The notes beneath the pieces are model-generated. The model was not told the origin of the DNA. It saw only the letters and a program-made list of their open reading frames with translations, and ran no database searches. Below, piece after piece: positions 1-64,000 of a stretch of DNA of 64,000 bases (positions are counted from its first letter, which is position 1; each line of letters opens with the position of its first letter). The translations under genes were made by a program, and so were the position numbers. This DNA is from Ginglymostoma cirratum. Lineage: Eukaryota. The stretch is from positions 2,484,612 through 2,548,611 of the forward strand of contig JAHRHZ010000127.1 in the NCBI GenBank assembly GCA_024137785.1. The letters run 5' to 3'.

Positions 1-22
1 TAATAGATTTCAATAGAATGCT

Positions 23-95
23 CGAGCGAGATAGGAGTCGAACCTACTGTCTCCTGATGCGTAGTCAGGCCCATTATCCATTGCACCACTGGCCC
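23..95 (-). pseudogene. tRNA-Arg(ACG) degenerate copy
   Basis: Reverse complement reads GGGCCAGTGGTGCAATGGATAATGGGCCTGACTACGCATCAGGAGACAGTAGGTTCGACTCCTATCTCGCTCG. This matches vertebrate tRNA-Arg-ACG with several stem mismatches. Confidence 0.85.
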
Positions 96-759
96 CTGGT
101 GCCGTTCAGTTTTACACACTGCAGTTAAGGTGTTAACACGGACATAAGTAGCAATGGTAACTTTCACAGCATGAACAGCCGGCAAAGATCATCACCGTCA
201 CTGCTTCAGTTCAATGGCTGTGATGAACTATGTGATGCGGCGAGTTTCACTGAGAAAGAAAACACATTTGTTCTCAGGGAGCTTCCATTCACCCTATCCA
301 GTCCGCTCAACCATTCAATGATATCACTATTGTTCTAATAAATCTCAAATCAAGTTCCTGTTTTTCCTCCATAACCTGATGAAAACTCAAGCCTAATCAC
401 AACATCGTATATCCCCGTTATTTTTCGGAAGTTTACCTTACTTTCATGACTTGTGTGTTTGCAAGAAATTGAATAATATGAAACAAGCAAAGAAGCCCTT
501 CTTGCAAATTAACCCAGTGCATAGTCAACTATATGAGAAAGTTCAGAGAGTGAAAACACTTCAATTTCTCCCTGCACAGATATGTCTCTTTACAAGTTGA
601 ACATTTGCAGCATTTTTATTTATAGTTGAGACATTTTCACTGACACATCCTCCCTCGGTCCACAAACATCTGCGCTGCCGAAAACTATTTTGCTTCAGAT
701 TAAAATTGCTTTCCCAAATCCTGATGTCCCAATAATCCCTGCTCCATGTCACTAAAAGC

Positions 760-855
760 TGCTCCGGGTGATGTTGGAGCTCACAACCTCGGCATTTCAC
801 GTGCCTCTCTACCGTCATGGAAAGACCGCGCGCTCACCGATTGCGTCACTGCAGC
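760..855 (-). pseudogene. intron-containing tRNA-Ile(TAT) degenerate copy
   Basis: Reverse complement has the 5' half GCTGCAGTGACGCAATCGGTGAGCGCGCGGT, a ~20-nt intron, and the 3' half ATGCCGAGGTTGTGAGCTCCAACATCACCCGGAGCA. The anticodon and T-loop are mutated. Confidence 0.8.
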
Positions 856-1257
856 CACAGAGTAGTTCTGCGCGCTCATTGCCATCCCCATTTCCGGTTG
901 TATCTTCGCGGCTGCGCCATTGAGTTTCTCCGATTCCGGGCCTGGGAACTGGTATTATATTGTCCTCTGCAGCAGTGGTTACTTCCTTGTGTGAGGAAAC
1001 TTGTGAAGTAACTGATGTTAAACTACGTTGCTTTTTGAAAAATGCATTTTCAATGTTCTCCTGACTGTGTGATGTTTTGAATTTTCAGTCTTGAACAGAC
1101 TAAGTGACTGACCCTCCCACAGCTGCTGGACCACCGAATTCCAAAGTTTCGCCCCACTCCAACCTTCCCACGTCTCCGTCCGTTATTTGGCCAGTATGCC
1201 TGTTGTGGAAAATTCATTATCAACATTCTAAAACATGAACATAGTATGGTAAACGTG

Positions 1258-1351
1258 GTTCCAGTGGCGCAATCGGTCATCACGTGATAATTATAGGACA
1301 GTGTAGCGGCCTGTGAAATGCCCGTTATGAATTTGAGCTTCACATGGATTA
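1258..1351 (+). pseudogene. intron-containing tRNA-Ile(TAT) degenerate copy
   Basis: GTTCCAGTGGCGCAATCGGTCA...ATTATA, then an intron, then ATGCCCGTTATGAATTTGAGCTTCACATGGA. The intron resembles that of the copy at 760-855. Confidence 0.75.
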
Positions 1352-2371
1352 GGTTTTACAGACATGGGGGCAGTACACTAAGAATAAGGGCCATGTTTAG
1401 CAAATTCGACTTTATTGGAAAAGAATGGGAAACGAATTTTTCAGCGGGAAATATCTCAATTTTCAATAAATATCCGGGGTATGCAAAACTTGTAGGAACA
1501 TCTGCGGAGAGAGAACCGAATGTGATGTTTCAGCTGGATAACCTTTCTCACGTGGCTGAGCCTGCATTGGGCTACCCTCTGGGAAAAGAAATGTTGTTTA
1601 GCTTGTTTGATATTATTCAACTTGCTGCTAACAGGCAGAATCTATGACAATAATAAAAATAAAGAATTAGATTTATCTCATTGTACCGTTTGAATGTTAT
1701 ATTCAAGTTCTGTCGGAATTCATTGAATTCAACTGCTGCTGAGAAGAACAGAGGCTTGAAAATACGAAAATACAGAGCCTAGTTGGTGGGTTTCTTCAGC
1801 GGGGATCAATAAGTATGAAATTGTCACCTCATCATGTTACATGTTGGCAAATCTTTAAGGCACAAGATAAAAGCAGGAATTGCGTCTATGAGAGACAGTT
1901 CACTTCCTGATTATTAGGGTATGACTTTATTTTCCAATTAATAAAAAAAACTCTGTTCCATTTGTAATGCTTCACAGGGAATCATATGCCACACGTTTCA
2001 AAACCTTGAGAATTTTTATAGTCGATGCTATTGAACTGTATTTGTTCACGAAATTTATTTTTCCAAATTTCCTTGCTGCGATTTTTTACAATACTGCTCA
2101 GTTGTTTCACAATTTATAAAACTTTACACCAAATAATATGCCACATCTTCCAAAACCATAAGCATTTTTATAGTCAGTTTTAATCAGCTGTTCAAGACAT
2201 TTCTTCACCTCTGAGGTCATTTAAAGTCAAATTGATTCTCCACCCACCCAACTCGCCATCCCACCATCCCTCCCACCCAGCCCGGCCACAGACTCTCTTC
2301 CCTTGTTAAATTCACTCCTTGTGTGTTTGCTCGTATGACTTTTAAAACGTTCTGCAATCAACTACTACCTT

Positions 2372-2668
2372 TAGAATAGAATAGAATCCCTACAGTGTAG
2401 AAACAGGCCCTTTGGCCAAACAGGTCCACACTGAACATCAGAGCATCCCAGTCAGACACATTCCCCTACAACCCACCTAATCTACACCTCTCTGAACACT
2501 ATGGGCAATTTAGCATGGCCAATCAACCTAACCTGCACATCTTTGGACTGTGGGGGAAACCGGAGCACCCGGAGGAAACCCACACAGACACGGGGAGAAT
2601 GCGCAAATTCCACGCACGAACCAGGGTCTCCGGTACCGTGAGGCAGCAGTGCTAATCACCGTGCCGCC
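2372..2668 (-). mobile_element. HE1-like tRNA-derived V-SINE
   Basis: Reverse complement begins GGCGGCACGGTGATTAGCACTGCTGCCTCAC, contains the V-domain GTGGGTTTCCTCCGGGTGCTCCGGTTTCC, and ends in a CR1-type tail with (TTCTA)n. Confidence 0.9.
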
Positions 2669-3336
2669 TGGAATTTCTGGAATTTTATTGCGGATTTGAG
2701 TAACTCTCTGACGGAAAGAAACTCTGCTCCAATTTTTTTTTATTATTCACCGACACCTTTGAATTTCTGACCTCTCTGACTTCGATTCACTCGAAAGAGG
2801 GAATTTTCATCTTATTTAGAAACTTCGAACCTCGCGTCATCTGGCAAATCTCCATTAGTTTACTTCCCAATTTTCATTGTGGCAGCTACAGCATTTCCGA
2901 CTTTCCCAGCATCTCATGAATATAATCCTGTAACTTTTCCACCACCCCGATAAAACCCATCTGTACCCATTCTAATGACTTTATATCCCAGTAGACCCCA
3001 TCTGCGTCTTTTTTAATCTGTTTACATTGATTTGTGAAGAGTGCAGATAAGCATTACACACAATGCTCCAAGTGAGGCTGAACTACAGATGTTACAGTTG
3101 TACTGTGATCTCAACCACCTCACTGTGAGGCTACAGTCAGAGATGATGTTTTACGACCCAGTTCAGAGCAGAGTGAAAGAGAACAGGAGAAGACTATTGA
3201 GGCCTTGACATGCGTGTCACTGCACCTGTGTAAACTCGGCCTGTGTAACAACATGAATGATTTGTTTCCGATTCATGAAGCAGAAAGGTGATCAAAATGC
3301 AAGACTCAGAACAAACCATTATGCGCCTGTAGCGAA

Positions 3337-3409
3337 TAGCAGAGGATGGTTTCAATCCATCAATCATCCAGGTTATGGACCCAGCACGCTCCTGTTACGT
3401 TATTCTGCT
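3337..3409 (-). pseudogene. initiator tRNA-Met(CAT) degenerate copy
   Basis: Reverse complement AGCAGAATAACGTAACAGGAGCGTGCTGGGTCCATAACCTGGATGATTGATGGATTGAAACCATCCTCTGCTA matches tRNA-iMet, with a damaged D-arm/A box. Confidence 0.85.
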
Positions 3410-5934
3410 TGCAGGTGATTTATGTTTTTCAGGCAAGTGTTCAGCTTTTCATTTAGCGTGTGGCATGCACCTTCAAGGAAGAACTCAAAAGATTGCATTG
3501 TTGTTGGGTAATACGGTGATGCAAGATGTGTCTTGTCTGTGTAAATATTACCTTTGTCCAATTTCTCACATTCTGTTGGTCGAACTCTGCTTTCACTCAG
3601 AGTCGCCAAGTTTGTCACAGCGCAGACGAAGGTCATGCAGCCCACCTTAGTTGTGGTTTTCCACCATGAGTAAACGTATGTCTCTTTTAGTGTTATTCTC
3701 TTGCCTTCTCCATGTAACTGAACATTATTATTTTTAACATTACCATGGAATTCCCTTTTGGATCGACCGAATCTGCGTCTTGGGCACTGTCAGACAGTGA
3801 TTTACGGACCCTATCACTCTCTGTTCAAAGTTTCAAACGGACCAGTTTTCAATTTTCTGTTCTCCAAGGGGAGATTTCCCGACTTTCCAACCTAACTTCA
3901 TTGCAGATAATCCTCATACGCGGCACCATTCACGTGAATATGTTCAACCCTGTCTCCAATCACTTCACATCCCCGCTTCCGGAAGTTTCACGCCCAGAAC
4001 TGAGCAATAATGTAGCTGTAGGATTCATTCAGAGTCGGATTGCGTGGGCAAGTTTGTCGTTTTCACTGCAATGGTACTTGTGCCCCATCCCCACTTTAGC
4101 CAATCCGACATAACTTAACGAAGCTGACTTGACGGAAAGCAGATCGGGCATTGAGGCAAAAGTGCAATCAGATACTAGAAAGAGCGTAATTTCAAAATAA
4201 ATGAAAAGTACGCATCCAGCTGAGGATGCAAATACAAAAATGCAGTCATCCAGTCATCGAGATATTCGTAAAAGATACGGGCCAACAAGCAAAAAGAAAA
4301 GTTTTATCTGGGTTCTGAGGGTGCAGGTAAAAGCGAAGTCATTCATGGAGAAAACTTCCAGCTTGTTGGGATGCTATGGTGGTGGAAGCCTAACGAATGT
4401 ATTTTGGTTCAAGAAATAAAGTCGGGTGTCAGCAGATGGCCACGGTGGCGTGTGGAAGTGCAGATCGATCATATGTATCTCGTGAAAGCAAGAGGGACTA
4501 ATGAAGTTTGAACTGGCAAAAAGGAAGTAATCTACAGTGCCAGAAGAGGATAAAAAAGATGCTTTACAATGGATGGCAGCAGACTGAGGGGGAAGCTCAG
4601 GGAGCGTGTTACAATCAAAAGAATGATCTGTGCAAACTGGAGACAGTTGCTGATCTTGTCAACATCTACAATATCCAGCAAATTGACAACGTGCTGAACA
4701 CATATTTTTCACAGTCATAATCTAAACAGAATACAGCAGATCGTGGAGTTTTAAAGTGTGCACATCAAATCTTACCCACTCTATCACATATGTTTGTATA
4801 GGCTTACATTAACTAAAAAAACAAATTTTAGTTGCATCTTCTCAAATCAGAACGTCAGCGAGTGGCACTGACTACTGCATACTGAAAGTGATGGTGCTGT
4901 ATTATTTAAGGTGAGAGCGAATGTCAGTGCGTTGTACGAACTTGTGTAGACTGAATATAAACACACGCAACTAGAATCAAGTAGACGGATTGGGAAAGTG
5001 CAATTTAAAATTGGGGCATCTAAATGTTTGAATGTGGAACTAGACCAGTTTAGAATGAATGTGAGTGTGCGGTATTAGACTGGTGTAGACAGAATTTGAG
5101 AGTGTGGAATTAGAGTGAGCAGGCTCAATTTGAGCATGTAGTACTAGATGAGTGAAGACTGATGTAAGCAAATGTGAACTATGTCTGTGTGCTTGAAAAT
5201 AATACCACTTTCGGCCACCCACTGGAACATTGAATATAATCGTGCAGAATTGTACTTTACTTGAAATTGTGGTGCAATACAACTAATTTGACAATGTTAC
5301 AATTATTTTTTTGTGAGTTAGTTATATAATTCATAAGTTTAATCACACTGGACAATTTCATATTGAATTCCAGTTTGATGGTTAGGTTCTTTCACTAGTA
5401 AATTTAACAGTATGAACTATATTTTTGCCATCAGGAAAAGCATACAGACTGGCTTCTTAATACATCGATACTGAATACCACAGCACTCATTTCGATTTGC
5501 CTGCGCTAATTTTAATTTAGCTTAAGTGGAGCTGTGCTGAATTGCATGCAAACGGAGTGGAATAAACCTTTTCATGGTAATATTAAACACTTGCAGTGAA
5601 ACTATTATGACGCAGATGCAACAATGCTTGACCGAACTACTCATACTCAGTTTAAACAAAGCATGAGGTTACCAAATGTAATTTGCTAACCTGACTCTCT
5701 CTATAATGATTGCCCGGAAATTTGTATTAAAGGGCTCATACAATGTCAGTGAACTTCAGCAAAACGGTACAATTAACAAGATATAATTTGCTCTGAAATC
5801 ATTTAACGCAGGATCAAACGTTCAAACCTCTTACTTCCTCACGGAAAGTGTCGATCTACATCACCTATATCGACTGCTTAACATTTCACAGTCTTTTTTT
5901 TCCACAAAGAACATGATTACATTCATGACAACAG

Positions 5935-6057
5935 AAAGAGCTGGAAATCAGAAATCAAAATCAAAAACGGAAATTGATGGAAAAGCTCAGGCGGTCTGGT
6001 AATATCTGTGGAGAGAAATCAGAGTAAATGTTTTGTGTCGAGTGATCCTTCTTCAGC
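5935..6057 (-). mobile_element. Penelope-like terminal-repeat fragment
   Basis: Belongs to the GGAAAAGCTCAG..GGTCTGG..ATCTGTGGAGAGAAA repeat family seen at the ends of the GIY-YIG elements in this window. Confidence 0.65.
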
Positions 6058-6216
6058 AACATTGCATCCATACCATAATCTCGATAATTGCAATGTGAAT
6101 CAATGTCTGTATTGCTAAAGAAAAGCCTTCCATATGATCAGTAATGGCCCCGGAAATGACTTCATCTTAGTTTCAATTACTACCACTAATGTAACCGATG
6201 AAACCATCTGATTTTC

Positions 6217-6244
6217 TCCCTGGAGAAAGAAATCAAGGATAAAT
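6217..6244 (+). promoter_or_regulatory. putative core promoter of GPCR gene 1: O/E(EBF)-like site plus ATAAAT box
   Basis: TCCCTGGAGA (6217-6226), a 12-nt spacer, then ATAAAT (6239-6244). The spacing is the same in the other two paralogues. TAAT cores lie at 6142 and 6187. Confidence 0.6.
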
Positions 6245-6294
6245 ATGGAAATCCATGCTCCAGAAGCAGAATATACTTCGAACCTCAGAGAGAA

Positions 6295-8631
6295 ATGCAT
6301 TCATCACCCAATGGCCTGCCCTTTGCCATTTACTATCCCCTCCTTGCAGTTATTGGTATTGCAGGTAAGCGACTGTAATAAGATTTCATTATGGTAGTCA
6401 TAGTTTATCTGCATCACTTTTCTCATTTTCCCATAATGACTCTCCATGGCATTGATGTTACTTCCACCCTTTAACGGGATCTCTTGTCCAAGTCAATGGG
6501 AAAAGCATTTTCTCTTCTAACTAACAAGATTTTTACTCTTTTTTCAGGGTCATTTATTTCCTTTTATACCGATATGATATCTCCATTTTCGCTCTCCTTG
6601 CTTTAACTGACATAATTGCTTTCATGTCCAATGTATGTGCCAAACTTAAATGGTTACGTATCTCTCTTTGGTGGACGTAGATTACGCACATTCCCACTCT
6701 AATTTATTCTTAACTCTTCATTCTCATGACCAGTGTCGTTTCATTTCCTTAATTCTCTACTTTCACACTTACTTCTGGCATTCTATCCTTTCTTTTTTCT
6801 GCCGGGAAAGTAATGTCATCTAGTATCACGGTATAAATGTAATTCTAATGTTTTATTGATGCTGTCACTTTGGGTGCATAATGGTGTAAATATAGTTCGA
6901 CTGTATTATTGACAACGTCAACATTACTGCACTCTTAACGTAGATAAAGTTTGTTCCTGAGACAGTTATTGCATCAATACAGTTTTTTCCCCCTGAGTGC
7001 AAGCAGTTTCTTATGCTGAATGTTAAAAGTATTAAATCAACGTATATTTAGCTTATATATTTTGATTAGTCATGACCTCGGTTTATCAGGCTATCAAAAG
7101 GACTACACCGCATGTATTTCTTTGGTCCTCAAGGCCTGTCATGATGCTTTAACTCAAAACACTGTGGCACAAAAAGTGAGAATGCAGTCAACCAAATTAT
7201 ATTAATAATGTTGTACAGACTATTTGCTTCACTCACTGCCTTTCAGCATTTTTGCCATAAATACAGTTGTTTCCATATTACTCTCAAGCAGGATATTTTA
7301 CGTGGTCAAATTTTCAAATAATTGTACATGATTTATGGGATCTTTTCACTTACAGTACGGTTATACCGTGCATTGGTGTTTCTATTTGATACTTCCTGCT
7401 TTTCACCACTTGGGTGATCAACTTCAGTCGCTCATCCTATCTTAGATTTTCCAGATAATGTAATTGTTCTTGCTTTCCCAATACTCCACATTGGTAAACA
7501 GAACCTAAGTGTTTTGATAGTCCTCTGTGGCATGAGAAAATGGTGTATTTGAGGAAGTATCGTTCTATAATGGGACAGAAGGTTTATCGAAAGCAATTGC
7601 TGAGTCTGACTTCTCATAAAACTAATGCCCGATATGTTAACCTTTCAAATTTTTTTTTTTAAATTTCCCTGTCTCTCAGTCATATATTCATTATGTTTGT
7701 ATACAAAGCAGCTAATTCAGCAGTAATCGTGATTCTAACCAGAAGAAAATGTGGTCTCTCCAAATGTGTCATATACTACTTGATATCAATGGCAGTTACA
7801 GATCTTCACGTTATGATATTTGCTGTGATACTAAACCGGATTGGACGTATATATCTTCCATTCAGCTTCCTCTCCATTACTCCTATCTGTCGTCTTAGTT
7901 TTGTGGCAATATATGGAGTCAGAGATTGCTCTGTCTGGGTAACAGTTGCTTTCACCTTTGATCGCTCCCTGTCTGTAACTACTCAGAAGCTGAAAACAAA
8001 ATTTTGCTCCAAGAAAACTGCAGCTGTGGCAATAGGAACCATTTGTGTTCTGAGCTGTATTGTAAATATTCCCTGGTATTTTGCATATGAACCTTCCTTT
8101 ATCGTTGACAATATACCCTGGTTTTGTCAAAGTAAGTCAATATTTTATACGTCACCATTATGGGTCTTATATGATTGGATTCTTATTATTTTAACTCCTT
8201 GTCTTCCATTCATTCTGATTTTGCTGCTCAATGCACTGACCGTCAGACACATCCTAGTGGCAAATATAGCACGTAGGCGACTCTGGGCGCAAGAAAAAGG
8301 AGATAATTGGAGTGACACAGAAATAGAGAAACGGAAGAAATCTATTGTTTTGCTATTTACTATTTCAGGCAGTTTCATTCTGTTATATTCTGTATTCTTT
8401 ATTACAATTTTCTATGTCCGAATTACAAATGCTACTTATTCTCCTGGTTCAAATTTCAGTAACGCTTCATTTATTCTGGATGAAAGTGGAACTATGCTCC
8501 AGTTATTGAGTTCTTGTATCAATCCGTTTATTTATGCAGGGACCCAAAGAAAATTTAGGGAAGAGTTAAAGAATGGTGTTAAATATCTACTGAGTCTAAT
8601 TGTAAGATCATCTAATAAATCAAAACAATAA
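6295..8631 (+). CDS. GPR139/GPR142-like class A GPCR, paralogue 1 (exon 1 6295-6364, exon 2 7712-8631; 329 aa, intact)
   Basis: Exon 1 encodes MHSSPNGLPFAIYYPLLAVIGIA and ends at donor G|GTAAGC. A phase-1 acceptor CAG|CT joins it in frame to the 7693 ORF. The protein is 7TM with YLISMAVTD, SVWVTVAFTFDRS, LLNALT and MLQLLSSCINPFIY (NPxxY). Confidence 0.9.
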
Positions 8632-9254
8632 AATTCAACCTATGTTGCACAATACAGCTCATTCTTGATTCTCATTGCCCATGTCATACACTGCCAGTCT
8701 CCACAGAACCATCGTTACTTGCTTTGGAAAGCGTGTACTCTCTGAACTCAATGATGAATGAGACAGGTTGTGTCATTCAGAAGTGCACATTGGTTGAGTT
8801 TTAACAAATTCCTTATGCAAACAATTCAACGCAACCAGAAGGTAACCAAGTATCGCTACATTCATGTGAGAGACAGACAGTCCAATGCCTGACTTGTTAT
8901 TTGATAATAAAATTGAAAAAAATCACGGAAGAACCTTAGAAACACCCCATACATGCGATTTTTCTTGAGGGAAGGAGTCACAGTCCTCATATTTCATTCC
9001 CCCATCATAATATATTTTCCTCAGCCACATCCCTGTGATACAAAGCATTGAACACGGGAACTAGTGAGATCTAAAAGCCGAAATGTCTAGTGCATATTCC
9101 AATCTTTTCATTGGATAGCTATGAAGAAATCCCTGCGTAATAAGTCATGAAACGGATCAAACAAAGGTTTGTATTTTTAATAGCATGCAAGTAGTAAACA
9201 ATTTTATGTACCAAATTTAATGCGAATATATACTTAAAGAGTTTAGTGGAACAG

Positions 9255-10252
9255 AGATAGATTGTATTTCAGATGTATGGTTCTCTGAAAGTGGAGTCAC
9301 AGGTACGCAGAGCAGTGAAGAAGGCTTTTGGTGCACTAGCCTTCATCAGTCAGGACACTGAGTACAGAAATTAGGAAGTTGCAGCTGTACAGGACGTTGC
9401 TGAGACTGCACTTGGAGAATTTCGTTCAGTTTTGGTCACCTTGCTATAGGAACGATGTTATATCATAGAATCCCTACAGTGTGGAAATAGGCCCTTCGTC
9501 TCAACAAGTCCACACCAAACCTCAGAGCATCCCACCCAGTCCCATCCCCCTATAACCTACACCTCCCTGAGGACTACAGGCAATTGAGCATGGTCAATCC
9601 ACCTAACCTGCACATCCTTGGACTGTGGGAGGAAATCCACACAGACACAGAGAGAATGTGCAAACTCCACACAGACAATCGCCCGAGGCTGGAACCAAAC
9701 CCGGGTCCCTGGTATTGTGAGGCAGCAGTACTAACCACTGTGCTACCATTCCACCCACTAAAGCGGAAAGAGTGTAGAAGAAATTTACAAAGATGTTGCT
9801 AGGATTCACGGGACTGTGTTATAGCAAGAGGTTGAACAAGCTAGGACATTTTTCTTTAGAGTGGAAGAGACTGTGGGGTAATCTCGTAGAAGTGCATAAG
9901 ATTACGGAAGGCATGGATAGGAAGAATGCACTCAAGTCTTTTTCCCAGATTTGGGAAATCGAGGACTAGAGGGCACCAGTTTAAGGTAAGAGAGGAAAGA
10001 ATAAATGGGAACCTGAGGGGCAACTTTTTTTACACAGAGCATGGTACGCAAAAGGAATAAACTGCCGACAGAAGTGTTTGAGGCGGGTATTTTAACAACA
10101 CTTAAAAGGCATTTGAACGAATCGATGGATAAGAAAAGTCTAGAAGAATATGGGCCAAGTGCAGGAAAATGTGTTTAGCGCGCATGGACAGTTTGTTGAG
10201 CATGGACAATTTCGGTCGAAGGGCCTGTCTCCGTGCTGTAGGAGCCTATTTA
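9255..10252 (+). mobile_element. CR1-group (HER1-like) LINE 3' fragment, interrupted by a SINE
   Basis: Degenerate RT C-terminus (RLHLENFVQFWSPCYRND ... ERVxKKFTKML) and the 3' UTR tail GGGCCTGTCTCCGTGCTGTA. Confidence 0.85.
9461..9750 (-). mobile_element. HE1-like V-SINE nested in CR1 LINE
   Basis: Same family as 2372-2668. Reverse complement begins ...TAGCACAGTGGTTAGTACTGCTGCCTCAC..AGGGACCCGGGTT. Confidence 0.9.
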
Positions 10253-10461
10253 CTGTTGAGTTCAATAAGCAGCTTGTTTTCCATACTTACAGCTGCATGT
10301 TGCAATAATAGTTATGACTAATTGCATTAGTTAGTAATGCTCAATTATTTTAGGAAAAATGAAGGCATAAAACAAGGAAAATGATCTTGCTAGAGACCTG
10401 CAGAAGTTTTCAGGAATGTGGAGTTAACGAGAAGACAATACTGGAGCCCGAGAATTACATC

Positions 10462-10776
10462 AAGAACAAAAACAAAGTTGCTGGAAAAGCTCAGCAGGTC
10501 TGGCAGCATCTGTGAACTAGAAAACAGACTAACCGTTTCGAGTCCGGTGACCCTTCCTCAGAACTGTAGGTGGCTGGGAAAACGTCAGTTTGTATGCAGA
10601 AAATAGGGAGGTGGGTGGGCTAGGGAGTAAATGATAGGATAGAGCCCAAAAGAGAGAGAAGGACAGTTGGACAGACAAAGGAGTTGCTAACGATCAGGCT
10701 GAGAGGGTGAGTAATTGTTAATGGGGACTGTTAGTGACTAACAACAGTGGGTGTGTAGTGGCAGGCTATGTGGTAA
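10462..10776 (-). mobile_element. Penelope-like element 3' end/terminal repeat
   Basis: Has the terminal repeat family plus CTGAGGAAGGGTCACCGGACTCGAAAC on the minus strand. Homologous to 14330-14610. Confidence 0.75.
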
Positions 10777-13700
10777 ATTAGAGAATTACATTGCTTGGGC
10801 ACAGTGGAAGGTCAGTGCCTTGTCGCAAGATTCTTTCGTGTTCAATTTATAAACTGCTGAATGAATGCAAGCCTCCCCGGCTCTCACCCCACACCATTCT
10901 CCCCAATACCCCGCGTTTCTCACAGGAAGGGCTTTAAACAATGTTATCTTGACTTCATACACGCTAATCGCTGTTGACACAGCACATTCAGAATTTGGAG
11001 CATGAATGACCTCATGATCTACATGTCCATGACTTTGTATAAGATCGCTATAAAGATGCAAAATAGGCCATACAAACGCATTTCTCAAACCATACTTAAT
11101 TGCAGGTGACAACTTAATGGATATATGTGTTAGGAAACATTCTGATTGTCATTTGAGAAAGCAAGGGGAAAAAATCTATTTTTTCAGTGTTTTGTTGCAT
11201 ATGTGGGAAATTCATCTTGACATTGACAGAGTCGGCACCAGACTGCAAGTTTTGCAATGTTTGCAATGCCACTAGTCTGTACCAAGGCAAGTGAAATTGA
11301 GAAGAGTTTGCGGGGATGAATTATCCGTGCCAGTCGCACAACAGAGAGTCACTTGTTACCTGGAAATTGAACCCAGGACACAGTCATGGCAGCACCTAAC
11401 CCATAACACAAGAACATAAAATAACCTGTCTGCACAGATCGAAGGTACACTTCCAATAGTTGGGGAATCCCTATTGCCTTGCAGTCTACAAAGGTCCATT
11501 CGTTTTGTTCTTCATACAGAGGAACTCCCAATTTTAAAGCCAAAAAATGATATCAATATTCAGTAGCTCAGGCATCATCTAAGACAGAGACAAACGGAAT
11601 TAAAGTTTCAGATCCATGATCTTCCATCAGAACGTGGAAAAGTGACAGATGGAACGTGCTTGAAACAAATACAGAGAAGGCGAATGGAGGAGAGAAGGGA
11701 AAATTCAACGTGAAGCTCTCAAGTGGATGAGGAGACAGGAGATATTGAATAACAAAAGGGGATAGTTGAACTTAAAATAGGATAGGGATGGAATAAGAAT
11801 AGAAACAGCAGATAGAATCACGGCCCTGCTGCGGGAAATTATTTCCCATTCACCAAGATGACTTCTGCTCCACACTGAAAACTAGCAAACCATTTCCACT
11901 CACCCAGAGAATAATAATGTCATTGATCAAAGCTACGCAGGTCACACAGAAAGAAAAAGAAAGTCTTCGTTGTAACTTGAATGAGGTCCGTGGAGAGCGG
12001 GTCCTAAATTTCACTTCTATAAACTACAGGATCATATTTTTCTTGTCTGAATCCCACTGGAAGTAAATCTGCTGATCTTCTTTCCCCTGAAAGTGGCTAT
12101 TATTATTCTTTGACTTGGAAGATTTTGATTGGTACAGAGACTTAATTTAATGCTATCACTTTGAAATCGTCACCATTCATTGAACACCAGTCTGCAGCTG
12201 CAAGCTTGTCTCCCATTCACTTCCAGGAGAGTGCATGAATATTTCTTTGATAAACCAGCAAGTGAAATATGAAGAAACTTGCAAGAGAAATTCTCTACTT
12301 GAGGCTTGATATTACCAGCGAAATAGAGAGCTAGTGCTCACCCTCGAGGTTCTCAAAATCACAACCTGAGATAATAGAGAACTTGGATTCACTCTGTGTA
12401 GCACCAATAGTTAAATCAAACCTATCGGAGTAGCGTGAAATTTCCAGTTTTACCATTATTCACTTAACAAAAAAAACAATCTCCTGACGTAGCACCTGAG
12501 GCCACAGTAGATTTCACAATTATTGCCAAGGGCACTGGTACCTCCTCCCTTGCCTCTCTCAGTATAAAGCATAGATTACATCGAATCTGGCCTTGATTAG
12601 CAATCTAATTTTACGGCTGCTGAACCCGGAAGTAACTGCACACTGTCTACGTTATTTTCCAATATATCTAAGTTTTCTATACTCATGCCCGCACCTAGAT
12701 AGTACTTTCCATTGTGTAGATCGACGTAAATATGCTTTCAAAACTATACTTAAGTTTTCCAAGTCAACATACAGATTACATCTGGTGTCGATGATGGGCA
12801 ATATTCTTCGCCTAGTTCTTCCCTTAATCTAAAATATTACTTAATTTTCGTTTATTCCACCTATCAATTATTTTCCTGCATTGTCTTAAATTTCATGATT
12901 TAATTTAATGTCCCCTCCTGCAGTATTGCAGACCTCTAGGGACACTGCTGTATTTAGAATTCAGGAAGATTATCTTCCCCCTCCTCCACCTTTACTTCCA
13001 TTTTTTTTCTGTCACTTAATGTCAAGAGTTCTCTGGTCTTTGTCCTTGTCCTTCACAGGGACATATTTGCCCTGTATTTAGCTGTTGTTGATGAGAATGT
13101 AAATATCTGATAAAAGTTTTGATGCCTTTTGCAACAATGGGTTGTTTTTCTGAAGCGTGTTAGTGTTATTCGGGGACTGAAAAAAATATGCATTTATTCC
13201 ATCAGATTTGAAATGCAGGAAGTATATTTTATGAAAAAACTATCAGAAGCTTAATGTAGCAGAGGATATAAGAGTATTCAAAAGAATACTTAACACTTTG
13301 TCTGTCACTTTGCTTGACCTGATGGCATTTTACTATTTTAGATATGTCGGTCTACTTGTTACTTTCTGGGTGGAGTCGCACAGTGTAACTGCGCACCAGG
13401 GATACCTCCTAACAAGTGTCTTTTTGTGCACAATCGGAGGAAGTGAATATTTAGCTCATTCTCCTTAACATTAATAGGCAGCGAAACAGTTCTCCAAGGA
13501 GCAGGGTGGAGCAATAGCACTATGCTCGATCCAAAACCAAGAGAATGATAGATGCAAATCCATCATAATGATTTTATATACAAAAGCTACATTGAATTTG
13601 ATTCACTGGATGCTGTGTAGTAATCCCCTGCCTTATTTTGATAGAAAGATTTCTCTGTGACATGGGACATCGAGAAGGACAAAGACATCAGCAGACCGAT

Positions 13701-14329
13701 GACAACATCAGATTGTAGACATGGTTAATCATTGTTGGGCAGGATATCACAGTTATTTCTTAATCACTGACTTTGAATATGGAAGTCTGGCTGCAAAAAT
13801 TACAACGAACTGTTTAACTTTGTTCCTTCAGCTTTACATTAGAGACAAGTTTTACTAATTACTTCTTCGTGTTTATTATTGTTTATTCTCTTAGTTTATT
13901 TGTTGATAACTGATTAAAGTTTAACATGTTAACTCTAATTCCAGCATCACTGGTGTTAATTATAGAGAAATCTATGTGCGTCGTCTTTGAACCCTACACG
14001 TGGCATGAAACAAAACTGAACTCGCTGACTGCCAGATGTTCCTTTAATTTCTGATGTTCAATTACGTTTGACTCAAGCCTCATTTTATGCTCATATGGAC
14101 CCGTGTCGTTCGTCCATACATCAACGTGGAGGGCAGGAAATATTTAAGGTCAGAAGAGTTGGTAATGCAAGGCCGAGCATGGTGGGAAAGGGACAAAAAC
14201 AGCAGCTAATTATGAGCCAAAGTGAAGTGTGGAAATTGCATTCGTGAATGTCTGCCACCCGAAAGTAAAACGGGAGATAAATGAGAATCAAACTAAAATC
14301 CACAACAATATTCGGAAGAACATGGCGGT

Positions 14330-14885
14330 ACAGCAACAGAAGTTGCTGGAAAAGCTCAGCATCAGTGAAGAAAAGATAAGGGTTAACATTTCGGGTCCGG
14401 TGACCATTCTTCATAAATGATGGTGGCTGGGAAAACGTCAGTTTATAAGCAGAGAAAAGGGAGGGGGTGGGTAGGGAGTAAACAGTAGGATAGACCCTAA
14501 AGAGGGAGAAGAATAGTTGGACAGACAAAGGCTGGGAGGGTGAATAATTTTTAATAGGGACTGTTCGGGACTAACAACAGATGGTGTGTAATGGCAGGCT
14601 ATGTGATAACAAGGCCTGGTGTGTGGCATAGGGTCTAGGACATGGGAGATTTTAGGCCCTAAAATGATTGAACTCGATCTTGTGTCCGGAAGACTGCAGC
14701 GTCCTAGCGGAAAATGAGATGTTGTTCTTCCAGCTTACGTTGAGCTTTGCTAGAACGCTGCAGCAAGCCAGAGACAGAGATGTTGGCCAGGGAGCAGGAT
14801 GCTGTGTTGAAGTGGCAGGCAACAGGTAACTCGAAGTCTTTTTTCCGAGCAGAAGTCGATGTTCTGTGAATCTGTTACCCAGTCA
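14330..14885 (-). mobile_element. Penelope-like element 3' fragment (endonuclease tail plus terminal repeat)
   Basis: Minus strand carries the degenerate EN tail (PVACHFN...SLANISVSGLLQ...RKLEEQHLIFR), homologous to 37330-37560. Confidence 0.8.
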
Positions 14886-16394
14886 AAAGAAAATGATGGC
14901 ACAGGTTACGTTTTGAAATTGTTGAATTCCATGTTGAGTCTGGAAGGCTGCGAAATGCTTGTTAAAAGATAAGGGTTTGCACGTCTAATGAACATTGGAT
15001 TCATTATAACTGTTTCAGCTGTAAGTTCGGGCCTTGGAAGGATCAAGAAGTGGTAATGCAAAATTCAAGCTATCAAAGAAAATATACTCCCAATTTGCCT
15101 TTATTAGAAGTTCTGAGATACAGATATTTCAGATTGAGGACAGGATTTGAGGGGACGTGCATAATAATTTTGTTCCTTTGTAAATCACGGCGTGCCATTT
15201 ACTTCCTGCAGGGTGGGGCTGACGTGGACCATCAACAATTTCAAAAGTATATTGGGCGTATAGCTCTGGGAAATAAACTTATAGGCCTCTGGAATAACGT
15301 AGCTGAAAGGGAATGACTAAGTTTCTCGACAATCTCTGTAACAGCCTGTGAGAAGGCACCAGTGGCTCATATTTCTTTTCTGTTCTTTGTTGCTTTGTCT
15401 GCGTCTCTGCAGCTGACTGCTACTGAGCACGACTCTAAGGGACTGAGTGCTTTACACAAATTCAATCAATCTGAGATAGATGCAGACAGACAATAACTCC
15501 CAGCCGCTTCCATCAAACACGTTGATCGCAATGTTCTTCCAGTGTTTCCTAATAATTAATTTGTGAAGACGAGCATATGAACACAAGACTACTTTTGCGG
15601 AAAGATTCCACATTATGTCACTTTAGCGACCTGTTTTCACTGGACTGTCCCAGTAACACGACATCGTTTAGTCAGTCTAAAATTAAAATCTATTTGTGAT
15701 TGTTCGGAATGAATTTTATTCGCGTCAATCTGTTCTTTGCCAACACCCATCTCCCTAAACTCTTGGTGATTGGCAGAAACAAAAACATACATACGCACTT
15801 TCCTATAAATATGCTCCTGGCCTGCGGCAAGTGCTTTAAAACAGCCACCAATGGAGATAACCTTGTCATGGGGACGGAAGCAAACAATAATGTCTTGGGC
15901 TGAGGGTAGAATAGAAGGAAACTGTTATTGAGGAACGTTGCTGATTTCTATCCATAAAATAGTTCTGTACCGGAGTCACTGGGCACATAGCGTTTACTCT
16001 ACTTTCTTTCCACCAATTTGCCAGACCTGCTGATTTTCTCCAGCAATTTTTGATTTTATTTCCGATCTTCAGGATCCACAGATATTTGTCTTAATTCTTT
16101 TTTCGGATTCAGTACCAGTTTTACGTTGTTTGTTGTTTATCCAGAGCGCACCTGCTCAGAGTGATCGTGTAAAGGAGTGGTGCTCGCTGAAGTTCTTGCA
16201 ATGAATTAGCCAGCGAGAAGTCCATTTTTCAAATCATTGTGGAATCCTGACATTTTTTATTTTCCTTCTAATTATGCTAGTGCCTCGGTTTGTATTTTTT
16301 TGGAGGGAGCCACTCTCAACAAGATGGGATTTCCTGCAATCGTGAATGCATCAAATAAACATGTGAGAACGTGAAAACAAAGCCAAAAGAGAGT

Positions 16395-16935
16395 TTTGCC
16401 AAAAAAATCAAGTTTGGAGTGTATCTTCCAGCTGAAATATTGCATCCAACACTGAGTACAATATTTTAGTAGGGGTTTTAAGGTATTGGATACAGACTTA
16501 AAAAAGAAGTTGAGAATATATTCAGGATGCGGAATTGTCAGTTATGAATATAGATTGAAAAAACTCGGACTGTTCGCTTCGAAGAAGAGAGGGCTGAGAT
16601 GAGTTCTGCTTGAAGTGATCAAAATAATGAAAGGTTCGAACAGAGCAAAGAGGAAGAAAAGATTCTCTGTCGTGAAAAAGTGGAGACACAAATGTAAAAT
16701 AATTAGTGAAGGAAGAAAAAAATGAAGTCAGGGGAAAGTTTTTCACAGAAAATAGATTGGGCTGTGAATACACCGGCTCAGTGAATGCAGATTCAAAACA
16801 GAATTAGCTAATTATTTGAACAATGTGCCACGCTTCAGGAAGTAGGCAACAGAATGAAGTAACCTCGATTCATATTGGGAGAGCTGGCATTAAAAAGTAA
16901 TACCTGCCGAATGCTCTCCTGGCACGCTATAACCC
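16395..16935 (+). mobile_element. old CR1-group LINE 3' fragment
   Basis: Degenerate LEYNI..; YEYRLKKLGLFASKKRGLR motif typical of the CR1 ORF2 C-terminus. Confidence 0.6.
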
Positions 16936-18427
16936 ATGTGACATCTCCGTGGAAACATGGCTTGATGGTTAGGAACTGGCATCAGTTTCATGGCAGAGGG
17001 CTCCGTTACACAACAGTAAGCGCAGTATCACAACAAACTACATGATGATAGACTAGACAACACCAAACCAGAACAGAAAGCCCAGTTAAACATCAGTAAA
17101 CAATGTGACATATTCGGAAGCGTACAGACAGGACATGGAGACGAAAACGATAAAAGTACAGTGCAGAAAGCAAAATAGATATCAGGGACAAGGTGATGCA
17201 ATAGGACAGTTATGAAGCAGATGGGACCGTTCACTGTAATGAGCACGGTTCCTGGAAGAAATCAACGTGGTAGTGCGGATAACATTTATATCGCATATTG
17301 CAGAATCTCACAGGTACTAATATATTTCTCACAAGGACAGAGCTATTTTTACATAACAGAGAATCCATCTTCGCATAAATGATCACTCTACATCTCAGTT
17401 TCTAACCTAGTCGTTCGACTTGTTTGTAATTCTGTGTGTCTTGCTGCTTCTGTATACGCTTTGGACTATATTGTCTGGGGGTACACAATGGAACTATACA
17501 ACCAGTATAAGACCACAACACGTGTATTCCTGTTCAAAACAATAAGAAGGTACATATTGGTCTCGTTCATCATAACAATAATAAATAGAAAATAAAATGA
17601 AAACTGCATGCAGCAAAACGGTACAATGAGAGGACACTGGGACCTGAAGTCGAGGGAAAAAAGTCTCCACCGCTGTTCGCATGAACACTGCACAGAAATG
17701 CTTGTTGTTTTGTGACTTACATATATTATTTTACAATGCATTTGCATCATTTTCCTGCTTCTAGGGAACACTTCATTCTTTCAAATCGCACTTAGTCTCA
17801 CACAGGCTCAAACAATAGATGCTGCACGCATGCACTCACAGAGATGAGATTATTCCTTTCTACTCAGCCTTTTTCTCCCTAGGGAGCGAAAAAGGCGTGA
17901 TCGTATGAATGAATTTCACCTATTCTCTCTCATGCTGTGGTGATCTAAAAAGAGACTATTTTCCTTGAGGTGAAACAACATGATGCTTACACATATTAGC
18001 CGCAATCTCTCTGATCCACAGGCCGTCTGAACTGATTTCCACTCCAGTGTAGGTAATAACGTCCTCCCTGCAAACAGAAAGATCCAGTAAGACAAGAAAC
18101 AGAATCACATCATAGAGACAGTTGATCAATACTGGGAATGATGTCAGCATTCCCTATTACTGAATGATTTAAACGTCATCTTCAAACAGCAGTAATCATC
18201 ATGGATGGCCCAAATTTGTTCCGTCAGTGTCAGATTATATTGCATTAAATACTTCTCTCAATGTCTCTGCTTATTTCTTATTTAACTTTTCTAATGTAGC
18301 CGAATGTCTACCTGGAACACATTGCAGTCAGTCAAAGCTGGCTGGTCATCATTCTTGATGAATAACTCTGGCTCTTTCCTCATTCCGATGCCCATGGTAC
18401 CCGTTCTCCTGTCCATCTTGCAGGGCA

Positions 18428-19260
18428 AAATACCACAAGATATAGGAACAGAATTACATCATTCGGCCAACGGAATCTTTTCCACCATTTGACCATGCCT
18501 TTAATGTTTGTGAATTCATTTAACTCATTACTAATAAAGAACCCATTTATCTCCGCCTTGATTACACTCAATGACTTGGCATCCACATCTTTTTGCGGCA
18601 GAGTTCCACAGAATCAATACCCTCAGTCTGAATAAATTCTTTCTCCCCATTCCACTGTGCTGCCCTTTTACTTCGAGACTGTAGCCTCGGGTTCTAGTCT
18701 ATCCTGCTATTAGAAACATATCCTGTACGTCCACTCCACCCAGGCTTCTCGGTATTTTGCAAGTTTCAATGAGAACCACTCGTCCTTCTACACTCCATTA
18801 TGCACAGGCCAGAATCCTCACCCGCTCCTCATTTGACAAGCCCTTCAGTTCCACATCATTGTGATGAACATTCTTTGGACCTCTTCCAAGGCCAGCATAT
18901 GTGTCTTGAGATATGAGCTCCAAAACTGCTCATAATGTTTCAAATACAGCCTGGCAGATACTCGTATAGCCTTAACACCCTGCTCCTGCATTTTAGATCT
19001 CTCTGAATGAACTCATAAGTCTTTTTGTGCTTCAGATTGCCGAAGCCTTTCCCCGTTTAGATATAGTCTGTGCCCCTATTCTTCCTATCACAGCCAACCC
19101 AAAAAACACCTCTTTACCCTTACTCTCTGTAATTTGCCAGTCAGGCAATTTTCTATCTGTGCCAGTACATTGCCCCTTACACTATGGATTCTTTGTTTAT
19201 TTAACAGCCACCTGTGCGGCAGTTAGTCAACGACCTTCTGGAAATTCACCGACACAAAGA
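18428..19260 (-). mobile_element. CR1-group LINE 3' fragment
   Basis: Minus strand has degenerate LKHYEQFWSSYLK..LALEEVQRMF followed by a typical CR1 3' UTR. Confidence 0.75.
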
Positions 19261-22200
19261 TATACAACATAAAGAACAAGGAAGGAATAGATGATAAAAG
19301 AGTGATTGAAGCTAAGTTGGGTCGATTGGAAAGTGACAAGTAAAGAACCCAGAGATGCACTGAAATGTGTGAGTGCGATAATGATGACCATATGCTAATT
19401 GGAATTAAAATAGCAGAAAATTGTGAGTCTAACCAAAGTTCACAATGATCCGGGAATAGAAATGGGGACAAGAGGTATAATTAAGCATTGTTGAATTAAA
19501 TCCTCAATCTGAAAAGCTGCTCAGCAGTTAATTGAAAGATGAGTGTTCAATCGTTCGGCCTACATTGTGGTTCATCACAAATTCACTCTAAAATTGAATT
19601 TGGGGCTTCGAGGAAATATAAGGAAAATCATATCACTACTGCTTATATGCCTTACTCTTTAAAAAGAAAAGAGATTTCTTCTCTGATTTCAGAGATTGGA
19701 AAGTTCAGCACCACGATTTGGTTGCAGCAGTTATAATTCCCCTCGTTTCAGCAAATGAAAATGCATAGTGGGCAGCGGAAATAATTTTGGGAGAGATGTA
19801 CAATAGTGTGACAAAGTTAGAACAAGTACACAAAGAAAAGCAGCTCGCATTAATTAATAGCAGAAGGCGGTGGAAACAGATTTGAGATTGAAAGCAAAAG
19901 TGCAGAAGGAATGCGCATAAAAACACTATTCCGGTGTGGGAAATGGCCAAAACTCGTTAACGACAGATATGGTGGAGGCAGAAAAGATCAATAATTTCAA
20001 AGGAAGCTGAGTGGTAACGTCGAAATATTGTAGCAGGGCAATCGCACTGACTGGATTTTTGTACAGAGATTCAGAATAGGGTCGATGCATTAAATGAATA
20101 TGTTGTGTCCTAGTCAGCTATTGGTATAAATAAGTAATGATTCAAAAATTATTTGTTTGGATGGTGTCTGTGTGATTTGCTTTTGCAGTTTATCTGACCA
20201 TTTGAGAACTTGGACCGAAAAGAAGATAGAAAATTGATTACAGTTTAAGTTCTTTGACTGTAGTGTTTTTTTCTTCCTTTTGAATGAAGGCATTAGATAT
20301 TCGTTTGGAAAAGTGAACTAAATAGTCAATTTCTAGGGGAAACTATAACTTATGTCAAATCACTGTCAATCTACACGGGAAATTAATTGATGATGTATTT
20401 ACAAAGTTGAATTCTTACAATGTCACAGTGGAAGCTGGTAGTGGAAATAAAGTACATTAACTTCAGAAGAAATGTTTCATATCAGCAGTATGGCAGAGAC
20501 TTTTTTGTTGACAGAAGTATCTAGACGTGAAGGAAACTTTCAAGCTGTTTGAACTGAAATGAAAGATAATGTTTCTAGGTTTCATTTATGAGTGCAATAA
20601 GCACATGTTCTTTTATTGACAGACCATTGCCAGTCTTTGTTGGAATATGTTCAGTGACTGAATAACACGACAAAACGAAGGGCAAAATTAATAATTTTGA
20701 TGTATCAGGTCATGTTTCAACCTGGGATCTGACCTGTCTAGTATTGCCATCAGTTGAAATCCCAATTTTGTTTTACATTTCTCTCGAAGTATGCTTGATA
20801 GTGAATATTATACCGTTGATTCTCGAGAGATCAGAAGCAGTGATATTAATTTACATTGGTATCTAAGTCGCTCTCAGTGACTAGCTATTCATTTGAAATT
20901 GTTCCTATTTTCCAACGCATTCTGTTTACGTTTCAACATAGCTTAGAATCATTTTAAATATAACAGTAATCATGAGATTTTGCAATGATTGCGTTCCACT
21001 TTTTCCATGATGAATTTTCACACTGACTAGTGAACTGACACTGCTGAATATGGTCTATGAATGTTTCATGCTTGGTCCTGTCCGACAAGAGCCAGTCCTG
21101 ATGTGGTGGAAATTCATTTTACTAACAGGTAGTACGTTTTCAACGCTCTAAATCTGGCCGCAGAATCAACATTTATGCTGAAGATGACCACATTCACTTA
21201 GTTCACACGGAAAAAAAGCAGACAGCTGATGATTCGGCATGCAGCACATAGGAGATAAGACTGCGGAAGGATTCCGCTAAAGGACTGCAAATCAACTGCA
21301 TCCTATCCTTCTACATTATTTGTTGACTATTCCCTTGCCTTTCTCACAGACAATTTCAGAATAACTGGCATCATGTCAGATTAAAGGGGTTTTCATGAAC
21401 TGTCTTGACATGACTTAAATATCGATTTTTTTGCATGTTTATTGAGAATAAGAATGTGAACTGAGTTATTGAAGAGAAACTGTTTGCTTTGGTATGGTGT
21501 GTCATTTCAAAGTTGAAGAAGCTCAATCTGAGCTGATGGCACTAACAACGTGACAAGCTGGAAATATCCAACAAACACGTCTCCTCAGGCCATGAAGCAA
21601 CAGAAAAAAATACAAACGAGCCTCAGAATTTTAATTAACGTTCTAAGTCCCGTGACAATTCTTCAGAACCCTGACCCGAAATGGGTCACTTGAAACAAAA
21701 CATTAAATCTGACGTTTTTCTTCACAGATGCTGCCAGACCTGCTGTGCTCCCAGCAACTTCGGTCTTTTTTCCTATTTTACAACATCTGCAGTTCTTTCG
21801 GTTTCTATTCAGAATTTTAATAACGTCTGGGTTTAGTACAGCCGCACCAGAATCACACCCGATTAAAAAAACATGAAGTCAATATAGCGCAATAATAACG
21901 CAGAATGGTTACAACAGAGAAGGAGATCATACCCTCTTCATATCCTGTCTATTCTCGAGAATTTAAATGATACATATACCCCTTAAGGTATAACACGATG
22001 ATTTTAAAAAATCGTTGAGCAGACAGAGAAAATTGTTCCGACAGAAGAAAAAAAAAGAAAAAAATATGCGTAGTGAATCGAGTAGGTGTTGCTCCAGACA
22101 AACGGCAGTGGAAGTTTAAAGTATCTCCTGAAAAATCTCTCTGGAGATGGGCTGTCAAGTTAGAAACCGAAACATGTAAACTGACAGCTTTTTTTTTAGG

Positions 22201-23084
22201 TAATGATTTGAAAGTTCACGGAATCAATCCACGAAAGAGAAGTGCGGATACCGAAAAACATTGATTTAATAAAATGGCAGATAAGATTTGAGGGGAATTT
22301 AGCAAGGACATAAGAACATTTTTGGGTAGACTCCATTTTCTGGAGCTCCTTGTTGATGTCTATTTACCACCTCGTTTAACGCCATCCTTAAACTTTTTTG
22401 AATCATGCAGTGTTGCAATGGCAGTGGGAGAGTTTGTGGTCAAAAGGAAGCAAGTCTAATTCATATTGGAAGATTGCATGTCTAAGTCAAGTCAGCCTTA
22501 TGCGAATTTAATGCTTCTAGTGTTCCTAAGATTTTAAATCCGGGCATAGTTGGTGGACTGGTTTGATTATAATTCAACGATGAGTCTCAACAACAATCTT
22601 GTTTACAGCTATTCCAGATTTACGCACAGGTTTCAATATCACTTTTATGTCAGAATAAAGTTTTGTTGTGTGGAGTGTTCATTGTTTGTACAATTGGTGT
22701 GTTACCCAGTGAAATAAATTGAAGAAAATATATTTATTACGGGGTCCTGAAGAAAAATCATATCAGATTCGAAATTTTAACTCTGTAACTCTCTTCACCG
22801 CTGAGTTCCTCAAGCATTCACTTTATTTGTTGGACAAGTCCCCTGAAGTGCATATATACTTAGCACGATTGATTTCAAATTAACCAGGTCCAGGACAACA
22901 CACCTTCAACCATAATGAGCTGCTCTATTTAATTTAAGTTTATTTGTTCAGAATTTAATTTGTAACTGTGGATATATCAGCAAGTCTGCAATATCTGTAG
23001 TCAATGGTGTTGCGGGATTTCCTGAGTGCTTGCAGCATTCTCTTTTAGGCTTTCAGTCTGTAACATCAGCATATTTGCATCATA

Positions 23085-24810
23085 TACACGGGCATCATTG
23101 TTCCTACCAGCATTTAGTGCCCGTCTCAAGTTGCCCATGAGAAGTGGTGGTGGGCTACTTTCTTGAACCACTACAATCCATTTGCTGTAGATAGACCCAC
23201 ACTTTCGTTCGGCAGAGAATTTTAGGATTTTGAACCAGCGACAGTAAGGAACAGCAATATATTTCCAAGTCAGCATAATGCCTGGCCTGGCGGAGAACCT
23301 GAAGACGGTCGTGTTCTCATGCATCTGCCTCCCTGTCCTCCTGGATCAAATTGGGAATGTCTAAGGATCTTTGACGAATTTCGGTAGTCCATCTTGTTAA
23401 TGGTGCACACATCTGTTATTAAGGATCGGTTGTGGAGTGATTGAGTTTTTGTGGATACAATGTCAATAAGGCAGATTGCTTTGTCCGGCATGGCGTCAAG
23501 CTTCTTAAGTGTTGTTAGAGCTGCATTTATCGAAGCAAGTGGCCAATATTCTTTCTGACTCCTGATTTGTGACTTGTAGATACCGAACAGAGTTAGAGGA
23601 GTCTGGAGCTGACATATGTGCTATTGTATTCCTAGTTTCTGACCTGCTCTTGAAGCAGTTGTATTTATATGGAGACTAGATCCACTTTCAGTCAATTGTA
23701 ACTCCCATGACTTTGACAGAAGGGGAGTCAGTTGTGGTAATGCAATTGACTTTCAAGAGGCAGTGTTTAGATTGGCTCTTATTGGAAATGTTTATTGCCT
23801 GACACTTGTCTGGCATGAATGTGATTTGTGACTTTTCAGTCAAAACTGGTTATTCTCCAAATCTTGTTGGATTTGGACAGGGACTAGTTTGGCAGTGAGG
23901 AGGTAGACGAATGGTATCGAACATTGTGCACTCGTAGGCGGGCACCACACTTCTGACCTTATGACAAAGGGAGGTTCATTGATGAAGCAGTTTCTGAGGA
24001 TTGTTCAAGAACACTACCCTGACAAACCACTGGAACTGAGATGACTGAACACTAACAACCACAATAATATTTGTGTGCACTGGCTAAGATTCCAACAAGC
24101 GGAGATTTCTCCCTTGATTTACATTGAATCCAGTTTGGCCGTGTCTGCTTGATGCCACACTCTGCCAACTGCAGCCTCGATGTCAAGGACAGTCACTCCT
24201 ATCTCACTGCTGGAGTTCCTCTCTTTTATACATGTTTGAACGAAGGTTGTCGTGAATATTGAAGCTGGGTGGTCCCTGTAGAATATAAGCTGACTGTCAA
24301 TGAGCAGATTTTGGATAAGCAGGTGCTACATGATAATTCTGTTTTTGACACATTCTATCACTTTATTGATGATCCAGAGCAGACTGGGTGGGGAGATAAT
24401 AGGACAGGTTGGATTTGTTGTGCTTTTTGTGCAAAGCGTATACCTGGGCAATTTTTCACATTTGCAGAGTAAATGCCAGTGTTGAAGTTGGACTGGAACA
24501 GCTTGTCTAGGAAGCGCTAAGTTCTGGAAGCACATATAATCAGTACTGTTGCCGAAAGGTTGTCGGTGCCCAAAGCCTTTGCAGTATTCGTTGTCTACAA
24601 CAGCTTCGTGATATCACTTGAAGTCAATCAAACTGGCTGAGTACTGGCATCTGTGACGTAGAGGACTGCTAAAGAAGACTGAGATGGATCATCCGTTTGG
24701 CATTTCTGACCGAATGTTGTTAAGAGATTTTCAGCCTTGTCTTTTATACTGACTGCTGCGCTCCCTCATTATTGATAATGTGGATATTTGTTAAGTTTCT
24801 TCCTCCAGTG
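23085..24810 (-). mobile_element. degenerate non-LTR retrotransposon (CR1/L2-group RT plus 3' UTR)
   Basis: Minus strand around 24150-24200 reads VTVLDIEAAVGRVWHQ (RT motif xLDxxxAFDxVWH). Its 3' UTR is shared with fragments at 29440 and 33160. Confidence 0.75.
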
Positions 24811-25560
24811 ATTTGGAAAGGAGGACTTTGCAGGTCCGACAGGGATACTTTATTTTGTCATTCCCAATGCGTGGATCGAGGCCAGATGGTAAGTCCTGAT
24901 TTATTTCGTTTTGTACACACTAAATGAACTCGTAATAACTAGGCCTGTGCACCTCGAATATGCAATGCATGAAACAGATTTTACATTCTATGTGATAGAT
25001 AGAACCACGTTGCTCCTGATCAGTGAGTATACGGGTTGAATCATAATCAGGAATGAAATTTTGATAGTTCTTTTTTTGAAAATTTGTATTTCTCAGCCAG
25101 GATAACAAAGAACATTCATTTGGCCTGTGTCGAGAAAGATTTTGTTTAAGTATAAGCAAAATTAATTCCAGTTATCCTGTAGGCTTTGAGTATTTTATTT
25201 TCAAGCTGTCAGATCCCTTGGGGTAAAAAAAAGATTTATTCCATCAAGATATAAACAATAAGTGAGCAGCAGCTGCAGCAATTTGTTTGTTGTAATGATT
25301 GCAGTAAAGGTATATCGAAATATAAACTAATCTCCCTATAGTCTGACATCCATTATAAACATCGCCATTTCTCTGTGATATGCTCACTCAGACTTCCTGA
25401 GAGAAATGCATACATTGCTAACAGGTCTTGTGTTCACCATTTAGAATCTCATCCTTGCAGCTATCGGGCTTCAAGGTACTGTAGTTCCTTTGAAACGGCT
25501 TGGTCTACTGATTCGCGACAGGAATTTGACTATTTTGCAAGCAACACTTCTCTTTCATGA

Positions 25561-25690
25561 GAGATAATAGGAACTGCAGATGCTGGAGAATGCGAGATAA
25601 CAAGGTGTGGAGCCGAATGAACACCGCAGGCCAGGCAGCATCATAGGAGCAGGAAAGCTTGACGTTTCGGGCCTAGACCCTTCATCAGAA
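25561..25690 (-). mobile_element. Penelope-like terminal repeat with hammerhead-like core
   Basis: Minus strand reads CTGATGAAGGGTCTAGGCCCGAAACGTCAAGCTTTCCTGCTCCTATGATGCTGCC. Confidence 0.8.
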
Positions 25691-26282
25691 AGAAAGGGTC
25701 TCTTTCATAACTTTTTTTACACATTGATGATATTAATTTCGACACGATCTCTTCAATTAACGGGCACATTTTGCGGCATTATGTCATAATCTCTCACAAT
25801 GTAGGAGGATAATGTTTCTTGCATCGCTCTTTCAACAATCTAATTTTTTGCATTACCTGGAAAATGCATCTCCTGAAAAAATGCGTGCTAATTTGCTTTG
25901 ATGGGTAATATTTGATCACTGTAATTACATAGCATTTCCATTTCACTGCGAACATCTTGTAATGAAAATAGCATTCGAATATATTGTTGATCTTCTATTG
26001 CGTGTGAGTTATCACGCTGTTATCTCAGGGTAAGTTCATGGACTAAATTTATCAATAATGCTATTCTTAGTTAATTATCAAGCAGTTATTGTGGTGTCAA
26101 CATAGTTCTGATACTGCAGCGATAATAATACTGTTGGTGAATTGTCACTGTTTTCAGAACATGAACGATGAGTGTGCTTTTTAAGCAACGATTCTCTAAA
26201 AGAATCAATATATTTTAAGGAAGTTAGGAAAGCAAGTCTTTGTTTTTAAAAACAAAATAAAAAGGCGGATGCTGTAAATTAG

Positions 26283-26462
26283 AAACAAATACAGAAGTTG
26301 CTGGAAAAGCTCAGCAGGTCCGGCAGCATCTGTGAAGAGAAATCACAGTTAATGTTAAAGGTCCTGTGACCCTTCCTCACCGGACCGGAAACGTTAACTG
26401 ATTTCTCTTCACAGATGCTACTGGACCTGGTGAGCTTTTCCAGCAATTTCTGTTTTTTGTTC
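26283..26462. repeat. long inverted repeat made of two opposed Penelope-like terminal repeats
   Basis: CAGAAGTTGCTGGAAAAGCTCAGCAGGTCCGGCAGCATCTGTGAAGAGAAATCA is mirrored by TGATTTCTCTTCACAGATGCTACTGGACCTGGTGAGCTTTTCCAGCAATTTCTG. Confidence 0.9.
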
Positions 26463-26921
26463 TTTTGATTTTGACAGAGACGGCATGATTGCCACAAATG
26501 ATTCGTTGAGTGATTCCTGAAATAACGTAATGAGTGAATTTATTAAACAGATGTGTTAAAGTACCAAACTGGTTACAGTATATAAGCAACATATGATTAT
26601 TCCTTCAATGGATTAGCAATTGCCTCTAACTTCCAGAGCACACTTCCGTTCTCAGTCTATAATACTCACTGCTTCAGCCTGGCTCTCCACTTTCACATTC
26701 GCTGAAGCTGCTTATGAATTGTTGGCCGCAAAAATGTGAGGTGTAATTCTCATAATGACACATCGGAAATGCTTGAGACTGTTCCACTCCGTGCTTTTGC
26801 AAAAGCTGGTTTTGTTTGGAATTCTCACTGAACAACGTTAATACGGAAAGGAAACAGCGAGTTTCAGTGATTGCGTAGTTAAGGAATTGAACATATGACA
26901 GGGAAAAGCGGCTTGCCGCGT

Positions 26922-26997
26922 GGCGTCTTGGTTTGGTTGCTTTAAGCATCTCACCGAGTTGACAGAATGATTCTGTTTTCGTCTCCCAGCGGTGCCT
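26922..26997 (+). pseudogene. tRNA-Thr(AGT) highly degenerate copy
   Basis: GGCGTCTTGGTTTGGTTGCTTTAAGC...TCCCAGCGGTGCCT, in the same duplicon position as 30224-30297. Confidence 0.6.
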
Positions 26998-27556
26998 GCG
27001 CCTTATATTGTGCTTTTGTCGTTTATTCTTCTCTCAAATGCCATGCTTGTGATCCAATCTGATGATGTCATAGGAGACAACTGGGCATGCTTCCTGTGCT
27101 TGACCTAAGCTTGTTGTTATTCTATATTCCTACTCTCCTTGCCTGGGTTTGCCCACATGAGGAGATGTTGTTCCTTACTATTTTTTGAACTATAACCATT
27201 AACGGTTGAAAGCTAATCAGAGAGAGGGATTTTGATAAATACGCTGATGCGTCAGATAAAGCTGATAATTTCGCATTATAATATAGAAATTCTTAAACGA
27301 CTTCGTTCTGACGAATAATCCCTGGACATGAAACTTTGACTCCATTTCTTTCCACAGATGCTGCCAGGTGCCGAGTTTCTCTATTAATTCCTGCTTTTGT
27401 CCAATATTTCTAGCGTCCGCAGTTCTTTGTTTCATGTTAACCCGAAAGATGTTTGGGACAAAACAAGTCATTTACCAACGCCACAGATTCTTTTCTCCTC
27501 CTGAAAATTAGTCAGGAATGCTGTCATCATGATAATATCGCAGAAGAGCACTCTCA

Positions 27557-27628
27557 TTCCTTGACCGGGAATCAAACTCAGGCCGCAGCTGTGGAAGTGT
27601 CGAATCCTAACCACTAGACATTAACAGA
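27557..27628 (-). pseudogene. tRNA-Glu degenerate copy
   Basis: Reverse complement reads ...GTCTAGTGGTTAGGATTCGACACTTCCACAGCTGCGGCCTGAGTTTGATTCCCGGTCAAGGAA. The acceptor stem and anticodon are mutated. Confidence 0.8.
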
Positions 27629-27789
27629 AGGTGCAGCAAGATCTTGTAACTTTTTGGAATGATACTGCTTTTGACTTTTGAATTCCTATCAAGATGGCTG
27701 CAGGTAGTTTCTCCCTGCCATTGAGTCTATGCAGCGTGGAAAAAGACCCTTCGATCCATCATTTCAGTTCGAGTCCTCAGGGCTCTGTT

Positions 27790-28083
27790 TGGGGCAGCAT
27801 TTTAGTTAAGTGGTTAGCATGGCTGCCTCGCAATGACAGGGACCCGGGTTCCACGCCACCCTCAGGCGACTGTTTGTGTGGAATTTGCACATTCTCCCCG
27901 TGTTCGTGTTGGTTTTCTTCCCACAGTCCAAAGATGGGCGCGGTAGATGGATTGGCTGTGTTAAATCGCCCGTCGTCTTCAGAGATGCGTAGATTAGGTG
28001 GGTTCGAGAGGAATGGGTCTGGATGTGTTGTTCTGAGGGTCTGTGTGAACTTGTTGGGCCCAAGGGCCTGTTTCCACACTGTA
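27790..28083 (+). mobile_element. HE1-like V-SINE
   Basis: AGTGGTTAGCATGGCTGCCTC..AGGGACCCGGGTTC...TGTGTGGAATTTGCACATTCTCCCCGTG...GGGCCTGTTTCCACACTGTA. It appears absent from the homologous position in duplicon copies B and C. Confidence 0.85.
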
Positions 28084-28563
28084 AGTTATCTACGAATATT
28101 CAATCCGAGTTTCGAGCTCTTGACCCACAGTCTTGTGTGTTCTGATGTTTCCAGGGCAAATGTCAATAGATCATCCCTGTATTCAACGAATGGGATTGAA
28201 ACTTGAGATGGTAAAACTATGATTAAAACTTCATTTGAGAAACTCATTCTCATTTTTCGCCCCAGAGGGAGGCACACAGATACATGCCCCGACAGCGACA
28301 CAGGCCTCAGAATTATACCCGCTCGGTGCGTTTCACGTCTGCTCTCCATCCCCACACACAAGTTGTTCCGACAAAGGACAGCTTTAAGTGGAACTCAAGC
28401 GACCTCTCCAAACAACGTAACGGTTTCTATGAGCTGAAATGGTCCTACACACTGTTTTAATTTCCATTCACTTCAGCTCTCGGGACAAGGATAACGCCGG
28501 GCGCTCCTTCTTCTTTGGAAGCGTCTGTCAACTGGCAAGCGAAGGACTGTTGTCAGCTGTACT

Positions 28564-28636
28564 GGAGCGTGAAAAGACTCAAAACCACAATCTTCTGATC
28601 TGACACTAGATGCGTTATCTGTTATACCACTGACCC
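28564..28636 (-). pseudogene. tRNA-Arg highly degenerate copy
   Basis: Reverse complement reads GGGTCAGTGGTATAACAGATAACGCATCTAGTGTCAGATCAGAAGATTGTGGTTTTGAGTC. The adjacent flank is homologous to 96-280 and 32222-32400. Confidence 0.65.
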
Positions 28637-30223
28637 AACTACACCTTACACCCTGTCGAGTTGTGATGTTTAACAGGGACATAGGCGGAAATATGCTTCA
28701 AAACATGAATAACCGGCAAAAGATAATCGCTGTCACAACTTCACTTCAGTTGGTCCCCACTTTGCGAAGAAGTGAATTTCACTGTTAAAAAAAGCATATT
28801 TCTCATTAGGTGCCTGCTTCAGTGTTGCCTGTTTCTCTGCTGAAACTTAACATTGTTTTATTCACAGTCACTGCGTTAGTTTATGATCCACTCCAGCGAA
28901 ACGTACTTTCATAATTTCAGTCCTAGTCTCTTCGAGTCAAGACCCTGAACAAGTTCAGCGAGAAACTTCCGGTCATTTCTAGGCAGGGCTCTGGTTTCAC
29001 ACGAGTTGAACGAAGCCTTTATTGGTGTGGCCATGCATTGCAGTTCAATGCCTCAAAACAAGCTACTGTTACCATCAGACTGTCACAATGCAGTAAGTCC
29101 ACTGAGCAACATCAGATTATCACAGCTCCGCTTTCTTCACATTGAAACCCAAGGGGAAAATATGAAACTTGGAGAGAGAAACTTTGCTGGTGAAGGTGCG
29201 TCTGTCGTGCAGAACCGACACAAGAGCGTGCACAAGTCAGGACGCCAGGGTTACTGTCAGGACAACTGTTTTTCCTTGGTTAGCATTCAAAGTTGGATTG
29301 CTCGGGCCACGATAAAATTCCCAGTCAGGAAATGAAGATTTATTTCTCTTCTTGTGAATTATTGTAATGAAAACGAATTCCTGGTTAAACACAGAACACA
29401 CTCCCTGAATCTGTCGGAATCAGACCAATGAGACTTAACCACAATGTCAAAGGACTACCATTGCAAATCCCCCTCCGAGCTTCTCACCATTCTGAGTTGG
29501 AAATATGTCGCTGTTCCTTCAGTGTTACTGCGCCTAAATTCTTGAACTACCTCCCTCAAGGCATCACGGCTGTACTTACGTGCTAAGGATTTCAAGTGTT
29601 CAAGTAAGTAGCTCGTCACTTCCGTGTCTGGGGTAATTGCGGATGGACAGTAAACCCTATCCCAGTGAGTAACGTCCATATCTCAGGCATCCTTGTTCAA
29701 AAGTTGCAGTTTACAATCGGACACCTGCACTGGCTCGGGAGCAAGTTCCGAAGCAGAAATAAAAGTGAAAGGCGATAATGACTGGGAGGGATGAGGCAAG
29801 AAGTGCGGGTGGAGCTGTTGATGCAAGGCTCAGTGTCGGTGCCAGTTGATCAGACTTTACTGCCGACCATTAAGACTGACTCACACATCAGTCCTAGTCA
29901 ATTCACCACAATGACACCGTTCCTCTTGTGAGGTTCCCTCTGTGTGTGAGTTAACGCGGAACCCGAGAGGATGAACTTATCTTCTTTATCCTGTCGGTTT
30001 AAACAGATGAAATAATCAGTTTTAAACCAGTGTAAGAGGAGATTGTCTCTTTCTGTGCATTTTCAGAAGAGAATGTTCAGCTGTGAACTGTCCGTGTTTG
30101 CAACATCGGGTGTTGATTGAAATTCTCACTCAGCAATATTGATACGGAAAACAAAACACAGCGTGTTAATGATTGCGTGCTTAAGGGAATGCACTTATGG
30201 ATGGGAAAGGGCTAAATTTGCGT

Positions 30224-30297
30224 GGAACCGTGGCTTAGTTGTTTAAAGTGCCTGTCTAGTAAATAAGATATACTGGGTTCAAACCGTAGCGGTGCTT
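30224..30297 (+). pseudogene. tRNA-Thr(AGT) degenerate copy
   Basis: GGAACCGTGGCTTAGTTGTTTAAAGTGCCTGTCTAGTAAATAAGATATACTGGGTTCAAACCGTAGCGGTGCTT, compared with canonical GGCGCCGTGGCTTAGTTGGTTAAAGCGCCTGTCTAGTAAACAGGAGATCCTGGGTTCGAATCCCAGCGGTGCCT. Confidence 0.85.
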
Positions 30298-31511
30298 GAT
30301 TTGCATAAAGAAGATTCTTCTCTGACGTGTCCGATTGTTGATCCAGACAGCGAAGTCTTTGGAGAGATCTGTGCATCCTGTGTTTGAGCTCACCCTGTTA
30401 TTATTCAGTGCTCTCACTCCTACCGCCTGGTTTGCCCCCATCAGGGAATGTTGCTTCGTCCTATGAATTAATTTATGCTGTAGTTTATTTCTTCTGTTCC
30501 ACAAGCACTTCTGCTTCTTCTGTTATTTTAATTCCTTCATTACTAGTTTGATAGGAATATACAGGTGAGACAGGATAAACTGCAGACGTACTAGGAAATT
30601 TTGTGGTAATGTGCACAGAAACCAGGAGCTGAACACCCTCATTCTCTGCTGTCACCATTCATTCATTTTACACAGGCAGTAAACACATCTTTGTAATCGT
30701 ATAATTGTAGTGGCATTGCTATTTCTTTTCTGGTGGATTAGAAATTCTGCCTCGAAGGCTAAAGGCTCATCATATTTTGAGGGAAAAAATGTCTCCTTGC
30801 CTCTGGCCTAAGTGACAGACACATTATCCAGAGAATGTGAGCTTAATTCTTGACACTCCAACCGGGGGTGGGGTTGGGGAAAGCTTCTCAGCATCTCCAC
30901 TCTCAAACTGCCTCCGAATTTCAGACTTTTCAAAGAGCAGAAATGGGAAATGAGGGATATGGACAGACGCAAGGTCGGAGAATGTCAAAGGATGTCAGGT
31001 GGATACACAGAGACAAATAGAGACACATATTGAGATGGACACTGAAAGGATCAATTCTCCATTCCACATGGCTACGAACTGACAGAAAGGGAAACAAAAA
31101 GGCAAGCATTTGAGAGGAGATATAAGATCAGCTCAGGGCCACAGAAGCAGCAGCAGATCCGGTAGACGCCCTTTTAAATTTGTAAAGTTGATTGTTTGAA
31201 CCTAATCAGTTATTTTGCTGAATGTGCTGATTCAACAGATAAAAGTGATAATTTCCCCGGCATTATAATATAGATGTGCATAACTAACCTTGTTCTGATG
31301 AGCGGTCAATGGATCTGAAACGTTAACGCACTTTCTCCCCACAGATACTGCCAGACCTGCTGAGTTTCTCTATTAATTCTTGTTTCTGTTTCAACTTTCC
31401 AACATCCCGCAGTTCTTTGTTATACGTTAACTTGAAAAACGTTTGGGACAAAATCAACTTGTCGGCAGCTCATTTCCTGCTTCTTAAAATCAATCAGCAA
31501 GACCGTTACCA

Positions 31512-31550
31512 TGCTAAAGCGCTGAATCCTAACCACTAGGCGACCGGGGA
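31512..31550 (-). pseudogene. tRNA-Glu 5'-half remnant
   Basis: Reverse complement reads TCCCCGGTCGCCTAGTGGTTAGGATTCAGCGCTTT; the 3' half is deleted. Confidence 0.65.
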
Positions 31551-32148
31551 AGGCACCCGGAGTGCTCGTATCTTTTCTCAAAGTCACTGCTTTTGGCTTT
31601 TCATTTGTGATCATTTTGGCTGCAGATCTGTTTCTCCCTGTCTTCCAGTTTTTACAGTGTGAAAAAAGACCGTTTGGCCCACCGTGTCTGTGCGGGTAAT
31701 CAGACATCCAGGCCGAGATTCTAGCATTTGGCCTATTGTCTTGTGCGTCGTGACGTTTAGAGGGCAAATGTCAATTAGATTATTCCTGTGATCAACGAAT
31801 GGGAGTGAAGTTAGGGATGGTAAAACATACTCATTCTCAGCCACAGAGGGATACACACCGAAACGTCCCCCCAGACTGACAGACGCCTTAGGATTAAACA
31901 CTCTCCAAGTGCCTGACATCCAGTCTTCGTCACCGCACATAAGATTACCTGACAAAAGGCAGCTTCCGTTTGAACACAGATAACTTCTCCAAACTCTGTG
32001 AGCCCTTGCACGAAATAGTTCCACGCACTCCTCAAGATCAACTGTCAATTTCTAAAACCCAGGCACACGGTTACTACAGCAGCTGGCACACAGTGATTTT
32101 TGGAAGCAGCTACCAATTTGCTAAGGTAGAAAAGCCGCCCGCTGCACT

Positions 32149-32221
32149 CGAGCCAGGAAGGACTCAAACCTCCAATCTGCTGATCTGAAGTGAGATGCAT
32201 CATGCGTTATACCACTGGCCC
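32149..32221 (-). pseudogene. tRNA-Arg degenerate copy (anticodon now reads TCA)
   Basis: Reverse complement reads GGGCCAGTGGTATAACGCATGATGCATCTCACTTCAGATCAGCAGATTGGAGGTTTGAGTCCTTCCTGGCTCG. Confidence 0.7.
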
Positions 32222-32604
32222 AACACAACTTTACAACCTATCGAGTTGTGATGTTAACAGAGACAGAGGTGGAAATGGGATTCACAAAATGAATAACTAG
32301 CAAAGATAATCGCCGTCACTGCTCCACTTCGATGGTCCCCAGTTGTTGAAGCGGTGAGTTTCAAAGCCAAAAGAATAACATTTGTCCTCAGCTGCCTTCT
32401 TCAGTGTCGCCTGTTTCTCTGCTGGAACTTTCCATCGTGTTATTCACAGTCACTGCACAATCTTATGATCCACTCCAGTGAAATGTACTATCATACATTG
32501 AGTCATGGTCGCTTCGACTCAAGCCCCTGAACCAATTCAGGCAGAATCCTCTGTTCGTTTCTGGCCCGGGCTCTGGAATAAAACGACTTGAACAACACCT
32601 GTGA

Positions 32605-33160
32605 GAGATAAAAGGTACTGCAGATGCTGGAGAATCCGAGATAACAAGTTGCGGGGCTGGATGAACACAGCAGGCCAAGCAGCATCATAGGAGCAGGAAN
32701 NNNNNNNNNNNNNNNNNNNNNNNNNNNNNNNNNNNNNNNNNNNNNNNNNNNNNNNNNNNNNNNNNNNNNNNNNNNNNNNNNNNNNNNNNNNNNNNNNNNN
32801 NNNNNNNNNNNNNNNNNNNNNNNNNNNNNNNNNNNNNNNNNNNNNNNNNNNNNNNNNNNNNNNNNNNNNNNNNNNNNNNNNNNNNNNNNNNNNNNNNNNN
32901 NNNNNNNNNNNNNNNNNNNNNNNNNNNNNNNNNNNNNNNNNNNNNNNNNNNNNNNNNNNNNNNNNNNNNNNNNNNNNNNNNNNNNNNNNNNNNNNNNNNN
33001 NNNNNNNNNNNNNNNNNNNNNNNNNNNNNNNNNNNNNNNNNNNNNNNNNNNNNNNNNNNNNNNNNNNNNNNNNNNNNNNNNNNNNNNNNNNNNNNNNNNT
33101 TCCTGCTCCTATGATGCTGCTTGGCCTGCTGTGTTCATCCAGCCCCACAACTTGTTATCT
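32605..33160. mobile_element. Penelope-like terminal repeats in inverted orientation flanking an assembly gap
   Basis: 32639-32699 is the near-perfect reverse complement of 33100-33160. Confidence 0.8.
32700..33099. other. assembly gap (400 N)
   Basis: Run of N. Confidence 1.
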
Positions 33161-35100
33161 TGGAAATATATCGGTGTTACTTCAGTGTCCCTGGGCCCAA
33201 ATCCTTGAACTCTCTCCCTAATGGAATTATGGCTCTACTTCCATTCCATGGAGTTCAGCGGTTCAATAAAGTAACCCATCGTCTCCACCTCTTGGGTAAT
33301 TTGGGATGGGTAGTGAATCCTTCCAGTTGAGTGAAATCCATATCCCAGAAATCCGTTTTCAAATGTTCTAGTTTCTAATCAGACACCTGTAATCTCTTTG
33401 GAGCAAGTTCAGAAGCGGAGCGGGGAAGTGAAATAAAAGTGAACGGCAATGGGGATTGGGAGGCATGAGGCCGGAAGTGAGTATGGAGCTGGTGGCTCAA
33501 GGCTCAGTGTCGGTGTAAATGGGTCAGACTGTACTGCCCACCGTTTACACTGACTCACACACCACTCCTTATCAATTCACCACAATGACCCTGTTTCTCT
33601 TATGGGTATCCCCCTGTGTGTATTAACGCGGTTAATGGGTCCCAGGAAGGTGAATGCATCCTTGATACCCCGTCAGTTTGAACAGGTGAAAATATCCGTT
33701 TTAAATATCCGTATGCCTGAAATGGAGATTGTCTCATTCTGTGCATTTTCAGCGGAGAATGTTCAGCTGTGAAATGTCGGTTTTTGCAAAAGCAGGAATT
33801 GATTGAAATTCTCACTGAACAGCATTGATGCAGAAAGAAAGCATTGAGATTTTGTGACCGAGTGATTAAAGAAGTGAACATATGAATGGGGAAAGCAGGC
33901 TCCTGTGTGGCGCTGAGACCTAGTTGTTTAAAACATTTGTGGTTTTAAATCCCAGTGATGCCTGTGCATTACAATGAATGTTCATCATCTAAACTTCCCT
34001 CAGCTTCAATATTGTAGATCCAACCTGGTGACGTAGAAGGAGACAACTAGGCATAATTCCTGTACTTCACCAAAGTCTGTTATTATTTCAATGCTCCCAC
34101 TCCTGTTTTCCAGGTCTGGTTCCATCGAGAAATGTTGTTGCTTGCTGTTTGGTGAGCTGTAACAATTAACGGTTGTAGGCTAATCAGAGAGAGAGATTTT
34201 GATAAATGTGCTGATTCGACAGATAAAGCTTATAATTTCTCCTTGCATTACACCATAGAAAGTCATAACTGACCCAGTCGAGACGAACGGCCCCTGCACC
34301 TGAAACGTTAACCTTGTTTCTCTCCACAGATGTTGCCAGGCCTGCTGAGTTTTTCTACCAATTTCTCTTTTTGTCAGATTTCCAGCATCCACTGTTCCAT
34401 GTTTTATGTATGCCTGAATATTGTCTGTTCCACAGTTTTCATCTTGCGCCTGAGAATCAGATAGAAACGCTGTCATCAGGATTAATTGGCAGAATAAAAC
34501 GCTCACCCTCTGGGGACAAATCGAACTTGGGCCAAGGAGGTAAAAGAGCTAAACCATAACCACAAAACTAATAGGGAGGCTTCTCCCGTACCTTCTCTCA
34601 ATGACACTGCCTCTGCCTTTTGAATTGCTGTCATTGTGGCTGCATATCAGTGTCTCCCTATCATCGAGTCCTTGCAGCGTGGAAGAAGACTAATTCTGTC
34701 AGTGCGGCTCACCAAACCTCCACCTGTTCTATTCGCAGTTTCCAGTGGTTGTCCCCGAGTCTTGTGCGTCCTGAAGCTTCAAGAGCTAATGTGAATGAGT
34801 TTATCAATGTGATCTCAAATGACACAACGAATAGGGCTGAAGTTTGACTGTGTTACAGCCTGCTTGAGGAACTTATTTGCACTTTCAATCACAGGCGTGA
34901 CACACAGCTACATCCCCCAAGTGTGACAAAGGCCTCACGACTATACACGCTACACGCGCTTCACGTTGGCCAGTTTCTCCGACAAACGGCAGCTTTAGGT
35001 GGAATACAAGCGACTTCCCCAGACAATCAGAAGTGTTGCCGTGAGCTGGGTTATGAAATGGACAGTGAGCTGAAATAGTCTCACACGTTGCTCATGTGGA
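33160..35100 (+). repeat. tRNA-cluster duplicon copy C (partial)
   Basis: 33390-33900 aligns by eye with 29730-30220. It has an internally deleted Thr remnant at 33909-33963 and a very degenerate Glu remnant at ~34505-34578. Confidence 0.7.
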
Positions 35101-35877
35101 ACTTTCAATTTCCGAAGTCCACCGACCCAATCACTGCGGCCCCTGGAAATTTGACAGGGGAGCGTCCGGCCTAAATTCCTCACCAAAAATAGATAGGCGA
35201 AGTATTAAGCATTTTCATGACGCATCACTTTCTGCTTCCGTCCCTGCCTCACCTCCAGCTCCTTCTGAGTCCAGCTCCGAGGTCAATGAACTGCTTGATA
35301 CAAACACAGGTAGATCGTGAAGCCAATATTTACCTGGGAAGCAGGGCCGGGCAATATAAGACACTAACATTGACAAGTGGTGCGTTTGCACATGGCGGGG
35401 TTAAGAAACACCAGGATCGCATCTTCCAGTTTCTCCCAGATACGAATTCCACGAATATGCACAGTGCCCGTCATCCCCAGTCCCAATGTCCCAATGGGTA
35501 ACGTGTCTGATAAGCAGATCATGGGAGAGTCAGTTCGACCCTTCCAGGCTCGGATGCAGTTTGCAAACATGGTCCTGTTACCTTGCAAACTGAGGAGACC
35601 ACAGGTGACCATAGAGATCTCCAGTGCAGAAAAACACCCTACAGCCTATCAAGTCTGCGTCAGTCAAACGCAAGCTCCTGAGTGTTCTGGTCTCATTTCC
35701 CACCACTCGGCTCACGTCCTTGCATGCGTTTGCATCACTGATATGCACCTAAATGATTTTTTAAACTATTAATAAGGGTTCCTATCTGGTATTCTCTCTC
35801 GCAGGCAGTGAGTTGTACATTGCTACCATTCGCATTCTGAAGAGTTAAACATCGGTCCATGGTGGATACAGTAGTTT

Positions 35878-35961
35878 CGACCCCCTGTGGTGGGGGATGT
35901 GGCTCGAACCACGAAGCCTTGGTTAACAGCCGAACACGCCAACCAATTGTGCCACAGAGGC
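35878..35961 (-). pseudogene. tRNA-Asn(GTT) degenerate copy
   Basis: Reverse complement reads GCCTCTGTGGCACAATTGGTTGGCGTGTTCGGCTGTTAACCAAGGCTTCGTGGTTCGAGCCAC. An insertion disrupts the 3' acceptor stem. Confidence 0.8.
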
Positions 35962-36911
35962 TGGTGCTTCTGCATATCTACTATCCCTTAAAGCAAGCTG
36001 TTAGTGAGTTCAATCTTCAGATTATCCCTTCTGGAATGACAATTGCCCTGGCCTGAGTGCAATTTGAGAGTTCTCGATCGTGGAATATCACCGTACAACA
36101 TCAAAGCCAGTGCCCCACTGCTTCATAGAAGCGGAAGGTGCCTTGACTGTCTCTGCTTAGTAGGTCGTTTCACCCTTCATTCTCCTCTGATTCCGGTTGC
36201 TGAAGATTCGGGAAGATTGAGACTGGCTTTTCTGTTTTGTTTCCTTAAAATTTTCCACCGCCAGCTGACATTTTCCTAAATTATCTTCACAATCCTCCAC
36301 CTTCCTCCAAGTGACATTTCAGTGTTGTGGAGAGATTCTTGAGGCCGGGAATGTTCTCTTTGAAGCAAAGAAGGTTAACCGGAGGTCTCCTGGTCATTTT
36401 AGTACCGATGGGCGATGGAGCAGCGAGATGGACACATTGTTGCAGCAGATCCACAGAAACTATTTCCCTTGAGCAGGGTCGGTTGCCAGAGACTAGGATT
36501 GAAGATATGTAATGAAAAAAAGCATGCGTGTAAAATAATCGCAGAGAATTCTGAAAAAAAAAACAACATGTCTGACCTAAAAGGTCGAGTATGGTGAGAT
36601 TCTTGTCCAGAACTCGACTTTCCTGAGTGTCAACAAACGACTGGATCTGAGAAGAAGTGGATTTGTTGAAACAGGCTTTCTGGAGTTGGAGTCAAAATCC
36701 AATCCCCTAGGAAGTAATTTATAGCCTGTAAGGTGAGGAAACGTAGTTGGCCAGATTTTAACCCGTGTAGAGAATACCGGAGGGGTTTCCTCCTCACCTA
36801 ACACATGGTTTGAGGTAGAGTGATATTCAGATTGTCCTGTCCGTGCCATGATCCCATTGTTTCACATTACCCTGCAATTGATCAGAACAGAGGAGGCTGA
36901 TGGGAGTTTGA

Positions 36912-37917
36912 GAGATAGTAGGAACTGCAGAATCTGAGATGACAAGGTGTAGATCTGTATGAACACAGCAGGCCAAGCAGCATCAGAGGAGCAGGAAAGC
37001 TGACGTTTCGGGCCTACACCCTTCTTCAGAAATGAGGGAGGGGAAGGGGACTCTGAAATAAATAGGGAGAGAGGGGGAGGCGGATTAAAGATGGATAAAG
37101 GAGAAGACGGGTGGAGAGGAGACAGACAGGTCAGAGAGATGGGGGTGGACCCAGTAAAGGTGAGCGTAGGTGGGGAGGTAGGAAGGGGATAGGTCATTCA
37201 AGGGAGGATGGACAGGTCGAGGGGGCGGGATGAGGTTAGTAGGTAGGAGATGGGGGTGGGACTTGAGGTGGGAGAGGGGAGAGGAAGGACAGTTTAGGGA
37301 GGCGGGGACAAGCTGGGCTGGTTTTGGGATGCGGTTGGGGGAGGGGAGATTTTGAAGCTTGTGAAGTCCACAATGGTACCATTGGGCTGCAGGGTTCCCA
37401 AGCGAAATATGAGGTGCTGTTACTGCAACCTTCAGGTGGCATCGTTGTGGCACTGCAGGAGGCCCAGGATGGACATGTCGTCTAAGGAATGGGACGGGGA
37501 GTTAAAATGGTTCGCGACTGGGAGGTGCAGTTGCTTAGTGCGAACCGAGCGTAGGTGTTCTGCAAAGCGGTCCCCAAGCTTCCGCTTGGTTTCCCCGATG
37601 TAGAGGAGGCCACATCTGGAACAACGGATACAGTATACCACATTAGCAGGGGTGCAGGTGAACATCTGCTTGATGTGGAAAGTCTTCTTGGGGCCTGGGA
37701 TGGGAGTGAGTGGGGAGGTGTAAGGACAGGTGTAGCACTTCCTGCGGTTGCAGGGAAAAGTGCCGGGTGTGCTGCGGCTAGAGGGGAGTGTGAAGAGGAC
37801 CAGAGAGTCACAGAGAGAGTTGTCCCTCCGGAAAGCAGATAAGGGTGGGGAGGGAAAAATGTCTTTGGTGGTGGGGTCGGATTGCAGATGGCGGAAGTGT
37901 CGGAGGCTGATGCGTTG
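36912..37917 (-). mobile_element. Penelope-like retroelement 3' portion with GIY-YIG endonuclease
   Basis: ORF 37432-37995 has the CNRRKCYTC linker, FTCTPANVVYCIRCSRCGLLYIGETKRKLGDRFAEH and PVANHFN, followed by the terminal repeat. Confidence 0.92.
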
Positions 37918-38214
37918 GAGTTTGAATTGAGTTGTACACATTGATAAGAAGTACATTGGATGGGAAGAATCAATTTCCATGAGCAGAGAGATCAATATTC
38001 AAGCTGCCAGGTCGAGAAAGATGTGCTTGTATTTTTATAGCGCCTTTCATCATCACCTGTTTACAAAATGCCTCACAACCAATAAAGTATCTTTGAAGTA
38101 AATCATTCATTGGCAAAGTGAATGTATAAATCAGGGCAGTACAACCAGATATCAAAGAAAATGTTTGAATTACTCACAACTGGCACTAGAGACACCAATG
38201 AGTTCAAATGTAAG

Positions 38215-38955
38215 TTTCGGGGTTTGTTCTGCTCTGATTTACACTCAAGGTTGTCTAGGACCAGAAAGCCTAATCTCAGAGGAAGGTGTTGTCCATTTAA
38301 TCGAGAAATAAGAAGGATTTTTCTCTTTTGGAGGGTGGTAAATCTGTAGAATGCTTTGTTGCATAGGGCTGTTGAGGCCGGGTCATTAAGTATATTAAGG
38401 CTGAAAAGATAGATTTTCATTTAGTAAGGGTATCATGGGCCAAGGGGGTAAGGTAGGAAAGTGGAGTTGATGATTATCAAATCAACAATAATCTCATTGA
38501 AAAGTGCAGCCGACGTGATGGACTAAATGGCTCCCTTCTGCTGTAATGTCTTATGGTCTGAGCCCAATATCTGTAATTTACGAAGTGCTAGAGACCATTG
38601 TTAAGGAAGTAATAACAGGATATTTGGAAAAGTTTAATGCATTGAAACTGAGTCAACATCGTTTGTAAACGGGAAATCACATTTGACAAGTTTCTTAGGT
38701 TCTATGAAGATACTATAAGCAGATTTGATAAAGGGGCTATCAGTAGATGAAGTGTATTTGGATTTCTCGCATCTCCTTCATGCAGGGCTACATAAAAGGC
38801 CATTGTACAAGATACAAGTTCATAGTGCTAATTTATGAAGGAGCATGGTCGAACAATTGGTGATCACGCAGAAGCTACAGAGACTGGCTCAAACTCCTGA
38901 AAAGCTGTCGCAACAAAGCGCATCTTTTCAGGTTGGAAAGATATAGTTAGTGGGT
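38215..38955 (+). mobile_element. CR1-group LINE fragments (3' end plus RT piece)
   Basis: RRIFLFWRVVNL C-terminal motif with 3' UTR, then degenerate SQH.F..GKSHLT...VDEVYLDF. Confidence 0.7.
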
Positions 38956-38959
38956 TTTT

Positions 38960-39720
38960 TTCACACGGCAGATTCGATGACAGAGAGAAACTGACTTGCA
39001 GCCAAAATGATAGCAAATCAAAAGTCAGAAGCAGTCTAATTTAGAAAAAATACAAGAAACAAAAGCATTCCCCCAGTGGTCTGGTCGTTACGATTTGGCA
39101 CTTTCACCACCACGGTCAGGCTTCGATTTCTGGTCAGGGAAGCGAGTTCTGCTCTGCCAGGTTATCATCATTACAGAATTACTGACTGATTTTCAGGAGC
39201 AAGAACGAAGCTGTGGAACTGACTGATAATCTCCTTTGTCCCACGCATTATTCAGGTTAACGTTAAACAAAGAACGGCTGACGCTGGAAATCCGACATAA
39301 AAAACAGGAATTGATAGATAAACTCAGCAGTTCTGGTAGTATCTGTGGAGAGAAACAAAGCTAATGTTTCAGGTCCACGGACCATTTCAGAAACACATTA
39401 GATATGCAATTCTACATTATAATTTTGGGCGAAATTATCAGCTTTATCTGGCGAATCAGCATGTTTATCAAAATCTCTCTCACTGATTAGCTTGCAACTG
39501 TTCATTGCTACAGTTCGTAAAACAGCAAGAAGCAACATGGTGTGCTGGGGACAACCCCGGGCGACTAGAGTGAGAGCAGTGGAATAATAACAGGTTTAAG
39601 TAAAGCACAGGAAGCATGTCCAGCTGTCTCCTTCGAGATCACCACGTTGGATAAACGACATGGCACTTGAGAGAAGTTTAAATGGGGCGACTTCAAAGTA
39701 AGGCACAGCTGGGATTTGAA
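38960..39720 (-). repeat. tRNA-cluster duplicon copy D (inverted)
   Basis: Reverse complement of ~26980-27700. It ends in the tRNA-Thr 3' end (TTCAAATCCCAGCTGTGCCT on minus at 39701-39720). Confidence 0.75.
39069..39141 (+). pseudogene. tRNA-Glu(TTC) degenerate copy
   Basis: TCCCCCAGTGGTCTGGTCGTTACGATTTGGCACTTTCACCACCACGGTCAGGCTTCGATTTCTGGTCAGGGAA. Confidence 0.8.
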
Positions 39721-41374
39721 TCGACTTCTGAGAAAAGATTTTGCACTGATGGAATGAAAAGTCCCATGACAGCGGGGATGTAAAATTGTCTGCGAGGAAT
39801 TGTTGTTGAAAGTCGAGGAGAGTGCACAGTGCTGGTCCCAGGCTTCAATATTGATACTAACTATCTTCTGGACAGATACTAATGGCCCGTACTTATGAGC
39901 AGAGCAGACAATTCCAAAATCCTAAATTGCACCCTCTGATTCACGAGCCTTCTTCGTCGCCTCACGGAGGGTGTCCTGCGGAGGTGTCCGGCACAGCTGT
40001 CATGACTGTGACGATATCTCTTCGAATTCCGCTGTGATGAATCTCAGCCGCCATCTGATATCTTTCTCAGCTTCTCGCTTTCCAGTGCACACTTCATTGC
40101 GGAGCAAATCAATGAAGTAGTTGTTATTCCAACACAGATACAGGCTGCCAAGTTGCAACAGTCACGTGATTTCCGGTTTCTCCTACACTCTCGCTCTGTG
40201 ATGACCTGAATAGGAAAGTGCACCATGTCTGATACACAGGACATCCTGCAGTATTTCCCCACGCTGATTCAGGCAGCGCTGTCCGCCCTACGACATACAC
40301 CATGGAGAATGATGTCAATAGATCTTCACTGCTGTAATACCCTGTTGTGCAGATGTGTCCCGGCTGTGTAAATATGAACTTTGTTTAACTTCCCATATTA
40401 TGTTGGTCCAGCTCTGATTCGAGCTACTGTTACAGATTTGACACAGGGCAGATGAAGGCTATGCAGCCCATCTTGTCTGTGTTGGATTTTCAAAATGAGT
40501 ATGTTTTTGGTTCATGTCATTCTTTTGCCTTCTCTCTGTAAGTGTGCACATTTTTACAAGATCACCTAATTCCTTTTTGAGTGCCTCTTCTTCATTTTCA
40601 GGCTTTAATTTACAAACACTAACCATTCACTGTGAAGAAAGTTCTCCCTCAAGTCACTTAGCTTCTTTTGGGAACTATTTTAAATCTCTGCTCTGCATTT
40701 TTCCATCCATCCACTTGGAGAAGCATTTCCTCCATTGTTACGCTGACCAGACACCTCGTGAACTAGAAAACTTCAATCAGATTCGCTTTCAGCCTTCTCT
40801 TCTCAAAAGGGAACGATTTTTACTTTCTAATCTGTCTCCATTGCTGACATTTCTCATAAAGGACACCATTCACAAAACCTGCTCAGTGATGCCTCCAATC
40901 ACTTCATGTTGCCTCTTCCTGAAGTTTCACGCCCACAACTGGGCAATAAGGCAGCTGGAAGATTCATTCGTAGTCGATGGCACGGACGAACATCCTGAAA
41001 CACTCGCATGTCTACAATGTACAAAGCCCGAGCCGAGAAACTAACCCCTAGATCAACGAGCCATTGCGAGATCTCAGTGTTCAGTCCTGAACCAATTGAG
41101 TTTCGCTCAGCGTGAAGCACTTCCACATAGTGATTGACGCACAGAAAACTCATGGACTGCTTTCAGTGCAGAAAGAAGCTGTTCAGTGCATCGAAACCAC
41201 AGGGACTCTCTGTCACTTGTATCTCTGTGAGTTTGCATAATCGGTGATATCTGTTCTAATAATGGTGAACTGCGTTTGTGTCGTGATGCTGTCTCCGACA
41301 TGGTCATCCTCTTGTTCCTGACTTTTCACTTACTGGGAGGACGTTTCTGTCTGAGTAAATGTGGGGACTGACTG

Positions 41375-42678
41375 CTGGTCATCCCACGCAGGGAAAACAC
41401 CCGCCCACCGCCGACGTCGCCCTACCCACCACTGATATCGCCCCTAACTCCACCCCGACAACCAGCTCCAACCCAGCCAACAGCTCCAAACCTAGTCCCA
41501 GCCCCAAGCCTTGCCGGTCTTCACCATCCCCCAGACCGCCCTCTCCAAAGGTCTCAACTTAATTCTCCTGCGCCCACACATCAATGAATTCCGTTCGCGT
41601 TAGGACGTCGAATACTTTTCCGCTGCCTTCAACTCTGTGCCTATTTCTTTAACCGCGATTCTAACCCACCCTGTACACACTCCTTCTCCCACCTCTAACA
41701 CACCCCATTCTCCTGGACACCACCCTCAGGCCTCCTACCCTCCCTCGATCTCTTCATTTCCAACTGCTGTCCTGACATCAATCCCCTAAACCTCTCCACC
41801 CTCACTCCAACCTCTCCACCACAGAACGTGGAGCCGTCCGCTCCCTCCACTACAACCCACGGATAAAGGAGGCTCGGTTGTGGTATGGCGCACTGACCTT
41901 TATATCGCCTAGGACAGGTGTCAACTCTCTGACACCTCCTCCTACCGTCCCCTTGAGCATGGCTCCAGCCCTGACCACTAAAACATCATTGCCCAGACCA
42001 TCCATAACTTCATCACCTCAGGAGAACTCCCACCCACAGCCTCTAACCTCATCCTTCTCCAACGCCGCATTGCCCGTTTCTATCTCCTTCCCAAATTTCA
42101 CAATCCTGACTGTCCGGGCGGACCCATTATCTCTGTCTGCTCCTGCCTCACTGAGCTTAGTTCCACTTACCTTGACTCCGTTTCCTACCCTCGTCTAGCA
42201 ACCCCCGACCGAGACACCACCCACGCCCTCCATCTCCTCCAAGTCTTCCAATTCCCTGTCCCTCATCTTCACTATGGACATCCAATCCCTGTACACTTGT
42301 ATCCCCCACACAGATAATCTAAAAGCCCTCTGCTTCTTCCTGTCCGGTAGGCCCAAACAGCCCCCCTCCACCGACACCCTCATCTGCTTAACCCAACTCG
42401 TCCTTACTCTCAACAACTTCTCCTTTAACTCCTCCCACTTCCTATAAACTAAGCGGATGCCAATGGCCTCCCCCTCAACCCCATGGGCCCAAGCTACGCC
42501 TGCCTCTTCGTAAGATACATGGAACAGCCCCACTTCCGCTGCTACACTGGCACTATCCCCCATCTCTTCCGCCGTTACATTGTTGACTGTATCGGTGCTG
42601 CCTTCTGCTCCCACGAGGAACTTGAATAGTTCATGAACTTTACTAATACCTTTCCCTCAACCTCACATTCACCTTGAG
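41375..42678 (+). mobile_element. Penelope-like retroelement, degenerate RT region
   Basis: Frameshifted RFYLLPKFHNPDCPGGPI, LIFTMDIQSLYTCIPH, LVLTLNNFSFNSSHF, GPSYACLF and FRRYIVD, all PLE RT motifs. Confidence 0.88.
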
Positions 42679-42770
42679 GTGAATGTTTAAAAAAAAACAA
42701 CGGCCATCTAAACAAAAACAGCAGCAGAGCAGAAGAAGAACAATGAATTAAATAAACGTAAAAATCAATC

Positions 42771-42810
42771 TAATTAATGGTCTCCCCAGGGACTGAAATC
42801 AGGTATAAAT
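42771..42810 (+). promoter_or_regulatory. putative core promoter of GPCR gene 2: homeodomain site, O/E(EBF) palindrome and TATA box
   Basis: TAATTAATGG (42771-42780), TCCCCAGGGA (42783-42792; canonical TCCCNNGGGA), a 12-nt spacer, then ATAAAT (42805-42810) within TATAAAT. Confidence 0.65.
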
Positions 42811-42868
42811 GATATATACCCCTCCCTCTTCACTGAGTCAGAGATGACATTGAGAGTTTCAGAGAGAA

Positions 42869-45800
42869 ATGCACGAAATACCAAAAGGTCTGGTGTTTGC
42901 CATTTACTATCCTGTCCTTGCTGTGATTGGAGTTCCAGGTAAATTATGGTAATTATAAACTACGTAAATCAATGGCGAAGTGCACGAGATCTCCTCGTTT
43001 TCAGGGAGAGACGCGTCACCGAGGTACAGATATCCGCCCTGTCATTAAAGGGAATATAGTTATTCTGTAACTGGTATGATGAGCTCCCTTCAACTGATAT
43101 AATTTTCATTCTTGTATTCTCTACCTTTCTGGAAAATTCAGCATTTTATCATCATGTTACTTTCCATTTACTGACAGAATCTTATGACATTCATGCGTTA
43201 TTTCTCGACATTAACATTATTATTTCGTCACTTTACTGACACACACTTTTATTAAATGATTAATTGGTACCTTTTAATAGTCGACTATCTTACTGCGATC
43301 ATAAACATTTAATGAATTTAATTGCGCTATTTCCTTTATTTACTGTGAGCACATAAAGCAAATAGAATTCTGTTTTGTCAATACTATTTTTACTGCAAGT
43401 GAATTGTCAGATTGTTATCAGTGTGTAAAATAATTTTATTGTGTCATTGACAATATATTTTGGGCAAATCCAGCTAGTGATAATGTTGTAAATGCAGTTC
43501 GATATGGCAATGACAATCCTTTGGTTGTATTTTCTATTTGCCATCTGAAAAGCAGTTCTTTTGTATTATTTTCGCTGTCTTTCTCGGTGATTTGCTGTGT
43601 CACTGTCAGAGGTAAGTATACTTTTATCCTGCAATTTACTTTCACTATGAGGGGATAATTCTGACAATTGAGTTATTGTTCCTGTCCTCTGGCGGTATTG
43701 AACAGTTCCTATCTGCCATTACTGATTGAGTTTCTTGAAGGGACATATTAATTATGAAGCAGTTTTGTGATGTACTGCCAATGTCAGAGTTCTCTTCCAT
43801 ATTCAAATACTTATGTTTCTCTGACTCTTAGAGCATTGTTAGAATTAGAATTAGATTTTATTGTCACGTTTGCTCAAGTACAGCCATGCAGGAGGATTGT
43901 GAAAAAGTTTACAATGTTGCCATTCACGGCGACATCTTAGGTACAAGGTATCGAGGTACAAAATCTCAGGTAAGGAGCAGAAAAAATACAATAAAGCAAA
44001 GTTAAAAGTGCAACATTAGCTATTGTCAGTATGAAGTAGTAAATAAGAAATAAAGTTTAAACTTCCAAATCACAGTCCTGGTTCAACCATGGGCCTGCAG
44101 TTGCTCAACGCTGGGCTTTCCCCATAAGGGCTGGTTCTCCGTCCCATGCTGAGCTGGATCTCTCGGGCCCCCTGCCGCTGCTCGCCATCTCACTGCCGAT
44201 CATTGTCCGTCTCCGGTCTCCCAGTCACTCCCATAATTCCAATGGCCACCAGAATTCTGCCCGAACACACCAATCACCTTGTGTCTGACCGGCAAACTCC
44301 CTGCTCTGGGCCTCCAGCCGCTCCCGTCGCCACCACTGCCTTCACGACTGAACTCCCTCCAGCAAGTAAGTAAAGAGAATAAAACTAAAATGGAAGAAAA
44401 CAAACTCAGAAAAGAAGAAAGAAAAGTGGTTGGAGCGGACAAGCTCTGAATTAGGAGCCCTACTCCAGTGTGTCTATTCTCACCTACTAACACTCATTAA
44501 TTCTGTCCCAATCAACTCCTCACCATTTGCTGCTGCAGGATCTAAATTGACAATTACTGAATATTCTAATTACTCGCGGCGGCAGGAAATATTTCAGACT
44601 GTTATATAGTCACTATTTTCTCCATGTTGAGTGAATCTGCAATCCTGTTGGCAATTAACATCTAATTTGAAAGATTTTATTTCAAACGTCCAATATGATA
44701 ACGTTGATATTTTTCTTGAAAGTGCAGTAAAGCACCATTAAAGTTTTGTGCTGTAACAGGCTCCTTCTTCGCACGAGATCCCATCATCTGTCAGTTCCCA
44801 TGGCTCAGACTGACTTTCCAGAAATCATGTCGCTGTTTGGTAAAAGGTATGAATCTAACATTGCAACTTTCCAAACATTTATTCTGTGAAGTTGGCGAGT
44901 CCATTCTGCTCTTGGTGGCGTCTTTTGACAATTGAAAGATTACTTTCCCAGCAGTTGAATGATTTAATCATCGAACTGAGTTAGGTTTGTCTCCTAGTGA
45001 TCTTTAATTCATCTCCCAGTTAGTTTCCAGATTTATTGGCAGTTTATGTGTTGCTTACTTCCTTGAATATTTTCCATAGAGCTTTGCTGATGTAAATACC
45101 TTCCTGTCTGTCCCTTATCCAATTAGTTGCATTGTTGCCACACTAAGTTGTTTGATTTTAATTTAAAGGACAATTATAAACCCTGAAGTCAATTGTGTCA
45201 CATTGAAAATAATATGCACAATTGCATCTCAAATTTTATATTTTCACACTTGATCCTGTCAAATAGTGAGTTACTTGAGATTAGATACAATACTTGCCCT
45301 AATCGCGAAATAAACTCTCTCTTACTCAATTATAGCTAACTTGGCAGTTGTTGTGATCCTGTCTCGAAGAAGATGTGGTCTTTCTGAAGGTATCACTTAT
45401 TACCTGGTGTCCATGGGGTGACAGACTTCCTCGTTATGGTAACGGCTGTAATGGTAAACCGGATTTCTGGTATTTATTTTCCATCCAGTTTTCTCTCAAC
45501 CACACCAGTATGCCGTTCTCGTGCTGCCTTAAATATGGCAGTCATTGACTGTTCTGCCTGGTTAACGGTGACTTTCACCTTTGATCGTTTTATTGCCATT
45601 TCCTGTCAGCAGCTGAAAATAAAGTATTGCACTGAGAAGATGGCATCGTGTGTTATAGGAATCGTAACCTCACTCTGTTGTATAAAAAACATCTTTATAT
45701 ATTTGCAACTAGAACATAGGTACATCATTAATAATATACCTTGGCTCTGTGTCATAAAATCAATATACTACACATCACCAGCATGGGCGGCATATGACTG

Positions 45801-46245
45801 GATTCGACCTATTTTAACTCCTTTTCTCCCATTCATTCTGATTTTACTGCTCAATGCCCTGACAGCTAGACACATTCTAGCGGCTAACAGAACCCGTCAG
45901 AAACTCCGGAACAAAGGCAATGGAGACAATAAAAGTGATCCAGAAGTGGAAAAACGAAGAAAATTGATTGTCTTGTTATTCGCCATCTCAGGCAGTTTCC
46001 TCCTTTTGTACTTGTTATTTTTTGTCAATATCCTTTACGTTCGAAGTACAAATCTTACTTATTCAGCAGGTTCCAATTTGTAAATTTCCACCTTGGTTAT
46101 AGAACAGAGCGGATATATGCTTCAGTTGTTGAGCTCATACATTAACCCATTTATTTATGCTGTGACCCAGAGCAAAATCAGACATGAGTTTTAAAATGGG
46201 GTGAAATATCCTCTCATCATAATCGTTAAACTTTATAAATTCTGA
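42869..46245 (+). pseudogene. GPR139/GPR142-like GPCR pseudogene, paralogue 2 (exon 1 42869-42938, exon 2 45336-46245)
   Basis: Exon 1 encodes MHEIPKGLVFAIYYPVLAVIGVP with donor G|GTAAAT; the acceptor is TAG|CT. A 1-bp deletion at ~45416 gives ATG GGG TGA, and there are in-frame TAA codons at 46081 and 46192. Confidence 0.9.
43839..44485 (-). mobile_element. non-autonomous non-LTR element (Rex1/L2-like tail) in the pseudogene intron
   Basis: Minus-strand 3' end GTGACAATAAA plus a (TTCTAA)n tail; GC-rich body. Confidence 0.45.
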
Positions 46246-47494
46246 TGACAGAACTAATCTAAATCAATTGTAATTTATTGGATACCATGTTTTTGTTTGT
46301 TTTCGTTCTAGGGCACAGGCAGATTCCTTCTTATGGGTAGTCGCAATTCTAGCTTTACTTAATATATAAATTTAACAACTTAGCATGCAGGAGGCTCGAG
46401 GATAGTTTATATTTAAAACGACATGTGGAGTACATAGAGGAAGGATTATTTCATTATTATGACTTTTCCTCTCATTTCATTCATGTCATTATTATTTCAT
46501 GGAAAGTGATTGTTTCTGGAAATATTAGCTTTGTCACCTTTTGTTAGTTCCCCTTTTCATCGAGTCAAAAATCATACAGATCGACAGAGAAAAGGCCACT
46601 CAGTCCATTGCATTTGCGTTGGTCAAAAATAAACACTTAACTGTTCCAATTGCAGTTTCCAATACTTGGTCCATAGCAGAGGCACAAGCAAGTCCACGCA
46701 GTTTAGGATTAGTTGGCACTGACAGACGGTGCCCACTATGTGGAGGAGCTCATTCACAAATTCTACCAATGGCTCGTCAACATACCCACAAATTCGACAT
46801 TACCTTTCTCCATCTGATCTACAGGTAGAGGTGCAGCAAGTCGTGAAACTTTCCTGAGAGTCCTGTGACTAGTGTTGCCTGCTACTGCTGCTTGCTAGTA
46901 TCCTAAAGATTCACAGAGATGGGAGGTGATACGTGTGACGGAACTATGCTAATGCTTTCAAACTGTAGGCTAAACGCGGAGACGGTACTTACATCAGTTT
47001 TGTGCGCAGTATAGGATTCACGTACCGATGCATACACGGAAAAAGCAATCAGGCTACAAGACAGTGGAAATTTCTCTTTACCTATAGTGGAAAATGTGCC
47101 AATAGGAAAGGTTCACTTATGCCAGATCAGGCAATGGCGTGGAAGCTGGGCTCGGGGAACAGCTCAGTGACACCTCAAAGGAGAATTTTTTAAGACTGAG
47201 AAATTCCAAATGTATATGTCTTCAGCCCGATAGGTCAAGGAAACGGTTTAAATTTGATTATTTTAATTTAACAGCAGTTTCTGTAAGTGAATTAACTGTA
47301 CTATAAATACAATTTGTCCTTTCTATCCTTTTCCATTCAAATTTCCATTAGTATATAATAAGTTTATTCCCCAACCTTGGAGAAGTGCAATGACACTCGT
47401 AAGTTTATGGCTCGAGACGCTGAGAAAGTCAGGATATTTCTCGTTTGATTAACTTATTACAGCACAGGGTAGGATCATGCATACTTTCTGAGTT

Positions 47495-49520
47495 TGCCAC
47501 TGGGTCCACAGCCTCCAACATCATCGTTCCCCAACCCTGTGCCACTCGCTTCTATCTCCTCCCCAAAATCCACAAACCTGACTGTCCCAGCCGACCCATT
47601 GTCTCTGCCTATTCCTGCTCCACTGGACCTATCTCCACTTACCTTGACTCTGGTCTTCCCTTTCCTTCCTCCTGGTCAAGAAACTCTCCACGTACATTTG
47701 AGACACCACCCACGCCCTCCACCTCCTCCCAAACTTCCAATTTCCTGACCCCAACATCTCATCTTCACTATGGACATCCAATCCCTGTACACTTGCATTC
47801 CCCACACGGATGGCCTAAGAGTCCTTCATTTCTCTCTCTCCCCCAGGCCCAAACAGCCCCCCTCCACCGACACCCTCATTTGCTTAACCGAACTCGTCCT
47901 TACCCTTAGCAACTCCTCCTTCAAATCCTCCCATTTCCTACAGACTAACCGGGTGGCCATGGGAATCCACATGGGCTCAGGGTATGCCCGCCTCTTCGTA
48001 GGATACGTGGAACAGTCCCTCTTCCACAGTTACACCAGCACTGTACCCACCTCTTCCTCTGCTACATCAATGGCTTTATTGGCGCTCCCTCATGCTCCCA
48101 CGAGGAGACTGAACAGTTCATCAACTTTACACGTGCTTTTCAACCGAACCTCAAGTTCACCTAGGCCATCTCTGGTATCTCTCTCTCCTTCCTGGACTTC
48201 TCTGTCTGTGTCTCTGGTGACCGCCTCAGAACTGACGTCTACTTCAAGCCCACTGACTCCCACAGCTACCGAGACTAAACTTGTTCTCTCCACTCTTCCT
48301 GCAAGAATGTGATGCCCTACTCCAAATTCCTCTGCCTCCGCCACGTCTGCTCCCAAGATGGGCTGTTCCACTCCCATAATCCCAGATGTCTTCTTATTTG
48401 AAGGACCAAAACATTCCCCCTTCAGTGTTAGAAAATGCTCTCGACGGTATTTCTTGCGTTTCCAGCGCGTCTGCCCTCACATCCCCTCCCCAACAAAGAC
48501 AAATGCAGAATCCCCCTTGTCATCTCATATCATCCCACAAGCACCCATATCCAATAAGTCATTCTCCGCCACTTCCGCCAACTGCAATCTGACCCCCAAA
48601 CCAAAGATATAGTTCGCTCCCCACCCCTTTCTGCCTTTCATAGGGACTGTTGTCTCCATGACTACCTCATCTGCTCCACACTCCCCACTTGACCCACCAC
48701 TTGCCTGCACCTTTCCCTGTAACTGCAGAAAGTGCTACACCTACCCCTACACCTCCCCACTCACATCCGTTCAAGGCACCAAACAACTTTCCATTTCAGA
48801 CATAGGTTCACCTGTACATCCATCAATGTGGTCTATTGCATCCACTGCACCTGATGTAGCCTCCTCCACACCCATATGGCCAAGCAGAGGCTCGGAGCCC
48901 ATTTTGCAGAGCACCTGTGTTGTGTTCATGACAAATGACAGCACCTTTCATTTGAGAACCATTTCAACACCCCCTCCCACTCACTGGGTGACATGTCCAT
49001 TCTGGGCCTTCTCCATTGTCACAATGACGCCACTCAGAAACTGGCAGAGCATCACCTCATATTCAACCTTGGTAGCCGACAGCCAAATGGCCTCAGTGTG
49101 GATTTTACCAGTTTCAAAATCTCCCCATCCCTGGCCTAATCACATGACCAACCCTTATCCCTGCCTCCTTGACCTGACACAACTTGTCCATCTTCTGATG
49201 AAGGGTTTAGGCCCGAAACGTCAAGTTTTCCTGCTCCTATGATGCTGCTTGACCTGCTGTGTTCATCCAGCCCCATGCTTGTTCTCTCCCACTTATCTGC
49301 CTGACCCATCGCACTGACAAATCCTTCACCACTCGCTACCTGCACTCACCTATCACCATCCCACCAACATTCCCAGTCCCACCCCCTCCTCTCTCTATTT
49401 ATTTCTCAGCTGTCTTCCCCCTCCCTCATTTCTGAAGAAGGGTCCCGACCCAAAACGTCACCTTTCCTGTTCCTCTGATGCTGCCTGGCCTGCTGTGTTC
49501 CTCCAGCTCTACACTGACTT
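47495..49520 (+). mobile_element. Penelope-like retroelement (RT, GIY-YIG EN and terminal repeats), frameshifted
   Basis: RFYLLPKIHKPDCPSRPIVS, MDIQSLYTCIPH, VAMGIHMGSGYARLFVG and FPCNCRKCYT; terminal repeats at 49194-49283 and 49430-49515. Confidence 0.92.
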
Positions 49521-51950
49521 ATCTTATAGATATTAAATGTGCTTTTTTTTTCACTAGCTGAGTTTTTCCAATTGCATGACATGTATGACATGTCCTGCAA
49601 AATTCAACAACATCCTTGTGCAGTCCAGACCAACAAAATGTTTTCTTTTTTGCTTGTGTTTTCCTTACTCCGACATGACCTGCTATTGGTAATTCATGTG
49701 CTACCCGCAGTACCTCCTTTCTGTCATCCACCAGTAATATAAGCTGATGAACTTCTGCCCATTTCTCATTCGTCTGAATATGTGACCGTCTCGATTTCCT
49801 CATGGAGAAGTCATTCCTAAGATATAACATTGTGGGATACATTCTGATTCTTCTTCTATGTATGATTTTTGATACAACGGTTTTAACCTTTCACATTTCT
49901 GTTGTAATTCAGTGAATTTCTCTAAACAAAAATATCCACTTTGTCCTCTACCTGTTTATGTCTTTTTCTCAACTATTAATCAAACATTGTCTCTGATAAC
50001 TGAACTACAACTTTCTTATCTTTGCTCTTTAATTTCTCTTCCTCCTTCAATCTATCACTTTGTGACATCATTACCACACAGTCAGTAAAAATCCCAGAAT
50101 ATACTTCCTGTTATACGTAAACTGCAAGATATTTCACTGTCTTATCAATTAAAGTAGGTATCACTCCCACCTGTGACCAACTGTATCATTATTAAGAATA
50201 CACTCTATGTCCGGAAACCAGATTTTCTCTATGAACCTTGTCACTGTTCACCTGACTTGCCAACCTCACCACATATCATGGAAACTGCTCTTCCTACCAC
50301 GAATTTAACATATTACCATTTTTTCTGGCAAAAATCTGACAGAATTGATTATCTACCCAACTCCTACCATCAAAGATTGATTTTCTCCTGCATCTCTTAA
50401 AGTTTTATTTTCCTTACCTGCTCCTCCTAGCATAAAATGATTAAACTTTACACCTGCAAGTACATTCTTTAAAGAGTTCTGTGTTTTCTTCTCAACGAAC
50501 CCCTGACCTGGATTTTTTTTTTTTTTTTGCAGATTTCCAGCTTCCACTGTGCTTTTCTTTGCCATTTCAACAAAACTGACTGGCTTATTCAATTTTCCTC
50601 ACATGCGTCTTCCAGTGTTTGTTCCTAAACCATTAATACTGCCACTTCATGAAGTCTTTTTTTAACCCATGAAAGCAGTTTAGCATTTAAACTTCTCTTT
50701 CCCCCTCATGGGTTTTCTTTTTACCCTGTTGTAAACCATCTATGCTACCTTCAATGAGATCTCCTTTTCCCTTATCACCTGAAGATTGTGCTTTTCCCTA
50801 ACTTCAATCCTTCACAATTTGAAATTGATGTTGGAAGCCAAATTTTGATTTATGAACCAATTCATAATAATCGGCCATTTCCACTGCTAATCATGCAGTC
50901 TTACTTCTCTGCTCTTCCACATAATTTCACATTACTTCAGCGAGTGAATTTTCAAAATCCTGAAAAAGAATAGTCTCTCTAAGAGCGTCATACGTTTGTT
51001 CTATTTTCAGTGCCTTTTTCCATCTATCAAAATTATTTTGTTTGATCCTTTCAAACTCGATGAATGTTTGACCAGGTTTCCTCCTTAGATTCCTGAAAAG
51101 CTATCTTTCAGCTTCTCGTACGAGCTCAAATGCACTTAATACATCAATTTCACCTCACTATGCTCCCCAGATACCTCCTCTGATAATGATGCAAATATCT
51201 CACTCGCTGTCCGCATCAGTTCGTTTGGATCAATAATACCCACGTTGTCACTGGCAATTTCAGTGTTGGTTGCTTTCTCAAATGAAATGAAAAAAAAAAG
51301 CCTCTACATCCTTCTTATGGAACCTAGGCAATGCTTGAACATATCTAAACAAACCCACCCACCCCTAGGTCTTTGGCTGTGAAGTGTTTGCTCGTCATCA
51401 CTATCTTTTTCACTACTCTTATTTTTCACCTGTACATTGACTTTGAGTTCACTTCACCTGAAGAAGGAGCAGTGTTCCAAAAGCTTGTGATCTCCAGTAT
51501 ATCTGTTGGACTACAAACTGGTATCCTGTGACTTCTGACTTCGAGCTAAGTCGACTTTGAGTTTTTGGTTCCAACATCTGAAGTTCAACAACTCTCTCTT
51601 CGTTTTTGCTCTCTTTCTTCATTTCTTTTGCTAAGGCCTTCCTCTCCTGTTGCTTTCCTTCTGAAAGAATTTTTTTCTTTTTAGTTTTCCTATCCATTCA
51701 AACTGTTCTATTTCTTTTTCATGTTCAAGCTGCTTCATTTTCCAATCAAAGTTAGTCATTTCCATTGATTCCAATGACATTCTTGACAGTTTTAAATGCA
51801 ATGTGATTGACACGATTTTCCTCACAGACACAGGCAACCACAATACCAGCTTGTTTGCCAATTCTGAAAGATTTGCTTTCTCACTTTCTGCAAAAGTTGT
51901 GAAGTGACTTCTCCCACAGCCAGGAAACTCTTCATGAAAACAAACCTCTC
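49520..51950 (-). mobile_element. Gypsy LTR retrotransposon relic, Gmr1-like (gag to integrase zinc finger)
   Basis: Minus strand has the gag motif LFRYVQALPRFHKKDVEAFF at ~51295-51352, a coiled-coil at 51560-51800, and the integrase HHCC motif VLRVAHELPIAGHVGVRKT...VVEFCRTCHTC at 49575-49720. Confidence 0.8.
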
Positions 51951-54019
51951 TTTTCTCTTTCTATTATTTGAGTTGAAACTTCAAAGATATTTAAAATGAC
52001 AGTGAGGGATCATTTATGACTGATGGATTTTACTCTTTGTCTGAGAACGTAAGGAAACTCAGATAATCACTTTTTAGCAATAGGGTAATCATTCCCTGAA
52101 TGCTACTTACTGACTAAATTAACAGGAAAGCTACCTTTTGTGTAATACCATTTCACGACACTTACCAATATAGATATTGTGTACTGACAATTCTTTAGGT
52201 GAGGTAGTTGCTGACTTTTTGTGATATGACTCTCAACTGAATGTAGTTGAAGATATTAGCTATAATTATTTTAAATTGTTTGCTCAAAAAATTATTAAAC
52301 TGTAATTTTGGGAACTTTTAGTTAAGCTTTCAAGATAATTATGGCACTTTCGATGTTTCCGAACAGGCACTAAAATCTACGGAGAATAAAAACACGAAGA
52401 AGCTCATGTATGTACCCATAGCAATCTCTTTGATACCAACCAATGAGCAGAAGACACAGTAAAGTTATAATCATACACATATATTCAAGGATTAGTAATG
52501 AAGACCGCATTTAAACAAACAGTGGGATATATATGACATAAAATTTTAAAAATGCTGGAAATCAAAATCAAAAGATGGAAATCGAATGTTAGAATGTGCA
52601 GGCACAACATGGCGCAAATAATGTTCAAATCAGCTTAAAACAAAATGTAGAATCGAAAAAAATCATTTAAATTATTTAAGATCTGTGTTCAGAATCAAAG
52701 AGCACGGAAGCATTAAATAGTTCATATTTTTCTGTGATAAGATTATTGGTGCACAAAGGTTGAACAAAATTATGTACAATTAAATACGTTGTCATGATAA
52801 ACACCTGCTGGTCAACCACTATGATTTGGTATTTTAATCTAATTCAAACCTCCATCTCCAAAGACCCCACTAGATATCAATACCTAGAAGGAGATGTGTT
52901 TTTCTTGATCAACATATAAAAAGGCATAAAATTTATTGGATATGATATACATTGCTGCCTTAGCTTGTTTAAATTAATATTATGTAATTTGCAACAGCAA
53001 ATGATTTTCATGAAAATTAGGCACTGTCTGAGTAATTAAAGGAGTTTGATTGTACTGGCATATGTTTGGAGTCATAACTTTTGATTTCAAACTACTTGCA
53101 TATTAGGTAAATCTTTAACTTAGCAAGGTTTAAAATTAACATGTCAAATATAGGAAGGGTCACTGGATTCGAAAATTCACTCTGCATTCTTTCCACAAAT
53201 GCTGCTCTTAGGTAGACGTTACATGGTAAATTTCGAGGACACGAACAGCTTGCAGGAGAAAGAAAATGGTAGCTCCCCTATAGGCTTCTGGCATAGTTCA
53301 AATCCTGTTCAACCTTTATATTACCGACCTATCTTCCACCCCCGACTCAGTTCCTAATTCTTATCTACACGGCCTCGGATTTTTCCTTCCAGTACAATAA
53401 TTAGTAAATGGCGATATTGCGAACTGACTCACTCCTGCAAGGCAGGGTACCTGAAAACAAGAAGCATGAACGAAATCTCTAGCGCATTCCACTTTCACAA
53501 CGCTAGTCACTAGAGCATGATAGCATTACTATAAATAGCCAGAGTCAGGAGTATGAGCCTTGATTATTGTAAGCGTACCCTTGACAGAATACTCATTTAA
53601 TACAACATCTCTGCATGAATGGAAATCAAAATGGAATCTGCTACAGGTTCCTTATTAAACGGGACTGTATGTCATGTGAATTACAAGCTAAAAGTCTAGA
53701 AAATGCATCTTGTCATCAGATCGCCAACTGCAGAATACATTGGTACGGTATTGGTTAAATCTTCATGAGCTAACCTCATCGACGTAAAACTGAAAATGCC
53801 AATGTGAATATCGTAGGTACTCTTCCCCGTAGGTACTATTCGCTACACCGCTACCCCCTCTAAATACACAAAATCTCAATTTGTCCACTGCTCCCACACC
53901 CACAATTCCCGCTCCCCCTCCCCCCAAAAAAACAAACCTGACTCACAGTTCTCAGCAACAGTAATACATATCGGCTATTTACAAAAGGTAAGCTCATATG
54001 AAAGCATTATACGAAAACC

Positions 54020-54142
54020 AGCATGGGGCTGGATGAACACAGCAGGTCAAGCAGCATCATAGGAGCAGGAAAACTTGACGTTTCGGGCCTAAACCATGCT
54101 TGTTATCTCGGATTCTCCAGCATCTGCAGTACGTTTTATCTC
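54020..54142. mobile_element. Penelope-like terminal repeat with internal inversion
   Basis: 54020-54095 is the reverse complement of 49204-49279. The sequence then continues in forward orientation as CCATGCTTGTTATCTCGGATTCTCCAGCATCTGCAG. Confidence 0.8.
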
Positions 54143-55792
54143 TCATTCGAAACCAGGTTCGTTTATGTTCAATCCCCATAACCCAGCAACTGTCGGTATT
54201 TCCCAAGACCACAGTATTGCAGTTGCAGCCATAACGCCGAGAAGGAAAATTAAGGGCCAATAGCATGAATATTGGCAGGATAAAAAGCTGGCACATATCT
54301 GTCACTCCATTGCATGTCAAGCTGCCTTTAATCACCTCTGGTGACTCCGATAGTTGGTTGTTTTAAACTCGTTCCTAAACTGACCAATGCTTCTGTTCAT
54401 CCACTAAATATCAATGGAGTAGTCAAGAACATCCAGCGAATAGCTGTGGGGAAGTTCAAGCAATGGCTTCCATTGTCGAGGGGAAATATCAGACTGAACT
54501 TGGTACTGATTTAATAAATTTAACTTAGCTCTTAACAAGGTCATTTATTGACTGTGTGATTATTCACAGGCCAATGAAATATTATGTATAACAGAAGAAC
54601 ATGACAGGTATTGTTGATTAGAAACGCAACGCGGAAGAACCTGTAGCATATATGTAGAATAAATTTCAAGGCAGTCAGATAATGTCCTACGTGTTTTGTT
54701 TTATTTGTGTCAAATCTAACCTTTGTTGCCTTTGAATAACCCATTGTGGCAGTAGTTCATTTGAGGTGCACTTCCTCACGTTGAAACTACTGTTGCCAAA
54801 TACGTTCCTGTCAAATCAAAATATAAACATGCAGAACTTAAGTGTACTAGATACTAGAAGTTTGATTTTTTTTTATTAACATGACATAAAAGTGCTGTGC
54901 TAAACTTGTGCTAAATAAACGTTGACCTGAATGGTATTTGTGAAATCGTACTGCAGATTCACTGGAGGTATAACTGCTACGAACTATCGAACTCACACAG
55001 AAGCCTAATATTACAGAAACTGTTCCGTCCACACTGAAATTAACCATGAAGAGCTCATTTTATGAGTGCTGGCTTTAATTATCTGACCCAGACCTGGAAC
55101 TGGCTGCACTGAATATGACTGCAGTGCAATGCAGCTGACCACAATATATACTGTAAATGGCACCTATCCCTGACAGTACCGGATTATGCTTCAATCAGTT
55201 GATATAAAGAGGTGTAATCATTGGAACTTGCACAAGGTGATTATAACATTTCTGAACTGACTTCGTTGGATTGATGGTATAGATAAGATGTCATGCTCAA
55301 ATGCAAATATGCATAACACACGTAGCTGTAATGAACTGAATATCTTCACGAGGAACTGCCCCTGCCCACATTAAATATATCAGCAGTGACCTGGGATAAT
55401 TTATTACTGAGCACACCCATGAAGCATTGGTCCTGCGCTCAGCGAAAGCAAATCTTCTTAGTAGTATGTACCCACATCTGATATGGAGTTTGTTAATTTA
55501 AAGTGTGTGCCCAAATTCAAGGGAATTTAAAACCACAGTGCGCTGATTCACGATTGCATGGACATTAAAGTGATTCAGACACAGGAATACACATCTGCTT
55601 TCTTTTTTAGGAAAATTAAAATTTCTCAATACTCAAAAGACACGAAAACCATCGCCTTGTACTAACTTCAATTTCAGGGTAGTTTTGGTTTACATTGTGA
55701 CCTCTTGTGGCTTGATTTTAGAGACACATGACGTCGCAGGGGAAAAGACTGTAACATTTGAAAAAGAAATATCAACTATAGACTAAGCAATT

Positions 55793-55843
55793 TAATTACC
55801 GCCCCACCCCCCGTCCCCCCGGAGGCCGACACCATCGATAAAT
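55793..55843 (+). promoter_or_regulatory. putative core promoter of GPCR gene 3: homeodomain site, O/E-like site and ATAAAT box
   Basis: TAATTA (55793-55798), CCCCCGGAGG (55816-55825), a 12-nt spacer, then ATAAAT (55838-55843). Confidence 0.55.
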
Positions 55844-55893
55844 GTAACCATTTTACAGTTGATTTCAGAAAGTGTGCGAAGCAGCTGACAGAA

Positions 55894-57659
55894 ATGCACG
55901 AAACACTAACTGGTCTGCTTTTTGCCGTTTACTATCCCCTCCTTGTATCCATCGGCGTTCCAGGTAAAGTTTTGGTCTAAATGAGTAAGTACTTTTACGA
56001 GTCATTGGCAAATTGAATTGTTTTTCCGACTTCACGACATATGCATCTGCATGTTCCAGGTATCCTTTGCCCCATTGAATGGAATTTTTTTCTTCTTCAG
56101 AGTTAATAGTATAATTACTTTAATTGAATAAATTATCTTATTTTACAAGTTCAGATTCAATTTTAAGCATATTCATTCACCATTTCAATATGCAGATCTC
56201 TACTATCTACTGACATATTATGATTTCTCTCTCATTTACATGCATATAGAATCATGTGAATCCAGTCGATTTTTTTAATACCGATAGACTCATCACCTGA
56301 AAGGATTTCATCCATATTACCACTAACCTTCCACAATGGAAATTATTTCCGTAGTTCTGATGACGATGTTCTTGCAGTTCTATTGTTTGTGTTGGTGGCA
56401 ATATCATTGTTGGTGACTTGCTGCAAAGATCTTATGGTGCAAAATTATTGTCATAATGAATTGAAACTGCTGTTGCACATATGTCGTTACACACCTGTCA
56501 CAGGGTTAGTGAGGTCGAGTTGTATTGTTATCACTGTTTCAACGTGTGAAATTATCATGGTGAATATGTGGATTTGTTGCGTTAATAACAATGACTGGGA
56601 CAGAATAATTTGCATTATTGATACATTACTAGTGAATATTGAACTGTTGAACGAATACTAATCAGTTCAATGAGTTGTTATTAATGCGTCATTATTATTT
56701 ACTGAAATGTTCTCTGATGTACAGGTAATTCAATAATTACTTTCTTTAAAGAATGATTAACGTTAATGCGTAGCTCACAGAGCAGTATCCGTTTTCTCAA
56801 TCTGGAGCCTTCACTGCTTTATACCTGTTCTCCACTTCCTCATACGTTGTTGTAGATTTTTCTAAGCTATTGACTGCTGGGTATGGGATTTGTTTCCAAT
56901 TCGAGTATCCAACGATGTTTCCCGCTGTTTCAATCTCGACGATTTTTCCCACATTGAGTAATTCCACACAACTAATTTATAAAGTTTATGAATCGAATTT
57001 CCACTTTCATCGAGAAGGCTTCTCTTTCATCGAGAAATCACTGTGCAGTTTGGAGAAACGACTGCATTTTCGGTAGTAATTTCTCGGTGATTGAGAGCTC
57101 ATTTTCTGGCAGTTCCAGTCGTTCAGTAATCATAAGCTGACGTTTCGGATTTGCTAATGTCTTAAACAAAATGCGCTTCACAAATTTGCCTAAATCTATT
57201 TAGCAAGACGCATCTCTCAATCGGTTGACATTTTTCAGTAAGTCCACAGCTGACTTTTCCGACTGTGATCAATTTTTAAATAATGTGATGGGAATGAGCC
57301 ATTCAAAGTGATATAATTGTGCTCATTCTAGATTCCATATTTACTGATGGCTGTTTTATTATTTGCTTATTTAATAATGTCTGCAATACTTTACTGTTAT
57401 AATATTTTAGGGTTGTTTCGATCGTGTCCTGTTCTCCAAAAGGTCACTGTCGAATCTATTTCATTAACATTTCATTGGCCTGCCTTGTTTTGAATCTAGA
57501 TCACTGTTAAATCTAATAAATAATTACTTCTTGAGTGGAAGTTTTCCTTTCAATTTAGGATTCAATCTAATACTTTATATTTCACAGGGGACCGTTTTAA
57601 AAGATTTATTTTGTTGGTTGTCAAAGATTTGATGTTTCAGCTGTGTTTTCTTTCTCCCC

Positions 57660-57692
<33 letters not shown>

Positions 57693-58643
57693 GCACGCAC
57701 AAAATCCCCCACACATGCACACACAGCTAACCTTGCAGTCATCATTATCCTGGCTCGAAGAAGGTGTGGCCTCTCTGGATGTATTACATGTTACCTCGTG
57801 TCTATGGCAGTTGCAGATCTCCTCGTCATGGTCGTGGTTGTAATATTAAATCGGATTGCTGGGATTTATTTCCCATCTAGTTTCCTTTCCATCACACCAA
57901 TTTGCAGTCTTCGTTCTGCCTTGAATTTTGCAGCAATTGACTGTTCTGTCTGGTTTACTGTCGCTTTCACCTTTGATCGATTTGTTGCCATTTGTTGTCA
58001 GAAGCTAAAAACAAAATACTGCACTGAGAAGATGGCACCACTGGTGATTGGAATTGTGTTTGGAGTATCATTCACCAGAAATATTTTCACGTATTTTGGT
58101 TATGAACCTACGCACATGATTAACAATGTGCCCTGGTACTGTGGCGTGAAAGATGTATACTATACTTCACCAGCATGGGCTGCATATGACTGGATTCGAA
58201 TCATTTCAATGCCTCTTCTCCCCTTCCTGTTGGTTTTAATACTCAATGCGCTGACAATTAGACACATTCTACTATCCAATAAGGCCCGCCGGAGATTCCA
58301 TACCCACAGAAATGGTGAGAAAGTGATTGACCCAGAGATGCAGAGGCGGAGAAAGTCCATTATTTTTCTCTTTACCATCTCTGGCAGTTTCGTTGTGTTA
58401 TATTTGTTATGTTTTATAACTGTGCCCTATGTCCGACTTGCCAAAGTGCGGTATTCTCCAGGTTCAGATTTCAGTAACTCCACATTTATTCTGCAACAAA
58501 GCTCATTTATGCTTCAGTTACTGAGTTCCTGTATCAATCCATTTATTTATGCTGGAACGCAGAGTAAAATCAGAGCTGAATTAAAGAAAGGTGTCAAATA
58601 TCCACTGAGAATATTTTTGAAAATATTTACATTTTCAAAATAG
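55894..58643 (+). CDS. GPR139/GPR142-like class A GPCR, paralogue 3 (exon 1 55894-55963, exon 2 57727-58643; 328 aa, intact)
   Basis: Exon 1 encodes MHETLTGLLFAVYYPLLVSIGVP with donor G|GTAAAG. The acceptor CAG|CT AAC is in frame with ORF 57798-58643, which has SVWFTVAFTFDRFVAICC and MLQLLSSCINPFIY. Confidence 0.9.
57646..57726 (+). repeat. (CT)n(CA)n compound microsatellite at a splice acceptor
   Basis: CTCTCTCTCTCTCACACACACACACACACACGCACGCAC...ACACAG. Confidence 0.9.
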
Positions 58644-58917
58644 GATATATAATTTGCGCTTTACTTTATCGTGCAAGATTTTTGTTCTTCTCCATTTCAC
58701 ATAGAACCCAATTTCCTGCGTCCTCTCATATTTCAATTCCAATCAAATCTGAGAAGTTTGGAATGTATAAGAACGTTACATTTCAGATCTGTAAACTATT
58801 CTCAGGTTCTAAAGAGGTTGAGTGCTTTTGATTCACGTTTTATCCAAAGCCACAATGTTCACTGTTTCGTGAAGGCTTTAAAAGGTTGGAATCAGGAGCC
58901 AGACAGGCAGAAGTGAT

Positions 58918-58942
58918 ATTATTATTATTATTATTATTATTA
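58918..58942 (+). repeat. (ATT)n microsatellite
   Basis: About eight ATT units. Confidence 0.9.
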
Positions 58943-60237
58943 GGAATCCGATGAGCATTAATGACTAGTTCAGAGAAGAATTCTGAACTGTTGTCGAGGC
59001 CTACATTGACTCCGGTATCGCCCCTACGTGTGCATTAACTATGGAAGATGCGTCAGATTTCCACGGAACTCGTACTGTAGCACCTGCACCTCCAGCTTGG
59101 TTGATGACTTCAGAGACATGTTATTGCCTGAAGCTGAAAGACTTTGTGAATTCCCACAGCTTCCAGAGATGACACTGACACTGTCACTGTCTGTCAGCTG
59201 CTTTAGAATTTCTGCACTGTCCCGCATATTTGCGTTCTTTTACAAATTTAATGTACGATGCACAAAATTAAATATGGCTGCAATCAGGGACGGTGTCATT
59301 TGATGTCCATCCTTTGGGTCGGTTCCTCCTCTTCAACGATTATCTGTGGTCACACTGTCTAAGTATCCATTAATATCCCAGAAGGGAAAGAAGAGACACG
59401 GAAGGGCAAAATGTACGACTAATCAATCATTTGGGGTGATAATTGACTTTGCACGTAAGTATAATGCTTTGTGCTGCAGAGAATGAATCTTGCCTCTATC
59501 CATTAAGTAACTTACGAAGTTTAGGGCTTCACCCCTAAGCGACCCATAGCGGTTGTACCCTCTGTATGTCTCCTCCAGCGCCTCTGCATCCACAAGCTTA
59601 ATGGTTCTTCTACGTCTTGAACTTTCCATTTTTTGTTCTAATTCTTTTCCTCTGAACAACTAAGTTTCCGTTGTTTTACGCCAGCACAGTCATACATGAC
59701 TTCTAAAATACTCTCATCCTAACTGTCAAACACGGTCCCGCAGATACTGTACGTTCAGCCTACCATCAATTACTGACTATTCGGGAATCACTGTCGTCTA
59801 CTAACAACGCGGACAAACATTTGACTGGCCATACTATCGTGTACCTTGGTGCAAATAATTGAAATCAATCCGCTTCTGCTGAAACAAACCAGCAACTGAA
59901 CACCTTTCATTTCAATTTTTCCGTGTTTGCATCGAGTGGATCAGTAAATGAATGATACAGTAATGAGCAACCAAAGCCAAAAGAGACCCAGAGTTCCCAA
60001 CTCTGATGTCCAAATTTACCAACCTGATAGTAGTCTTGTGGGTGGAATTTCAAATATGGACATGTCCGATGTCTAGAACCTTACAAAGTTGTCTCTGGCA
60101 ACGGATTATTTTTGACACCTTCGAAGGATTCTGACTCATTTAGTGCAATTGTAACCCAGGAAATGTTAGAGAATAAAACAAATCTTCTGCCTGTGCAACT
60201 CAGCCAGCAATGTGCTCCCACTGACGTGCTCACGAAG

Positions 60238-60800
60238 CACATAGAAAATAGGAGCACGAATAGACCATTTGAACTTTCGAGCTTGCTATGCCGTTCAGTA
60301 TGACCATGGCTGATTATTAAACTCTGTACCCTGGAAACTTTGAACCCTTCAGTCCTTAGAATTATATCTGACTCCTCCTGGAAAATGTCTTAACTGATAC
60401 AAAATATTCCATAGGCTCACGACTCTTTGTTGAAGAAAGTGCACTGCATCTCAGTCCTAACTTGCCTAACCTATATTTGTAAACAATGCCTCTTGGTTTC
60501 TCGACATCACAGTCATGGGGAATGCCCTTCCTGAGTTTCCAAAGTCTAATCCTATTAGAATAATGTAGGTTTGTACGGAAAACCCCTCATTCTTACAAAC
60601 TCCACTGAAAGAAGCCCTAACTGTTCTATTCTCTCTTAACACATTATACCTGCCATCCCAAAAAGCCGTCTGGTAAACTTTAGTTGCACTCCCTCCATAG
60701 CCAGGGCATACTTCCGCAGAAAATAAGACCAAAAATGCATACACTTCGCCAGGTGTAGTCTCGCCGAGGCCTTGCGTAGTTGCAGCAAGACATCAATGAC
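60238..60800 (-). mobile_element. CR1-group LINE 3' fragment
   Basis: ARLHLAKCMHFWSYFLRKYALAMEGVQLKFTRRLFGMAG, a degenerate form of RPHLEYCVQFWSP..RK...LE.VQRRFTR. Confidence 0.8.
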
Positions 60801-62164
60801 ACGGATGATAACACTGCCTTGTTCCACCCTCAGAAGAATCCACGCCTGAAGCCCCACCACCCCCGTCCCCCTCATCTAATCCCATACGTCTTCGAATGGA
60901 ACAACTGATCCTTAGTCAAACAAAAACCTTTGATAGTGTAAATTTCAGAACTATAATAACTGTTCATGTATTTAAAGAATATGTGATAGCTCTTTTTGGA
61001 ATAAACTGTTCAGGGGCAGTGACAAACTGTTATGAAGAATTTAAAAGCAATACGTGACTTAACAATCCCCAGGAAGAAGAAGTCAAAACAAACATAAACA
61101 AACTGCTTCTTGGGAGAGGAGAGGTAACACTGCTTGATAACTTGCTTCTTTGAGACAAACGGACAATAAAAATTCCCTTCGGAAGAATTTAACGAGGTCA
61201 TAGCAGGGTAAGCCGTGTTTCAAATGCTGAATGTGATAAGGAACAGGAAAGTTACTTCTGAAACGGAAACAATCTACGGCACTGAGGACTCTAGAAGCGT
61301 AACAAAAGTTGTAGTTGAAAGAACCTAAAGGATCGTCAATAATTCTACACCATAGACTTAAAGGACAGAAAATTGTATTAGAATTCAACTCCAGGTCTCT
61401 TCAGAGCAGAACTTCCACTAAAACCACTGCACAAGGATGGAGCCACGGATAATTCCAAAGGCAGATAGTGTGATTGGATTGGTAGCTAAATCCCACCATT
61501 AATTGGATAATAGCTAAATTGGGTTTTGCATCTTAAATTGCTTGCTTGAGGAGTCTTATTTTGATTCCTGCACGCAATAAATTTATATAATTGTTTCAGT
61601 ATTTGATTGTCTGAGATTTCTTAATAAGTAGCCAAATTAAAGGTATCTTATGATGAGTTACAAGCAACAATTGGCTTCCTTAGCGGGATTCAATAAGATG
61701 TGACCTTAAGTTGCTCCGAAGTCAAAACAACCAACCTTGTATTGCTAAACATCTAGCCTGAGGCTGATTCCAACAGAGCAGCTGCCCCACGTTACAGCCA
61801 GGATTCAATGGTGAATGAGGATAGAAACTACAAATTTTCAGGTTTAATGCAAAGGTTTACATTTTTGTACTTCTCGGCATTTAGGAAATTCTCAGTTGGA
61901 AATTGGATGATAATTAAGAAAGTAATTAATTTCCTGGCTTGCTGGGTGTCTGTCCGTACTCTGTACTGCCTCACTCTCTCTTCAGGTGTCTGCGTGCTTC
62001 ACTCTGTAATTGTCAAAGAAGTTCATTTCCCCGACGGGGTATGACTCTTTTGTCATGTGAGCGGTGTGTCTTCATATTGCAATGTTACAGAGGGCAAAAA
62101 AAATCTCTTGGTGGTAATAGGCAAGAGAACGTTTTACCTCTTTCTACTTACGACCTGCAAAGAC

Positions 62165-63970
62165 AAGTCAGAAAATCTGAGACAAAAGCAAAATTTTCCG
62201 GACAAATTCGACGGGATTTACAGCACCCGTGAAAAGAAATCCGAATTAATGTTTCGAGTGCAATGACTCTTATTCAGAACAGGTAGTAACTAGGAAAAAG
62301 TGACACACATGCTGCAAACCGAGCTAAGGTGAATAAGGTTGAATGGGAGAGGTGAGCAGGTAGGTGGAGATGGAAGGCAGAGGAAGAGAGGTAACAAAGG
62401 GGTAAGTAAATAAGGAGAATGTGGTTAGTGGGCTAGAACTGACAAAAAAACTGAATAAGAGATAATAACAGTTAAGAGGAAGAGAAAATGAGTGAGTTGC
62501 ACTGAATGCAGTGCATTCACTTATAATAGGCCTAGAACTATGTGAAAATGGGCGACAATGTTAAAAGAAACCCACATCATGACAGGGCAGGGGATGGTGC
62601 GAAAAAAAGCAGGGACGGAATCAACCTCTAAAGTTATTAAACTCGACGTTGAGTCATCGAAGCTGCAGATTCCTCAAATGGGAAATGGGATGTTGTTCTT
62701 CATACTTTCATTGAGGTTCACAGGAACACTGTAGCAGATCTGTGTCAGAATCGTTGCCCATGAAATGTGGTGGCTTGTTGAAGTGGCAGGCAACTGGAAG
62801 CATGGGGTCTTTTTATTGTGAACAACGGTAGATGACCTGCCAATCAGTCATCTGTGCTTCATTTCCCAATGTAGAGGAGACTACATTATGAGTAGCGAAT
62901 ATAGTAGACTAGTTGATTGAAGAGAGTGCAGATTCCTGCTTGCCTGGGAAGGCACATTTGCAGCCTTCGGTGATCAGGAGGGATGTGAAAAAAAATTAGG
63001 TATTATATCTTCTGTGATTGAATGAGAAGTTACCGTGGGAGTATGAGGAGATGTTGGGGATTGAGGAGAAGGGCACGAGAGGTACCTGGAGGCAATAATC
63101 CCTGTGAAATGCCAGCAGGGGAGGGGAGGGGAATACGATTTTGGTCGTAGCATCCCGTTAGAAGTGACAGAAATAGAGGCTTATAATCTTTTGGATGTGT
63201 AGATTGATGGGGTGGTGAGTGAAGATCATGCAGACACTATCATTGTTGGTGGCGGGGAGGGAAGGGGTGAAAGCAGATGTGCAGGAGATTGTTCAAATAC
63301 AGGGCCCGGTCAATCACGGTAGTGTGGAATCCATGGTTGAGGAAATTTGTCAACATTTCTGAGGCTCCGCTGTGGAGGATGGCACCATCAGAACAGATGC
63401 AACAGGGATGGAGAAACCAATAAAATGGGATGGAGACCTTACGGGAAACAATGTGTGAGGATGCGTAGTCGAGGCAACTGTGGGAGTCAGTGGGTTTGTA
63501 GCGTACATCGGTGGCTACCATATCTTCAGAAATGGAAACAGAAATATCGAAGAAGGCAAGGTAAGAAGCAGCGATGGCCCCCGTGAAGGTGGGTCAGGAT
63601 GGAATTTAGAAGAAAAATCGATACTACTTTCCAATTCAGAAAGAAAGAAGGAAGTATAATGATGGTGTCATAGATGCACTGGAGAAAGCGTTAAGATGGT
63701 TGAATTAGGACTGGAACAGGAAATGTTCCATATACCCCATAAAGAGACAGGAATAACTGGGGCCCAAGTAGGTACTCATAGCTTGTTATTTGAACTAATG
63801 AAAATGAGAGGAGTTAAAGGAGAAGTTGTTCAAAGTGAGGACAAGCTCCTTTAACTGGAGGAGGGTAATGGTGGATAAAAATGATTTAAGCCGTCTTTCC
63901 AGAAAGAAATGGAGCATCCTGAAACAATTCCAATGGTCGATGGACGTGTAAAGGGATTGCACGTTCATGG
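62165..63970 (-). mobile_element. older Penelope-like retroelement (RT end, EN, terminal repeat)
   Basis: TDVRYKPTDSHSCLDYASSH..SRKVSIPF in ORF 63240-63521; EN tail PVACHFN near 62780; MNVQSLYTSI near 63940-63968; terminal repeat at ~62170-62280. Confidence 0.8.
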
Positions 63971-64000
63971 GCTTAGCACTTCTTGGAATGAAGGCTTTAA

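What the first reader, a model, noticed from the sequence alone, without database searches (positions are those of the whole stretch)
6295..58643. Tandem GPR139/142-like receptor cluster as a candidate uncharacterised chemoreceptor family of cartilaginous fish
Seen: three same-strand paralogues share one architecture (70-nt coding exon 1, phase-1 intron inside TM1, one large exon 2) and a very short N-terminus, with visibly divergent TM3-TM5/ECL2 sequence. Known: mammalian GPR139 and GPR142 are single-copy receptors activated by aromatic amino acids, amino acids are major aquatic odorants, and elasmobranchs have very few classical OR genes. Inference: a tandemly expanded, diversifying relative of an amino-acid sensor with OR-like promoters may be an unrecognised chemosensory repertoire.
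Basis: partly seen in the sequence, partly recalled or inferred. Interest (0 to 1): 0.75.

Follow-up and report, generated by a model that had tools for sequence, protein, structure and literature searches.

The report
Huge overlooked shark sensory-receptor family
The receptor genes in this window belong to a family of at least 300, probably 500-800, related cell-surface receptor genes in one shark genome, whose variable outer surfaces and shared olfactory-style promoter motif suggest they likely act as chemical sensors in animals thought to have only a few dozen smell receptors, although where they are expressed is untested.

Summary
The shared gene structure is real, but only two of the three copies are intact. 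The middle one is a pseudogene (frameshift, two early stops), and a fourth, broken exon 1 lies at 25406.

They belong to a very large family: one motif matches 311 places in this genome, and an estimated 500-780 loci exist, about two-thirds intact. Twelve shark species have relatives, most labelled 'probable GPR139'.

Trees and a shared TM1 intron place the family with GPR139, GPR142 and a third single-copy fish gene. True GPR139 and GPR142 exist separately, and none of 97 members keeps GPR139's full Trp/Phe pocket.

Variation is concentrated on the outer face. An unbiased motif search finds an O/E (EBF)-like site in 31 of 32 promoters, often flanked by a homeodomain site and TATA box, as in mammalian odorant-receptor promoters. 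Shark V2R promoters lack it.

Best reading: an undescribed chemosensory repertoire (0.6); the main rival is immune sensing. Expression is untested. I found no paper describing it; the scan noted the same family earlier in a ray (e1-7813824).

The parts
6208..6243 (+). g1 proximal promoter module: homeodomain-like site, O/E (EBF)-like site at 6217-6225, TATA-like box at 6238-6243
   Evidence: motif identity is from a recalled consensus, binding untested
6295..6364 (+). g1 coding exon 1 (23 codons + 1 nt), GT donor in phase 1
7712..8631 (+). g1 exon 2, open frame, TM1 end to stop; 329-aa class A GPCR with DRS for the usual DRF
25327..25475 (+). orphan fourth copy: promoter module (25327-25359) and exon 1 (25406-25475) with in-frame TAG at codon 13; no exon 2 found in the window
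42770..42809 (+). g2 promoter module: homeodomain site, perfect O/E-like palindrome at 42783, TATA box at 42804
42869..42938 (+). g2 coding exon 1 (open)
45336..46245 (+). g2 exon 2, pseudogene: 1-nt deletion near 45417, stops at 46081-83 and 46192-94
55792..55842 (+). g3 promoter: homeodomain site, weak O/E-like site, TATA-like box at 55837
55894..55963 (+). g3 coding exon 1, GT donor in phase 1
57727..58643 (+). g3 exon 2, open frame; 328-aa class A GPCR, predicted seven-helix fold (mean pLDDT 82)

Best explanation
These genes are members of a family of several hundred class A GPCRs in the GPR139/GPR142 clade that expands and decays by tandem duplication in sharks and likely serves as a chemosensory repertoire, each receptor predicted to bind a different external ligand while signalling through a shared intracellular face. 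Shown: family size, clusters, pseudogenes, clade, outer-face variability, a conserved promoter motif. Inferred: that the motif is bound by EBF (O/E) and a homeodomain factor and drives sparse expression in chemosensory neurons (nose or another chemosensory epithelium); that ligands are peptides or amino-acid derivatives, since the clade's protostome relatives are peptide receptors and the exact Trp/Phe pocket of GPR139 is not kept; that all members use one G protein.
For: Size: 311 and 260 exact matches to two exon-2 motifs (reversed controls 2 and 0), 199 to an exon-1 motif (control 0), estimate 500-780 loci, against 3 strong OR matches and 50 NCD3G (class C, mostly V2R-type) matches in the same genome. 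Birth and death: 32 of 49 motif-picked exon-2 loci intact. Outer-half TM entropy 1.95 bits vs inner 1.05 over 50 representatives (p 2e-11); single-copy controls 0.77 vs 0.66 (GPR142) and 0.58 vs 0.66 (C39 lineage). In a young 16-gene clade dN is 0.36 in the extracellular loops and 0.04 in inner TM. Promoters: homeodomain+O/E adjacent in 20 of 74 proximal regions vs 3 distal, 2 intronic, shuffle mean 2.9; O/E followed by TATA in 22 of 74 vs 1, 1 and 0.8; present in 12 and 18 of 33 non-alignable promoter groups; de novo search returns an O/E-like word as top motif (log-likelihood 134 vs 31-43 shuffled), in 31 of 32 training and 30 of 39 held-out promoters. O/E-like plus homeodomain sites mark most mouse OR promoters, and O/E-like sites V1R promoters (PMC3247230 passages). 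Precedent: nematode srw genes are a birth-and-death family related to FMRFamide/myosuppressin receptors (PMC2576165 passages), the clan to which GPR139/142 belong (PMC8514136 passages).
Against: No expression evidence in any tissue. The positive control failed: 18 V2R-type promoters of this genome are not enriched for the module (2 of 18 vs 2 of 18 distal; de novo motif 5 of 18 vs 4 of 18), although V2Rs are the receptors shown in the catshark nose. Sharks lack ciliated olfactory neurons, the cells that use OR-type promoters in bony vertebrates (PMC10116579 section 13). The held-out promoters are related to each other and 14 of 39 of their distal regions also score. Positive selection is not shown: loop dN/dS is 1.66 (1.11-2.35) against gene-wide dS but 0.82 (0.50-1.23) against local dS, and whole-gene dN/dS is 0.20-0.48 in five clades. 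EBF also drives B-cell and many neuronal genes (recalled).
Confidence: 0.6

Rival explanations
1. The family is an immune sensing repertoire on leukocytes, recognising microbial or damage-derived peptides in the way formyl-peptide or Mas-related receptors do.
For: Young clades with hypervariable extracellular loops and uneven dS suggesting gene conversion also fit host-pathogen arms races; EBF is a B-lineage factor (recalled); V2R promoters do not share the motif.
Against: A homeodomain site lies in 25 of 32 proximal promoters vs 10 of 32 distal and 5 of 25 other GPCRs, an OR-like pairing; the tree does not group the family with chemokine or angiotensin receptors; whole-gene dN/dS is purifying. 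One nurse-shark spleen paper's single held supplement does not name GPR139 (weak, 4,750 characters).
Confidence: 0.2
2. The family senses internal or gut-lumen metabolites and peptides in brain, enteroendocrine or gonadal cells, extending the role of GPR139 (brain) and GPR142.
For: Membership of the GPR139/142 clade; 35 of 97 members keep three of four pocket residues; GPR139 is brain-expressed (PMC5430874 abstract).
Against: Hundreds of divergent pockets and about one third pseudogenes are unlike receptors for endogenous ligands; the true GPR139 and GPR142 orthologues persist as single copies with the full pocket; the 500 nt before the ATG of GPR142 and of the C39 gene show no homeodomain+O/E+TATA module (start sites unknown).
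Confidence: 0.12
3. The expansion is mostly neutral duplication in repeat-rich small chromosomes, inflated by uncollapsed haplotypes, with little function.
For: Many copies lie on small contigs; pseudogenes are common; the window is otherwise LINE/SINE-type repeats.
Against: dN/dS 0.20-0.48; pairwise identity median 48%, 95th percentile 69%, so few copies can be haplotype duplicates; relatives in 12 shark species; promoter motif kept across non-alignable flanks.
Confidence: 0.08

Closest known systems
GPR139 and GPR142 (class A orphans activated by L-Trp/L-Phe)
   Same: One clade (100/97 and 97/99 support); same phase-1 intron two bases before the TM1 Asn codon; YY motif in TM1.
   Different: 21-23% identity; true orthologues are separate single copies on C23 and C82; 0 of 97 members keep F3x33, H5x43, W6x48 and N7x38 together; hundreds of copies instead of one.
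Single-copy third lineage of the clade (G000:C39, L046); probably one of the fish/coelacanth sets named GPR210A/B by Rinne et al. 2019 (PMC6504862 passage; identity not tested)
   Same: Best non-family score against the family profile (104 bits vs about 39 for GPR139/142); sister in all three trees (94; 98/97; 90/85); same intron; short N-terminus.
   Different: Conserved single copy in sharks, rays, chimaera, coelacanth, lungfish and ray-finned fish, no tetrapod among the 119 of 120 listed (of 183) that could be judged by name or are unnamed; no outer-face variability. The AU test does not reject other orders within the clade (p 0.08, 0.25).
Vertebrate odorant receptor (OR) and V1R repertoires
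   Same: Large clustered birth-and-death family, compact coding region, variable outer pocket, O/E-like and homeodomain sites near a TATA box.
   Different: Not homologous beyond class A (no 7tm_4 match at E 0.001; OR falls outside the clade); coding intron; expression unknown.
Nematode srw putative chemoreceptors
   Same: Birth-and-death expansion out of the FMRFamide/myosuppressin receptor clan, proposed to sense environmental peptides (PMC2576165); Atlas neighbours carry the Srw Pfam.
   Different: Independent expansion; the window's proteins do not match PF10324 at E 0.001 and only one family member scored in the genome search; no invertebrate sequence was in my trees.

Membership tests
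Class A (rhodopsin) GPCR | Seven TM helices, 7tm_1 match, N1.50, D2.50, R3.50, P5.50, Y7.53 | tested here: met
GPR139/GPR142 clade | Groups with GPR139 and GPR142 against other class A receptors | tested here: met
   grouping with TRHR rejected (AU p 0.015); outgroups were this genome's own receptors, several partial, no invertebrates
GPR139/GPR142 clade | Phase-1 intron just before TM1 Asn1.50 | tested here: met
   AG acceptor at that place in 64 of 66 loci scored, the two misses being mis-picked GPR142 sites that one search shows to conform; 6 loci not scored; donors
GPR139 or GPR142 proper (orthologue) | One-to-one orthology with the vertebrate gene | tested here: not met
   separate single-copy orthologues exist
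GPR139 or GPR142 proper (orthologue) | Trp/Phe pocket F3x33, H5x43, W6x48, N7x38 (PMC5430874 abstract) | tested here: not met
   0 of 97 keep all four, 35 keep three; g1 and g3 keep one; GPR142 keeps all four in 40 of 40
Vertebrate chemoreceptor repertoire | Large clustered family with birth-and-death turnover | tested here: met
Vertebrate chemoreceptor repertoire | Ligand-side variability with conserved signalling side | tested here: met
Vertebrate chemoreceptor repertoire | Positive selection on the pocket | tested here: inconclusive
   result depends on which dS is used; no site model run
Vertebrate chemoreceptor repertoire | Olfactory-type promoter (O/E plus homeodomain) | tested here: inconclusive
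   strong enrichment in the family but absent from the genome's V2R promoters; factor binding untested
Vertebrate chemoreceptor repertoire | Sparse expression in chemosensory cells; activation by external chemicals | not testable with these tools
   no RNA holder listed; catshark supplement unreadable
Restricted to cartilaginous fish | No expansion in bony fish, cyclostomes or tetrapods | not tested
   119 named of the best 120 hits are sharks, but 1608 further hits were not listed and the profile search of representatives could not be run

The most novel reading that the evidence does not exclude
Sharks have a seventh vertebrate chemoreceptor family, derived from a peptide-receptor lineage next to GPR139/142, with several hundred members, ten times their known olfactory receptors, expressed under an OR-type promoter code; the view that sharks trade discrimination for sensitivity with a tiny repertoire would be wrong.
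Probability: 0.5. Interest if true: 0.93.

Novelty: new variant of a known kind. Interest (0 to 1): 0.78.

Why it matters
Cartilaginous fish are reported to have 20-62 complete olfactory receptor genes (mean 43.8; PMC10869828 passage), a paucity of GPCRs (PMC8455134 passage), and a nose tuned for sensitivity rather than discrimination (PMC10116579 abstract). A repertoire of 300-500 intact variable receptors hidden under the label 'probable GPR139' would overturn that picture and can be tested at once with existing catshark and bamboo shark RNA-seq. If it proves immune instead, it is still one of the largest undescribed GPCR expansions in a vertebrate. It would also be a vertebrate parallel to the nematode srw expansion from the same receptor clan.

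Tried and rejected
Expression: no RNA holder listed. Two runs guessed to be RNA hold contigs of paralogues over exon 2, but no splice join was seen, one contig runs from the intron end into exon 2 unspliced, and the tissue is unknown, so they may be DNA: not used as evidence. Two short read motifs had no exact match in 107 loci. Supplements: the catshark atlas file was too large to read; no 'GPR139' in 12 of 24 files of PMC8455134, 1 file of PMC10529500, the readable files of PMC12361510 (one unreadable) and PMC11589584 (one unreadable). Unseen supplements may mention or quantify the family. The profile search of 1.84 billion representatives could not be run (tool not ready, then queue full), leaving taxonomic range and invertebrate outgroups open. 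Fold search gave only generic peptide-type class A receptors. Best PDB sequence hit TRHR was rejected as the nearest kin by the tree. V2R promoters as a positive control failed. No GPR139 exon 1 was found by pattern (one search returned GPR142 only), so its donor and promoter were not seen.
Full report
What is in the window. Three + strand copies share a 70-nt coding exon 1, a phase-1 GT-AG intron inside TM1 and one large exon 2. g1 (6295-6364, 7712-8631; 329 aa) and g3 (55894-55963, 57727-58643; 328 aa) are open and match Pfam 7tm_1 only. AlphaFold gives g3's exon 2 product a seven-helix fold (mean pLDDT 82) that resembles peptide-type class A receptors generally. g2 is a pseudogene: a 1-nt deletion near 45417 and stops at 46081 and 46192. 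A fourth exon 1 at 25406-25475 has an in-frame TAG and no exon 2 in the window. Long frames elsewhere are repeat-like. So the cluster is two intact genes, one pseudogene and one fragment. Another family exon 1 lies about 7 kb before the window.

Family size. The genome (4.36 Gb, 289 contigs) returned 129 scored matches of 1333 candidates, all at least 46% identical to g3. Two strict exon-2 motifs match 260 and 311 places (reversed controls 0 and 2), an exon-1 motif 199 (control 0). The listed places give 298 distinct loci on 59 contigs, a few possibly chance; capture-recapture gives 500-780 (it assumes independent detection and rests on the first 100 places of each list). Of 49 motif-picked exon-2 loci 32 are intact (one exon-1 locus dropped from the 18 flagged), so roughly 330-500 intact genes. 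Pairwise identity among 97 intact members has median 48% and 95th percentile 69%, so haplotype duplicates cannot explain it. The same genome has 3 strong OR matches and 50 NCD3G matches. In the protein collection 1728 hits passed; of the 120 listed, 119 are named and all come from 12 shark species, galeomorph and squalomorph, mostly labelled 'probable G-protein coupled receptor 139'. A single-copy gene of this genome is 97% identical to its whale shark orthologue, which points to a carpet shark.

What it is related to. The label needed testing, because TRHR outscores human GPR139 by sequence. The genome holds true single-copy GPR142 (92% to white shark GPR142) and GPR139, 21-23% identical to g1 and g3. 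It also holds a third single-copy relative on C39, conserved in sharks, rays, chimaera, coelacanth, lungfish and ray-finned fish; Rinne et al. name such fish sets GPR210A/B (PMC6504862, passages; no shark in the text; identity not tested). Three trees put family, C39 gene and GPR139/142 in one clade (98; 100/97; 97/99) and the family sister to the C39 gene (94; 98/97; 90/85). Family plus TRHR is rejected (AU p 0.015); the order inside the clade is not settled (p 0.08, 0.25). Outgroups were this genome's receptors, several partial, with no invertebrates. Independently, all share an acceptor two bases before the TM1 Asn codon (64 of 66 scored; the two misses are mis-picked GPR142 sites), and GPR142 and the C39 gene have the same phase-1 donor. 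The lineage is thus older than the shark-bony fish split; whether only cartilaginous fish expanded it I could not test.

Ligand side. GPR139 needs F3x33, H5x43, W6x48 and N7x38 for Trp and Phe (PMC5430874, abstract). Shark GPR139 and GPR142 keep all four; 0 of 97 family members do, 35 keep three, g1 and g3 one. So amino-acid sensing cannot simply be carried over. Variation is lopsided: outer TM halves 1.95 bits, inner 1.05 (50 representatives, p 2e-11), whereas 40 GPR142 and 40 C39 orthologues show no such gap. dN/dS is purifying overall (0.20-0.48 in five clades). In a young 16-gene clade the loops have dN 0.36 against 0.04 in inner TM; the ratio is 1.66 against gene-wide dS but 0.82 against local dS, so positive selection is suggested, not shown, and gene conversion may be at work.

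Promoters. In 74 promoters, recalled consensus sites gave homeodomain+O/E adjacent in 20 (distal 3, intron 2, shuffles 2.9) and O/E followed by TATA in 22 (1, 1, 0.8); these occur in 12 and 18 of 33 groups whose flanks do not align. A motif search with no prior returned an O/E-like word as best motif (log-likelihood 134 vs 31-43 in three shuffles), scoring in 31 of 32 training promoters vs 6 of 32 distal, and 30 of 39 held-out vs 14 of 39 distal. [quoted passage not shown] Against: 18 V2R-type promoters here show no enrichment (5 of 18 vs 4 of 18; other GPCRs 7 of 25), and sharks lack ciliated olfactory neurons (PMC10116579, section 13). The motif is real and family-specific; its reading as olfactory is inference.

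Mechanism and rivals. Most likely each receptor presents a different outer pocket on a common signalling face and is expressed sparsely in chemosensory cells, detecting peptides or amino-acid derivatives (0.6). The clade's protostome kin are peptide receptors (PMC8514136, passages), and nematode srw genes are a parallel expansion from that clan (PMC2576165, passages). Rivals: immune sensing (0.2), internal metabolite or peptide sensing (0.12), neutral expansion (0.08). No expression evidence was obtained. The catshark atlas reports no GPCR among the top 50 genes of a pooled brain and olfactory library (PMC11979771, section 11), which says little about sparse receptors.

Novelty. The proteins are in automatic annotation, but full-text searches for GPR139 or its long name with shark, cartilaginous, chondrichthyan or lamprey, and for shark GPCR expansions (listings seen) showed no paper describing the family; term look-ups in PMC11979771, PMC8455134 and PMC10620051 found none. 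The library lacks most subscription papers and I saw few supplements. An earlier agent of this scan noted the same family in a ray genome (e1-7813824); I did not check its range claim. I rate it a new variant of a known kind, a chemoreceptor-like repertoire from a lineage not known to form one in vertebrates, with interest 0.78.

Noticed in passing
G000:C2 8.2-9.4 Mb (L232-L237): At least six tandem muscarinic M2/M4-like receptor frames, two of them truncated, lie interleaved with family members: a second local GPCR expansion (name from recalled sequence likeness).
   Followed up: no
L165-L177, L196-L216 (C6, C7, C21, C101, C102, C109, C110): A young subfamily has a longer exon 1 (up to 280 nt) whose N-terminus is built of repeated units of about 14 residues with N-x-T glycosylation sequons, and introns of 10-20 kb in some members.
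   Followed up: partly
L046, L283 (G000:C39): A conserved single-copy third member of the GPR139/142 clade in cartilaginous and bony fish, with no tetrapod among the listed hits; mislabelled GPR139 in databases.
   Followed up: partly
L244:2714-2848 (about 7 kb before the window start): Another family exon 1 on the minus strand, of the long N-terminus type, so the cluster extends beyond the window.
   Followed up: no
window 7960-7985: g1 departs from the family's DRFVAICC stretch (reads DRSLSVTT); 4 deviations at conserved columns, reached by 16 of 97 members, so possibly impaired but not an outlier.
   Followed up: partly
window 26281-26463: A 183-nt inverted pair of a short repeat (81% self-complementary) inside repeat-rich DNA; window also has many LINE/SINE-type fragments and a 400-N gap at 32700-33099.
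   Followed up: no

Follow-up and report, generated by a model that had tools for sequence, protein, structure and literature searches.

Introduction

In the mouse, odorant receptor (OR) enhancers are enriched, relative to OR promoters, for a composite of adjacent Lhx2 and Ebf sites (Monahan et al.), and in a fusion-protein assay this composite is sensitive to the insertion of 2 bp (PMC5608512). It is described as depleted from mouse OR promoters (PMC11643329), and the J element also uses it (PMC7804114). O/E and homeodomain sites abound in mouse OR promoters, a subset of which has a loosely placed TATA box (PMC3247239, PMC5318403), and V1R promoters also carry O/E-like sites (PMC3247230). A fixed spacer between the O/E site and the TATA box is not described for mouse OR promoters in the available parts of PMC3247239 and PMC5318403.

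In the catshark, the olfactory receptor family is the V2R family, the nose does not express ORs and olfactory neurons are almost all microvillous (PMC10116579, PMC11979771). Published surveys count only the four known olfactory receptor families and portray sharks as animals with few receptors, in which discrimination was traded for sensitivity (PMC10116579). The recruitment of a non-canonical class A GPCR to olfaction has a precedent in adorb/A2c of fishes and frogs (PMC8462279); adorb/A2c is a rarely duplicated adenosine receptor with shown expression, whereas the shark family described below is known from sequence. Low-copy GPR139/142 relatives of bony fishes were named GPR210A/B in one survey (PMC6504862).

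Here we analyze a 64-kb stretch of the Ginglymostoma cirratum genome (64,000 nt, hereafter the window). The 40 bases at 42771-42810 are one copy of a conserved module with fixed spacing that precedes the genes of a large shark family of GPR139-related GPCRs. Counted from the O/E-like site (position 0), the layout of the module is, in part of the promoters, an E-box near -65 and a forkhead-like TRTTTRY near -50, then TAATTR at -8 (mainly in two clades), TCNCWGGAG at 0, a spacer of 12 or 13 nt, ATAAAT, a short leader and the ATG.

Results

Three receptor genes in the window

The window holds three genes of this family on the forward strand, in each of which a phase-1 intron separates a 70-nt coding exon 1 from a long exon 2. 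The spliced frames of gene 1 (exon 1 at 6295-6364, exon 2 at 7712-8631) and gene 3 (55894-55963 and 57727-58643) are open and encode 329 and 328 amino acids, respectively. Gene 2 (exon 1 at 42869-42938 with a phase-1 GT donor, exon 2 at 45336-46245) carries the best O/E-like site and is broken: exon 2 is interrupted by a frameshift near 45415 and by two in-frame stops (46081-46083 and 46192-46194). The window genes match Pfam 7tm_1 only, and a search of the ESM Atlas returned 7tm_1 clusters only. We ruled out that they are OR genes: there is no 7tm_4 match, a coding intron is present and the three OR matches of the genome lie elsewhere.

A strong-looking splice acceptor in gene 1 (7678-7679) lies 32 nt upstream of the in-frame acceptor (7710-7711), and its use would shift the frame. 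The window also contains a 400-N run (32700-33099), either a gap in the assembly or sequence that was withheld, and retroelement fragments, which we take to be Penelope-like, with a weak GIY-YIG match at 37432-37980 on the reverse strand and related pieces at 42034-42674 and 47506-49242. Two same-species contig sets, possibly RNA (80% likeness), align only to a repeat (5940-6058) and to a small part of gene 1 exon 2, and have no bearing on expression either way.

The original prediction placed an O/E motif before each gene, followed after exactly 12 nt by ATAAAT at about 55-65 nt from the ATG, and the sequence bears this out at every coordinate. The O/E-like 10-mers are TCCCTGGAGA (6217-6226), TCCCCAGGGA (42783-42792) and CCCCCGGAGG (55816-55825); ATAAAT follows each after 12 nt (6239-6244, 42805-42810 and 55838-55843) and lies 56, 64 and 56 nt before the ATG in genes 1, 2 and 3, respectively. 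The two strands of the window hold 78 ATAAAT sites in all, of which these three fit TCCCNNGGGA best at the 12-nt spacing, with 1, 0 and 3 mismatches against at least 4 at all others. The predicted site of gene 2 is thus an exact match, its ATAAAT is part of TATAAAT, and its spacer (42793-42804) shows weak conservation within the clade, with the consensus CTGACATCA. CCCCCGGAGG of gene 3 is a weak O/E match, and the module of gene 1 (6209-6244) has the top family-matrix score within the window.

TAAT cores had also been claimed just upstream of all three sites. This holds for gene 2, where TAATTA (42771) overlaps TAATGG (42775-42780; the two together span 42771-42780) and TAATGG occupies the slot, conserved in the family, that begins 8 nt before the 10-mer and ends 2 nt short of it. 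In the other two genes the cores are present but lie away from this slot. In gene 1 the slot contains a degenerate TGATTT (6209) and the cores at 6142 and 6187 lie outside it, while in gene 3 (module at 55793-55843) the slot contains CCCCCG and TAATTA (55793) is displaced 15 nt farther upstream, behind a C-run.

A large GPR139-related family of cartilaginous fishes

A strict exon-1 pattern gave 153 matches against 0 controls in the 4.36-Gb genome, and 127 scored sequences of 1,330 genome candidates all match the family at E below 1e-83; both 153 and 127 are lower bounds. The same genome has three OR and three V1R matches. A protein search returned 1,724 matches, and 119 of the 120 listed come from sharks and rays, mostly under the name 'probable G-protein coupled receptor 139'. 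Judged by sequence, these are two-exon class A GPCRs of cartilaginous fishes that carry the label 'probable GPR139'.

The best PDB match of the family is human GPR139, at a distance (E 3e-12). We ruled out orthology with GPR139: the genome's own GPR139 is on another contig, is 22-27% identical to the family and, in a quick tree, does not group within the family clade. The two share the position of a phase-1 intron before the TM1 Asn. With GPR139 as the best-known relative and with this common intron position (compared with GPR139 alone), the family appears to belong to the GPR139/142-related group that includes GPR210A/B (PMC6504862), from which it differs in its low identity to GPR139 and in that its closest outside lineage is a low-copy gene of amphibians and sturgeon. 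The closest outside row in the quick tree is a salamander protein (SH-aLRT 95, long branch), and a search with this protein gave 25 matches: 20 amphibian, 1 sturgeon and 4 shark or skate. This well-conserved GPR139-like lineage occurs in frogs, salamanders, a caecilian and sturgeon, with no amniote in the 25 matches. A second low-copy GPR139-like lineage occurs in bony fishes, the coelacanth, amphibians, turtles and the catshark, with no bird or mammal among the best 120 of 130 matches.

Across 1,275 intact pairs from the window's clade (the MH clade), dN/dS is ~0.19 at a dS of ~1.4, which indicates that the proteins are under purifying selection. In 64 of the 74 intact proteins (those left after thinning), predicted pocket positions, with numbering assigned from sequence motifs, are the most variable transmembrane positions (entropy of 2.14 bits, against 1.64 for other outer and 0.87 for inner transmembrane positions). 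The family is therefore large and clustered, shows birth and death in the form of pseudogenes and has a diversified predicted pocket, features that are equally true of immune and somatosensory receptor families. Our literature search, whose coverage excludes most subscription journals, returned no paper describing the family or its promoter.

An O/E-like site at a fixed distance from the TATA box

The original prediction had proposed motif and spacing enrichment across the family. A first set of 93 upstream regions was picked by coding pattern only, from the 100 matches listed of the 153; a second set came from 60 further regions found through exon-2 matches, 48 of which had an exon 1 with enough upstream DNA. 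Unseeded EM on the 93 promoters ranked cTAATTatcTCcCTgGAG.cTgacat first among the motifs that lie away from the start codon. We trained a matrix on 27 first-set MH-clade promoters, excluding the window genes. In a held-out test, 25 of 26 new MH-clade promoters and 8 of 22 others scored above the 95th percentile of 143 distal windows; a few of the new promoters belong to close paralogues of the training genes.

When 140 promoters were collapsed to 83 non-redundant clusters, 68 passed the O/E plus TATA score (45/47 from the MH clade and 23/36 from the rest). The spacer is 12 nt in 54 of these 68; when it was left free between 3 and 30 nt, 50 promoters had a spacer of 12 nt and 9 had one of 13 nt. 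The distance from TATA box to ATG varies from 42 to 98 nt in the same promoters, and small indels in the leader blurred the motif when the alignment was anchored on the coding sequence. Genome-wide, a pattern of TAAT core, O/E core and TATA box gave 14 matches against 1 reversed control. A family exon 1 follows 12 of these matches, and 10 of the 12 were absent from the set from which the pattern came. The composite pattern without the TATA box gave 141 matches against 62 controls, with none in the V2R clusters of contig C17 among the 100 of 141 listed.

About half of the 93 first-set promoters fall in a single clade that was amplified recently and has a TCACTGGAGG site, a spacer of 13 nt and an often degraded TATA box. 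Its members have a long leader with a variable number of short tandem repeats (L016-L089; contigs C6, C7, C21, C101, C102, C109, C110, C122 and C127). In one promoter (L054, G000:C108:5441741-5451740) the O/E-spacer-TATA module is tandemly duplicated.

The fit of the conserved site to an EBF site depends on the standard used. Against TCCCYNGRGA, the V$NOLF core as printed in PMC3247239, 19/45 MH-clade and 6/23 other promoters have at most one mismatch, and 39/45 and 18/23 have at most two; a TCCCYNGRGA-like site occurs in 26/47 windows against 3.0 in distal DNA. At most one mismatch to TCCCNNGGGA is found in only 6/45 and 4/23 promoters, and a TCYC-NN-GRGA dyad with at most one mismatch in 28/45. 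The site always has a single orientation, with invariant C2, C4, G7 and G9, a preferred A8 (34/45) and A at position 3 in 10/23 non-MH promoters. It is best described as O/E (EBF)-like: it fits the O/E core and departs from the canonical EBF palindrome, with TCACTGGAGG in the large second clade.

Homeodomain, forkhead-like and E-box sites

TAATTR with at most one mismatch lies at exactly -8, that is, 2 nt before the O/E-like site, in 30/45 MH-clade promoters, against 0-4 at neighboring offsets. The slot is filled in only 5/23 non-MH representatives, and a 47-member second clade, collapsed to one row, often carries TAATTR too. By these sequence counts the homeodomain part of the module is clade-restricted, mainly to two clades. 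The O/E core occupies positions 9-18 of the composite search pattern of PMC11643329, which is the register seen in the shark promoters. The first 17 positions of that published pattern match exactly in 4/45 promoters and with at most one mismatch in 25/45, but the pattern is too loose to show enrichment (21/47 against 20.2 after shuffling). The spacing of this pair of sites matches the stereotyped Lhx2/Ebf register, and the paired homeodomain and O/E grammar of olfactory regulation, which had been proposed for all three window genes, finds support in this register and is narrowed to part of the family by its clade restriction.

Two further elements were overlooked in the original prediction, a forkhead-like site near -50 and an E-box near -65. 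Sense-strand TRTTTRY occurs at -75 to -30 in 12/45 MH-clade promoters (background 1.8) and in 10/23 others (background 0.5), and a CAGCTG E-box occurs at -85 to -10 in 13/68 (background 1.6). Strict copies of either element are absent from the three promoters of the window. Forkhead counts from both strands were set aside because the pattern also matches the TATA box on the reverse strand.

Conservation of the module

With 30 promoters anchored on the TATA box only, five O/E core columns have a pairwise identity of 0.62-0.75, against 0.46 at four-fold sites and ~0.3 upstream. With 46 promoters, identity in the core columns is 0.51-0.60, while four-fold sites have a median of 0.42 and reach 0.58 at the 90th percentile, and the margin in the larger set is therefore modest. 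The stronger evidence against ancestry alone comes from the elements that were not used for anchoring (TAATTR, the forkhead-like site and the E-box), which peak at fixed offsets. Scores of 5 broken genes are no lower than those of 74 intact genes (9.9-19.5 against a mean of 15.2; small sample), which would fit recent breakage and lends no support to function.

By these comparisons the module is specific to the family, fixed in position and better conserved than its flanks. Two points of the original prediction are affected. Its concern that the motif might be no more conserved than flanking DNA is answered in favor of the motif, and its description of the surrounding sequence as largely diverged holds apart from the weak consensus that the spacer retains. 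The alternative that it offered, shared ancestry of three paralogues, is insufficient alone because the module has these properties family-wide.

Control promoters in the same genome

Of 37 regions upstream of ANF-receptor exons, 27 contained exon 1, and 5 taste- or calcium-receptor-like genes were dropped by eye, leaving 22 V2R-type promoters. In the 200 bp before the ATG, O/E-like sites occur in 13/22 (distal 2.5; shuffled mean 3.2, maximum 7) and TAATTR in 18/22 (distal 4.2; shuffled 6.8, maximum 12); by independent cluster the counts are 9/14 and 10/14. In these regions the O/E-TATA spacer is not fixed, and the family matrix gives them low scores. Gamma-crystallin promoters (13 from 20 fetched regions, in only 4 clusters) have O/E-like sites in 2/13, TAATTR in 2/13 and both in 0/13. 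Since the V2R-type set is enriched and the crystallin set is not, the pairing is common to the shark's true olfactory genes and is unseen in one unrelated TATA-box family. The family resembles shark V2R/OlfC genes in having both site classes upstream and differs from them in that V2Rs are class C receptors with scattered sites and demonstrated olfactory expression in the catshark (PMC10116579, PMC11979771).

The V2R-type upstream regions also share clade-specific blocks that include O/E-like and TAATTR sites (L171-L203), and no account of shark V2R promoters was found in the available parts of the shark olfaction literature. The ~20 gamma-crystallin genes are clustered (G000:C145, near 19.8-20.1 Mb), and their promoters have a common TTTTGCTGA block (L233-L252), presumably a Maf half-site. 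Within 1.5 kb upstream, several OR and V1R genes of the genome have a splice-acceptor-like sequence just before the coding region.

Discussion

The module is likely the core promoter of the shark family genes. It resembles the Greek Island composite in that a TAAT-type hexamer directly precedes a degenerate O/E site in the same register (PMC5608512, PMC11643329). It differs in that the shark copy, a candidate by sequence, is clade-restricted, usually has a pyrimidine rather than a purine at position 7 and lies ~30 nt before the TATA box of each gene. The last feature rules out that the module is a Greek Island enhancer, which would be intergenic within an OR cluster. With mouse OR and V1R proximal promoters it shares O/E-like and homeodomain sites near the gene start, AT-rich sequence and membership of a large clustered GPCR family. 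The mouse promoters mostly lack a TATA box or have it loosely placed, and their genes have 5' non-coding exons (PMC3247239, PMC5318403, PMC3247230), whereas the shark family has a nearly universal TATA box, an O/E-TATA distance fixed at 12-13 nt, an extra forkhead-like site and an intron in the coding region. The module is a new variant of the homeodomain and O/E grammar, for which an olfactory role is plausible.

We lean tentatively toward reading the module as an EBF/homeodomain promoter that is active in olfactory neurons, a reading that may well prove wrong, the tissue being assigned by resemblance only. The original proposal of an olfactory-type promoter gains support from the V2R-type genes, which have both site classes where the crystallin genes do not, and gains none from the fixed O/E-TATA spacer, which is absent from the V2R-type regions and from the available accounts of mouse OR promoters. 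We also counted in its favor the purifying selection on the proteins, the diversity of the predicted pocket, and the size of the family and its pseudogenes, set against three OR and three V1R matches. An EBF dimer and a homeodomain factor of the Lhx2/Emx2 type would occupy neighboring sites at about one helical turn from TBP, and forkhead and bHLH factors would assist the pair. Transcription would start ~25-30 nt after the TATA box and yield a transcript with a short leader. Each gene would bear its own composite site and would not rely only on distant enhancers, and the module of gene 2 would be a leftover on a recently broken gene. The receptors would be sensors, in microvillous neurons, for various small molecules or peptides carried by water.

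There are four alternatives. The same promoter may be active in EBF-positive sensory or neural cells of other kinds (neurons of the trigeminal or spinal ganglia, lateral line or brain, or solitary chemosensory cells in skin and gill), and the family would then be a shark counterpart of the MRGPR-like somatosensory repertoire. We regard this as somewhat unlikely. Motifs indicate classes of factor but do not name a tissue; co-expression of EBF with TAAT-binding factors is widespread among neurons, and many other cell types make use of EBF, forkhead and E-box factors. MAS1 and its relatives form a gene family of bony vertebrates (PMC8455134, a whale shark paper), and the catshark expresses ORs and several V2R-like genes in places other than the nose (PMC11979771). 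However, the exact homeodomain-to-O/E register matches the olfactory enhancer composite, and both site classes are common to the V2R-type genes.

The forkhead-like and E-box enrichments also bear on whether the promoter is lymphoid and the family an expanded set of immune-cell receptors, which is unlikely. The E2A-EBF1-Foxo1 network is the B-cell programme, and a combination of E-box (E2A), forkhead (Foxo1) and EBF1 sites fits B cells; moreover, outside the two clades the forkhead-like and O/E-like sites are steadier than the homeodomain site. On the other hand, we know of no B-cell feature that resembles the fixed TAATTR-O/E composite of the two large clades. One supplement file of a nurse-shark lymphoid paper (PMC13007054) contains no term for the family, a weak point in a file of 5,752 characters.

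It is improbable, though in keeping with the four invariant positions, the single orientation and the A at position 3 of many non-MH promoters, that the 9-mer is bound by a non-EBF factor such as a zinc-finger protein. In that case the olfactory likeness would be partly coincidental, and gut or endocrine sensing, as for GPR142, would be one option. A CNTCTGG motif that is not an O/E site is reported in mouse V1R and OR promoters (PMC3247230). The dyad symmetry in 28/45 promoters and the spacing to TAATTR, which equals that of the known EBF composite, argue for an EBF site. Finally, some similarity left in spacer and leader and the modest margin over four-fold sites would be expected if the module had no function beyond its TATA box and reflected residual ancestry or gene conversion, which is very improbable given a dS of ~1.0-1.4 between paralogues, a motif and 12-13 nt spacer that persist across clades at ~45-50% protein identity despite a variable leader, and unanchored elements that peak at fixed offsets.

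Returning to the olfactory promoter, terms for GPR139 were not found in the supplements of PMC8455134 (12 of 24 files), PMC11589584 (readable files), PMC13007054, PMC13188829 and PMC12768270, which may list genes by ID only. The available part of the catshark organ atlas (PMC11979771) has no GPCR among its top 50 brain and olfactory genes, and because V2Rs are absent from it too, this list says nothing about expression of the family.

It is possible, if doubtful, that cartilaginous fishes have a fifth olfactory receptor family, whose members, GPR139-related class A GPCRs, number in the hundreds, exceed ORs, V1Rs and V2Rs in number and each have an Lhx2/Ebf-type composite one helical turn from the TATA box. 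If true, the module would be the promoter-borne version of an element found in the Greek Island enhancers of mammals, and the notion of shark olfaction as based on a small repertoire of V2Rs only would be overturned. A family of at least 153 copies under purifying selection, with a diverse predicted pocket and a candidate olfactory-type promoter, makes the conclusion that sharks have few receptors directly testable with existing catshark organ RNA-seq. The module also bears on the origin of the Lhx2/Ebf composite, and even if the tissue is not the nose, it provides a compact, genome-specific handle on a very large and unstudied receptor family.
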